From an uncultured virus (IMG/VR IMGVR_UViG_2061766007_000036) (lineage: Duplodnaviria; Heunggongvirae; Uroviricota; Caudoviricetes), in IMG/VR virus record IMGVR_UViG_2061766007_000036: a DNA stretch of 31,751 bases. The stretch is one strand, 5' to 3'. Within the stretch, counting starts at the first letter, position 1. Each line of letters opens with the position of its first letter. This document shows positions 1 through 31,751 of this stretch, piece after piece. The notes under the pieces are model-generated. The model was not told the DNA's origin. It ran no database searches and saw only the letters and a list, made by a program, of their open reading frames with translations. A program made the position numbers and the translations under genes.

Positions 1-98
1 ACTGTCTTGCTGTTGTACTGCTTTAACATCTCACATTCGAATCCGTTCTTCGCAAACCACTTCTCTGCGTACGTCTCGTTCTTCGTCTTCTCTTTCAT
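1..98 (-). CDS. Partial hypothetical protein (N-terminus MKEKTKNETYAEKWFAKNGF...)
   Basis: GGAGG RBS then ATG at 98; runs off window. Confidence 0.65.
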   Translation of the reverse strand, partial: MKEKTKNETYAEKWFAKNGFECEMLKQYNSKT

Positions 99-99
99 T

Positions 100-492
100 T
101 CAGTTCCTCCTCAAAAACTCCATTAGTTCATCAGCGTCAATCATTCTCTTTGCACGCTCTTTCTTTTCTGCGCTTGCGCAGTACCAATCGCCGCCATTCT
201 TCTGTAAGTTATATAGAGCGCAATACGAACCAATGTTCGGACGGTCATAATAGTATTTGCAGTCTTTGCATCTGACTATGCTTTCCACTTTGGCATGGCT
301 GACTTCAATCGTACTCGGGTACGCCGTGCCAATCGTTCCCGTCTGAATCGTTCCTGTCTTAATCGTTTCGGCAACAACATTATCGGTTTTCTTTTCTTTC
401 TTTTCTCTCTTCTCTTCCAAGGTCTTGCTTATCAGTATCACGCCAACGTAAATCAGCTCAACCAACGCAATTATCCTTATTACAAGCATCAT
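100..492 (-). CDS. Hypothetical protein with N-terminal TM helix and Cys-rich C-terminus (VRCKDCKY...C...YC)
   Basis: ATGA overlap with upstream stop; common phage CxxC motif. Confidence 0.7.
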   Translation of the reverse strand: MMLVIRIIALVELIYVGVILISKTLEEKREKKEKKTDNVVAETIKTGTIQTGTIGTAYPSTIEVSHAKVESIVRCKDCKYYYDRPNIGSYCALYNLQKNGGDWYCASAEKKERAKRMIDADELMEFLRRN

Positions 493-920
493 GCTTCCTT
501 CACCGTCCTGTACTCCAACGTACGCCGCCAATCGTCATACCCGAATACGTGGCTCTCGCACTTGTACTCCAACTTCACGCCCATCAGCTCCGCTACCTTC
601 TCTAAGTGCTCCTGTATCTTGTTTAGCGAACCCCGGTTCCACTCGAGCATTCCTTCCTCACAGCGGTGCTCCTTCTTGTGAGCATAGTTCAATGCCACCA
701 ACTCAGAGTAGTCGTTGTACTCCTCTATCAGCATCTTCAGCATCTCTCTCGTGGCATCCCACTCGCTGACCGCTTCTTCGTATACGTCCACTTCAAACCC
801 GTACCCGTCGTACGGCTTAATCGTGACCCCTTCCTGTCCGTCGTCTTCCCACACGCCTGTCACTATACATTTGTGTCCTCTGTGCATTACGACATCATCC
901 ACATTGTATTTGTGTTCCAT
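489..920 (-). CDS. Hypothetical protein, 143 aa
   Basis: AAGGAGGT RBS; ORF track. Confidence 0.8.
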   Translation of the reverse strand: MEHKYNVDDVVMHRGHKCIVTGVWEDDGQEGVTIKPYDGYGFEVDVYEEAVSEWDATREMLKMLIEEYNDYSELVALNYAHKKEHRCEEGMLEWNRGSLNKIQEHLEKVAELMGVKLEYKCESHVFGYDDWRRTLEYRTVKEA

Positions 921-956
921 ATGTACCTCCTTCTCTTTGTTTACCTTACTTTACTT

Positions 957-1132
957 GATGTCCGCTCACTTCGACCGCCGTATAGAGCCGCATCCCCTTC
1001 AACCCCGACGAATAGAGTATCCAGTGCGTTCGTCTTTCGCCCCCGGCGACCCAAGTGAACCGACATCTCTCGGGAGGGTAGCCGTCATTCCTCTTCTTTC
1101 AGATTCCCACCACGACTACCCATCATTCCCGA
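957..1132 (-). ncRNA. Candidate two-domain structured RNA / 5' leader
   Basis: Stems 1053-1067/957-971 and 1112-1132/1070-1085 with G.U pairs on the - strand; directly downstream of promoter 1143-1171. Confidence 0.55.
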
Positions 1133-1142
1133 TTTCGCTCTG

Positions 1143-1171
1143 ATTATACCACATATGTCAGCATATGTCAA
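1143..1171 (-). promoter_or_regulatory. Perfect sigmaA promoter TTGACA-17-TATAAT with extended -10 TG
   Basis: Direct reading; prototype of the early promoter family. Confidence 0.9.
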
Positions 1172-1443
1172 TGCCCAAATCCTAAAAATTTAGGAAAATA
1201 TATTACCATAGTCGACGCACAAAAAATACCCCAAAATTTTTTGGGGCACTTTCAAAAAGAGGAGTCCGATATATACGACGCATTCCTTATTATATGGGGA
1301 CATAGGCGTGGAGAGGGAGGATGAGGTCAAAATTTTTGTGAGGGTTTGCGCACCGCTTTCGAGCGCCCCCACTAAAAAGATTGATAATACGTATTTCAAG
1401 AATTGGGAGGGGGTAGGGCTTCCCCTCCCTCCGCCCCGAGTCA

Positions 1444-1454
1444 GATTGATAATC
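1444..1454 (+). repeat. First exact copy of dispersed polar motif GATTGATAATC (exact copies also at 1710, 3182, 5515, 5893, 6504, 6964, 7477, 8023, 8606, 9684, 14817, 16524, 18243, 19400, 21874, 22264, 23719, 24154, 25642, 25797, 26029, 26192, 28083)
   Basis: Counted by eye: 24 exact copies, all + strand; TATTGATAATC variants at 2521, 10719, 20440, 21200, 27430. Confidence 0.95.
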
Positions 1455-1700
1455 CTGCGTGCTGTGCGTGCGCCCCCTTCGTCTGAGCTCTGCTGTCTGT
1501 GTGCGCTGTGCGCCTCGCTCTGCGCCTCTGCATGCGTGCTCACTGCGTACGCTCTGCGTGTGCTCTGTGCTGTGTGGTCTGCCTCTCGCCTCTCTTGCTC
1601 TGTGCGCCTCTGTGAGCGTGTCTGTGTATGTATGCTCTTGCGTGCTGTGCTGTGCTGTGTGCGCCTGCGCTGTCTGTGCGGTCTCTGCGTGAACTGAGGC
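1455..1700. repeat. Low-complexity A-poor block of CTGTG/TGCGC/GCTCT short repeats
   Basis: Visible reiteration; non-coding; a similar block lies at 2335-2515. Confidence 0.8.
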
Positions 1701-1731
1701 ACGAGTGCTGATTGATAATCCTGTGTGGCGC

Positions 1732-1760
1732 AAAAAAGCGCTCGCCTGTCGGCGGGCGCT
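1732..1760 (-). terminator. Intrinsic terminator
   Basis: GC-rich stem (1738-1746/1751-1759) followed by T6 on - strand. Confidence 0.8.
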
Positions 1761-1770
1761 GTCTGTGCTT

Positions 1771-1923
1771 TTATATGACTGTCCATTCGAACGGCGCTAT
1801 GCGCTTCAGCGTTCTGTATGACTCTGCGCCTGTCCACTCGTTCACATAGGTCTCACGAACCACAAGGGCGTTTCCCTGTTCGTCTCTTTCCACTACTTCA
1901 ACGTTAATAGGCATCTCTTTCAT
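1771..1923 (-). CDS. Hypothetical protein, 50 aa (MKEMPINVEVV...)
   Basis: AGGAGG RBS before ATG 1923. Confidence 0.75.
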   Translation of the reverse strand: MKEMPINVEVVERDEQGNALVVRETYVNEWTGAESYRTLKRIAPFEWTVI

Positions 1924-1963
1924 TGTTTCGTCCTCCTCTTTTCTGTTCTCTGTACAGGGCTTT

Positions 1964-2116
1964 TCAGCCCTGTACAGGAATCCATCTGCCTTCATCGTTT
2001 TTGAGGCTTGCTATCGGCTGTGCGAACCGCTCGAACCTAACTGCGCCGTGTCTGTCTTTTACGCTCCGCATCGTCTCGCCTGTGCGTCTGTCTTTCCATA
2101 CCTTAATGACTGTCAT
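1964..2116 (-). CDS. Hypothetical protein, 50 aa (MTVIKVWKDRRTGETMRSVKDRHG...), not in ORF track
   Basis: AGGAGG RBS; first gene after promoter 2167-2194. Confidence 0.7.
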   Translation of the reverse strand: MTVIKVWKDRRTGETMRSVKDRHGAVRFERFAQPIASLKNDEGRWIPVQG

Positions 2117-2166
2117 TGTTTTGCCCTCCTGTGAAGTTGTTTTGTTGTTGTCTGTTTACACTACCT

Positions 2167-2194
2167 ATTATACATATATTTACATAGATTGCAA
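2167..2194 (-). promoter_or_regulatory. sigmaA promoter TTGCAA-16-TATAAT
   Basis: Direct reading. Confidence 0.65.
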
Positions 2195-2560
2195 TAGCAA
2201 AAACGCATTTTTTCGGACTTTTTCTGCGTTTCTATGTTTTGCACAAAACAGATATGTTTACATTGCTGTCAATTGTGCAATATGCTGACATAGCATTTAT
2301 TCGTGTATTCGGCTGTATTGCGTGTATTGCGTTTGAGCCTCTGTGCGCCATTTTAAGCGCTTTTTGCGTCTGCATATGATGATACCTGTCAAGCGCATTG
2401 TATGAGACCGCTGTGTGCTCTTGTGCGCTCTCTGTGCGCCATGTATGCCTCTGCGCTCTATGCACGCTCTATGCGCATGCCTCACCGTGAGCGCCTCACG
2501 CTCGCTCGCACGGCATACGGTATTGATAATCTTAGCGTGGGCAAAAAAATAAGAGCGGGA

Positions 2561-2758
2561 TTACTCCCGCTCCTCTTTCTTTAACTCTATCCATAGCGTG
2601 TCAAGTATGTAGGCTATGTAGTTCACCGTGCGCTTCGCAAGGTCACCGTCAGCCTTCCAAAACTCGCCCTTGTATATGTTCCGTGCAATTCTTCCCTCTT
2701 CCGTCACCATGACCTTCGTCTCTCGGTCAACCACCGTGAACAAATCAAATACCGTCAT
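2561..2758 (-). CDS. Hypothetical protein, paralogue of 2771-2962
   Basis: MTVxxLxxVV...IYxG...GDLAKxTV shared. Confidence 0.75.
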   Translation of the reverse strand: MTVFDLFTVVDRETKVMVTEEGRIARNIYKGEFWKADGDLAKRTVNYIAYILDTLWIELKKEERE

Positions 2759-2770
2759 GACATCTCGCCC

Positions 2771-2962
2771 TCACATCACAACAACGACCAACTTGTCGTT
2801 GTAGGCGAACAGCATGCCAACGGTCTTTTTTGCAAGGTCTCCGTGCTGAAGCAGTTCTTCAGCGTTCCGAACCACGCCGTCGTAAATGGGCTTGTTCTCC
2901 ACATCAGAAAACCGAATGCTCGCACCATCGGGAACCACGTTCAAAAGTTCTTTTACTGTCAT
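2771..2962 (-). CDS. Hypothetical protein, paralogue of 2561-2758
   Basis: GAAGGAGG RBS; shared motif. Confidence 0.8.
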   Translation of the reverse strand: MTVKELLNVVPDGASIRFSDVENKPIYDGVVRNAEELLQHGDLAKKTVGMLFAYNDKLVVVVM

Positions 2963-3009
2963 CTCAAGTCCTCCTTCAAAGAATCAGATTCATCTTCTAC
3001 CGTGACTCT

Positions 3010-3038
3010 ATTATAACATATAATTACATAGGTGTCAA
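3010..3038 (-). promoter_or_regulatory. sigmaA promoter TTGACA-17-TATAAT
   Basis: Direct reading. Confidence 0.85.
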
Positions 3039-3056
3039 GCCGTGGGCAACAAAAAA

Positions 3057-3299
3057 TTACTCCAATGCGTCCATTTCGCCCAACAGGTCATCCGTGAGTG
3101 CATCCACAACTCCACGAATTGCTATCTTCAGAGTCGCTCTGGCAACCGGCGTGGTCACCGGCAGCACCAGCTCGTCGCACTGATTGATAATCTCCAACGC
3201 ATCCATGTACGCCTGCCTCTCCTCATACATCGTCGCTATTCCTCTTGCTCGGTTCAACTTTTCGTCTGTAAGTCTTCTTGCGTCGTTCCCTACGCTCAT
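3057..3299 (-). CDS. Hypothetical protein, 80 aa
   Basis: ATGA coupling to upstream gene. Confidence 0.75.
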   Translation of the reverse strand: MSVGNDARRLTDEKLNRARGIATMYEERQAYMDALEIINQCDELVLPVTTPVARATLKIAIRGVVDALTDDLLGEMDALE

Positions 3300-3652
3300 A
3301 ACTCCACCCCCCTTTCCATCAACTCAAGGGCATCTCCCTCGTTCAAGTAATTCTTTCCGAACTCCTGTCGGAACTGCTCTATCGTCCATCCCTGCTCAAT
3401 CATAGCCTGCTTCTGTGCAAAACTCTGCAACCACTTCATCGTAGCCTTGTTGTTGTGTACAGCGTCAGCTCCGAAGATATGGCATCTTGTGTGGCACAAC
3501 CAATACACCAATCCGTACTGCTCCGATTTCGCCCTCAGTGCGCCCGGAAATGCGTGGTGCTTGTCTAACGGGTCACCGTGCCCGTTCCTACCGCACAAGA
3601 AACAGCGCTTCTGTCCTTGGTCGTAGTCATCGTATGTAATAGTATCTCGCAT
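3296..3652 (-). CDS. Zn-binding HNH-like phage protein (putative nuclease)
   Basis: CFLCG...LDKHH...LCHxxCH...AVH motif. Confidence 0.65.
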   Translation of the reverse strand: MRDTITYDDYDQGQKRCFLCGRNGHGDPLDKHHAFPGALRAKSEQYGLVYWLCHTRCHIFGADAVHNNKATMKWLQSFAQKQAMIEQGWTIEQFRQEFGKNYLNEGDALELMERGVEL

Positions 3653-3869
3653 ACCTCTTCCTTTCACCGTCAGCGTTTACGGACTCTTCCATCACCGTGG
3701 CGATGTTGTGTCCCTTCTTCTTCAGACGGAATACAATGTCTGCCAACCTCGTAGCCCTGTACTCCGTGATTGCCTCCCAACTCGTGAGGCTGCCCTTGGT
3801 TTGAAAATGCGTAAGCACTTCGTTCGTCTGTGTCTCAACGCTCTTCTCCACTGTGTTGTTGTTCATCAT
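3627..3869 (-). CDS. Winged helix-turn-helix protein (HTH_39-like)
   Basis: GSLTSWEAITEYRATRLADIVFRLKKKGHNI...RYARYY. Confidence 0.75.
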   Translation of the reverse strand: MMNNNTVEKSVETQTNEVLTHFQTKGSLTSWEAITEYRATRLADIVFRLKKKGHNIATVMEESVNADGERKRYARYYYIR

Positions 3870-4390
3870 CTTTCCTCCCATTCGTTTAGTAAAGCATTTA
3901 GTCTATCCTCGGGCATTGTTTCTATCCCGTATTGCCTGCACTCCTCTATCAGACCGTCAATTAAGGCACTCATCTGCCGTGAGTCGTAGGAACTGCTCCC
4001 GTAGTACACAACTATGTTCGTGCATCCCTCTAACTTGCTCGGCATCTCCTCGCACTGCCACCCAATCCCGTTGGACTCCCAACTTCGCTTGAACGCTTCC
4101 TTCGCTTTGTCCTGCAAACAAATCACGTCGGATACGCCCCCGATTTCCCGGATGGCAGATTGATAAACCTCGGTCTTCGTCAGACCCAACCGTGAGGCGA
4201 GCTTCCCTATCAGCACCCACGCATACCCGTTGGCATCAAGGCTCCGCTTCCTCTTGTAGTCTTTTATCTGTACCTCAACATCCCGACCGTGGAACTCATC
4301 AAATACATCCTCTATCGTCTCGTCAGTCTGCAATGTAACTATCCTCTTACCGTCACGACTGAACACAAGGTCAATCAACTGAGCCTTCAT
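3866..4390 (-). CDS. NinB/Orf-like recombination accessory protein
   Basis: KRSLDANGYAWVL and GSSSYDSRQMSALID motifs. Confidence 0.75.
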   Translation of the reverse strand: MKAQLIDLVFSRDGKRIVTLQTDETIEDVFDEFHGRDVEVQIKDYKRKRSLDANGYAWVLIGKLASRLGLTKTEVYQSAIREIGGVSDVICLQDKAKEAFKRSWESNGIGWQCEEMPSKLEGCTNIVVYYGSSSYDSRQMSALIDGLIEECRQYGIETMPEDRLNALLNEWEER

Positions 4391-4598
4391 CTTCGTCTCC
4401 CTCGTCCGTCACATCCACCGTGTCATCCTGCCTGTACCACACGAACTCTTCGTGTCCGCACCGTGAGCATCTCAGAACCTCTATCGTTACGTTCCTGTAC
4501 CTCTGTACCACGTCATACACGCAAGCATCTAACTCATGCACCCCATCGGGCTTCACCGTCAGCCCCTCGGGCCACTCACACTTCTCCACCGTCAACAC
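4371..4598 (-). CDS. Hypothetical protein with CxxC (start uncertain)
   Basis: ORF track; LRCSRCGHEE. Confidence 0.6.
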   Translation of the reverse strand: MLTVEKCEWPEGLTVKPDGVHELDACVYDVVQRYRNVTIEVLRCSRCGHEEFVWYRQDDTVDVTDEGDEDEGSVD

Positions 4599-4648
4599 CT
4601 CTTACCGTGTGTCAAAGTGTCGGCACATCTATCCCTTGAACTGCCTGT

Positions 4649-4677
4649 ATTATACCACATATTGCGTTCTATGTCAA
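4649..4677 (-). promoter_or_regulatory. sigmaA promoter TTGACA-17-TATAAT
   Basis: Direct reading. Confidence 0.85.
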
Positions 4678-4797
4678 CAACAAATCCTAACGTCGTCGGA
4701 TAGAACGTTTCCTGCACACGCCTTCGACCTCAGATTGAATATCTTGCGCAGGCAAAAAAGAACGCCCCCGATTTCTCGGGGGCTTGTCGTCAGAGGC

Positions 4798-5382
4798 TTA
4801 CGCCACCGTCACGAAGTGGAGTTCGTCCCCTTCCGCACGGAGGAAGTAGAAGCCGTGCTCACGCATTACGTCGCACACGAGCTCCTCGTCGAGGTCGTCG
4901 AGCATCGTGCACACCGTGGCATCGGCGAAGTACACGAAGTTGTCGAACACGGAGAGCATGTAGGAGTTCGTGTTCAGAGCCTCGCAGAGGTCACGCTCTG
5001 CCTCGTTGCAACGGCGGTAGAGTTCCGCCTTGACCTTGGCTTCCGCCTCCGCAATCTCACGCAGTTTGCGGGAACGCTCGCTCTCGTGCTTCACGTACTC
5101 CCCAAGGCTCGGGTCAGCCTTGAGGGCTTCCACCGCATACACGTTGCGGTAGAAGTCGTCGGTCGTCATCCAACCGTTGGCGACTCCGTACGCCTCGTAG
5201 GCTTCCCAAAAGGGACGCACGGACTCGGGCTGTCCCTCGGCACATACCGTGTCGAAGTCACGGCAGTCGAAGTCGTGGGCGAGGTAGCCAATCTCGGCAT
5301 ACGTGCCAACCTCACGGTAGCCCTGCATCTTGGCGACCCACAGGGTCTCGTCGTGAATGGTCTGAAGAGAAATGGTAGTCAT
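4798..5382 (-). CDS. Acidic hypothetical protein, ~194 aa
   Basis: GGAGGT RBS; own promoter 5428-5456 and terminator ~4754-4782. Confidence 0.8.
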   Translation of the reverse strand: MTTISLQTIHDETLWVAKMQGYREVGTYAEIGYLAHDFDCRDFDTVCAEGQPESVRPFWEAYEAYGVANGWMTTDDFYRNVYAVEALKADPSLGEYVKHESERSRKLREIAEAEAKVKAELYRRCNEAERDLCEALNTNSYMLSVFDNFVYFADATVCTMLDDLDEELVCDVMREHGFYFLRAEGDELHFVTVA

Positions 5383-5427
5383 AGTAAGTACCTCCGTCAA
5401 TGTAGTAGTAATCTTGTTTACATCCTA

Positions 5428-5456
5428 ATAATAGCATATGTTAATATATATGTCAA
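5428..5456 (-). promoter_or_regulatory. sigmaA promoter TTGACA-17-TATTAT
   Basis: Direct reading. Confidence 0.8.
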
Positions 5457-5562
5457 CACTTATTTTTAATTTTTTTAAATTTTTTTCGCAGCTCGCAGAC
5501 TGCCTGCGCCCATTGATTGATAATCCCCCAACCCAAAAAATCAGAGGGGCTTTCGCCCCTCC

Positions 5563-5760
5563 TCAGTCGTTGTCCCATCTGTTCCGCAGTTCGGTGTCGT
5601 TCGCCTTAGCCCACTCCTTGAGGTCTCTCAGCGTCTCCGTGTGAGTCCCTGCGCTCCACCTCTCGCCGACATACCGCCCTCTCTCGTCCACGTAGTCCGC
5701 ATTGACGTACCATCCGCCGTACATGCTCTTGCCGTAACTTGCCACATGAATCTTAGTCAT
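5563..5760 (-). CDS. Hypothetical protein, 65 aa
   Basis: AGGAGGT RBS; promoter 5806-5834; terminator 5535-5562. Confidence 0.8.
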   Translation of the reverse strand: MTKIHVASYGKSMYGGWYVNADYVDERGRYVGERWSAGTHTETLRDLKEWAKANDTELRNRWDND

Positions 5761-5805
5761 CTTACGTACCTCCTAAGTAATGTTGTCTCTTTACCTTACG
5801 CTCTA

Positions 5806-5834
5806 AGTATAGCATATGCTTACATATGTGTCAA
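5806..5834 (-). promoter_or_regulatory. sigmaA promoter TTGACA-17-TATACT with CATATG-N4-CATATG
   Basis: Direct reading. Confidence 0.8.
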
Positions 5835-5913
5835 GCCTTTTCTGCAAAAAAATAAAATAATTTTTTGCACGCACGTCGTCCGAACCATCTCTGATTGATA
5901 ATCCTCGCCCACT

Positions 5914-5941
5914 AAAAAAAGAGGGGAGCCTCGCTCCCCTC
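5914..5941 (-). terminator. Intrinsic terminator
   Basis: GAGGGGAGC/GCTCCCCTC stem plus T7. Confidence 0.85.
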
Positions 5942-5947
5942 GTCTCT

Positions 5948-6115
5948 TCAGTCTCCGCAGACAACTACGGTAAACTTGCTCCAATGTACACCGCTCACAT
6001 CAGCATAAGAGTTCACCGCAAAGTTCCCTTCGCTCTCCGCCTCGTACGCACTGTCGTACTCGTAGTTGCTCGCTGTAACAAGTTTGTTGCCGAGCCAAAT
6101 CTCGTATCCGTACAT
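5948..6115 (-). CDS. Hypothetical protein, 55 aa (MYGYEIWLGNKLV...), not in ORF track
   Basis: TGATG coupling to upstream gene; GGAGGT RBS. Confidence 0.7.
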   Translation of the reverse strand: MYGYEIWLGNKLVTASNYEYDSAYEAESEGNFAVNSYADVSGVHWSKFTVVVCGD

Positions 6116-6357
6116 CAGTCAGCCACCTCCATCTTGTCGCAGTCGGCTTTGCCGAGTCCGCAGAACGCTTTAATGTGCTTGCCCGTGGTCGCCGACCATC
6201 CCCACCAAAGGCGAGTCAGCGAGCCGTCTGCGTTCCTACGCATCACGGGGGTCGTGTAACTCACGAGGGTCTCCGTGCCGTCATCGTCTACGAGCACCCG
6301 TGCCTTGCCGTAGAAACTCTTCTGACTTGTTGTGGGCTTCAGTTCGTATTCTCTCAT
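6115..6357 (-). CDS. Conserved phage hypothetical protein
   Basis: KSFYGKA...LVSYTT...WSATTGKHI motif typical of phage early genes. Confidence 0.8.
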   Translation of the reverse strand: MREYELKPTTSQKSFYGKARVLVDDDGTETLVSYTTPVMRRNADGSLTRLWWGWSATTGKHIKAFCGLGKADCDKMEVAD

Positions 6358-6406
6358 TGTGGTAGTCTCCCTTCAAAGTATGTTGTCGTGTATTCCCTAC
6401 ACCAAT

Positions 6407-6435
6407 ATACTACCACACATATACGCATATGTCAA
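6407..6435 (-). promoter_or_regulatory. sigmaA promoter TTGACA-17-TAGTAT
   Basis: Direct reading. Confidence 0.75.
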
Positions 6436-6552
6436 CACTAAATCTGCAAAAAATAATAAAAATTTTTGACGGCGTATCTTCAGCCCCTTCGACCGCTCAC
6501 AATGATTGATAATCCCCACCCGCTAAAAAAGGAAGGGCTTTCGCCCTTCCCG

Positions 6553-6819
6553 TCAGCAGTGGAACTCGTATTTGCAGTACCACCAAATCTGTCTGCCCTT
6601 CTTGTAGCGAACTGCGAGGTTGTCGTACCATCCTCTGTCGTGAGCCTTAACCCACTTCTTCGCCTCTTCGTAGTTGGGCAGTGTCATCGTGTCCATCCAT
6701 CGGAACGTTATCTTCTGCTCGTAGTCTCCCTCGTACTCCGCCACTCTTGAGCAATCCCGCTCAATCTGCCTCTTGCTGACCTTAATGGGGTAAACGGTCT
6801 CGCCAACGTAATGTCCCAT
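6553..6819 (-). CDS. Hypothetical protein, 88 aa
   Basis: RBS; promoter 6866-6894. Confidence 0.8.
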   Translation of the reverse strand: MGHYVGETVYPIKVSKRQIERDCSRVAEYEGDYEQKITFRWMDTMTLPNYEEAKKWVKAHDRGWYDNLAVRYKKGRQIWWYCKYEFHC

Positions 6820-6865
6820 AGTATGTACTCCCTTCAGTGTTGTATTGTATTTACCTTACGATGTT

Positions 6866-6894
6866 ATTGTACCACATATGTACACATATGTCAA
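6866..6894 (-). promoter_or_regulatory. sigmaA promoter TTGACA-17-TACAAT with CATATG-N4-CATATG
   Basis: Direct reading. Confidence 0.85.
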
Positions 6895-7014
6895 CACTAT
6901 TTTGCACTTTTTTTGTCTTCTTTTTTTGCCACACCGTCAGCTCCTTCCGCCTCCGCACCATCGGATTGATAATCACACCCACCTAAAAAAGAAGCGGGCT
7001 TCCGCCCGCTCCCG

Positions 7015-7239
7015 TCAAATCTTCCGAATCACATCGTAGTCAAGTACGCACATCCCAAGGCTTCTTCCGTTGTCCCATGAGACGTGAACTGTACCCATAT
7101 CGTCAACGCACCGAACAGTGCCCTCTGTGCCCTCTGCTATCGGTCTTGGGTCATCTCCCATATGGACAAGCACAACCCTGTCACCCTCGCTGTAACGTCT
7201 CTTGACGCTCTTCACAGCGTCTCTACTAATTCCCCACAT
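7015..7239 (-). CDS. DUF4314 domain protein
   Basis: GDRVVLVHMGDDPRPI...GTV..VDDMGTVHVSWDNGRSLG. Confidence 0.85.
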   Translation of the reverse strand: MWGISRDAVKSVKRRYSEGDRVVLVHMGDDPRPIAEGTEGTVRCVDDMGTVHVSWDNGRSLGMCVLDYDVIRKI

Positions 7240-7381
7240 ATTTATCGTCCTCCTTCTAAAGTTTAATCCATCGTCTTGTGGAGCCCTCAGCCCACCGAGT
7301 TATCTTCTGCCGAGGCTACTGCCAAGGCTACCGACTTTCTCGCCTACAGGTAACTGAGCCGTACTCCTGTTTTCTGATATA

Positions 7382-7410
7382 ATAATACCACATATGTAAC
7401 CATATGTCAA
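7382..7410 (-). promoter_or_regulatory. sigmaA promoter TTGACA-17-TATTAT with CATATG-N4-CATATG
   Basis: Direct reading. Confidence 0.85.
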
Positions 7411-7526
7411 CACCTAATCCTAAAAAATTATTATTATTTTTCCGACGCACGTCGTCACCCGTTCGACGACCGCCTTGATTGATAATCTTCCCCCACTAAA
7501 AAAGGGGAGGTTTCCCTCCCCTCGTC

Positions 7527-7871
7527 TCATGCCCACTCTTCCTCTACCACCGCCGCAACGGCTTCGGGGAGAAGGTAGCACCGAATGGAGACATCCATCG
7601 TCTCGGGGTCAATGTATCCGCCCATCCCGAACTCGTAAATGGTCTCCTGCATGAGCACCTCGTTGTGCATGAGGCACTCTTCCGCATCCCACCTGCTGAA
7701 CGTGTAGGAACCCGAAGCGTTGCCTGTCACAGCGTCTTCCGTCCACAGCGTATCAATGAGCCATTGCTCCATCTCTTCCGCCGTGCCGAACTCGGGAACG
7801 TATTCCCTGTTCTCGTCAAGCCATTCTTTCACGTCAGCCTTCACGTGGTTTCTGTATCCGTATCTCTGCAT
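7527..7871 (-). CDS. Acidic conserved phage hypothetical protein
   Basis: VTGNASGSYTF...DVSIRCYLL; promoter 7922-7950; terminator ~7498-7523. Confidence 0.8.
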   Translation of the reverse strand: MQRYGYRNHVKADVKEWLDENREYVPEFGTAEEMEQWLIDTLWTEDAVTGNASGSYTFSRWDAEECLMHNEVLMQETIYEFGMGGYIDPETMDVSIRCYLLPEAVAAVVEEEWA

Positions 7872-7921
7872 TTAAAAGTCCTCCTTCAAAGTGTCAGTTG
7901 TTTACCTCTTGAACTACACTA

Positions 7922-7950
7922 ATTATAGCGTATGTTAACATAGGAGTCAA
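7922..7950 (-). promoter_or_regulatory. sigmaA promoter TTGACT-17-TATAAT
   Basis: Direct reading. Confidence 0.8.
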
Positions 7951-8082
7951 GCACTTATCCTAAACTGTAACTATTTGTAACCACCGTCGTCTCCCAAGCC
8001 CGGTCATCTCGCTCGAGCCCAAGATTGATAATCGCACCCGCATAAAAAAGAGCGGGGCTTTCGCCCCGCTTCGCTCTGCTCA

Positions 8083-8454
8083 TCACCACAGCAGTTTATC
8101 CTTTGCAATCAAGTCCCAATCGGGCTCGTAGCCGTACCGTGCTTCCCACTTCTCCACATCGCAAGGGTCTACAGGGCAGAGCTCTGCATCGAGTTCATCC
8201 ACAGGGCACAGCGTTCCATCCCCAAGGTCGAGCATCTCGTAGCCTTCCTCGTCCGTCACGTGAGGGAACATCTTCAGCAGACAGTCTCTGCAATAAATCC
8301 CTTCATCCACGTAACCGTGTTCATTCCTATACATGAAGCGCCCAACCTCATACAGTTCTTCGGGTTCTTTCTCTTTGCCACACTTGTCACAAGTGCAAGT
8401 GCACTCGCACCACACCTCACCGTGAACTTCTTCCCAAGACTCATATCTAATCAT
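8083..8454 (-). CDS. Zn-finger-like acidic hypothetical protein
   Basis: CDKC...CRDC; GAAGGAGG RBS before ATG 8454. Confidence 0.75.
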   Translation of the reverse strand: MIRYESWEEVHGEVWCECTCTCDKCGKEKEPEELYEVGRFMYRNEHGYVDEGIYCRDCLLKMFPHVTDEEGYEMLDLGDGTLCPVDELDAELCPVDPCDVEKWEARYGYEPDWDLIAKDKLLW

Positions 8455-8501
8455 CGTCAAGTCCTCCTTCAAAGAATCGTGTATCATCTCTAACCATCTA
8501 T

Positions 8502-8530
8502 ATAGTATCACACATCATACCATATGTCAA
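8502..8530 (-). promoter_or_regulatory. sigmaA promoter TTGACA-17-TACTAT
   Basis: Direct reading. Confidence 0.75.
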
Positions 8531-8642
8531 GCAAAAATCCTAAAAAATAATTATTTATTTTAAAGTTTTTCCGTCGTGCCTGCGCCTCTCGCCCGCAGAC
8601 GTATGGATTGATAATCCGCCCCGCCTAAAAAAAGATGGGCGC

Positions 8643-8858
8643 TTATGCGCCCAACGCTAAGTGTTCCTTTGCTTCTTTTGGCTCTTCTTCCTCCCAATAG
8701 GAGACGTTCTCCCAATCAAATGGGGTGTGTTCCCCAAAGCGCTTCTCTACAGGCATCCTATCTGTGAATTGCTTCACGATAGCGCCGTGGTGAATCATCT
8801 TGTACTGAAGGTAGTAGTACCCTGCATCGAACCATTCATCAAATAAGTGCTCGTACAT
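8643..8858 (-). CDS. Hypothetical protein, 71 aa
   Basis: AAGGAGG RBS. Confidence 0.75.
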   Translation of the reverse strand: MYEHLFDEWFDAGYYYLQYKMIHHGAIVKQFTDRMPVEKRFGEHTPFDWENVSYWEEEEPKEAKEHLALGA

Positions 8859-8879
8859 TTATCGTCCTCCTTCTTGACC

Positions 8880-9026
8880 TCACGCCCAAGCCTTGTGCTT
8901 GGGCTTGCGGGAGAAACTCCCCTTTCCCTTCTTGGGCTTTACAGCGGAACCTCTCCGCTGAAACTGAAGGTACTCCCTCAGTTCCTCGCCCGTCTTTTTG
9001 TTTACTCTCGCATCAAAGTTCTTCAT
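8880..9026 (-). CDS. ArfA-like (alternative ribosome-rescue factor A-like) basic protein, 48 aa, not in ORF track
   Basis: MKNFDARVNKKTGEELREYLQFQRRGSAVKPKKGKGSFSRKPKHKAWA; KKGKGS[YF]xRKxKH signature; AAGGGAG RBS; promoter 9056-9084. Confidence 0.7.
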   Translation of the reverse strand: MKNFDARVNKKTGEELREYLQFQRRGSAVKPKKGKGSFSRKPKHKAWA

Positions 9027-9055
9027 CTCGGTGTCTCCCTTCACTTGATGGTCTT

Positions 9056-9084
9056 ATTATACCGTATATGTAGATATATGTCTA
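9056..9084 (-). promoter_or_regulatory. sigmaA promoter TAGACA-17-TATAAT
   Basis: Direct reading. Confidence 0.75.
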
Positions 9085-9169
9085 TTGGCAGAATGCACAA
9101 AAATCCTAATATATAATTATTTACTATTGACAGAAAAAGAGCACTCCCTCTCGGAAGTGCCCTCATCCG

Positions 9170-9682
9170 TCATGCGTAAACCAACTTATCGCAGAACGTT
9201 TCCATATGTGTAAGCAACGAAGGATTGCCCTCAGCAAGCCGTACAATCGCCCGTACGGCGCTTTTGCGTTTCCTGTACATTTTCCTTTGGTACACCGTGA
9301 AGTTGATGTAGAAGTCCTCTGTGCGCCCGTACAGAGCCTCTGTGGTCTCCGTGGGTGTCGCACCGTCAAGATACCGCATCTGAACCACCAACCGCTCGTC
9401 GGGTTCTAACTTGCTAGCGATGTACTCGATGTTGTGCTTGTGCTCCTCGTGAAGCGCCTGTATATCCCGAAGGTAACTGAGCAAGCCGTCCTCTTGGCTC
9501 AGCATAATCCCTATCTTATCGGGGTCTGCACTCGGCGCTCTCGGCATCCCGTTAAGGCTTGGTGACGATACCGACTCCATACGGTCGCTTAAGACTCGCA
9601 CTCGTTCCGACTGATTCTCTATCTCTCGCTCCGTCCGTCGATATGCTTCCAACCACTGGGTTACGATGTCTTGGCTGCTCAT
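9170..9682 (-). CDS. RinA/ArpU-like phage transcriptional regulator
   Basis: WLEAYR...GMPR...LEPDERLVVQMRYLDG; last gene of replication operon. Confidence 0.7.
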   Translation of the reverse strand: MSSQDIVTQWLEAYRRTEREIENQSERVRVLSDRMESVSSPSLNGMPRAPSADPDKIGIMLSQEDGLLSYLRDIQALHEEHKHNIEYIASKLEPDERLVVQMRYLDGATPTETTEALYGRTEDFYINFTVYQRKMYRKRKSAVRAIVRLAEGNPSLLTHMETFCDKLVYA

Positions 9683-9692
9683 AGATTGATAA

Positions 9693-10067
9693 TCAGAACG
9701 GGAGGTCTTCCGAAGCGTCAACGTCGTCGTACTTCTCCGCTCTGTTCCCGTTCGGGGAGTCGCAGAACTCTACACTTTCCACCACGAACTCCACGTTTCT
9801 CCTGCGCTCGCCGTTCTTGTTCGTCCACTCACGAACCTGCGGGGTCGACTCAACAAGAATCTTCTTGCCTTTCGTGAAGTACTCGGCGATGAACTCCGCC
9901 GTGTTCTTCCACGCCACGTAGTCAAAGAAGTCCGTGATTTTGTTTCCGTTCGCATCTTTGAACCGTCTGTCAACTGCTAACACGAAACTAACCACAGGTG
10001 TGCCCGTGTCCGTGTGCCTCAGCTCGGGGTCAGCCGTGAATCGTCCTGTCTGAATACATCTGTTCAT
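9693..10067 (-). CDS. ssb: Single-stranded DNA-binding protein
   Basis: MNRCIQTGRFTADPELR...TDFF..VAW; acidic DLPF tail. Confidence 0.95.
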   Translation of the reverse strand: MNRCIQTGRFTADPELRHTDTGTPVVSFVLAVDRRFKDANGNKITDFFDYVAWKNTAEFIAEYFTKGKKILVESTPQVREWTNKNGERRRNVEFVVESVEFCDSPNGNRAEKYDDVDASEDLPF

Positions 10068-10070
10068 ATC

Positions 10071-10514
10071 TCATTTCTCCTTTTTGTTGTAAACTCTGAG
10101 CTTTCCGCCGGGCCAGTAATCCTGCCGGTCGGGCATCCGTTTGAAAATCTTGTCCCAAAACCTCTGCGCAGGTATGTTCTTGTCCATCACGAACAGGCAG
10201 GGGTCTTTCGCCTTGTACATGTTCAGCGTTTTCTTAACCAGTTCGGTCGCCAATCCCTTTCGGCGGCTCTCGGGTCTGACGTACAGGTCTTGAATGAAAA
10301 TGTCGCAGTCCGGGTCACACTCCGGCGGGAAGGACACGATGATGAATCCTGCCGCTTCCTTGTCGTCGGGGTCGTAAGTTAACCGATACGTGATGTACGG
10401 GTCGCTCTGCATCTCCTTCAGCCAAATGACGATGTCCTGTTCGGGAACCTCGTCCACACCGTCCATCCTCTGCAACTGATGTTTATAGTCTATATACAAC
10501 TCCTCGGGAACCAT
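10071..10514 (-). CDS. GNAT family acetyltransferase
   Basis: LYVRPESRRKGLAT acetyl-CoA motif; NxPAxxFW. Confidence 0.85.
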   Translation of the reverse strand: MVPEELYIDYKHQLQRMDGVDEVPEQDIVIWLKEMQSDPYITYRLTYDPDDKEAAGFIIVSFPPECDPDCDIFIQDLYVRPESRRKGLATELVKKTLNMYKAKDPCLFVMDKNIPAQRFWDKIFKRMPDRQDYWPGGKLRVYNKKEK

Positions 10515-10518
10515 TTCC

Positions 10519-11304
10519 TCACCCCATTCCGTAACTCTTTGCAAGGACGTAGTCCCTCAGAGCGTCTGTTACATTCTTAGCCGTAGTCACTCCACAGGAA
10601 GGCCACGCAACCATCTTCTTAAACTCGCACTTCGCAAGTTCTCCAAGAGTACCAATCCCCTGTTCCCGCAGAACACGCCTGCCTCGAACCGAAATCCCTC
10701 CGACTTCGTTCACAGAGTTATTGATAATCCCCACCTTCTCCAACGCTGCTTCCAGTTCCCCGGCTTCCAGCATCTTCAGTGTTGCGTCGTAGTTGTCCTG
10801 CGCCTTCTTTAAGCCACTCAGCAGAATCTGCATCGTCCCGTCGTGCTTCATCTTCCGCAGAGCGTCCGCCTTAATCTGCTGAACCCTCTGCCGTGTGATG
10901 CCCATCTGCTCGCTCGTAGCCTTCATGTTCAGTCCGTTCTTATAGAGCAATTCAAGCACAATCCTTGTCCGTTCGTCAAGGCGAGACCAAAAGTGCTCCA
11001 CAGTCTCCTCCCAATCCTCGGGAAGTACGAAAGCGTTAGTACCCGTCAGTTCTTCGTAGAAGTTGTACGGGAATTCCGTCTTCTTCTTTGCCCCCTTATT
11101 GTGCGTCGCTTGGTACAGACCTCGCTTCGTGAAGTTCGTTCCGTCGGGAGCGTCGGGGATATTCGCCCACCACTTCACAGCCATGACTCCAATGAAACTG
11201 TTCGTCTTTGCGTCAAAGTAGTCACAGTTCGCCATGCTCTTTCCTGCCACGAGAAACCGTCCGCTCTTCGCAGGGAGCCTCTCATCAACACTCACCCATT
11301 GCAT
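10519..11304 (-). CDS. DUF551-like + sigma70 region-4 HTH + RNA polymerase alpha-CTD-like fusion protein
   Basis: WVSVDERLP; GITRQRVQQIKADALRKMK; ISVRGRRVLREQGIGTLGEL...CGVTT. Confidence 0.75.
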   Translation of the reverse strand: MQWVSVDERLPAKSGRFLVAGKSMANCDYFDAKTNSFIGVMAVKWWANIPDAPDGTNFTKRGLYQATHNKGAKKKTEFPYNFYEELTGTNAFVLPEDWEETVEHFWSRLDERTRIVLELLYKNGLNMKATSEQMGITRQRVQQIKADALRKMKHDGTMQILLSGLKKAQDNYDATLKMLEAGELEAALEKVGIINNSVNEVGGISVRGRRVLREQGIGTLGELAKCEFKKMVAWPSCGVTTAKNVTDALRDYVLAKSYGMG

Positions 11305-11342
11305 ACATTCTTCTCTCCTTGTTTCATCGTTTGATAATCCGC

Positions 11343-12179
11343 TCATAGCCCAAGTAATTCCTCCATCTCCGCCTTCGTGTCGACCAACGCCTTCTTGCGT
11401 CTGTCTCCACCCTTTACTTCGTAAGGCACGCACATATCGTACAGCCTGCTGAACAACCGTTTGTCCCTAATTTCGGCGGGTCTAATCAGTTCGTCAGCCG
11501 TCAGATTCGTAGTTACAATCAGTGGCTTGCCCGAAGTGTACCGTGCATCAACGACCATCTGAACCGTGCCTGCCACGTATTCCGTGTTCCGCTCGGCTGA
11601 AAGGTCATCTATCACCAACAGCTCGTACTTGTCCAAATCGTTCAAGAACGACATCTTCTTATCAGCGTCCAACAACGCAGTCGTCAGCCGTGAGAAGTTC
11701 GTCATCATGCAAGGAACGCCTTTGTCTATCAGAGCGTTTACTATACAGGCGGCGTAGAAGGTCTTGCCCGTCCCTACCGTCCCGTACAGCAGTAGTCCTT
11801 TGCCACGTTCCCGCATCTCCGAAAACTTCTCGACGTATCGCCTGGCCAACTTCGACAGTTTCGTATCCGGGCTGTCATCGTTTGAAAATGTCATCCCTCG
11901 AACCTGCATGTCCTGCATACCGTCTCGCCGCAGTCTCTCTGCTTCCCGCACTCGGCTTTCTGCCCGTTGGCGCTCCTCCTCGGCATCGTACTCGTTCTGT
12001 CGGCATTCACACAGGCAACTTACCGTGAGTGTTTTCCCGTCAAGTTCCACCGTGGTCTGCTTCGGGGTATGGCACTTACCGCAGTAAAGCAATCCGTCTT
12101 GTTCGTAGTCTCCGTCTTCTCGCTCAATGACTTCAGCGGATTTCTCCGCTATCTCATTAAGCAAATCCATAAAACCCAT
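11343..12179 (-). CDS. DnaC/IstB-like helicase-loader ATPase
   Basis: CGKC/CEC Zn motif, GTVGTGKT Walker A, LLVIDD Walker B, TTN. Confidence 0.92.
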   Translation of the reverse strand: MGFMDLLNEIAEKSAEVIEREDGDYEQDGLLYCGKCHTPKQTTVELDGKTLTVSCLCECRQNEYDAEEERQRAESRVREAERLRRDGMQDMQVRGMTFSNDDSPDTKLSKLARRYVEKFSEMRERGKGLLLYGTVGTGKTFYAACIVNALIDKGVPCMMTNFSRLTTALLDADKKMSFLNDLDKYELLVIDDLSAERNTEYVAGTVQMVVDARYTSGKPLIVTTNLTADELIRPAEIRDKRLFSRLYDMCVPYEVKGGDRRKKALVDTKAEMEELLGL

Positions 12180-12185
12180 TCTCTA

Positions 12186-13016
12186 TCACCTACCGAACAC
12201 GTCATACAGTTCATCATCTTCGTCCGTACGTTCCCTAAGCCGCTTGCCGGTGTCCCCAATGTCAGAACCAACAGTGGCGTTAAGGTAACTCTCAAACTTG
12301 GTACTAAAGAGTGTCATCGGTCTCAGATACTCTTCCATCCTCGTTCCCTTCCACTCTTTGACCTTCTTGTCTATAACGGTCTTGAAGTCCTCAACCGTGA
12401 ACCCTTCGCTGAGCCGTGCTCGAATGTGTTTTCGAGTGTCTTCAGTCTTGGCTCTGTATTTTGTCCCGGCTTTCTCGTTCAAGTAATTGACAATCTCGAG
12501 TGTTCTTTCGTCAATTTCCGTCGTTTTTTCTTTCTTTATATTTCTTTCTTTTATATCTAGTTCTATCTCTTTCTCTATACTCTTACTCTTACTCTCGTTA
12601 TTTTTCGTAACGCTCGTGTAACGTTCCGGTAACGCTAACTCCTTCTGACGCTCTCTGAAACGCCTCTGCCGATTGGCGTTGTCGTTGTCTACAGCAGACC
12701 CCATCATCTTCTGAACCTCGTTCATGTAGAACGTTCCATCGTCCATCAGTTCCATCATCCCGAGTTCCGTAAAGATGTTGATTGCGTTGCGTACGATGTC
12801 CACGTTGGTGTCCGTTATCGTGGAGAGCATCTGTTCGTTGTACGGAATCTGTTCGCTGAACCTCAAGTTCCCCTCGTGGTCTACGCTCTCACAAAGGAGT
12901 TTCAAGTAGAAAAGAACGTAGTCCTTGCCGTTGGGCATCCCCTCTATGATTCGTATGTCGTGTCTTTTGAAAAAGTCCCTCTTCAACTTCAGCCAGTAAA
13001 ACTTACCGTCTGCCAT
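12186..13016 (-). CDS. Phage replisome organizer / replication initiator (N-terminal organizer + conserved phage C-terminal domain)
   Basis: FYWLKLKRDFF...LFYLKLL; IVNYLNEKAG...YLRPMTLFSTKFESYLN. Confidence 0.92.
   Translation of the reverse strand: MADGKFYWLKLKRDFFKRHDIRIIEGMPNGKDYVLFYLKLLCESVDHEGNLRFSEQIPYNEQMLSTITDTNVDIVRNAINIFTELGMMELMDDGTFYMNEVQKMMGSAVDNDNANRQRRFRERQKELALPERYTSVTKNNESKSKSIEKEIELDIKERNIKKEKTTEIDERTLEIVNYLNEKAGTKYRAKTEDTRKHIRARLSEGFTVEDFKTVIDKKVKEWKGTRMEEYLRPMTLFSTKFESYLNATVGSDIGDTGKRLRERTDEDDELYDVFGR
12520..12640. other. Probable replication origin inside initiator gene
   Basis: GTAACG at 12607, 12618, 12629 (11-bp period) next to an AT-rich, strand-biased tract. Confidence 0.55.
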
Positions 13017-13020
13017 ATCC

Positions 13021-13215
13021 TCACTCCCTCATATCAAGTTTCATCTTAAAGTCTATTACGTGGTACACCCGGTCAGAAGGTCTCGTGTCAACGACGCTGC
13101 AGTAGAAAGGGCACGGCTTTGAAAATACGGTGTCCGTCAGAGCCATGCACTTTCCATGCACCGTGTAGTTGTTGCAGTCGCTTTTCTGTTGAACGCATTT
13201 CGCCAACAGAGCCAT
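13021..13215 (-). CDS. Cys-rich hypothetical protein
   Basis: CMALTD...CPFY. Confidence 0.7.
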   Translation of the reverse strand: MALLAKCVQQKSDCNNYTVHGKCMALTDTVFSKPCPFYCSVVDTRPSDRVYHVIDFKMKLDMRE

Positions 13216-13219
13216 AAGG

Positions 13220-13993
13220 TCATCCCGCCTTTTCGTCTTTGTGCTTCATTGCGCAGTTCACGCAGAGGGTCTTGGCGTACTTGCGTCTTGTGGAGACGAT
13301 AATGTCCGCCTTCTTATAGGTCTTGCCGTTAATTACGGTGTCCTCAATCGTGGCGTTGCACTCCTCACACAGAGCAACATCACTATTGAAGTGCTCCTTC
13401 GCCTTGGCTTCCACCTCCGCAAAGGCTTCCGCAGGCTTCGGAGCCTCTACCTTGGGGGCAGGTCGCTTCACCGTGGACTTTTTGTTCGCATCCCACTCAA
13501 AGCAGGTCTTCCCATTGGCGGTAATGACCAACCGTGAGATGCGGTCGTTGTCGTCATAAGCAATTTCCTTGACCTCGAACTTGTCCCAACACTCGAACTT
13601 GCCCTTGTCGTTCTTCTTAATGTTCACAGTGCCACTGTTTGAGAATATGGTCACATCCGGGGCTGTGTACAACGCCCTGCCAATACCGTGTTTGAAGCCT
13701 GCCCTCTTAAAGGCATCGCTTGCCCTGCCCTTCTCGGCTTCCGTGAAACTCTCAACGCCTGCGTCCCACTTCCATACGAAGTGTCCGTTGCCCTCGTAGT
13801 CCACGCCGATACCGCCGTACAGGACTCCGTCAACAAGTTTGAAGTCGTTCTCCCAACGTTCGGGGCCAACCGTCTCGTCCAACAGTGACGCATCTGTCCG
13901 TGCGGTCTTGTACAGAAGCAGTGTCAGCCTCTTCTCAGAAATCTGATTGATTCTGCACTCAATCTCATCTGCTCTCAGTGTTCTGAATCCCAT
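13220..13993 (-). CDS. Sak/Rad52-like single-strand annealing protein
   Basis: LLLYKTAR...WKWDAG...EKGRASDAFKRAG..GIGRxLY. Confidence 0.85.
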   Translation of the reverse strand: MGFRTLRADEIECRINQISEKRLTLLLYKTARTDASLLDETVGPERWENDFKLVDGVLYGGIGVDYEGNGHFVWKWDAGVESFTEAEKGRASDAFKRAGFKHGIGRALYTAPDVTIFSNSGTVNIKKNDKGKFECWDKFEVKEIAYDDNDRISRLVITANGKTCFEWDANKKSTVKRPAPKVEAPKPAEAFAEVEAKAKEHFNSDVALCEECNATIEDTVINGKTYKKADIIVSTRRKYAKTLCVNCAMKHKDEKAG

Positions 13994-14003
13994 CTCTCTT
14001 ACC

Positions 14004-14477
14004 TCACTTTATCTCCAATTTTGTTCTTTCTTCGATGTGTGCGAACGGTACTTCTCCGTTCTCGTTAATGTAATCCTTGATAGCCGTCAAGTCGGGCTTC
14101 CAACTTTCTGTGTGTCTCATCAACTCGGGGTGCGTATTCCTCAAAGCGTCCTCATCCGTGACCACCGTACCCTTGCTCGTGCGATAGGACATCGCAACCT
14201 TTGTGCTCTTGAACGTCGACCCATTGAGAATCTGCCCGAGATACTTCAGCAGGCTCTCCGCCTTCTTGTCCGCTCTCTCCGCACGTTTCTTCAGATTCTG
14301 TATCTCATCCTCTATTGCTTTCTTCTCAGCTCTCAGTTCCTTGACCCAACAGCCCATCCCCTCAATCTTCTTGTCTCGTTCCATCGACAGCCTCTCGAAT
14401 TCCTCGAAGTCAAGGAGTTCGCCTGTCTCACCGTCAACAAGACTCAGAAGGGCTTCGTCAATCTCGTATATCGTCAT
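14004..14477 (-). CDS. Siphovirus Gp157 family protein
   Basis: MTIYEI...KIE...coiled coil...KPDLTAIK. Confidence 0.85.
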   Translation of the reverse strand: MTIYEIDEALLSLVDGETGELLDFEEFERLSMERDKKIEGMGCWVKELRAEKKAIEDEIQNLKKRAERADKKAESLLKYLGQILNGSTFKSTKVAMSYRTSKGTVVTDEDALRNTHPELMRHTESWKPDLTAIKDYINENGEVPFAHIEERTKLEIK

Positions 14478-14589
14478 CCTTTTCCCCCATTACTCTGATA
14501 TCTATCTTCTTCTCTTCCAACGCCTTCTTCAGTTCTTCTAACGTGCTTATCCCTCTCTTTCGCAGTTCCTCCATTACCTCTTCATCCAT
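14458..14589 (-). CDS. Hypothetical protein, 43 aa (MDEEVMEELRKRGISTLEEL...), not in ORF track
   Basis: AAAGTGGTG RBS; first gene after promoter 14666-14694. Confidence 0.6.
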   Translation of the reverse strand: MDEEVMEELRKRGISTLEELKKALEEKKIDIRVMGEKDDDIRD

Positions 14590-14665
14590 TTCTATGTCAC
14601 CACTTTCTGCAATTGTCAGTACCAACTGTCATTCTCTTGGCACTCGTATCCCAAAACTTGTCTGA

Positions 14666-14694
14666 ATTATACCACATAGTTTTTGAGATGTCAA
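14666..14694 (-). promoter_or_regulatory. sigmaA promoter TTGACA-17-TATAAT driving replication operon (divergent from repressor)
   Basis: Direct reading. Confidence 0.85.
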
Positions 14695-14827
14695 CAGGAA
14701 ATCAGCCGTTTTAAGTAAAAATATTTACCGCAACCGTGCTTTGCTAATAAAAATCCTGCAAGAACACTTGACATCCTGTGCGGAATATGTCTAAATAGTA
14801 GCACAACTATCGAAAGGATTGATAATC

Positions 14828-15157
14828 ATGTTGACCGTAGATTACGAAGTTTTCCGAGAAAGGCTCAGACAGTTACGGGACAGCAAGGGACTGAATTCGC
14901 AGGCGTTGGCAGACTACACCGGTATGTCGGCAGCTGCTATTTCACGCTATCTTAACGGTTCCCGCATCCCCGACATCAACGCTATCCTTACGTTTGCAGA
15001 CTTCTTTGGCGTGCGAGCGGAGTGGATGTTCGGCATCGAACCCGTGGAAAGGTACGAAGATGTGGCAGACGAAGACCGCAAAAGAATCGACCTGTTCAAG
15101 TTGGCTTCCGAAAACGACAAGGCAGTCATCGACTTCATACTGTCGAAGTACAAATGA
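14828..15157 (+). CDS. XRE-family HTH repressor (CI-like)
   Basis: RLRQLRDSKGLNSQALA...AISRYLNGSRIP...ADFFGV; divergent from replication operon; coupled to integrase. Confidence 0.88.
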   Translation: MLTVDYEVFRERLRQLRDSKGLNSQALADYTGMSAAAISRYLNGSRIPDINAILTFADFFGVRAEWMFGIEPVERYEDVADEDRKRIDLFKLASENDKAVIDFILSKYK

Positions 15158-16776
15158 AAGCCGCTATCTACACTCGTGTCTCGACGACCCATCAGATTGA
15201 TAAAGACAGCCTGCGGGTACAGCAGCGGGAGCTGCTACAGTACGCCGAGCTGCTGTTGGGCACAAAGGAGTGCGTGGTGTTTGAGGACGCAGGATTCAGT
15301 GCAAAGAACACAGACCGCCCGAAGTTCCAAGAGATGATGTCCCGCATCCGTGCGGGCGAGTTCACTCACCTGCTTGTGTGGAAGATTGACCGTGTGTCCC
15401 GAAATCTTTTGGACTTCACGAATATGTACGCCGAGTTAAAGGCGTTAGGAGTCACCTTCATCTCGAAGAACGAGCAGTTCGATACGTCGTCCGCCATCGG
15501 CGAGGCAATGTTGAAAATCATACTGGTCTTCGCCGAACTGGAAAGGAACATGACATCCGAACGTGTGACTGCCGTAATGCAGTCCCGAGCCAAGAGCGGA
15601 GCGTGGAATGGGGGTCGTGTCCCCTACGGGTACTCTTACGACAAGGAGACGAAGGAGTTTTCCCTTAACAGACAGGAGTCCCTCGTTGTTAAAAAGTTAT
15701 TTAGGACGTACGAAGCGACCAAGTCCATAATAGCTACTACCCGAAACTTAAACGAAGCAGGAATCCGAACGAGAGCAGGAGCAAGTTGGAGCACCATCGG
15801 AGTTCACAAGATTCTGCGAAACCCATTCTACATCGGAACCTATCGATACAACGTCCACAGCCCGGACGGGAAGCACCCGGAGGAAGAATGGACGTTGATT
15901 GAAAATCATCACGTCCCGCTCATCGAAGCCGCTCAGTTCGACCGAGTCCAGGAAATCTTGTCACGGAACCAGAAGCTCAACCCGGATGACGTTAACTACT
16001 TCTCCCCGCATATCTACATCTTCCACGGGCTGTGTTTCTGCGGACACTGCGGGTCTAAGATGACACCCAACTCGTGCAAGCCCACGAAGTACGGGCATGC
16101 ATCCGCCACCTACGGGTGCGCCAAGAGGCGAAGCAAGGCATCGTATTGTTCTAACCGTTACCTCAACGAAGAAATCCTTGCCGATTTTGTCTTCACCGTC
16201 ATCCACAACTTACTGTCCGTTTCTGCCGAGCCACCGTCAGAAGGCTCTCTGTTCGCCTTACAAAGCCTTTTGCTCAAGGGGGTAAAAGAACCCAAGGGAA
16301 TAGAAGAACGCTCTCTCCGTGCCGTCTATGAAGCCACAGGCGGTAATTCTGCTCCGATAGAGTTCTCTCCTCGCTTTGACGCTTATGACCGTGAGGAATC
16401 CGAAATGCTATCGACCGAGTTGAAACGCACCGAGTCCACGCTCAAGAGGACGAAACGTTTGTACGTGAACGGGGGCATCGACGACGAGGAGTACGCTGCT
16501 CTGACTGAGGCGTTAGACAGTCAGATTGATAATCTGAAGCGGCGTCAGTCCGAGGCTGCTGTTGAAGCCGACGAGTTCCGTGAAAAGGCATCGTACTATT
16601 TGTTGGCAGACATGCTAACGACCGAGCCGTTTAACCCCAAAAAGTTCAACTCCGTCGTGTCCAAGAAAGCGAGAGAGCAGTTCGTACAGCAGGTTATTAA
16701 ACGCTTAATCATCTCCGATGGTCACGTTACCGTGATGGAGTTCCGTAGCGGACTCACGATAGAGTTCAAGTATTAG
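15154..16776 (+). CDS. Large serine recombinase (integrase)
   Basis: AIYTRVST catalytic motif, DRVSR, recombinase domain PYGY, Zn ribbon CGHC...C. Confidence 0.95.
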   Translation: MKAAIYTRVSTTHQIDKDSLRVQQRELLQYAELLLGTKECVVFEDAGFSAKNTDRPKFQEMMSRIRAGEFTHLLVWKIDRVSRNLLDFTNMYAELKALGVTFISKNEQFDTSSAIGEAMLKIILVFAELERNMTSERVTAVMQSRAKSGAWNGGRVPYGYSYDKETKEFSLNRQESLVVKKLFRTYEATKSIIATTRNLNEAGIRTRAGASWSTIGVHKILRNPFYIGTYRYNVHSPDGKHPEEEWTLIENHHVPLIEAAQFDRVQEILSRNQKLNPDDVNYFSPHIYIFHGLCFCGHCGSKMTPNSCKPTKYGHASATYGCAKRRSKASYCSNRYLNEEILADFVFTVIHNLLSVSAEPPSEGSLFALQSLLLKGVKEPKGIEERSLRAVYEATGGNSAPIEFSPRFDAYDREESEMLSTELKRTESTLKRTKRLYVNGGIDDEEYAALTEALDSQIDNLKRRQSEAAVEADEFREKASYYLLADMLTTEPFNPKKFNSVVSKKAREQFVQQVIKRLIISDGHVTVMEFRSGLTIEFKY

Positions 16777-16785
16777 GAGGAAGAA

Positions 16786-16971
16786 ATGCCACAGACCGAA
16801 GCGCAGAAGCGTGCGTATGCGAAATACCACAAGAAGAACATCCACCGTGTGTCCCTTGACTTGCAGAAATCCTACTACGAAATCGTCAAGGAGCACGCAG
16901 ACAAGGCAGGCGAATCCGTGAGCATGTACATTAAGCGGGCTCTCGAGGCTCGAATGTCAGCAGAGGATTGA
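16786..16971 (+). CDS. Ribbon-helix-helix (Arc-like) DNA-binding protein
   Basis: AQKRAYAKY...RVSL...GESVSMYIKRA. Confidence 0.8.
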   Translation: MPQTEAQKRAYAKYHKKNIHRVSLDLQKSYYEIVKEHADKAGESVSMYIKRALEARMSAED

Positions 16972-16979
16972 AAAAACGC

Positions 16980-17008
16980 TTTACAACAATTCCCGACTAT
17001 GTTATAAT
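16980..17008 (+). promoter_or_regulatory. sigmaA promoter TTTACA-17-TATAAT
   Basis: Direct reading. Confidence 0.7.
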
Positions 17009-17029
17009 ACATGTCGAGAGGTGAGATAA

Positions 17030-17212
17030 ATGGGAGTCACGACCCAACCCAAGCGGTTCATCACCAAGAAAGCATATGACCGCATCACCGTGCTTGTCCG
17101 TCACGATTTCAAGGACACCATAGAACGGCATGCAGAAGAACGAGGCGAGTCTGTAAACGCCTTTGTGCGTCGTGCGCTCTATGCCACTATGGAACAGGAT
17201 AATAACAAGTAA
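17030..17212 (+). CDS. Ribbon-helix-helix protein, paralogue
   Basis: YDRITV...HAEERGESVNAFVRRA. Confidence 0.8.
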   Translation: MGVTTQPKRFITKKAYDRITVLVRHDFKDTIERHAEERGESVNAFVRRALYATMEQDNNK

Positions 17213-17282
17213 GAGCGGAGCCGTCAGACTCCGCCCTGTTTTGTAAAGGGAGCGTGGGCTCCCAAGGTTGTTGTCGCCTTTT

Positions 17283-17747
17283 TTAGGCATCCTCTTCCTC
17301 GTCGTCTTCCCACTCGTCCTCGTAGTAGTCGTCGTCATCGTCATCGGTGGGCTCTCCGTACTCGAACGGGCCTGCGCACTTGTACACCGAGCCACGCTTC
17401 GGCACTTCGTACTGTGCGAGGAATTCCATGTCACAGCACTTATCGGCGACTTCCTTAAGAAGGTCTTCGTACTCGCCGTCGCTCTTAATCGTGCGAATCT
17501 CGAGCAGTTCATCGAGTTCGGCGTAGCGGAACAGCCAATTGGCGTAGGAAGAGAGGTCGTTGCACCATCCCTTGAGCCAATACCTGTTGTCGAACACGTC
17601 GCCGTCGTTGTACCACTTGTAAACGAGTTTGTTCACAGCGGTAACAATCTGCGAAGCCATCGTTTCCCCTTCGCCCCTAACGGGCAGGTACTTCGCATCG
17701 ACAGCATCAAACTTCGGGTCATTGTAGTAGTTCCAATCTACGCTCAT
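17283..17747 (-). CDS. Hypothetical protein with highly acidic C-terminal tail
   Basis: AGGAGG RBS; tail DDDDDDYYEDEWEDDEEEDA. Confidence 0.8.
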   Translation of the reverse strand: MSVDWNYYNDPKFDAVDAKYLPVRGEGETMASQIVTAVNKLVYKWYNDGDVFDNRYWLKGWCNDLSSYANWLFRYAELDELLEIRTIKSDGEYEDLLKEVADKCCDMEFLAQYEVPKRGSVYKCAGPFEYGEPTDDDDDDYYEDEWEDDEEEDA

Positions 17748-17748
17748 G

Positions 17749-17934
17749 TTAGCATCCTCCTTCTCTGCATTTAGCAATGTATCTTCCGTTTGTGGAGAGT
17801 TCCCACTTGAGGTCTTCCTTGTTGTACCGACCCCACCAAGCGCCCTTCGACGTGAAGAGGTCGTACAGAGCCGTCTTGCAGTCTTTCTTAATCTTCACCT
17901 TGTAGAGGGCTTCCAAAGCCTTAATCTCTTTCAT
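17749..17934 (-). CDS. Hypothetical protein, 61 aa
   Basis: GAGGAGG RBS; promoter 17975-18003. Confidence 0.75.
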   Translation of the reverse strand: MKEIKALEALYKVKIKKDCKTALYDLFTSKGAWWGRYNKEDLKWELSTNGRYIAKCREGGC

Positions 17935-17974
17935 AGGGTTCCTCCTCGTTTGTTATCATGTCCTTACATTACAT

Positions 17975-18003
17975 ATGATACCACACACATACATAGATGT
18001 CAA
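17975..18003 (-). promoter_or_regulatory. sigmaA promoter TTGACA-17-TATCAT
   Basis: Direct reading. Confidence 0.8.
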
Positions 18004-18059
18004 CACCTAATATTAAATTTTTAGGATAATTTTTATAATAATTTTGGAGGGAAATAAAA

Positions 18060-18248
18060 ATGGCAACATCAGAAGCACAGAAGAAATACGCAAAGAAGCA
18101 CTTTGAAAAACTCGACACCGTCACCATCCGCCCGCTGAAAGGCACGAAGGAGCGGTGGCGCAAGTACGCCGCTCGGACTGGTCAATCTCTGACGCAGTTC
18201 ATCATCGACGCAGTCGAGGTCGCCATCATGCACATGGACGAGGATTGA
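18060..18248 (+). CDS. Ribbon-helix-helix protein, third paralogue
   Basis: SEAQKKYAKK...GTKE...GQSLTQFIIDA. Confidence 0.8.
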   Translation: MATSEAQKKYAKKHFEKLDTVTIRPLKGTKERWRKYAARTGQSLTQFIIDAVEVAIMHMDED

Positions 18249-18273
18249 TAATCCACCCCGTCGACGTACACAC

Positions 18274-18314
18274 AAAAAAAGAAGGACTGCCGGGTCTTCC
18301 CGACAGTCCTTTTT
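18274..18314. terminator. Bidirectional terminator
   Basis: A7-AAGGACTG...CAGTCCTT-T tract between convergent genes. Confidence 0.75.
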
Positions 18315-18350
18315 GTTGTTGCTGTAGTAATCTCCGTAACTCGCATAAGT

Positions 18351-18542
18351 TCATGGCTCGTACACCAACTCGTAAATGCCCAACAGGGTGTATCTGTACT
18401 GACTCGGCAGAGACGCATAGTAGTTGAACATGTCTTTTATTGCGTCTATGCTCATCGGGCACTCCGCCTTTATGGTCATTGTTTTACGCTTGTTCCATCC
18501 CATATGCCCCTGTTCTCTGTACATCACTTTGTATTTCTTCAT
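18351..18542 (-). CDS. Hypothetical protein
   Basis: GAGGAGG RBS. Confidence 0.7.
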   Translation of the reverse strand: MKKYKVMYREQGHMGWNKRKTMTIKAECPMSIDAIKDMFNYYASLPSQYRYTLLGIYELVYEP

Positions 18543-18556
18543 CTCGTGTTCCCTCC

Positions 18557-18877
18557 TCAATCAGTCGTCCTGTAGAAGTACGCAAGGTCTTCGCCCTTGA
18601 GGTTTTCTACGGCGTAACCGTCAGCCTTCTCCCAAAGGTCGTTGTAGACCTTGGCGAGCGTGTCGTTGTGTCCGTAGTGCTCCCAAATCTTCCAATTGAG
18701 AGCCATCACCAACTCGGTGAGGTAGACCACGTCGTCCTTCCATCCCTCAAAGGCTCTGCGGAAGGTGTCCTTCACAGCTCCGACCCCGAAGCAGTCAGCA
18801 ATGCTGAAGTCCTCGTAGAAGGTCGTCTGAGGCTTGTAGCCCGTCATCGCTTCAATGTTCCAAGTTTTAATCGTCAT
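18557..18877 (-). CDS. Conserved phage hypothetical protein
   Basis: GYKPQTTFYEDFSIAD...YLTELVMALNWKIWEHY; promoter 18928-18956. Confidence 0.85.
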   Translation of the reverse strand: MTIKTWNIEAMTGYKPQTTFYEDFSIADCFGVGAVKDTFRRAFEGWKDDVVYLTELVMALNWKIWEHYGHNDTLAKVYNDLWEKADGYAVENLKGEDLAYFYRTTD

Positions 18878-18927
18878 AGTAAAGTTCCTCCTTAAAAAGT
18901 TCGGTTCGTTCTCTTGTCTACGACATT

Positions 18928-18956
18928 ATAATACCACACATATATACTCCTGTCAA
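18928..18956 (-). promoter_or_regulatory. sigmaA promoter TTGACA-17-TATTAT
   Basis: Direct reading. Confidence 0.8.
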
Positions 18957-19380
18957 GCGTTTTTCTGCAAAAATTATTATTTTTCTCTTAAAAATGGGGC
19001 AAAAATAGCCTAAAATTAGGTTTTTATGTTAAAAAATGGTCTTGTCATGGGATTTTATTAGATTTTAAGGACGATTTGTTGCCTATACGGTAAGATTTTG
19101 TAAGAAGATTAAGAGACACGAATTTTAGATTTTTGTAAGCATCGGGCGTAGTTTACAGCCTAAAAACGCCTTAAAAACAGCAAAAAAGCCCCTTCAAACG
19201 CCTTGAAGAGGCTCGAAATCCCTATATTTTCCTACATTTTCTTGCAGATTGGTAATCTTCAACGGATAAACATCGCATCAGCAAATATATACGGAAATTG
19301 AACGTCAAGAAGTATTGACGAACGGAAAGGAATAATCTTTAATTTGAGTGCAAATAACATCACAGCAACTGTAGCAGGCG

Positions 19381-19614
19381 TTACCGGGTGTCAATCGAAG
19401 ATTGATAATCCTCATCCGGGACGTACTCGATGAGGTCTTCCACTCTGCACCGTAAGATAGCGCAGAATTTGTTTATCGTGTCCAAGGACACTAACCCACC
19501 ATTCCGCAGATTCTGTATCGACCTTTCCCCGAGTATGTGCTCGTTACGTAATCGTGTAGACGAATACCCCGCTTTCTTCAGTTCCGACAAAACGTTCACC
19601 TTGTAAACAATCAT
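19381..19614 (-). CDS. Cro/C1-type HTH protein
   Basis: IQNLRNG...SLDTINKFCAILRCRVEDLIEYVPD. Confidence 0.85.
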   Translation of the reverse strand: MIVYKVNVLSELKKAGYSSTRLRNEHILGERSIQNLRNGGLVSLDTINKFCAILRCRVEDLIEYVPDEDYQSSIDTR

Positions 19615-19652
19615 TTCTTCCTCCAAAAACACAAAAAACTCTAAAAATAGTG

Positions 19653-19681
19653 TTGACATACACTACATATAGTGTTATAAT
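19653..19681 (+). promoter_or_regulatory. sigmaA promoter TTGACA-17-TATAAT containing inverted repeat ACACTA-N4-TAGTGT
   Basis: Direct reading. Confidence 0.85.
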
Positions 19682-19724
19682 AATAGCGTCAAAAGACAAC
19701 AGAAGGCGAAAGGAAGAGTGAGAC

Positions 19725-19940
19725 ATGAGCGAACTCGAGAAGAGATTACAACGGAACGAAGCGGTAGGCAAAGCACAGGTGAAGGTTTTCCGAATTGAGG
19801 CGTTGGTTGACTTAGTGTCGGACTACCTAACCAACCACGCAAACGAACCGTCAGAGGAACGGTTCGACAAGGTGTCGGATGTGATAGAGGTTGTCTCCGA
19901 AGAGGTAAAGAAACTCGAAGAGATGCTGTTTGACCTGTAA
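19725..19940 (+). CDS. Acidic helical hypothetical protein, 71 aa
   Basis: Follows promoter; terminator ~19946-19973. Confidence 0.75.
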   Translation: MSELEKRLQRNEAVGKAQVKVFRIEALVDLVSDYLTNHANEPSEERFDKVSDVIEVVSEEVKKLEEMLFDL

Positions 19941-19994
19941 GAACAGGGGCGGAGAAATCCGCCCCCTTCTTTTGCGCTTATGCGAGATTGAAAA

Positions 19995-20255
19995 TCACTG
20001 CACCTCTTTGTCCCAGTCGTCAACCGGGGCTCCGATTTCCTTGAACTGTTCTCTCATGAAGTCCTTCATTTCTGCGAAGCGTGAACGGAACTCCGCCAAA
20101 TCCTCGACCGCTGTAACAGAGTCCGCTAATTCTTTGTATGCGCAGGAGTTAAGGTACATGAAGTGGGACAGTCCTCTAACAAACGCCTTCTGTTTTCTCG
20201 AAGACCTCATCAGAGCAAGAACCGCAATCGCAAGTATTGCGACAAGAATCTTCAT
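19995..20255 (-). CDS. Hypothetical protein with N-terminal membrane anchor
   Basis: MKILVAILAIAVLAL; TAATG coupling. Confidence 0.7.
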   Translation of the reverse strand: MKILVAILAIAVLALMRSSRKQKAFVRGLSHFMYLNSCAYKELADSVTAVEDLAEFRSRFAEMKDFMREQFKEIGAPVDDWDKEVQ

Positions 20256-20428
20256 TACCATAGTCCCACCGCCCATCCTACGAGCAGAACATCGGTAAGT
20301 CCGTCATCTTTAGGCTCATACTTAAAACAAATATCATCTGTTCTCAGTCTCTTCTGCTTGCGAACGCAGAAAAGGCTGTCCTTTTTTATCGTGCAATAGC
20401 CGCAATCACGGCAAGTGTATTTCCTCAT
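20255..20428 (-). CDS. Cys-rich hypothetical protein, 57 aa (MRKYTCRDCGYC...), not in ORF track
   Basis: AGGAGG RBS. Confidence 0.65.
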   Translation of the reverse strand: MRKYTCRDCGYCTIKKDSLFCVRKQKRLRTDDICFKYEPKDDGLTDVLLVGWAVGLW

Positions 20429-20446
20429 CAGCATCCTCCTATTGAT

Positions 20447-20567
20447 AATCCCCCGCAGGGGTCTGCGCTACGGTGGGTGTAAGGTAAACAAGACAACAAA
20501 CAACTTTGAAGAGGTACTTCAAGGCGAAAGTGTAGAGACACCATAGCGCAGGCTTCCACAGGGGATT
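20447..20567 (-). ncRNA. Candidate hairpin sRNA with loop antisense to early-gene leader consensus
   Basis: Stems 20556-20567/20447-20459 and 20539-20551/20463-20475 with four G.U pairs on - strand; promoter TTGACT(20600-05)-17-AATAAT(20577-82) directly upstream. Confidence 0.7.
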
Positions 20568-20601
20568 GCCGTTATTATTATTCCCTATTTTATTGATAAA
20601 G

Positions 20602-21132
20602 TCAAGTGACCAAGGGCTCGATTAAGTCCCACACCGTTTTGTCCTCAAGGAACAAGTCCATGTAGTCCTTCGCCTGTCTGACGCTGATTGCCCGTACGAA
20701 GTCCTTGAGTCCCGTGTACTCCTCGTTGTAGTACACAAGGAAGAACTCGTTGTTGTGGTCAAGGTACAGCTCCGTTGCACAGTCGTACTCGTACGTGTCC
20801 TTTCCAACGTCTCCGCAGACGTAGAATGAATCTTCCGTGGAGAACATCCTGCGGTCGTAGACACCTCTTACCTTTCTGAGCATCCCTTTCCGTGCAGGCA
20901 GGAAGAACTTCTTTTTCTCTGTATCGTAGTAGTAAACACGAACTCCGCTAAGCGTCAGAAGGTCGTTGTACTCCTCGGCGGAAACCGTGTGTCTCTTTAT
21001 CTTTCCGTTCAGTTTTTGCGCAGACCACCGTTCCTCGGGGAACGCCTCGTTAGCCTTTTCCGCCAACTCTTTCTGCGTGATGTGCATGCTCTTAAGTAAG
21101 CCTTTAAAAGTGTTCTCTAAATCGAATCTCAT
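20602..21132 (-). CDS. Protein with N-terminal XRE-like HTH
   Basis: ITQKELAEK...WSAQKLNGKIK. Confidence 0.7.
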   Translation of the reverse strand: MRFDLENTFKGLLKSMHITQKELAEKANEAFPEERWSAQKLNGKIKRHTVSAEEYNDLLTLSGVRVYYYDTEKKKFFLPARKGMLRKVRGVYDRRMFSTEDSFYVCGDVGKDTYEYDCATELYLDHNNEFFLVYYNEEYTGLKDFVRAISVRQAKDYMDLFLEDKTVWDLIEPLVT

Positions 21133-21223
21133 CGTATCCCTCCTCTCATTTCTATGTTGCCACAGTCTGGGCGGAATGTCAAGTAATTATCCTACAATCT
21201 ATTGATAATCCGCCGACCGAGGT

Positions 21224-21439
21224 TCATTTCGCAACGAACCTCAGCATCGCCAAGAGATACAGCAGGATAAACCCGAACGCAAATACTGCAATCCCCTGTA
21301 TCAGTATTACGAGGGCATATCCTACCGCTCTCATCTTTCTGCGTCTGTTAATAGTCTTGGTCATTGCGAAACGCCTGCGTTGCGCCTTCACAGCGTCTGT
21401 GTGGGCGTTTGTAATCTTGCAGAACACTTCCGTATCCAT
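21224..21439 (-). CDS. Small membrane protein
   Basis: C-terminal hydrophobic helix; RBS. Confidence 0.7.
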   Translation of the reverse strand: MDTEVFCKITNAHTDAVKAQRRRFAMTKTINRRRKMRAVGYALVILIQGIAVFAFGFILLYLLAMLRFVAK

Positions 21440-21443
21440 TGAT

Positions 21444-21746
21444 TCACGCCCCCTTCCTGTAGTAGCGAATAGCGCTGTAGCAGTCGCTTCCGTCTTCCTC
21501 TGTCACATCCACGCTCACGAGGCTGAAGCCAATCAGACCAAGCACCCAATCGCACCGCAGGTGCTCGTGCTTCCAATCGCCCCAATGAATCTCTACGGAA
21601 ATGTCCTTGGTTCCGTACATCATCGGCTCAGCGTCTCCGTAGACATCGTGCTTGTTCAGAAGCCTCTCGGCTTCCACAGCCATCTCGAACCGTTCATTGA
21701 ACCTCTTGTTCAGTTCGTCTCTATCCATCTCGTACAGGTCAAACAT
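21444..21746 (-). CDS. Conserved phage hypothetical protein
   Basis: VEIHWGDWKHEHLR...EEDGSDCYSA; promoter 21791-21819. Confidence 0.8.
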   Translation of the reverse strand: MFDLYEMDRDELNKRFNERFEMAVEAERLLNKHDVYGDAEPMMYGTKDISVEIHWGDWKHEHLRCDWVLGLIGFSLVSVDVTEEDGSDCYSAIRYYRKGA

Positions 21747-21790
21747 CTCAAAGTCCTCCTTCAAAAGTCTTATTCCCTTACTGCTCTTAA

Positions 21791-21819
21791 ATTATACCAC
21801 ATATATCTACATATGTCAA
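21791..21819 (-). promoter_or_regulatory. sigmaA promoter TTGACA-17-TATAAT
   Basis: Direct reading. Confidence 0.85.
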
Positions 21820-21908
21820 CACCCTATATTAAATTTTTAGGATTATTTTTTGACGGAGAAAGGTGGCTTGACCGATTGATAATCCTGCACGCCAAAAAAA
21901 GAAGAGGC

Positions 21909-22136
21909 TCATGCGAGCCCCTTCTCCGCAAGGAAGGTCTGAAGGTCAATCGCCTTCCCCTCAAAGAACTTTGCGTACTTGAGGAGTTCCTCGTGCGTCC
22001 ACACGAAGTTGAAGCGGAGCCCTCTGCACTTGAGTGCGGAAGCGAAATCCTTCTTGTATTTGAAGGCATCGCTTTTCACACAAGCGTAGGCTTTTTTGTT
22101 TTTCGTGCCGAAGCACACCGTGTAGTAAGTATTCAT
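21909..22136 (-). CDS. Hypothetical protein (MNTYYTVCFG...)
   Basis: AGGAGGT RBS before ATG 22136. Confidence 0.75.
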   Translation of the reverse strand: MNTYYTVCFGTKNKKAYACVKSDAFKYKKDFASALKCRGLRFNFVWTHEELLKYAKFFEGKAIDLQTFLAEKGLA

Positions 22137-22297
22137 AGAAGTACCTCCTGTTAAGTTGTATTGTTCCTTACTGTCTATATGATACCACACATACACGGCA
22201 AAAGGTCGCCCGACAGGCGACTTTGAAACTTTCGGAAATCTTTTCGCAAATCCGTCTATAGCGGATTGATAATCTTCCCCCATAAAAAAGAGGCGCT

Positions 22298-22570
22298 TTA
22301 CAGCGCCTCTGCGAGGAATTTCCTCTTTAGCAGGGTCTCCTCAGCCCGAGTGTCGGGAAGGTAGTAGTCGTACCCATCAGCGGTGTCGTTGTACTGAAAC
22401 ACCCTAATGAGCCAATCCCCATCGGGTAGGGTTCCCATCATATAGTAGGAAGTCCCTGTGCGGAACGCCTTTTCGAGGACATAACCGAGTTCGGCATTGG
22501 TGTAAACCTCACCGTTCAGTTTGCCTTCCGTAAGGCGCATCAGCCAATATGCAGTTTCGTGCAGAGTCAT
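22298..22570 (-). CDS. Hypothetical protein, 90 aa
   Basis: AAGGAGGT RBS. Confidence 0.8.
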   Translation of the reverse strand: MTLHETAYWLMRLTEGKLNGEVYTNAELGYVLEKAFRTGTSYYMMGTLPDGDWLIRVFQYNDTADGYDYYLPDTRAEETLLKRKFLAEAL

Positions 22571-22608
22571 TGTATGACCTCCTTATGAAGTTTTGATGTG
22601 GTGGGGTA

Positions 22609-22839
22609 TCAGAACCCCACCGTTACCTTTCCGTCTTTCTGAAGGTTGACAGGCTCTCCAATGAGGCATTCAACCATCTCCTTGCAAGCAATCATTGCAT
22701 GCATCTTGGACATCATCCATTCGTTCTCCACGGAGTCTTTCGCTTTGCCTTCCGCTCGCTTCTCCCACTCCTTGAAGTCGTCCATCATGGACTGCAAGTA
22801 GCGGAGCATTCCGTATTTCATCAGTTCGCCATCAGTCAT
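22609..22839 (-). CDS. Hypothetical protein, 76 aa
   Basis: AAGGAGG RBS. Confidence 0.8.
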   Translation of the reverse strand: MTDGELMKYGMLRYLQSMMDDFKEWEKRAEGKAKDSVENEWMMSKMHAMIACKEMVECLIGEPVNLQKDGKVTVGF

Positions 22840-22851
22840 TTTAGTTCCTCC

Positions 22852-23100
22852 TTAAGCAGTAAACGGTTTTGTTTTGCACTCTATAAAAATTCTTCTCGTG
22901 TAATTGTTCGCTTCGCACCACACCCAAATCTCACGGAAGTTCTTCGTGAGAAGTTCTTCGGGAATTTCCTCTACCGTGTTGAAACCGCCCTCTTGGTAGA
23001 AGTCGTCCATGTGGTTGCTTCTGTACACTCTCACATAGTATTTGACCGTCCATCCGTAGGAAGGCTTCTCGGTCTTAACTCTTTCTTTAATCGTCATCAC
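22852..23100 (-). CDS. Hypothetical protein, 82 aa
   Basis: Coupled to upstream stop; GGAGGT RBS. Confidence 0.75.
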   Translation of the reverse strand: MMTIKERVKTEKPSYGWTVKYYVRVYRSNHMDDFYQEGGFNTVEEIPEELLTKNFREIWVWCEANNYTRRIFIECKTKPFTA

Positions 23101-23423
23101 AGCACCTCCTGCACCTGCGAGAATCCGAAGAATCTCGCCTTGTAAATGGCTCCGTCACCCTTCGCCCCATAAATGAGGTCGCATCCGAACAGTGCCTTGG
23201 AGCCGTGAATCACTTCGTAGCCGACTTTCTTCCAATCAGCCCAAGTGCGAGTCTCCTCGGTCACTCCCGCTTCAGCCTTCGCTTCAGCAATCCTACGAGC
23301 GTTCTCGTCAACCGCTTTAGCGGAAATCCACGCTCTGTGAAGGCACTCGCCGAAAGGAAGTTCCTTCTTGTTCTTTCTGTAGTTGTTCCATGCATTCAGC
23401 ATAATGTTTCGCAGGTCGTACAT
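23097..23423 (-). CDS. Phage protein with ArdC-N-like ssDNA-binding motif
   Basis: TWADWKKVGYEVIHGSKA...FFGFSQV resembles the ArdC N-terminal motif. Confidence 0.55.
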   Translation of the reverse strand: MYDLRNIMLNAWNNYRKNKKELPFGECLHRAWISAKAVDENARRIAEAKAEAGVTEETRTWADWKKVGYEVIHGSKALFGCDLIYGAKGDGAIYKARFFGFSQVQEVL

Positions 23424-23471
23424 TGTAAGTCCTCCTTCAAAGGTCGTGTTCTTCATCTCTTCTGTGTCTCT

Positions 23472-23501
23472 ATTATAATCCCACACATATATATCTGTCA
23501 A
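23472..23501 (-). promoter_or_regulatory. sigmaA promoter TTGACA-18-TATAAT
   Basis: Direct reading. Confidence 0.75.
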
Positions 23502-23597
23502 GCACAAATATGCAATTTTTAGGATTTTTTATGATGTAAAAGTGTACAAGATTCGCATGCAATATATCTACATATTTCAACATAGTGCACAAAAGGC

Positions 23598-23712
23598 TTG
23601 ACATGCGGTAAATTACTCGTTAGAATAAGGATGTGGTTTTTCTGTGGATTGCTGTTTTGTTTATGCATGATTACTCCTTTCGGCACGAGAGTCTCCTTCG
23701 GGAGGCTCTTTT
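23598..23712 (+). ncRNA. Candidate ~80-nt sRNA (promoter TTGACA-17-TAGAAT; terminator 23688-23712) with anti-SD/anti-AUG segment
   Basis: Promoter, CATGATTACTCCTTTCG, UUCG hairpin + T tract; no + strand ORF fits. Confidence 0.55.
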
Positions 23713-23781
23713 GCTTTAGATTGATAATCCGCCCCACCAACAAAAAAAGGAGCCCCGAAGGGCTCCATCGTCTGTCTGCCG

Positions 23782-24024
23782 TCACGGCAGTTCCTTCTCC
23801 AACTTTTTGCATACGGTCTTCACCCACTCATTGCGTCCGTCCACGCCGTAGGCATCGGAAGCTGCGTACCGAATGAACTCACATACAAGTTCCATCCACT
23901 CGGACTGAAGAGCTCTGTGCTCTCGGCTCATCGCCTCACAGAAGCCTTTTCTGCTGAAGCCGAACGGGTTAAGAGCGTCGGTAATAGCGGAAGCAAGTTC
24001 CTTCTCACGGGTCATGTCTTTCAT
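23782..24024 (-). CDS. Hypothetical protein, 80 aa
   Basis: AGGAGGT RBS; promoter TTGACA-17-TATATT at 24065-24093. Confidence 0.8.
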   Translation of the reverse strand: MKDMTREKELASAITDALNPFGFSRKGFCEAMSREHRALQSEWMELVCEFIRYAASDAYGVDGRNEWVKTVCKKLEKELP

Positions 24025-24167
24025 AGTAGTACCTCCTAAAGAATGTTATCTTGTTTACGGTACTAATATACCATATATTTACATAGATGTCAAGCAACAG
24101 AATGAAACTGTAACCTTTTGTAACCATCCACTTCGAGGTCGTATCGAGGCGTTGATTGATAATCCTG

Positions 24168-24265
24168 TTGACACGCCCGATGTAGGTGTGGTACTATACG
24201 AGTACATTTTAATAGTGCGACACATCTATCCGCAGGAGGCGCAGTCGAAAGACTGCGTCTCTTTG
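24168..24265 (+). ncRNA. Candidate ~60-nt sRNA (promoter TTGACA-18-TACTAT; 11-bp GAAA-tetraloop hairpin 24236-24261)
   Basis: Promoter plus hairpin, no ORF, flanked by motif copies 24154 and 24278. Confidence 0.45.
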
Positions 24266-24360
24266 CATGTGCAGGTGGATTGATAATATTGCGTGCCGAG
24301 CCACAGAACATGCAATCATCCGACACCACAAAAAATATTTAAAAATAATTAAAAAATGTG

Positions 24361-24389
24361 TTGACATATGTAGATATATGTGGTAAGCT
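24361..24389 (+). promoter_or_regulatory. sigmaA promoter TTGACA-17-TAAGCT (early family, + orientation)
   Basis: Direct reading; TGTGG extension. Confidence 0.75.
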
Positions 24390-24434
24390 ATAGACACTGA
24401 AAGAGGAACCGATAAAAAAGAAGGAGAACCTGCT

Positions 24435-24725
24435 ATGAAACTGTTTTCTTATGTGAAAGTGACCTGCAACTACATTTGGCAGAGCAAAGACGACTCTTCC
24501 GAGTACACCTACGGCTCCGTGCATGGTGCTCTGACGTTCTTGGAAGAGAACAAAGATGAGCTCCGTTGGTGCTCCGTAGAGGGCTACGATGTGTGCCCGT
24601 GCTACGAAGGGGACGAAGGCGGTCGGCTCTACCACGGGATGACTTACTTCAAGTATTGGACTCCCGAAAGAGAGCAGATAACGAACAACACGGACGAAGA
24701 CACGTTCATTGCCGTGACGATTTAA
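24435..24725 (+). CDS. Hypothetical protein, 96 aa
   Basis: AAGGAG RBS. Confidence 0.8.
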   Translation: MKLFSYVKVTCNYIWQSKDDSSEYTYGSVHGALTFLEENKDELRWCSVEGYDVCPCYEGDEGGRLYHGMTYFKYWTPEREQITNNTDEDTFIAVTI

Positions 24726-24740
24726 GAAGGAGGACTGTAC

Positions 24741-24971
24741 ATGAACAAGATTCGCAGAGCACAGATTCAGAAGTTGATAGACAAGATTGACGAAGTGATG
24801 TTTGACCTCGAGGACATTCAGTACGATGAAGAGTCCGCCCGTGACAGCATTCCCGAGAACCTGCAAGGCTCCGAGAGGTACGAGAAGGCAGAAGAAGCGT
24901 GCGACAACCTTGAGTCAGCAATGGACTACCTTGAGGAAGTCAAAGACTATTTAGAGGAGGCAATAGCATAA
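24741..24971 (+). CDS. Highly acidic conserved phage helical protein
   Basis: MNKIRR...EESARDSIPENLQGSERYEKAEEA. Confidence 0.85.
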   Translation: MNKIRRAQIQKLIDKIDEVMFDLEDIQYDEESARDSIPENLQGSERYEKAEEACDNLESAMDYLEEVKDYLEEAIA

Positions 24972-25264
24972 TGGCGACACCGATTTACGCACCGCACCTT
25001 TTCCCCGAAAACGCCGAAGCGAAGTACAACGAATTCATGATGCGAATTGCTACGTGCGTATACGCACGCAACGGGGAAACCGCTTGGCTGTATGGAACCG
25101 ACAACCTCGTAGGTTACCTCAACGAGCTGTGCGACTACGGCCCGTACACACGCTCCGACGCACGGGAGGTCGAGAGGCTGATGCTCGAACTTCAGAGAAG
25201 CAACTACCGTACAACGGAAGACGACTACTACGACGTTCCCATATACCCCGACCTTCCCATATAA
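24971..25264 (+). CDS. Hypothetical protein, 97 aa
   Basis: TAATG coupling; GAGGAGG RBS. Confidence 0.75.
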   Translation: MATPIYAPHLFPENAEAKYNEFMMRIATCVYARNGETAWLYGTDNLVGYLNELCDYGPYTRSDAREVERLMLELQRSNYRTTEDDYYDVPIYPDLPI

Positions 25265-25285
25265 AACCCATATAGAAGCAGTAGA

Positions 25286-25320
25286 AACCCGCCCTCCGAA
25301 CGGAGAGCGGGTTATTTTTT
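25286..25320. terminator. Terminator between convergent operons
   Basis: AACCCGC-CTCC...GGAG-GCGGGTT + T tract. Confidence 0.75.
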
Positions 25321-25576
25321 ACTCTGTATCCATCTTTGCCCCGCAGGACGGGCAGAACGGCGTTTTCTGCACGTTTTCCCCTCCGCAGGCACTGCACCTC
25401 ACCCTGTTCCAATATCCTTCCAAACGAAGCCACTTGGCACTGTACGCACCCGTGATACTCTGCGACTGTATGGAATCGAGGATTCTGTTCAAGTCCCTTC
25501 CGCCCTTGGAACAGAAGGAGTAGCATCCGAGATGTTCGTTTATGTATTTACGTAGCGTATTAATCTCTATGACCAT
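25319..25576 (-). CDS. Zn-ribbon phage protein
   Basis: CSACG...FCPSCGAKM. Confidence 0.75.
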   Translation of the reverse strand: MVIEINTLRKYINEHLGCYSFCSKGGRDLNRILDSIQSQSITGAYSAKWLRLEGYWNRVRCSACGGENVQKTPFCPSCGAKMDTE

Positions 25577-26504
25577 ATTTCAGCACCTTCACCTGTTCCA
25601 TGATATCTTTCGTGTACGCTTTCATCTCGTCCTTCCAATCGGATTGATAATCGTACGTCGTGGGCTGCCCGCTTCGAATCCGGTTGACGTAGCCCTCGAG
25701 CAACGGGAAATCTTTCTCGTAGCAGTGGAAGCTATTGACACGATGTACGTATTTCCCGACTCCAACGCCGAGTATCTCCGCCACCCGTTCCTGTAGGATT
25801 GATAATCCGAAGGCGTTCATGAACGTCGCTTTGCACGCATCGTTGCTTCGAAACAGCACGTCGCACTCCAACTTATCATCCCGTATCATAAATTGGATGT
25901 GCTGTAGGCAGGCGGGGTGTTCAGACCCAACGTCTTCTGCGTGCCGAACGTCAATGACCGCTCGCCGTGAGTACGGGTTCCGTCGCAGCTCGTTGATGCA
26001 GAAATCCACCTGGTCGATGTAAATCCCCGATTGATAATCGTAGTTGGTCATACGGTCGTGGTACGTATACGCCCACTTCCCTCGGTAAATCTCGAAATCA
26101 AGGATGCCGTCCAACAGTTCCATTACGTACTGCTGTAACTCACGCTGCCCCCCGATGAACAGCCGGGAAATCCTGGGCTCCGCTGTCGGGTGATTGATAA
26201 TCATGGTCAGCCCGCACTCCTTTTGCAGGCAGTCCCAATCCGGGCAGGGGTAAATCTTACCGTATCGGAGCAGCGCCTCTAACGCCCGATGATAGCCGAT
26301 TGATAATGTTTCCCCGGACACGGCGACCTCCCGCTCCGGGGGCTCGCCTGCGGTCGGGTAGTCTCGGCTAACTATCTCATTGCAATAGTTACAAAATGTA
26401 ACAGAAGGTGACGAAACGGTGACAGAATTTGGGCTTTCCGTCGGGCTCGGCTCCTCACGACGATTTTGTAATTTTTTGTTACGATTTGCGAATAATTTTC
26501 TCAC
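25560..26504 (-). CDS. Thymidylate synthase (ThyA-fold); start uncertain
   Basis: SRRA, HPACLQ catalytic Cys, FRSND..ATFMN, SFHCY. Confidence 0.85.
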   Translation of the reverse strand: MRKLFANRNKKLQNRREEPSPTESPNSVTVSSPSVTFCNYCNEIVSRDYPTAGEPPEREVAVSGETLSIGYHRALEALLRYGKIYPCPDWDCLQKECGLTMIINHPTAEPRISRLFIGGQRELQQYVMELLDGILDFEIYRGKWAYTYHDRMTNYDYQSGIYIDQVDFCINELRRNPYSRRAVIDVRHAEDVGSEHPACLQHIQFMIRDDKLECDVLFRSNDACKATFMNAFGLSILQERVAEILGVGVGKYVHRVNSFHCYEKDFPLLEGYVNRIRSGQPTTYDYQSDWKDEMKAYTKDIMEQVKVLKYGHRD

Positions 26505-26630
26505 GACGACCTCACGACTTTCACGAAAAATTTAACGATTTTTTTACGAATTTTACGACGAAATTTGCGAAAAAATTTACGACGAAAATTACGAATTTCA
26601 CGAAATTTTACGACGAAAAATTCACGAATC
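26455..26630. repeat. Array of (T/C)ACGA units separated by A/T tracts
   Basis: Many ACGA copies at roughly helical spacing. Confidence 0.8.
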
Positions 26631-26828
26631 TTCCACCTCATCGACAACCGATTTTGCTTCGGCGTACGATTTGCAGGCAATCAGTTGTCCATCTGGGCCC
26701 ATTGCGAACCACACAGACCCAACCTGCCAAATCTGCCACCCTTTGTACTCAGTCATAGAATTGGTCGTTCCAATACGCATACCACACGAGGGCAACGATT
26801 GCGATGAATCCGAACACTAAGATAGCAA

Positions 26829-27311
26829 TCATTTAGTTTCCTCCTTCGGAAGGTCGTCGAGCTCGGGCTTGTGCAGATACGTCCACCACAGACACATCAC
26901 GTTCCACACAAACGCTCTGTCATGTCTTTCGTCATCCCACCCGCCTCGGCACTTAATATAGTGTCTGACAGCGCTATCCACGTAACAATGAAGTGGAATG
27001 CCTTTCTCCCAATTTCTCTCTGCGTATTTCTTCGCACCTTCTTCGAAATGCTTTGACACTTCGAGTAGCATCTCTTCAACGCTCCACTCTCGGTAGCTTG
27101 CGAACTTATAAAGAACCACGAACAGCTGCGCCGTGTCTCTGAACTTTACAAAGTTGTTCAGTGAGGACAGGATGCCATCTCCATTGTCCCCGAGCAGTTC
27201 TGCTACGACATCAAGCGGGAGCAGGTCGCATCTTCCCTTTCCCTCTGTCACATCCCTTACCGCACCGCTTTCAAACTCCTGTCTTGCTCCGCTGTCCAAA
27301 ATCATACGCAT
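26829..27311 (-). CDS. DUF5664 (dATP/dGTP diphosphohydrolase N-terminal) domain protein
   Basis: GAVRD...KGRCDLLP...EGAKKYAERNWEKG...SAVRH...H..A..WN. Confidence 0.85.
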   Translation of the reverse strand: MRMILDSGARQEFESGAVRDVTEGKGRCDLLPLDVVAELLGDNGDGILSSLNNFVKFRDTAQLFVVLYKFASYREWSVEEMLLEVSKHFEEGAKKYAERNWEKGIPLHCYVDSAVRHYIKCRGGWDDERHDRAFVWNVMCLWWTYLHKPELDDLPKEETK

Positions 27312-27316
27312 ACCCC

Positions 27317-27475
27317 CGATTGAAAAAGATTGGAAATCCTGTCTCTATTGAAAATATTGGAAATAATCTTGATAATCCTAATATTGGAAATCCAAAATAT
27401 TGAAAATCTCAAATATTGAAAATCCAAAATATTGATAATCCGAAGATTGGAAATCTGAATATTGGAAATATTTTC
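27317..27475 (+). repeat. Tandem array of ~11 degenerate copies of the polar motif, (G/T)ATTGRWAAT(C/A)
   Basis: Copies at 27382, 27398, 27414, 27430 (16-bp period), 27445, 27460 and upstream. Confidence 0.9.
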
Positions 27476-27495
27476 AATGTCTACATATTATTAAA

Positions 27496-27864
27496 CTATT
27501 TAATAACGTCGTCAGATTCCTCAATGAACAGCATGACCTTCGTCTCCTTGGCGTAGACGAACTCATCGGAGAATCCTACGACGTACTTCCTGTTGTCGTC
27601 GGGAAGTTTCTTGTACTTCACCAACGCATCGAGGATGAACTTCTTGGCGAACGCCACATTATCGTAGTCACGCTTCTTATTCCCTTCCATCCAAAGAAAC
27701 CGTATTCTAATAGGCTTCTCGAATTTAGGGAGCGGTGATATGAACCACCCTATCTGTTCTTCGAGGTTCTTCTTAAAAGAGGCCGCTTGGTACTTGTTCG
27801 TTCTGCATACACGCACGTAGTCGTTCAGACTCGGCAATTTCAGCGGAATCGTTACTTCTGTCAT
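27496..27864 (-). CDS. RusA-like Holliday junction resolvase
   Basis: LPSLN...RDYDN..AKKFILDALV...DDN. Confidence 0.85.
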   Translation of the reverse strand: MTEVTIPLKLPSLNDYVRVCRTNKYQAASFKKNLEEQIGWFISPLPKFEKPIRIRFLWMEGNKKRDYDNVAFAKKFILDALVKYKKLPDDNRKYVVGFSDEFVYAKETKVMLFIEESDDVIK

Positions 27865-27893
27865 ACCAAACAGCCTCCGATTGAAAATCTATA

Positions 27894-28742
27894 TCACCAG
27901 TTGACATAGCAGTCTAATGTAGCCTCGCTCACGCCATCGCAGAAGTCGTAGACCTTGCCCCATCTGCCAAACGGTGTCCAATATACTGCTCCGTTCTTTT
28001 TATCCTGCGCTACGGTACTCGCCAACACGATATACCCGTTCTCGTCGCACACGAACCCGTCAGAATCCACGTGTCTGCCCGGGATTGATAATCCGCCACC
28101 CGACAACACCCTCTGACTGTAGTACGTCCACTTCCATCCGTTATAGTGGCACGTACCCATCCATCTGAAGTCTTTCGGACTTACATATGCCTCTGTAGAC
28201 GTATCTTCCACGCTCTGCGTATCCTCAACGACCGTTTCTACAGGTTCCTCTACAGTCACAGTCTCCTCTACCGTATCTTCCACGGTCTCTACTGGAACCG
28301 CTTCTACAGGTTTGCTCTCCTGTTTCTGCCTTTCAGCCTGTTCCTGCGCCTTTCTCTGTGCTTCTACTCTCGCCAAGTACTTCTGATACGCTATATTAGA
28401 GACAGCCATCTCTGTGGGCTCTGCAATTCCGTCGAAATCCTCCGGATTGAAAATATTGCCCCGTTCTGAGGCAAGATTGAAAATATGTGTACTAAGTCGA
28501 GTGGTTTCCGAAATCGAGTGAGTGTCGACCGCAAACGCTACATTTTCTCCTTTTTCTTCTTCTGTATTTCCCGTCTCTTCTTCTGTGTTTTCCTCGTCAG
28601 TCCATCTCTCTGTAGGGGAGTACTCTTCGGGCTGTGGAGTGAATGTATCTTCTTTATCTGTTCTTCCGTATATGATAGCGAGGATGATTAGTACTCCTAT
28701 CATGGCGATACAGAAGGAGATGATTCTCTGTCGTCTTGTCAT
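27894..28742 (-). CDS. Membrane-anchored protein with acidic linker and 3D-domain-like (lytic transglycosylase-like) C-terminus
   Basis: N-terminal TM; YIVLAS...TPFG..GKVYD...LDCYVNW. Confidence 0.55.
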   Translation of the reverse strand: MTRRQRIISFCIAMIGVLIILAIIYGRTDKEDTFTPQPEEYSPTERWTDEENTEEETGNTEEEKGENVAFAVDTHSISETTRLSTHIFNLASERGNIFNPEDFDGIAEPTEMAVSNIAYQKYLARVEAQRKAQEQAERQKQESKPVEAVPVETVEDTVEETVTVEEPVETVVEDTQSVEDTSTEAYVSPKDFRWMGTCHYNGWKWTYYSQRVLSGGGLSIPGRHVDSDGFVCDENGYIVLASTVAQDKKNGAVYWTPFGRWGKVYDFCDGVSEATLDCYVNW

Positions 28743-29017
28743 TACAGTCTTCCCTTCTGAAACTCTATACCGTACTCTTCTCTCATGACTTTTCTGATAT
28801 CTGAATAGGTCACACGTCCCTCGTATATCTCTTCAGCGAGTTTATTGACTTCTTGGAACACTCTATAGAGGTCTGCGGGAGTAAGGTCTGTCTTATCGGC
28901 TAATACGTGGAATACCATCAACAGGGCGTTATCCGTTATCTCCGAAGCGGTAGTAGCGATGGCTCTGTTGATATCGGCTTTCGTCACAGGTCTGTGCCGT
29001 GGGTTCTTTTTCTTCAT
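28742..29017 (-). CDS. Hypothetical protein, 91 aa
   Basis: Coupled ORF. Confidence 0.75.
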   Translation of the reverse strand: MKKKNPRHRPVTKADINRAIATTASEITDNALLMVFHVLADKTDLTPADLYRVFQEVNKLAEEIYEGRVTYSDIRKVMREEYGIEFQKGRL

Positions 29018-29388
29018 CTGAGTCCCAATTCTCCTATTCTGTGGTTCAAGGCACTTACGTGAGTCCCTAAGAGTTTCGCTATCTGACCTGCGGTCATTCC
29101 TTTACCCCAATACTCATATATGAGGTCGTCTACCGCTTGGTCGTTTTCATCCGCTACCTCATTTGCATCAAGGAAGTCTATAAAGGACGTGAGCTGTTTC
29201 TTGTTCAGTTTCAGAGCACAGCGTATCTGCATTCTGCTCTCTCCCTGTTTCAGCATCTCACTCACCTTGAGGGCTGTCTTTCCGTATCTGTCCTTCCTCG
29301 GCTTTCCTATGCAGTTCACACATTCCAAGTATGGGCATTGGAGGCATTTGTCTATGACCTCTTTACTGTCATACAGTTCCTCGTCCAT
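29014..29388 (-). CDS. Hypothetical protein with Cys cluster and HTH-like C-terminus
   Basis: CLQCPYLECVNC; GMTAGQIAKLLG. Confidence 0.7.
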   Translation of the reverse strand: MDEELYDSKEVIDKCLQCPYLECVNCIGKPRKDRYGKTALKVSEMLKQGESRMQIRCALKLNKKQLTSFIDFLDANEVADENDQAVDDLIYEYWGKGMTAGQIAKLLGTHVSALNHRIGELGLR

Positions 29389-29708
29389 TTACCCCACCCT
29401 TACTGTGCCTGCCCTCTCTATGCTCGTCACCAAGGCGTTCTCGTCTGCTACCAACATTCTCTTCTGCCCTCTGTCATGAATCACCGCATACATCTTTCCG
29501 TCTTTCATGACTATTGCAAGTCCCTTTTCCTGCTGTCTCTTCAGTCTCTCCGGAATCTCCATTTCATAGTCCTTTCTGTCAAGTCATATTTCCGAAAGTC
29601 AATATTATTTTTTTCGTATACGCATTTTTTCGGATATTGGTTCTTTTTCTGTGAAAAAATCAGTTCTCGCAAATCGTCAGTACCCTGTTATTAGGGTGTT
29701 TAATAGAG

Positions 29709-29885
29709 TTATACGAATATCTCATCTAATGAGTTGAGGGCACTCTGTATAAAGTCTGTAGCGTCTGCGAGATGCTGATGGGATTCGTCCAATGGGTCTG
29801 TGCCCATTAGCATTTCTTCCAATTGGAACTCGATATCGTCGAGTCCGTCCATGAGAGTTCTAATCTTCTCTTTCACTGTTTTCAT
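29709..29885 (-). CDS. Small acidic hypothetical protein (start may be 29936)
   Basis: AAGGGAG RBS before MKTVKE. Confidence 0.6.
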   Translation of the reverse strand: MKTVKEKIRTLMDGLDDIEFQLEEMLMGTDPLDESHQHLADATDFIQSALNSLDEIFV

Positions 29886-30059
29886 CTCCCTTAAGAAGGA
29901 GTCCTGCGGGGCATTTGACTTCTCCCACCTTATCACTGTGGGCGCACTCCGGAATGCCGCCTTTACCGTACTTATCCCTCAAGCCATTCCTCTCGTGAGC
30001 CCCTCGCATTCGGGGGCTCTACTTAGGCTCTCTTGTTCAAAGTCCGTCTGTCCCGCAGG

Positions 30060-30134
30060 TGGAGCCACTGACAGGATTTGAACCTGTAACCTATCGCTTA
30101 CAAGGCGATTGCACTGCCGTTGTGCTACAATGGC
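30060..30134 (-). tRNA. tRNA-Thr (anticodon UGU) with encoded CCA
   Basis: Acceptor GCCATTG/CAGTGGC, anticodon arm ATCGC-CTTGTAA-GCGAT, T arm ACAGG-TTCAAAT-CCTGT. Confidence 0.9.
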
Positions 30135-30168
30135 TTATATGAGGGGGAGGGGTTGCCTCCCCCATCTC

Positions 30169-31089
30169 TTATGCTACGAGGTCGACGACCTTGTCGAGCA
30201 GGGGGTGTCCGCCAATAATCTTGCCCCACCTGTTCTCGTCGTAGTTGTCGTTCCTGCGAATCGGAGCGGAGTGCCCAATGTAGTCGCTCACTGCGTTAAT
30301 GAGTCCCCACTTCGTGTACAGGAACTGCTCGAGGTCGGGTGCGAACACGCAAGCCATAATGGAGTCCCTTGCGGTCTTGACCGTCTCCTTCTGCCTGTCC
30401 GTAGCATTCGGCAGAATCGGGAGAATCGTCTCAATCGCCTTGACCGTCTCGTCATAGGACATCTTGTCGTTCGCAAGGCGGTCAGCCTTCTCCTCAAGTC
30501 CCTTGAGGTAGACATCCGCCAACTGAAGGGTCGTGCGGGCTTCCTCGAGCTTCGCCCCAATGTTCCCCTTGTGTACGGCACTCCAATTCCGCTTCGCACT
30601 GCCGAGTGCCATGTTCAGCGTGTTGTTGCAGACTACCCGAATCGGAGTCATGCACACCCGAACCGCTCCGCTTCCGTCGTGCGTGTTCGTGAAGCAAATG
30701 TACGGCTCGAACTTGTCGCCCGCAATGTACCGCTCGGGCATCTTGCCAAGGAGCCAAATCCGCTTGCCCCCGCTGAGGCTTCCTGCGGTCTCGTACTTAA
30801 TGCCCTCGCCGAGCAGTGCATCCGTGAAGTCGAACGCTTCTCCGTTCTGCACAATCTTGTAGCGGTTGGACACAATGCCGAGCACCGTGCCGTCGCTCGA
30901 GCGGGTGTTCGCCTTGTAGTTAGGAATCTCCACACCCTCTGCGGTGTAAATCGGAAGCGGGTTCACTTCCCAATTGAGACCCGCAAGTCTCATCGCATCC
31001 GCCGAGGTCGGCGCTTCCGCCACCATCGTCCCGAGCCCGTGCCAAGGCTTCTCTCTCACATACATCATAGTTTCTACACATGCGCTCAT
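30169..31089 (-). CDS. DUF932 (phage/plasmid-like TIGR03299) protein
   Basis: PWHGLG, YKIVQN, NTHDGS...TPIRVVCNNTL. Confidence 0.9.
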   Translation of the reverse strand: MSACVETMMYVREKPWHGLGTMVAEAPTSADAMRLAGLNWEVNPLPIYTAEGVEIPNYKANTRSSDGTVLGIVSNRYKIVQNGEAFDFTDALLGEGIKYETAGSLSGGKRIWLLGKMPERYIAGDKFEPYICFTNTHDGSGAVRVCMTPIRVVCNNTLNMALGSAKRNWSAVHKGNIGAKLEEARTTLQLADVYLKGLEEKADRLANDKMSYDETVKAIETILPILPNATDRQKETVKTARDSIMACVFAPDLEQFLYTKWGLINAVSDYIGHSAPIRRNDNYDENRWGKIIGGHPLLDKVVDLVA

Positions 31090-31106
31090 TCGTTCGTCCT
31101 CCTTAA

Positions 31107-31283
31107 TTAAAATTCGTATTCGGTCAGCATGTCTGTCAACTTCTTGTCTAACGCCGTTACTTCTTTCCTCACCGTGAGGAAGCAGTGGTTCTCTCCGTAC
31201 ACCTGTTGCCACGGGCATCCGTAGCAGGAATTCTGCTCTTTGCACCGTTGCTCTATCGCTTCTAACTTCTCCTCAATCGTCAT
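31107..31283 (-). CDS. Cys-containing hypothetical protein
   Basis: AGGAGG RBS; promoter 31319-31347. Confidence 0.7.
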   Translation of the reverse strand: MTIEEKLEAIEQRCKEQNSCYGCPWQQVYGENHCFLTVRKEVTALDKKLTDMLTEYEF

Positions 31284-31318
31284 CTCGTTCTCAGTTCCTC
31301 CTCTCAACTTTCGACCCG

Positions 31319-31347
31319 ATTATACCACACATATACGGCTATGTCAA
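31319..31347 (-). promoter_or_regulatory. sigmaA promoter TTGACA-17-TATAAT
   Basis: Direct reading. Confidence 0.85.
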
Positions 31348-31419
31348 GACCTAATTTTAATTTTTCTTAAGAAATCGTTGCAATCTATGTAGTAAATTCC
31401 CGTCACACGAACTTTCTTG

Positions 31420-31522
31420 TTGATATATTCCATCACATATATTATAATAATAGATGCTTCTATCAAGCGCTTCATGTTTCTCTAAGGGGCGACACCGTGG
31501 ACGGGTCGCCCCTCTTCCTTTT
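31420..31522 (+). ncRNA. Candidate ~65-nt sRNA (promoter TTGATA-17-TATAAT; hairpin GGGGCGAC/GTCGCCCC + T-rich tail)
   Basis: Promoter and terminator enclose no credible ORF. Confidence 0.4.
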
Positions 31523-31617
31523 TCGGCATATTGCCCAGTTTCTGAGAACCCTTTATACAAACTGTAATAAACAGAAAAATCGGCACGACCTGCGTATTGC
31601 AAGCCGTGCCGTTCTCT

Positions 31618-31751
31618 TTAACTCTGTTCCATTTCCTGCGCTTTCAGTTCCAAAACGCATGCTTCAATGAGGTTGTCGAGATACACCTCGTCGAATGTGT
31701 ATCCCATCTGTTCAAGAGTCTTCTTGACGTATTCTTTCTTTTCCTGTCCTC
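31618..31751 (-). CDS. C-terminal fragment of LL-H-type phage holin
   Basis: GQEKKEYVKKTLEQMG...LDNLIEACVLELK. Confidence 0.65.
   Translation of the reverse strand, partial: GQEKKEYVKKTLEQMGYTFDEVYLDNLIEACVLELKAQEMEQS

Follow-up and report, generated by a model that had tools for sequence, protein, structure and literature searches.

We observed that a short word, which reads GATTATCAATC in the leftward, dominant direction of transcription, recurs with fixed polarity in the window, that is, the whole stretch of viral DNA analysed here (31,751 nucleotides). The word is a sharply bounded double-stranded DNA site of 10-11 bp under purifying selection, and it lies mainly in the least transcribed DNA, between a terminator and the next promoter. 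Our preferred reading, held tentatively and at slightly below even chances, is that it serves as the docking site of a putative asymmetric regulator that blocks leftward transcription, a function similar to that of stoperators. The putative regulator is most likely phage-encoded.

An exact search of the 31.7-kb window revealed 24 copies of GATTGATAATC, on the + strand only, starting at positions from 1444 to 28083. This matches the preliminary description of this DNA, which had reported the same copies and none on the opposite strand. With at most one mismatch we counted 38 sites on the + strand vs 0 on the - strand, and with at most two mismatches 50 vs 3. No copy occurred in any of 100 dinucleotide-preserving shuffles (mean 0.00), in line with the earlier estimate of far below one copy by chance. 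The core GATTNNCAAT (minus-strand reading) had 40 matches vs 0 on the opposite strand; in 200 first-order Markov simulations the two strands together averaged 1.05 matches, with a maximum of 6. All window counts refer to early, replication and lysogeny genes only, as the late genes lie outside the window. The one-mismatch variants named earlier were all present: TATTGATAATC at 2521, 10719, 20440, 21200 and 27430, GATTGAAAATC at 15897, 19986 and 27879, and GATTGATAATA at 1379 and 24278.

The interrupted palindrome pointed out earlier, GATT-GAT-AATC, is visible in the sequence and has an asymmetric centre; in the leftward reading the core is GATTWYCAAT. The edges of the 11-mer are sharp, and conservation in the flanks is limited to a T-run upstream and a G-rich stretch, in a subset of sites. 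The near two-fold symmetry (GATT-N3-AATC) suits a symmetric dimer blind to direction, which is against reading the site as a roadblock. Since the word is nearly symmetric, polarity must stem from the central WYC.

The exact copies are given below. L044 and L248 are the two related contigs used for comparison (~76% DNA identity to the window).

1444..1454 (+): non-coding and T-poor tract, flanked by the terminator near 1760 and by promoter P1171
1710..1720 (+): 11 nt after the T-run of a leftward terminator
3182..3192 (+): within leftward ORF 3060-3299
5515..5525 (+): 9 nt after a terminator T-run; -35 of P5456 58 nt further
5893..5903 (+): 10 nt after a T-run; -35 of P5834 58 nt further
6504..6514 (+): 10 nt after a T-run; -35 of P6435 68 nt further
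6964..6974 (+): 10 nt after a T-run; -35 of P6894 69 nt further
7477..7487 (+): 10 nt after a T-run; -35 of P7410 66 nt further
8023..8033 (+): 10 nt after a T-run; -35 of P7950 72 nt further
8606..8616 (+): 10 nt after a T-run; -35 of P8530 75 nt further
9684..9694 (+): gene junction; overlaps the SSB TGA stop and ends 1 nt before the ArpU/sigma-r4-like ATG
14817..14827 (+): between SD and ATG (5' UTR) of the + strand XRE/RstR-like repressor gene; -35 of leftward early promoter P14694 122 nt further
16524..16534 (+): antisense within the + strand serine-integrase CDS; identical at the same place in L248
18243..18253 (+): 20 nt after the T-run of leftward terminator 18311-18282; contains the TGA stop of the + strand RHH-like gene 18060-18248; identical in L044
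19400..19410 (+): 3' end of leftward HTH_26 gene 19384-19659
21874..21884 (+): 9 nt after a T-run; -35 of P21819 54 nt further; identical in L044
22264..22274 (+): 9 nt after the T-run of terminator 22310-22289
23719..23729 (+): 12 nt after the T-run of terminator 23766-23749
24154..24164 (+): divergent intergenic region; -35 of leftward P24093 60 nt further; + strand promoter-like site at 24168 with its -35 3 nt after the word
25642..25652 (+): thymidylate-synthase-like (TS-like) CDS, frame 0, DYQSD; identical in L044
25797..25807 (+): TS-like CDS, frame 1, GLSIL (ALIML in the family); identical in L044
26029..26039 (+): TS-like CDS, frame 0, DYQSG; TATTTTCAATC in L044
26192..26202 (+): TS-like CDS, frame 2, MIINH; identical in L044
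28083..28093 (+): within the leftward 282-aa ORF 27897-28742; one change in L044

The following sites differ from the word by one mismatch.

1379..1389 (+): minus reading TATTATCAATC
2521..2531 (+): GATTATCAATA; 11 nt after the T-run of terminator 2574-2551
4158..4168 (+): GTTTATCAATC; NinB-like CDS; identical in L248
10719..10729 (+): GATTATCAATA; sigma-r4-like CDS; identical in L248
11329..11339 (+): GATTATCAAAC; junction of DnaC-like and sigma-r4-like genes
15897..15907 (+): GATTTTCAATC; antisense within the integrase CDS; identical in L248
19247..19257 (+): GATTACCAATC; intergenic
19986..19996 (+): GATTTTCAATC; adjoins hairpin 19946-19965 and overlaps a leftward TGA stop; GATTTCCAATC in L044
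20440..20450 (+): GATTATCAATA; abuts the RBS of leftward gene 20258-20434; identical in L044
21200..21210 (+): GATTATCAATA; intergenic
24278..24288 (+): TATTATCAATC; divergent intergenic region
26298..26308 (+): CATTATCAATC; TS-like CDS, frame 1, TLSIG; identical in L044
27879..27889 (+): GATTTTCAATC; abuts the RBS of the RusA gene

Leftward intrinsic terminators preceded 12 of the 24 exact copies, with 9-20 nt from the T-run to the word (11 at 9-12 nt, one at 20). We defined strong leftward terminators as terminator-like hairpins with at least 6 GC pairs (n = 15); the word followed 11 of them and was missing after 4. Together with 19 leftward consensus promoters, these 15 hairpins frame small ORFs in the window. 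One tract repeats the arrangement:

5400..8700 (-): seven consecutive leftward units, each consisting of promoter, small gene, GC hairpin with T-run, ~10 nt of G-rich sequence, and the word

The promoters of the units follow the consensus TTGACA-17-TRTG-TATAAT with an A/T-rich upstream tract. At orthologous sites the spacing from terminator to word differed (9 vs 7 nt; 20 vs 11 nt), and therefore this geometry is not exactly fixed. Duplicated modules of a terminator plus the word that share an ancestor could also account for the 10-nt spacing. From the word to the next -35 we measured 54, 58, 58, 60, 66, 68, 69, 72, 75 and 122 nt at 10 of the 19 leftward promoters; as these distances vary, the word is unphased to promoters. 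The other 9 lacked a copy within 140 nt. The word overlapped none of the 19 leftward consensus sigma-A promoters, the nearest copy being 54 nt upstream of a -35, and therefore it is no classical operator. These promoters share a separate conserved palindrome in the spacer, which could be the real repressor operator. The spread of sites was uneven: it followed the boundaries of leftward transcription units, with a concentration on one operon, and exact copies were absent from the 5-kb replication operon (9.7-14.6 kb).

A single thymidylate-synthase-like gene carries five copies of the word in all three reading frames, which encode the residues TLSIG, MIINH, DYQSG, GLSIL and DYQSD. The word was found in 0 of 11 more distant TS-like homologues (55-60% identity), and the residues there differ (e.g. 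ALIML, TLPEA). By these comparisons, the copies have altered the protein, with selection acting at the DNA level. The earlier proposal of an oriented site gains from this, as the word is imposed on coding sequence despite amino-acid changes. At the front of the same operon we found a tandem array:

27318..27478 (+): ~10-12 degenerate units, ending 12 nt before an ATG

Its units are GATTWYCAATM and the shorter TTYCAAT at a spacing of 9-16 nt. The array precedes the PF18909-domain gene 26832-27311, between this gene and the RusA gene, and occupies the same place in L044. We considered origin iterons and rejected them, as the array (27.3-27.5 kb) is away from the replisome-organiser gene (12.2-13.0 kb). 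Repeats within the latter gene are A/T-rich and lack the word. A tandem array at the start of an operon points to a DNA-binding regulator over a nick, packaging or ejection signal.

Such a regulator might act without any roadblock, if the word were the loading or nucleation site of a silencer that reaches the next promoter by sliding, spreading or looping. KorB acts from dispersed operators on plasmid RK2 at a distance. The variable, unphased -35 distances (54-122 nt), the dense array at one operon start, and the many dispersed high-affinity sites accompanied by weaker variants agree with this reading. We nevertheless regard it as rather unlikely: strict polarity would be unnecessary, the word is placed relative to the terminator (9-12 nt) and not to the promoter, 9 of 19 promoters have no site nearby, and Pfam, PHROG and NCBIfam scans of 95 window ORFs revealed no ParB/KorB-like gene.

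Both relatives retain the word, its direction and its positions, so that the proposed search of related phages gave a positive answer. Leftward and opposite matches to the core numbered 14 vs 1 in L044 and 10 vs 0 in L248. Site columns were identical in 243 of 269 cases vs a background of 76.0% (p ~1.5e-9), and five of seven aligned exact sites were unchanged in L044. The earlier proposal of an oriented recognition site of a phage-specific kind is supported by this conservation well above background. The host is a Firmicute-type rumen bacterium. Enrichment in the host chromosome, which would have made this a generic host motif, was not seen in five candidate host-clade genomes (1.7-2.7 Mb; 0-2 copies each), of which the true host may not be one.

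All 38 sites face leftward transcription, and those at 14817, 15897, 16524, 18243 and 19986, in or beside + strand genes, are unflipped. The preliminary description had placed 14817, 16524 and 18243 within + strand genes. This was correct for 16524, which is inside the integrase gene, but 14817 and 18243 only mark gene boundaries, and both also match the leftward order of terminator, word and promoter. The claim that orientation is independent of gene direction is weaker than stated earlier: it depends on few sites, mainly the two integrase-internal ones, 16524 and 15897 (one mismatch), both unchanged in L248. Leftward (lytic-direction) antisense transcription through the lysogeny genes explains their polarity equally well.

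Among the readings raised in the preliminary description is a strand-specific DNA signal, read by machinery that travels in one direction along the genome; it could be a Chi-like site, a T5-like nick site, a signal for packaging or ejection, or a polar barrier to replication forks. KOPS, Chi and T5 nick sites are likewise strand-polar short words, and this reading would account for the absence of opposite-strand copies at up to one mismatch, the two positionally conserved sites antisense within the + strand integrase gene, an unflipped variant adjoining a + strand terminator-like hairpin, and in-gene sites retained despite amino-acid changes. KOPS and Chi, however, are host-wide and their skew flips at origin and terminus. 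The probable origin is at ~12.5-12.6 kb, within the replisome-organiser gene, and the polarity was constant across it; this speaks against a KOPS/Chi-like signal linked to bidirectional replication. The 0-2 copies in each candidate host-clade genome also speak against a host word of the Chi/KOPS type. Further, the sites follow the borders of transcription units and are concentrated on one operon, no exact copy occurs in the replication operon, and a tandem array just before an ATG would have no obvious role. We therefore judge a strand-specific signal improbable.

We assign a similarly low probability to the word being the boundary or crossover of mobile promoter-gene-terminator cassettes, either PeSL-like or with a site-specific recombination core, and being kept by recombination. 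PeSLs are promoter-early stem-loop cassettes of T4-type phages (PMC2839356). The window resembles them in its arrays of small non-essential early genes, each enclosed by a strong sigma-70-type promoter and a terminator stem-loop; its repeated regulatory parts may also serve to exchange genes between relatives, as in PeSLs (PMC2839356). The units in the window have near-identical regulatory parts. In L248 the same genes and promoters occur in different combinations: a P7410-like promoter there drives the homologue of gene 6118-6357, and two alignments end exactly at the word. Assembled contigs of public runs from other rumen samples lose homology in intergenic parts, e.g. at 2544, 5829, 7502 and 8548. 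Against this, 11 bases are too short for homologous exchange and the flanks are unconserved, the breakpoints in the rumen-sample contigs are 12-15 nt or more off the word or in promoters, and a serine integrase was the sole recombinase among the scanned window ORFs. In PeSLs the promoter and stem-loop are themselves the repeated parts, whereas here there is an extra 11-mer, also within genes and as an array; the in-gene copies in three frames, the array and the antisense integrase sites would be left unexplained.

We consider it quite improbable that a phage sigma factor or phage RNA polymerase uses the word as part of its promoters in middle or late transcription. Its orientation agrees with leftward transcription, and two sigma-region-4-like proteins are encoded in the window. 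In other large phages a polar 10-mer found after terminators, GGTTAGCAAA, is the -35 part of a promoter (GGTTAGCAAA-N14-TGTAAT...AGGAGG-ATG). These phages share only a DUF932 gene with the window, and homologues of both sigma-like proteins were found in 0 of 5 of their records; therefore the motif is an analogue and not a relative. No -10-like element, conserved second element or start-site context was found after the word. Some copies abut an RBS or ATG and leave no space for a transcript start, and ten tandem promoters at 9-16 nt spacing are implausible. Least probable is action in RNA, as an mRNA binding or cleavage site (GAUUAUCAAUC): co-orientation with most mRNAs is strict and some copies directly precede ribosome-binding sites, but half of the exact copies lie past an intrinsic terminator and ahead of the following promoter, in DNA that yields little RNA, and conserved copies are antisense to integrase mRNA.

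The blocking site that we prefer is best compared with stoperators, which PMC9283540 describes as asymmetric 13-mers, present in more than 20 copies in promoters and in the short spaces between genes; they point along transcription and are functionless if reversed. Under our preferred reading, nearly an even bet in our estimate, the word would work like the stoperators of cluster A mycobacteriophages, here coupled to terminators; it is not a member of that family. As with stoperators (L5 gp71, TipsytheTRex repressor), one short word is dispersed in more than 20 copies over gene junctions and short intergenic spaces, and its copies keep the same orientation towards lytic transcription; orientation-dependent function is a feature of stoperators (PMC9283540). 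The number of sites is similar (24 exact, 38 at up to one mismatch), and so is the temperate lifestyle, as integrase and repressor genes are present in the window. There are also differences. The word is a nearly palindromic 10-11 bp and not an asymmetric 13-mer, half of its copies are ~10 nt from intrinsic terminators, it overlaps no early promoter, and several copies are within genes, in addition to the tandem array. Stoperators are bound by a monomeric two-domain repressor, whereas no gp71-type protein (HTH plus stoperator domain) was found among the 95 window ORFs scanned. The XRE protein beside the early promoter (109 aa) matches no such repressor among solved structures, and small XRE/RstR-like regulators only. 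The host, too, is of the Firmicute type and not a mycobacterium.

A T-run followed by a one-way protein site, as proposed here, also resembles the Reb1/TTF-I terminators of eukaryotic RNA polymerase I, in which a protein binds the DNA about a dozen bp downstream of a T-rich release element. This protein is Myb-like, acts in eukaryotic rDNA and stops polymerase in a single orientation. In the window the word comes after a complete hairpin terminator of the bacterial type, and the two systems are not related.

We infer the roadblock from the sequence, and the protein that would bind the word is putative. The bound protein would be a one-way roadblock for leftward RNA polymerase. With the site ~10 bp past the T-run, a polymerase that failed to terminate would be halted with its active centre still in the U-tract; the stall distance is taken from E. 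coli roadblock experiments. The array, the in-gene sites and the RBS-abutting sites may silence particular genes outright, chiefly the nucleotide-modification-like operon. The antisense integrase sites and the site at the repressor 5' end may shield the lysogeny genes from leftward antisense transcription. According to PMC11364550, elongating RNA polymerase and polymerase that slides along DNA after termination are both stopped by DNA-bound proteins. In summary, such a roadblock would make each promoter-gene-terminator unit an insulated module and, if true, would mean that read-through is stopped between many small early genes.

We searched the whole window for the pattern GATTGATAATC and obtained 24 exact copies, all on the + strand and where the preliminary description had placed them; no copy of the word was present in any of 100 dinucleotide-preserving shuffles of the window. 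With up to one mismatch there were 38 sites on the + strand and 0 on the - strand, and with up to two mismatches 50 and 3, so the proposed strand bias held. The three variant forms named in that description were all found in the window at up to one mismatch. The looser pattern GATTNNCAAT (minus-strand reading) occurred 40 times versus 0, against a chance expectation of approximately 1 for both strands summed. In the leftward direction the word reads GATTATCAATC, and GATTWYCAAT on the minus strand was used as its working core. Its edges were sharp: flanking columns of the 24 aligned exact sites were not conserved, except for an upstream T-run and a G-rich stretch at about half of them. Across the 38 sites, positions 3, 4, 7, 8 and 9 were invariant, and change was tolerated at positions 5 (A/T), 6 (T/C) and 11 (C/A). 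The word is a real, strongly selected, one-way recognition site. A full-text literature search for the word itself gave nothing relevant among the matches listed. Fur, CodY and DnaA boxes are partly similar in their half-sites only, and the flanks that these boxes need are not conserved here; we rejected them.

The 95 ORFs of the window were scanned against Pfam and PHROG. Its gene content shows that the window covers the early, replication and lysogeny genes of a temperate phage of Firmicute type. The minus strand carries Gam-like, Erf-like, replisome-organiser, DnaC-like, SSB, NinB-like and RusA genes, together with a thymidylate-synthase-like (TS-like) gene, genes for a PF18909-domain protein and DUF932, and numerous small unknowns; two minus-strand proteins have a sigma region-4-like domain as their sole domain. 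The + strand block encodes an XRE/RstR-like repressor, a large serine integrase and RHH proteins. Three small RHH-like paralogues (phrog_13890; 16786-16971, 17030-17212 and 18060-18248, + strand) lie in and beside this lysogeny block. In a contig of run X6, 14857 is followed directly by 16582; the 1724 missing bases comprise nearly the whole integrase gene and the greater part of the XRE repressor gene. This contig may be a natural non-lysogenic deletion variant. The closest protein relatives came from MAGs labelled Clostridiales, Oscillospiraceae, Acutalibacteraceae and Faecousia, and the phage DNA was seen in bovine gut metagenomes of 11 studies. The source is an uncultured rumen phage of the Clostridia. 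Megablast with 25 kb of the window found no DNA-level relatives among 50,697 phage records, and two 40-base probes from the window ends had no match among viral contigs. Five candidate host-clade genomes contained 0-2 copies of the word each (6 in ~10.7 Mb). Therefore the word is probably not a generic host word, and the host enrichment raised in the preliminary description as an objection was not seen in these five genomes.

The search of related phages which that description suggested was successful, as two contigs carried the word with its strand bias. The metagenome contig L044 (10.5 kb) is syntenic with window 17.5-29.6 kb (71-78% DNA identity in long aligned blocks); its core count is 14 on the gene strand, with 1 loose match opposite. 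The viral contig L248 (14.3 kb) is syntenic with window 2.5-17.3 kb (~76-80% identity) and has 10 core copies versus 0, mostly GATTTTCAATC. Seven exact window sites could be aligned to L044: five were unchanged, one had 1 change and one had 2, which gives 74/77 identical letters versus a background of 74.7% (p ~6e-7). When both relatives were pooled, 243/269 letters were identical at sites with at most one mismatch, versus a background of 76.0% (p ~1.5e-9). The word persisted in the relatives despite reshuffled neighbouring genes. Relatives collected through the leftmost ORF (34 loci) did not contain the word, with core counts of 0-1; the XRE protein returned the L248 contig alone; and among 43 viral and 80 metagenome loci collected through the TS-like and DUF932 proteins the word was found in L044 only. 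We also scanned viral contigs for the pattern TTTTTT-N7-13-word, which matched at least 116 loci. Among the matches listed two loci had two copies and none had more; with at most two copies per locus, we regarded these matches as chance and rejected them as further carriers.

The word is dense in one operon. A tandem array of ~10-12 degenerate units, spaced 9-16 nt and including GATTTCCAATC, GATTATCAATA and GATTTTCAATA, lies between RusA and the PF18909-domain gene and ends 12 nt ahead of the ATG of the latter; L044 keeps the array at the same place. In the TS-like gene of the same operon there are five sites, four of them exact and one reading CATTATCAATC, and between them they occupy all three reading frames. 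At these five positions the protein reads TLSIG, MIINH, DYQSG, GLSIL and DYQSD. Eleven homologues (55-60% identity) differ there (e.g. TLPEA, MVV.., ALIML, NYEGD), and the word is absent from all eleven. Therefore the DNA word was imposed on the TS-like protein; it is strong enough to rewrite one protein at five places. Exact copies are, in contrast, absent from the replication operon (5 kb, 9.7-14.6 kb), which has only two variants. The operon at 25322-27311 (minus strand) encodes the PF18909-domain protein, a 57-aa ORF, the TS-like protein and a zinc-ribbon protein. PF18909 is the N-terminal domain of dATP/dGTP diphosphohydrolase, and the TS-like protein has a 140-aa N-terminal extension and ThyA and CMP 5-hydroxymethylase as its best solved matches (E ~1e-12 to 1e-14). 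The phage may modify its DNA bases.

Twelve exact sites follow a GC-rich hairpin terminator: counted from its T-run, eleven begin at 9-12 nt, with six at exactly 10 nt, and the twelfth at 20 nt. Of the leftward terminator-like hairpins, 15 have at least 6 GC pairs; the word follows 11 of these, and the four strong ones that lack it are at 4783, 9164, 17237 and 31611. After the word, in the leftward direction, there is a GC-rich spacer, then an A/T-rich tract and then a near-consensus promoter. The leftward promoters (n = 19; TTGACA-17-TATAAT, mostly with TRTG) hardly differ from one another, and this extends to the spacer ACATATGT..ACATATGTGG and the 5' UTR. For ten promoters, the next -35 lay 54, 58, 58, 60, 66, 68, 69, 72, 75 and 122 nt from the word, and an exact copy was absent within 140 nt of the remaining nine. 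The word was unphased with the promoter and is not followed by a -10-like element. Since these distances varied and the terminator spacing was short, we concluded that the word is placed relative to the terminator and not to the promoter. Other copies of the word were found at gene junctions:

9684, + strand: junction site, overlaps the SSB stop codon TGA and ends 1 nt before the next ATG
20440, + strand: abuts the RBS of a 59-aa gene
27879, + strand: abuts the RBS of RusA
14817, + strand: 5' UTR site of the XRE gene (+ strand), between its SD and its ATG

The word contributes to stop codons at 9693-9695, 19995-19997 and 18246-18248. The TGA of two leftward genes is made of the preceding T and the first GA of the word, and the terminal TGA of a + strand RHH-like gene belongs to GATTGATAATC. 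Two T-poor low-complexity tracts of 200-250 nt (window 1450-1700 and 2300-2500), with CACAG, GCGCA and GCACAGC repeats in the minus reading, come after two word sites, in the stretch from the terminator to the next promoter; long ORFs in them (e.g. 1193-1837) are probably spurious. The promoter spacer ACATATGT-NN-ACATATGTGG is conserved in near-identical promoters, e.g. 1171-1143, 5834-5806, 6894-6866 and 21819-21791. Palindromic A/T tracts such as TCCTAAATTTTTAGGA lie upstream of promoters, and cTTTGAAGGAGGAC is common to the 5' UTRs of leftward promoters. Embedded in the promoters, the conserved palindrome may serve as a second operator, bound by the prophage repressor or by an Aca-like regulator.

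The sharp edges of the word, the dispersed strong copies with weaker variants, the array, and the placement in poorly transcribed DNA between terminator and promoter point to recognition by a DNA-binding protein. We propose that such a protein would act as a one-way roadblock that stops leftward RNA polymerase. E. coli polymerase stalls ~14 bp before an EcoRI-type block. At a site ~10 bp past the T-run, a read-through polymerase would be halted with its active centre still in the U-tract; this would strengthen termination and keep the units insulated. Through the array and the five intragenic sites, the nucleotide-metabolism operon would be kept silent, and the antisense sites would shield the integrase and repressor genes from leftward transcription. 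DNA-bound proteins are known to stop polymerase both during elongation and while it slides after termination (PMC11364550). The candidate readers are the XRE/RstR-like protein (14828-15157), the three RHH-like proteins, the HTH_26 (19384-19659), wHTH (3630-3881) and 124-aa HTH (29017-29388) proteins and the two sigma region-4-like proteins (9173-9682 and 10522-11433). The XRE/RstR-like candidate has a site in its own 5' UTR, and one RHH-like candidate gene ends in a site. Choosing the reader by conservation failed, because XRE, ArpU-like, wHTH and RHH proteins were all 57-91% identical in the relatives, so that none was singled out.

Several points count against the roadblock. Polarity does not follow from the near two-fold symmetry of the word; early promoters never overlap the word, and their own conserved palindrome may be the true repressor operator; the word is missing at four strong terminators; orthologous terminator-to-word spacing is unequal (9 vs 7 nt; 20 vs 11 nt); and the constant spacing could be inherited from a single duplicated module. 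Silencing by a protein on the word that acts at a distance, in place of a block to passing polymerase, seems unlikely to us.

Polarity bears on a further alternative. As nearly all genes are leftward, a word fixed to the strand and a word fixed to transcription coincide at most sites. In the + strand lysogeny block (14828-17212), sites 16524 and 15897 lie inside and 14817 at the 5' end, and none is flipped; the two integrase-internal ones were unchanged in L248 (16524 exact, 15897 as GATTTTCAATC). A small + strand RHH-like gene has its stop codon in site 18243, which also lies 20 nt after a leftward terminator. Site 19986 is 20 nt past a + strand terminator-like hairpin and is not flipped, and 24154 adjoins a + strand promoter-like -35 and is 60 nt upstream of a leftward -35. 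No flipped copy was found in any + strand unit of the window, therefore the orientation is fixed for the region. All sites in or beside + strand units are also in the path of leftward transcription; there is a conserved frame, minus-strand ORF 17286-17777, and leftward promoters are at 18003 and 18956. Thus the claim that orientation is independent of gene direction stood in so far as sites in + strand units are unflipped, but the same sites all point along leftward transcription, and they fit fixation to the DNA strand and to lytic-direction transcription alike. The A/T-rich repeats at 12527-12636, in the replisome-organiser linker, we take to be the probable origin by analogy with lambda O and SPP1 gene 38; the polarity flip at an origin that had been asked about did not occur across them. 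In contigs of other samples, 12385-12640 of this linker showed a spike in depth as well as loose ends and joints, suggestive of hypervariability or of collapsed repeats. A strand-specific signal at the DNA level is in our opinion distinctly unlikely. Doubtful to about the same degree as the silencer is the broader reading in which the word is read on DNA by a one-way traveller (a polar fork or translocase barrier, or a strand-specific nicking site, with the terminator link secondary) or by a bacterial counterpart of Reb1/TTF-I, a dedicated one-way termination protein at every intrinsic terminator. If true, either mechanism would be undescribed for phages of Firmicutes.

We considered it quite improbable that the word marks recombination boundaries. 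Promoters and genes of the window occur in other combinations in L248, two L248 alignments end exactly at the word, and the homology of contigs from four other rumen samples breaks in intergenic parts (2544, 5829, 7502, 8548). However, none of the breaks listed is at the word, and these metagenome contigs, matched at 85% likeness, are weak evidence. A promoter element is highly improbable and an RNA element scarcely credible, as the sharp word, its strong and weak copies, the array and the poorly transcribed placement argue against both.

The closest known system in its working is the stoperators of cluster A, with which the word shares the one-way arrangement and the gene-junction positions. 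According to PMC9283540, a stoperator is an asymmetric site that occurs more than 20 times, in promoters and in the short spaces between genes; it is oriented with transcription and does not work if reversed. Unlike them, the window has no operator copy inside an early promoter, and a gp71-type repressor was not found in it. The stoperator literature included nothing on Firmicute phages among the matches listed. To our knowledge, dispersed one-way junction words have been experimentally worked out only for cluster A mycobacteriophages. In its cassette architecture the window corresponds to PeSLs as described in PMC2839356, to which the word is an extra element.

Phages that share only the DUF932 gene with the window (contigs of 55-138 kb) lack the word, and many of them carry another polar 10-mer, GGTTAGCAAA. 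Large ones (115-138 kb; L008, L011-L018, L024, L025 and records G001, G002, G004, G005) have it in 9-18 copies, clustered in ~18 kb, with 0-1 on the opposite strand. In a complete 138-kb record there were 18 versus 0, 15 of them within 18 kb. Its copies lie 2-4 nt past terminators and form the -35 part of GGTTAGCAAA-N14-TGTAAT..AGGAGG-ATG promoters, which may be a phage-specific promoter class. Homologues of the two sigma-like proteins of the window were found in 0/5 records of these phages. Although 7/11 letters are alike, we rejected GGTTAGCAAA as a diverged form of the word, as it is a -35 element, and treated it as an analogy, not a homologue.

If a one-way roadblock protein is confirmed, terminator-coupled insulation of promoter-gene-terminator modules would be a general phage strategy, and synthetic biology in Gram-positive bacteria would gain a compact transcription insulator that depends on orientation.

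Follow-up and report, generated by a model that had tools for sequence, protein, structure and literature searches.

The locus and its expression signals

The DNA considered here, which we call the window, is a stretch of 31,751 nucleotides from an uncultured virus. Its minus strand carries a small two-gene unit, in which an ORF for a 48-residue protein resembling the ribosome-rescue factor ArfA is followed by an ORF for a 71-residue companion; the features of this unit are collected in Table 1. An earlier note, made from the sequence alone, had credited the first ORF with a promoter and a ribosome-binding site of its own, and both were found. A scan of the region returned four promoter-like sites, compared with 1.3 ± 1.2 in shuffled sequences. 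The ORF can also be read as 54 residues from a GTG at 9044, but this form has no Shine-Dalgarno sequence.

Table 1. Features of the two-gene unit and of the ArfA-like mRNA in the window
Feature	Position	Strand	Details
Terminator-like hairpin and T-run	9164..9137	minus	Ends the upstream regulator gene (9170..9721)
Predicted sigma-70-type promoter, TAGACA-17-TATAAT	9084..9056	minus	11/12 matches
Shine-Dalgarno sequence AAGGGAGA	9041..9034	minus	7 nt 5' of the ATG
ArfA-like CDS, 48 aa	9026..8880	minus	ATG at 9026; stop UGA at 8882..8880
mRNA stem-loop 1	8985..8960	minus	CDS nt 42-67; 11 bp; within codons 14-23
mRNA long-range stem 2	8956..8910	minus	CDS nt 71-117 (71-81 with 107-117); spans the KKGKGS codons
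mRNA stem-loop 3, GCCCAAGC/GCUUGGGC	8904..8884	minus	8 bp; ends 1 nt before the UGA
Companion ORF, 71 aa, acidic/aromatic	8858..8643	minus	RBS AGGAGG begins 9 nt past the arfA-like stop
Terminator-like hairpin and T-run	8653..8636	minus	Closes the two-gene unit at its downstream end

With a terminator-like hairpin at either end, the pair is therefore a self-contained bicistron within the early region of the phage, and the upstream hairpin isolates it from the replication operon. The early/replication region of the window encodes a Sipho_Gp157 protein, an Erf/Rad52-like annealase, a replisome organiser, a DnaC-like loader, sigma-70 region-4 proteins, a GNAT acetyltransferase and SSB, and a large serine recombinase adjoins it. 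The location, together with the predicted promoter, agrees with the description of the product in the earlier note as a phage early factor. The sole tRNA of the window lies at 30060-30134, and none is found near the ArfA-like gene either here or in the nearest relative, the IMG/VR contig L001.

The companion is predicted to be co-transcribed with the ArfA-like gene. An ORF in the same place in L001 encodes a product 47% identical to it; by tblastn the companion is absent from all other stored loci. It belongs to no Pfam or PHROG family, and no relatives were found outside its own cluster.

Cultured phages gave no match when 7.5 kb of the window was compared with them by megablast. Part of the window is present in 20 sequencing-run rows, all of them DNA or guessed and none listed as RNA, from bovine gut and other gut metagenomes. 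The window is taken to be a temperate gut phage of Bacillota, the host being deduced only from relatives. Metagenome-assembled genomes containing such relatives are labelled Bacilli and Clostridia, and these may include phage contigs that were binned with their hosts.

A conserved family of small phage proteins

The 48-residue ORF is a genuine gene and evolves under purifying selection. L001 differs from the window at 13 of 147 nucleotides; 12 of these changes are synonymous and one is not, which leaves the peptide 98% conserved, and the coding sequence has diverged far less than the intergenic flanks. The expression signals are nevertheless retained, L001 having a perfect promoter (TTGACA-17-TATAAT) at the aligned position and AAAGGAGA as the Shine-Dalgarno sequence at the matching place. 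A different hairpin and T-run stands where the window has its upstream terminator. The exact 48-residue protein is recorded from 19 contigs, and nearly all copies of the gene in the family begin with ATG behind a Shine-Dalgarno-like sequence.

A word-indexed search returned 14 homologues, four with a precomputed match to PF03889, the Pfam family of ArfA. A profile search of 1.84 billion representatives yielded 288 clusters with E<=1e-3, of which 105 reach E<=1e-10. A scan of viral contigs located 58 loci, and a genome scan at least 11, a lower bound because a single peptide pattern was used. Homologues of 48 residues also occur in cultured Enterococcus phages (VRE9_1-4, H1, EF1 and EF5; 134-142 kb), where they are annotated as hypothetical proteins of phrog 37108 and tRNAs lie ~3 kb downstream; the VRE9_2 homologue has the EF1 protein MF001358_p60 as its top match. 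The window protein itself matches phrog_37108 (PHROGs v4, in which no function is given) over residues 14-46 with an E-value of 7.1e-10. The connection of this group to ArfA is new here.

Invariant positions are spread over both halves of the protein: K10, K11, E15, L16, Y19, F22, R24, R25, G26 and V29 in the N-terminal part, and K32, K33, G34, K35, G36, S37, R40 and K41 in the tail, where K43 is nearly so. KKGKGS is lost in a few relatives (L031, L067 and L068). Forms extended at the C terminus to 70-180 residues were also encountered; the 20 inspected appeared by eye to be run-through into tRNA or intergenic sequence, with no conserved extension. Clustering of the flanking ORFs brought out lineage-specific neighbours and HNH endonucleases only, and no neighbouring protein that is conserved across the family.

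Relationship to ArfA

The earlier note had called the product ArfA-like and had named a HMMER comparison with the Pfam family as a means of checking this. PF03889 does match the window protein, with an E-value of 2.8e-5, at 23.9 bits against a gathering cut-off of 25.5, and the alignment pairs residues 28-45 with positions 27-44 of the 44-position model (18 positions). The designation is upheld by this and the other profile methods described below, for the C-terminal half of the protein and at a Pfam score below the cut-off. When 47 aligned members of the family were scored against PF03889, 38 matched with E<=0.01, and the lowest E-value was 2.2e-8. Four of five large phage records also match: two, at 26.5 and 25.3 bits, are marked as above the cut-off (the latter counted as 26 bits, together with neighbours in frame), and the other two, at 22.1 and 21.9 bits, do not reach it. 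Of 14 control genomes, E. coli alone exceeds the cut-off. NCBIfam contains no family that matches the window protein at E<=10. DUF6103 (PF19598) does so at E 0.006; with only one of the 47 members matching, this was put down to chance.

Direct comparison with the product of E. coli K-12 arfA by BLASTP gave 11 identical residues out of 15, and the tail that in ArfA occupies the mRNA channel, including its KH motif, is present as KKGKGSFSRKPKH at residues 32-44. When the single protein was searched against the PDB with phmmer, ArfA chains alone were retrieved, at E ~0.5. The recognition in the earlier note of KKGKGS(F/Y)xRKxKH as a motif held in common with E. coli ArfA is thus well founded. The shared motif is short and rich in Lys and Gly. 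A profile of 40 family sequences gave a sharper result than the single protein, matching six distinct ArfA sequences in the PDB at E 0.0017-0.0029, with the next match at E 0.49. Besides ArfA chains, the two PDB searches together list one unrelated capsid protein.

The family includes subfamily A, to which the window protein belongs, and a subfamily B with the motif INPIAR...RRR..VVPPKKGKGSY, found mostly on contigs without tRNAs. Each was compared by hhalign with an ArfA profile, an alignment of 12 enterobacterial ArfAs built from the K-12 arfA locus. Subfamily A aligned with 94.1% probability (E 1.3e-7), placing F22-W47 of the window protein on F25-R48 of ArfA with a two-residue insertion in the putative RF2-docking strand. 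Subfamily B aligned with 95.4% probability (E 1.9e-8) over 35 ungapped columns, ArfA N14-R48, and the two subfamilies aligned with one another with 98.2% probability (E 3.8e-14). The matches of A to B and of B to ArfA so form a chain of homology from ArfA through B to A. On the strength of these alignments, residues ~22-47 of the window protein are homologous to residues 25-48 of ArfA, from which, in solved structures with the ribosome, come F25, the β-strand added to RF2, the tail in the entry channel and the KH pocket motif. For subfamily A, neither Pfam nor hhalign aligns anything on the N-terminal side of F22/F25, and the first 21 residues are not ArfA-like.

Predicted architecture

AF2 models the window protein (pLDDT 77) as a helix at residues 13-25 followed by an extended basic tail; with 48 residues it thus has the predicted size and shape of the ArfA core. 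In ArfA, according to PMC8012679, a helix spans residues 15-24, RF2 is docked by F25 and a β-strand at 27-30, the tail and its KH motif sit in the mRNA entry channel, and the ribosome-bound protein is ordered over only 46-48 residues; residues 1-24, A18 included, are required for RF2 activation. F22 of the window protein aligns with F25, the two-residue insertion following it. A Foldseek search of the model against the PDB gave no match (E<=10), an outcome to be expected of a helix and tail of 48 residues.

Within the family, the N-terminal helix is conserved just as strictly as the tail, and this favours a specific partner over a simple basic plug. Recruitment of RF2 can only be inferred, because the sequence of this helix does not resemble that of ArfA. 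A search of the five large phage records for release-factor genes found none, and any RF2 partner would therefore be that of the host.

Folding of the mRNA

The coding sequence has a predicted fold of -58.0 kcal/mol, which none of 200 dinucleotide shuffles equalled in stability (z -4.6). The z value is -3.7 when the untranslated regions are included and -3.2 for the last 45 nucleotides of the coding sequence. Of 500 synonymous recodings that used the window's own codon usage, one was as stable (z -3.26). The earlier note had described four consecutive hairpins in this mRNA. All of the complementary pairs are present; the minimum free energy structure keeps the first and the fourth and merges the second and third, which are alternative pairings of bases in long-range stem 2.

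Between the window and L001, all five substitutions that fall in the three main stems keep pairing, in each case by G-U wobble, and three changes in peripheral pairs break it. Coming from two sequences, this conservation of the stems is suggestive at best. Across 52 distinct coding sequences of the family, the median z value is -1.15 and 14 are below -2. A hairpin at the 3' end was considered as a family-wide feature and rejected: the last and the middle 45 nucleotides each fall below -1.5 in 14 of the 52 (Wilcoxon p 0.34). Strong folding is therefore characteristic of the window's clade and a few more, but does not extend to the family as a whole.

In bacteria, arfA and brfA are subject to tmRNA-sensed autoregulation via RNase III, the non-stop arfA message arising by that cleavage or by early termination, and the earlier note had set the hairpins of the phage gene beside the arfA hairpin whose cleavage gives a non-stop mRNA. 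This analogy did not hold. The ORF ends at codon 49, directly after the core, with a normal UGA and without the dispensable hydrophobic C-terminal extension of ArfA, leaving ArfA-style non-stop control unsupported in the window; cleavage in any of the stems would take away residues of the core.

The setting of relatives in tRNA arrays

On large phage contigs (~80-217 kb), the gene lies within same-strand tRNA arrays. In subfamily A, represented by 37 distinct proteins from 47 loci, 27 of the proteins have a tRNA in the ~12-kb locus and 17 have one within 500 nucleotides; for 11, the next tRNA begins no more than 10 nucleotides past the stop codon or overlaps it. tRNAs are present at 27 of the 31 loci on contigs of at least 80 kb, compared with 7 of the 16 on smaller contigs, and at 4 of the 22 loci of subfamily B/C. 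Where whole records were considered, all tRNAs (13-38 each) lay in a single array that takes up 5-17% of the record, and the ArfA-like gene was inside this array or no more than 100 nucleotides from it in five out of five, from lineages that are related and so not fully independent.

Other genes of RNA metabolism are found in the same neighbourhoods. A phage tmRNA lies ~500 nucleotides downstream of the gene in L002, and ROOL RNA is near it in L009, L025, L030 and L062. The neighbours, RNA-repair genes among them, also comprise Thg1, HAD_SAK_2, an RNA ligase, cREC_REC, a polynucleotide-kinase-like AAA_33/KTI12-like protein, a β-CASP RNase and a DUF2828 protein. The tRNA-array context of the relatives strongly backs a translation-related role. 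A tie to defences that cleave mRNA or tRNA is something that we infer, and it is better grounded by the RNA-repair neighbours.

The spacing between gene and tRNA is in places extremely tight. In L006, L008 and L062, Infernal puts position 1 of the tRNA 10-15 nucleotides before the stop codon ends, and in L003, L009, L022, L030 and L036, 2-5 nucleotides past the stop; the close tRNAs in L011 and L025 were called by ARAGORN only and are under the Rfam gathering score. Other ORFs of the arrays abut tRNAs too (6160-6474 in L002 is followed by a tRNA at 6475), so this spacing is not special to the ArfA-like gene. RNase P cuts at tRNA position 1. We may speculate that such a cut in L006, L008 and L062 would give an mRNA ending after codon 44-46, past the KH/KF motif, and that in the relatives with a tRNA just past the stop it would leave almost no 3' untranslated region.

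A wider and rather doubtful proposal can be built on this arrangement. The tRNA array, tmRNA, ROOL RNA, RNA-repair enzymes and ArfA-like gene of large gut phages would constitute a translation-maintenance island in which RNase P, by cutting at the tRNA that adjoins or overlaps the gene, sets the mRNA's 3' end. Where the tRNA overlaps the gene, processing would remove the stop codon and create a non-stop mRNA, a tRNA-processing version of tmRNA-sensed control, and the window copy, which has a stop codon and a hairpin at its end, would be a derived, constitutive form belonging to a small temperate phage.

Proposed function and its alternatives

We lean, with a little better than even confidence, towards the view that the gene encodes a phage-borne, minimal rescue peptide of the ArfA type, in which the tail senses an empty mRNA channel, the conserved helix-F-RRG-x-x-V segment recruits host RF2, and production is free of tmRNA gating. 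The basic tail KKGKGSFSRKPKH would enter the mRNA entry channel only when this is empty, as in a ribosome stalled at the 3' end of a cut or truncated mRNA. The helix-F-RRG-x-x-V segment would then dock host RF2, and the docked factor would hydrolyse the peptidyl-tRNA and so free the ribosome. Because the normal stop codon directly follows the core, which is not the case for bacterial arfA, the active form would be made constitutively once the promoter fires, ungated by tmRNA. The phage would profit by having free ribosomes at its disposal when non-stop complexes arise through infection, RNA turnover or RNA-cleaving defences of the host. The tRNA, tmRNA and RNA-repair genes that surround the gene in large relatives fit such a role in ribosome rescue.

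An ArfA-type tail could also be joined to a helix with a different outcome, giving a channel binder that does not recruit RF2 and instead denies tmRNA-SmpB access, sparing phage proteins from tagging, recruits another factor or shuts off host ribosomes by plugging them. We regard this as unlikely, yet it has definite points in its favour: only the C-terminal half aligns with ArfA, the N-terminal KKTGEELxEYLQF is unlike both the corresponding part of ArfA and the INPIAR motif of subfamily B, and the RF2-activating part of ArfA is, by the account in PMC8012679, residues 1-24. Against this, F22 and RRG-x-x-V align with ArfA F25 and the RF2-docking strand, and subfamily B provides a bridge to ArfA from N14 onwards. 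The setting among tRNAs, tmRNA and RNA-repair genes points to support of translation rather than its shut-off, and the co-residence of a phage tmRNA in L002 speaks against an attack on tmRNA.

Less probable still, and in our estimation quite improbable, is that the likeness to ArfA is convergent or compositional and that the product is a generic small, basic, nucleic-acid-binding phage peptide. The match does cover only 18-24 residues of low complexity, and the window protein fails to reach the Pfam cut-off, finds ArfA in the PDB by phmmer only at E ~0.5 and finds nothing by Foldseek. Convergence is nonetheless difficult to reconcile with profile-profile E-values of 1e-7 to 1e-8 for a collinear alignment between proteins of equal length, with motif residues that are invariant, including K43-H44 as the equivalent of KH, with PDB matches of the family profile that are to ArfA only, with the 38 of 47 members that match PF03889, and with a genomic context linked to translation. 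A toxin/antidote-like or moron cassette, with a peptide that is poisonous to ribosomes except when the acidic 71-residue companion neutralises it, would account for two ORFs under one predicted promoter, bracketed by terminators and kept as a pair in L001, but is very improbable indeed given that the companion is absent from the other stored loci by tblastn, has no wider relatives or family match and diverges fast (47% identity, against 98% conservation of the peptide), and that large phages have the ArfA-like gene by itself, between tRNAs.

Comparison with known rescue factors and wider significance

A rescue peptide of the proposed kind would share a good deal with ArfA (YhdL), known from E. 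coli and other β/γ-proteobacteria. The 48 residues of the window protein compare with the 46-48 that are ordered in ArfA-ribosome structures according to the cited account; a helix is followed by an extended basic tail in the predicted model; and the two have in common F-R-x-R ... KKGKGS(Y/F)xRKxKH, with KH at an equal distance from the N terminus. The differences are equally clear. The N-terminal 21 residues of the window protein are unrelated in sequence, the putative RF2-docking strand has two extra residues, the core is followed at once by the stop codon, so that a hydrophobic C-terminal extension is lacking, and the carriers of the gene are phages of gut Bacillota, not proteobacterial chromosomes.

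BrfA of Bacillus subtilis and ArfT of Francisella, described in PMC8012679 as small, release factor-dependent factors whose basic tail lies in the mRNA channel, are likewise comparable with the window protein, if its role is, by analogy, what we suppose. BrfA has a KH motif and docks RF2 via β-strand addition, and a BrfA chain is available in PDB entry 6SZS (both from the same passages). In the PDB, neither the protein (searched to E<=10) nor the profile (to E<=1) matched a BrfA chain. Judged by these searches, the family is closer to ArfA than to the BrfA native to Bacillota. Review literature and a survey of >15,000 genomes (PMC8012679, PMC11633108) place ArfA only in β/γ-proteobacteria and confine BrfA to the B. 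subtilis group.

Phage genes annotated as ArfA have been described before. Gp30 of pelagiphage HTVC027P has an ArfA domain by annotation and, in the relevant part of PMC12753301, is transcribed early and late; g10 of Citromicrobium phage vB_CbaS-RXM bears the name by annotation only in the corresponding part of PMC8953757. One member of the present family is also named 'stalled ribosome alternative rescue factor ArfA' by IMG. In tblastn searches, the subfamily B member L042 matches both HTVC027P and vB_CbaS-RXM, and another, L039, has no match among cultured phages. Like the window gene, gp30 and g10 are small phage ORFs with the PF03889 motif, and they belong to subfamily B; in contrast to it, they come from phages of Alphaproteobacteria and have an INPIAR/NPxA-type N terminus nearer to that of ArfA. 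The open-access papers searched yielded no functional study of a phage ArfA and no account of the Bacillota-phage subfamily or its tRNA-array setting. The annotation of phage ArfA genes is already known from two papers and IMG; new against that literature are the subfamily in phages of Bacillota and its embedding in tRNA arrays.

An ArfA-homologous family with at least 288 representative clusters thus occurs in phages, whereas the sources quoted above limit ArfA to β/γ-proteobacteria. If the peptides are active, phages of Bacillota would bring their own RF2-dependent rescue factor to infection, made free of gating by tmRNA and encoded often inside islands of tRNA and RNA-repair genes, and ribosome rescue would be linked to the arms race over RNA-cleaving defences. 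Activity would also help to explain the role of small ORFs in phage tRNA arrays. Cultured Enterococcus phages are among the carriers, so the proposal is directly testable, and an active family would offer a naturally occurring collection of minimal ArfA variants adapted to a range of RF2s and ribosomes.

Genes accompanying the ArfA-like gene in the window

The ArfA-like gene of the window is co-transcribed with a companion ORF of 71 amino acids that is acidic and rich in Trp and Tyr. This companion has no family match in Pfam or PHROG, and its conservation is confined to L001, the closest relative of the ArfA-like gene (47% identity), and its own 90% cluster. Immediately upstream of the ArfA-like unit lie the GNAT and sigma-70 region-4 genes of the replication operon. 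Past the serine recombinase is a second gene block (window 17000-31751), which also includes a Cro/C1 HTH protein and RusA and may belong either to the same phage or to an adjacent element.

Variant forms of the family

The L044 locus, like L045 and L046, encodes a fused form that joins an ArfA-like VVKPKKGKGSYTRKSK segment to a C-terminal domain rich in Gly and Lys. One member of the family alignment, presumably the fused L044 form, matched PF23876 (DUF7230; E 2e-6). Members at three further loci (L031, L067, and L068) retain the N-terminal helix (KKTGEELQQYL.F.RRGS.V) and have lost the basic-tail motif KKGKGS, with tails such as ..SAKEYDRRKFKK and ..SKKKYNRQKFKR. Such members represent decayed copies or, alternatively, a variant with another tail.

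RNA genes and RNA-processing neighbors

In 4 of the 11 loci scanned, the tRNA array contains a same-strand ROOL RNA (280-341 bits) that follows the ArfA-like gene at a distance of 0.3-2.3 kb. In large phages (L005, L026, L032, L033, and L034), the gene is adjoined by RNA-repair or RNA-processing genes, the kinds being Thg1 tRNA-His guanylyltransferase, HAD_SAK_2, RNA ligase, AAA_33/KTI12-like kinase, cREC_REC, beta-CASP/RMMBL RNase, and a DUF2828/DUF7788 protein. Three arrays bearing ArfA-like genes contain amber-suppressor-like tRNAs with a CTA anticodon, labeled "Pyl" by ARAGORN, and some family ORFs in databases extend beyond the stop into apparent tRNA sequence, a hint of phages with recoded stop codons.

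Features of the window and of loci carrying relatives (L handles)
Feature	Location	Strand	Remarks
Companion ORF	window 8643-8858	minus	
GNAT acetyltransferase	window 10071-10544	minus	
Sigma-70 region-4 domain protein	window 10519-11433	minus	304 aa
Serine recombinase	window 15022-16776		
Thymidylate-synthase-like protein	window 25560-26504		second block
dATP/dGTP diphosphohydrolase N-domain protein	window 26829-27311		second block
tRNA-Thr(TGT)	window 30060-30134		second block
DUF932	window 30169-31245		second block
Fused form	L044:2120-2485		121 aa
Members without KKGKGS	L031:6001-6126; L067:5980-6138; L068:1896-2051		
ROOL RNA	L009:6878-7485; L025:4362-4973; L030:8364-9035; L062:7089-7710		RF03087
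drum RNA	L030:3347-3473		RF02958
RNA-repair/processing genes	L005:3025-3894; L026:7797-9110; L032:3091-4551; L033:6128-6586, 10346-11578; L034:7693-8634, 9165-9575		
CTA tRNA	L010:3613-3703; L030:2478-2552; L062:7818-7891		
Phage-encoded tmRNA	L002:6650-6988		RF00023, 95 bits

At the L002 locus, a 27-gene tRNA array includes a tmRNA with the tag peptide DNSYFENHLAA (ARAGORN), and the ArfA-like ORF lies ~500 nt upstream of this tmRNA. The two rescue routes would thus lie next to one another in a single phage.

Follow-up and report, generated by a model that had tools for sequence, protein, structure and literature searches.

The window analysed here, i.e. the whole stretch of 31,751 nucleotides, is, to judge from its sequence, part of a temperate phage or prophage of the Bacillota type that occurs in cattle-gut metagenomes. 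A serine integrase is encoded at 15022-16776 (+), and the window also encodes DnaD- and DnaC-like replication proteins, Erf, a Gam-like protein and SSB. The best relatives of the replisome organiser are found in phages of Brochothrix, Streptococcus and Bacillus, at 30-46% identity. The minus strand carries nearly all of the genes of the window, including all of the neighbours of the element described below. A tRNA-Thr gene (anticodon TGT) is situated in the phage region at 30060-30134 (-).

Genes surrounding the element

The element lies in a gap of 167 nt between two genes of the minus strand. The upstream gene, P0001 (20602-21132 (-)), encodes a protein of 176 aa that belongs to phrog_38278. 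The downstream gene, P0002 (20255-20434 (-)), encodes a protein of 57-59 aa with a CxxC...C pattern; from the spacing of its Shine-Dalgarno sequence, the ATG at 20428 is the likely start. The end of P0002 is overlapped by P0003 (19995-20276 (-)), which encodes a protein of 93 aa with a hydrophobic N-terminus. No function is assigned to P0001, P0002 or P0003 by Pfam or PHROGs.

The P0001-P0003 operon is approached from the other side by a lone plus strand unit (19653-19965), which converges on it and consists of a consensus promoter at 19653-19681, an ORF of 71 aa at 19725-19940 and a palindromic terminator at 19946-19965. A Cro/C1-type HTH gene (19381-19614 (-)) diverges from this unit, and the region 19381-19965 as a whole has the appearance of a genetic switch.

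Five protein relatives of P0001 were found, at 66-98% identity, and a metagenome scan provided the DNA of two of them, L002 and L003. L002 is a metagenome locus with the same gene order, in which P0001 is 76% identical and the homologue of P0002 is located at 4667-4846. Near-identical DNA was found in contigs of four runs (one gut metagenome, one unlabelled and two coded organisms); the run comparison covers 601 nt around the element in these four of the 22 listed runs. No RNA run was among the 22.

Structure of the stem-loop

The whole element occupies 20447-20567 (-) and comprises 121 nt, i.e. a 5' arm (20539-20567 (-)), a loop of 63 nt and a 3' arm (20447-20475 (-)). When the minus strand of 20440-20575 was folded, a minimum free energy of -48.3 kcal/mol was obtained, with a z score of -5.09, and none of 200 shuffled sequences matched that value. 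The stem consists of 26 pairs, arranged as 12 + 1 + 13 with small internal loops. Its two main parts join 20556-20567 to 20448-20459 (12 pairs) and 20539-20551 to 20463-20475 (13 pairs), and these are the pairings that had been claimed in a preliminary description of the locus. For double-strand RNases of the RNase III type, a double-stranded stem of at least about 20 pairs is the rule, and the stem of the element is longer than that. The last 22 nt of the loop form the block GUUGUCUUGUUUACCUUACACC (20476-20497 (-)), which is antisense to the 5' end (GTAAGGTAAACAAGACAAC) of the leaders considered in the next section. A small inner hairpin (20504-20524 (-)) is present in the predicted folds, and an anti-Shine-Dalgarno sequence, ACCUCUU (20509-20515), lies at its tip.

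The minus strand fold of the window contains six G.U pairs, four of them in the two main stems, and that of L002 contains four; three of these pairs occupy places common to the two sequences. It had been claimed that the four pairs form only on the minus strand. In the shared register this is correct, as all of the minus strand G.U pairs of the window and of L002 become A.C on the plus strand. The claim does not extend to stability, as the plus strand refolds in another register, with an energy of -47.8 kcal/mol (z -3.8) in the window. In L002 the energies are -50.8 for the minus strand and -50.5 for the plus strand, the latter with a z score of -5.4. Folding energy cannot, therefore, choose between the strands, since the plus strand fold in the other register is nearly equal in energy, and the case for the minus strand derives from gene orientation.

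Several other identities were considered for the hairpin. An intrinsic terminator is not indicated, as the loop is 63 nt long (such terminators have 3-8 nt), no T-run is present on the minus strand and the structure was not called by the terminator scan. A miniature inverted-repeat mobile element was likewise rejected: the arm sequence occurs once in the window (at up to three mismatches) and once in L002 and, because the arms are single copy, the structure is not a repeated mobile element. With regard to coding, an open frame crosses the hairpin on the minus strand (43 aa in the window and 40 aa in L002), but it differs in frame between the two phages and is broken by indels of 4 and 7 nt between them. 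On the plus strand only a GTG-TAG follows the GAGG, and the plus strand frames of the window and L002 do not correspond. A search of the whole window against Rfam at the gathering score returned the tRNA only, and cmscan of 20380-20660 at E values up to 10 returned three chance-level hits, none of them to C4.

The cassette leaders and their inverted copy

Approximately 15 consensus promoters of the form TTGACA-17-TGnTATAAT are found on the minus strand, each of which drives a small gene via a leader of about 45 nt. The leaders have the form GTAAGG/GTAAACAAGA...CTTTGAAGGAGGACTT...ATG, and many of the cassettes close with a hairpin-plus-T-run terminator. The host-type promoters suggest that the cassette genes are early genes. 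The spacers of the cassette promoters are also conserved (CATATG...CATATGTGG), for example at 21791-21819, 7382-7410 and 6866-6894; this conservation in near-identical cassette promoters suggests a shared operator inside the promoter.

The loop of the element is an inverted, promoter-less and start-less copy of the leader shared by the cassettes. The copy reads in the sense direction on the plus strand, at 20479-20517, and it spans from the start of the leaders, after the -10 hexamer, to just past the GAGG. Because the leader is repeated in the sense direction on the plus strand of the loop, an RNA from the minus strand would be antisense to the leaders of the minus strand genes. At the copy itself the plus strand has no consensus promoter at 20430-20478 and no start codon after the GAGG, where only the GTG-TAG mentioned above is found.

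The likeness was assessed in several ways. The sequence GTAAGGTAAACAA has an exact 13-nt match at 937-949, on the opposite (-) strand, and matches with two mismatches at 5787, 6847 and 24051, all of them on the minus strand. At up to two mismatches there were five matches in total, as against 0.63 expected. These results substantiate the claim that the loop is antisense to the shared cassette leader, including the 13-nt match, and the leaders cited as examples (gene starts 920, 2116, 5382, 5760, 6357, 6819, 7871, 22136 and 24024) were all recovered. A profile of 17 leaders, constructed without the copy, was also used in an nhmmer search. The match to 20477-20521 (+), over model positions 6-47, was weak (E 0.37, 7.6 bits), but it was the only plus strand match in the window to cover most of the model. 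The description of the copy as essentially the consensus of the leaders was too strong: when the 18 sequences are ordered by mean matches, the copy comes 9th and is thus an ordinary member of the family. It reads AAGAGG where the leaders have AAGGAGG, which produces a bulge at the Shine-Dalgarno sequence in the duplex. The leader block itself varies in sequence among the cassettes.

Conservation of the element

A homologous element is present in L002 at 4545-4654, with a z score of -7.04. The 5' arm is identical to that of L002 at 25 of 29 positions, with each change matched in the 3' arm, and the 3' arm is identical at 26 of 29, its three changes being compensatory; all seven arm changes preserve pairing. 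RNAalifold, applied to the window and L002, returned 33 pairs, of which four were changed on both sides and kept, one was changed on one side (U.G to C-G) and none was broken. Three of the double changes lie in the inner stem and one, a change from G-C to A-U, in the small inner hairpin. This covariation is limited to two sequences, because there is only one diverged homologue, and it agrees with the stem as originally proposed, as does the conservation of the arms.

Nucleotide identities between the window and L002 were 75.5% for P0001, 69% for P0002 and 74% for P0003, and 39 of 83 fourfold synonymous sites were identical (47%). The last 22 nt of the loop (20476-20497), by comparison, were identical at all 22 positions (binomial P 6e-8). 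From this block through the 3' arm to the start of P0002 identity continued without a break, at 65 of 69 positions, and three of the four changes were the compensated stem changes; the linker from the stem to the P0002 start was identical at 17 of 18. The conserved parts of the loop are those complementary to the 5' end and the Shine-Dalgarno sequence of the leaders. Not conserved are the first 14 nt of the loop, which match no part of the leader, and a middle piece of 7 nt. Orthologous leaders of the window and L002 were 58-77% identical. That the segment might be a decaying relic of a plus strand leader is excluded, because identities of 22/22 and 65/69 stand against a neutral identity of 47%.

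The contigs of the four runs contain no listed change within 20430-20570, even though all 37 changes of run X20 fall in the remainder of the 601 nt. Run X6 has six changes without listed positions, and variation among the runs is patchy. The runs are not independent of one another, because X6 and X20 have most of their changes in common. In X20, 25 of the 37 differences are packed into approximately 93 nt (20288-20380), across the overlap of P0002 and P0003, and this clustering suggests a patch acquired by recombination more than evenly spread divergence.

The element is not universal. In L003, in which P0001 is 68% identical, the 78 nt available after P0001 (L003 1790-1868) contain a terminator-like hairpin and a new TTGACA promoter, and no hairpin element of the present type; the module after P0001 is, therefore, exchangeable. 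Scans of viral contig collections yielded no relative of the element region, and blastn of 20200-20900 against phage records yielded no match. A scan of genome contigs yielded only a 31%-identical relative of P0001, which has no bearing on the element. Taken together, these sequence comparisons indicate that the element is real and under selection, and that its leader-complementary blocks are under strong sequence constraint.

Predicted pairing of the loop with start regions

Pairing was calculated between the loop and 53 start regions of the minus strand (-50 to +12), which were picked by Shine-Dalgarno sequence and ORF length. Dinucleotide-preserving shuffles of the loop served as the control. 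By duplex energy, 12 of the 53 start regions reached -35 kcal/mol or lower, whereas for 150 shuffled loops the number averaged 1.0 and never exceeded 5; for the start regions of the phage, the proposed pairing thus stands out from shuffled controls. With the addition of rough opening costs for both partners, 15 of the 53 reached -15 or lower, as against 3.6 (maximum 9) in 30 shuffles. In RNAcofold, in which the stem must open, six of the 53 reached -8 kcal/mol or lower, as against 0.5 in 20 shuffles. RNAcofold energies understate loop pairing, because a partner cannot be placed inside a closed loop, and duplex energy plus opening costs was used in place of them.

The best 14 start regions by the opening-cost score all have leader-family sequence, and 12 of them lie directly behind a consensus promoter; the other two (gene starts 920 and 7239) have longer leaders. 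An example of a predicted target is the leader at 5761-5805 (-), of the gene that starts at 5760. Its duplex energy with the loop is -43.8 kcal/mol, which was reached by none of the 150 shuffled loops, and -27.5 kcal/mol remain when opening costs are included. The other predicted targets are the leaders of the genes starting at 6357, 6819, 2116, 920, 7239, 7871, 5382, 18877, 24024, 17934, 22136, 8454 and 21746. Two starts within the operon itself, at 21132 and 20428, paired with the loop at the level of the shuffles.

The loop of L002 gave -29 to -36.5 on the cassette leaders of its own phage, as against -14 to -24 on other starts. It had been suggested that the leaders co-evolved with the loop. 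No such co-variation was observed between the window and L002: the loop of the window scores as well on the L002 leaders as does the loop of L002, and co-evolution is, for that reason, not supported. The antisense relation to approximately 14 leaders, taken as predicted complementarity, is real and selective.

Proposed transcript containing the element

In the preliminary description, the element was a discrete sRNA of approximately 125 nt with its own promoter. The promoter-like site, TTGACT-17-AATAAT (20577-20605 (-)), is indeed present. It matches the consensus at 10 of 12 positions, and its -35 hexamer overlaps the stop codon of P0001. Sites of this kind are, however, at chance level, with three in 3 kb as against 3.2 in shuffles, and the cassette promoters of the phage have a TG-extended -10 and a conserved spacer that are both missing here. 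It also cannot be aligned with L002, in which the 34-nt flank that contains it is replaced by 10 unrelated nt between the stop codon and the stem. At the other end, the scan of the minus strand at 20430-20460 found no terminator-like site. The stem is followed by AUUAUCAAUAGGAGG; its 3' foot runs, without a T-run, into the AUUAUCAAU-AGGAGG-N6-AUG of P0002. The promoter claimed for the sRNA thus exists as a sequence match, and the discrete transcription unit built upon it is not upheld.

The nearest strong minus strand promoter upstream of the hairpin is a consensus promoter, TTGACA-17-TGnTATAAT, at 21791-21819 (-). Its leader (21747-21790; the first gene of the operon starts at 21746) is itself a member of the predicted target family, and no terminator-like site was found on the minus strand between 21819 and the hairpin. 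A degenerate cassette promoter, TTGACA-17-CAACAT, was read by eye before P0001, at 21154-21182 (-), and was not called by the scan. In view of the chance-level promoter, the unalignable flank in L002 and the lack of a terminator before or after the hairpin, the element is most simply taken as part of the operon message.

A co-oriented motif at the foot of the stem

The last bases of the 3' arm enter a copy of the motif ATTATCAAT (20441-20449 (-)), located at the 3' foot of the stem, beyond which lie AGGAGG (20435-20440) and the ATG at 20428. The motif (in extended form approximately GGATTATCAATC) occurs 32 times in the window, always on the minus strand, as against 0.15 expected. Further copies are found, for example, at 5516-5524 and 8607-8615, and five are found within 25643-26307. 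Many of them follow a terminator, a T-run and approximately 10 G-rich nt, and lie 55-76 nt before the next promoter; others lie within coding sequence. The bias to one strand is also seen in L002 (6/6) and L003 (1/1). A tandem array at 27365-27469, with a 16-nt unit in 6.8 copies, consists of variants of ATTATCAAT and is iteron-like; a second array, at 26546-26594, has a 12-nt unit in 4.1 copies. A literature search for ATTATCAAT returned primers and unrelated matches only. The motif may serve as a polar site in DNA or as a signal in RNA.

Interpretation and alternatives

The reading that we favour, with a probability of approximately 0.4, is that the P0001-P0002 operon transcript contains the element as an anti-leader RNA, which may be trimmed from it; such an RNA would resemble c4 but act on many transcripts. 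Its basis is the structure, the compensatory conservation, the constraint on the leader blocks and the selective complementarity to leaders; that the RNA is transcribed and processed, that it pairs in the cell and which way it regulates are inferred. By this hypothesis, the minus strand of 20447-20567, between P0001 and P0002, would give rise to a conserved, structured RNA. Its transcription would begin, with that of the operon, at the promoter at 21819, at the weak promoter preceding P0001 or at both, and trimming may follow at the long stem. The stem of about 26 pairs would keep the 63-nt loop open, and the loop, in which the approximately 45 nt of the leader from transcript start to Shine-Dalgarno sequence are repeated in inverted orientation, would pair with the leaders of approximately 14 cassette messages and cover their 5' end and ribosome-binding site. 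Such pairing would lower translation of the cassettes or expose their messages to double-strand RNases. Of the results given above, the restriction of covariation to two sequences, the L003 arrangement, the near-equal folding energies of the strands, the ordinary rank of the copy with its Shine-Dalgarno bulge, the lack of loop-leader co-variation and the unplaced changes of X6 weigh against the hypothesis. In addition, a single anti-leader would presumably face some 14 messages driven by consensus promoters, which raises a problem of stoichiometry, and topology restricts how far a long duplex can form within a loop that is closed.

More tentative still is the full form of this hypothesis, in which one operon-embedded RNA with a complete inverted leader serves approximately 14 separate messages and is an RNA counterpart of RegA and RegB of phage T4. 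The 22-nt block would then be held fixed by the need to fit many partners. A search of open-access full-text literature found no described RNA aimed at the shared leader of many phage transcription units, and the portions available of a review of phage sRNAs describe no equivalent (PMC12197685).

The alternative that survives best, although we consider it unlikely, is a cis-acting element of the P0001-P0002-P0003 message, i.e. a processing site of the RNase III type, a 5' stabiliser or a control of P0002 translation. The likeness of the loop to the leaders would then be an accident of ancestry, or the loop would act in the reverse direction, as a sensor for abundant leader RNAs that sets the expression of P0002 and P0003. 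The position of the element fits such a role: it lies inside an operon without a conserved promoter or terminator of its own, the ribosome-binding site of P0002 begins 8 nt after the stem, and the most conserved stretch (65/69) runs unbroken from the 3' block of the loop through the 3' arm to the P0002 start. The 26 pairs are long enough for double-strand RNases and, with some 15 consensus promoters, leader RNAs should far outnumber the element. A purely structural role, however, leaves unexplained the 22/22 identity of a leader-complementary block that is predicted to be unpaired, and the start region of P0002 has no special pairing to the loop. A cis role of the stem is nevertheless plausible, and the stem could have it alongside a trans role.

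A feature of the DNA with no role as RNA is less probable than that. It might be an inverted-repeat protein site, a further copy, inverted, of a promoter-proximal operator present also in the leaders, or the remnant of an inverted cassette in a palindrome. By sequence the loop is a plus strand leader copy, folding is equal on both strands, and the element adjoins one of the 32 co-oriented ATTATCAAT motifs, which resemble a DNA site and recur in the 16-nt array at 27365-27469; a DNA-binding protein could, in principle, recognise the GTAAGGTAAACAAGA block in either orientation. The conservation described above is, on the other hand, incompatible with a relic (22/22 and 65/69 against 47% neutral identity), and compensatory changes over 26 pairs, together with three conserved G.U pairs, are more readily explained by a single-stranded fold than by a site in duplex DNA. 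In addition, the single-copy arms are not those of a repeated mobile element, and the leader block is too variable among cassettes to make a good operator.

An independent sRNA gene of approximately 125 nt, starting near 20570 from TTGACT-17-AATAAT and ending at the stem foot, is more doubtful again. Its promoter-like site has the correct spacing as well as the 10/12 match, and it is kept in the four near-identical variants, in which the only listed changes nearby are at 20571 and 20572. Against this stand the chance frequency of such sites (3 against 3.2 expected), the absence of a TG-extended -10 and of the spacer conserved in the promoters of the phage, the L002 sequence, in which 10 unrelated nt replace the 34-nt flank so that the stem follows almost directly after the stop codon, and the lack of a T-run or terminator after the stem, which leads straight into AGGAGG-ATG. 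An active plus strand, yielding an RNA with the sense leader and ribosome-binding site in its loop as a decoy for a leader-binding factor or ribosomes, is very improbable, for although the fold of that strand is almost as good (z -3.8 and -5.4) and a consensus promoter is present on it at 19653-19681, the unit of that promoter ends at the terminator at 19946-19965, some 480 nt before the element, no plus strand promoter or ORF is found at the element, and the conserved wobble pairs become A.C mismatches in the shared register.

If the operon-embedded anti-leader RNA is correct, it would account for the persistent similarity of the leaders among small genes that are otherwise unrelated. The element is small and has both a clear predicted seed (the 22-nt block and the anti-Shine-Dalgarno sequence) and predicted targets, so that the idea is directly testable.

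Comparison with known systems

RNase III processing hairpins are situated between early genes of T7 and of the Bacillus phage SP82, and these, like the present element, are long imperfect intercistronic stems in an early polycistronic message. To our knowledge, they do not carry a loop complementary to other early leaders. The sar RNA of P22, a small antisense RNA, masks the ribosome-binding site of a message of the phage, and the masking of ribosome-binding sites proposed for the loop is of the same kind. The sar RNA is, however, cis-encoded opposite a single target, whereas the predicted targets of the element are dispersed and partly complementary.

The closest mechanistic likeness is to c4, which is cut out of its operon transcript; the Rfam C4 family also holds the P4 CI RNA. 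As outlined in the review cited above, c4 of P1/P7 is a structured phage RNA within an operon, loop segments of which pair around a ribosome-binding site and block translation (PMC12197685). On that outline, the element shares with c4 its location in an operon, its structure and a loop complementary to the ribosome-binding region of phage messages, a likeness of mechanism only. The two differ in the number of targets, a single message (ant) of the same operon for c4 as against approximately 14 separate units matched by the loop of the element; in the complementary sequence, two short segments in c4 as against a full-length inverted leader of about 45 nt in the element; and in host type, which is enterobacterial for c4 and Bacillota-like for the element. 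As no Rfam family matches at E values up to 10, the element is not a member of the Rfam C4 family.

In its proposed role, the element is most similar to two proteins of T4, namely RegB, which cleaves the GGAG of early Shine-Dalgarno sequences, and RegA, which binds at numerous start regions (PMC3014915). As portrayed there, a single phage factor inactivates many early messages at their initiation regions, which is the role proposed for the element; the difference is that RegA and RegB are proteins, and the element would be an RNA acting by base pairing. If this is true, a single RNA directed at the shared leader of many units would combine two known means of phage regulation, the shutoff of sets of early genes by proteins (RegA, RegB) and the control of single genes by antisense RNAs (c4, sar).
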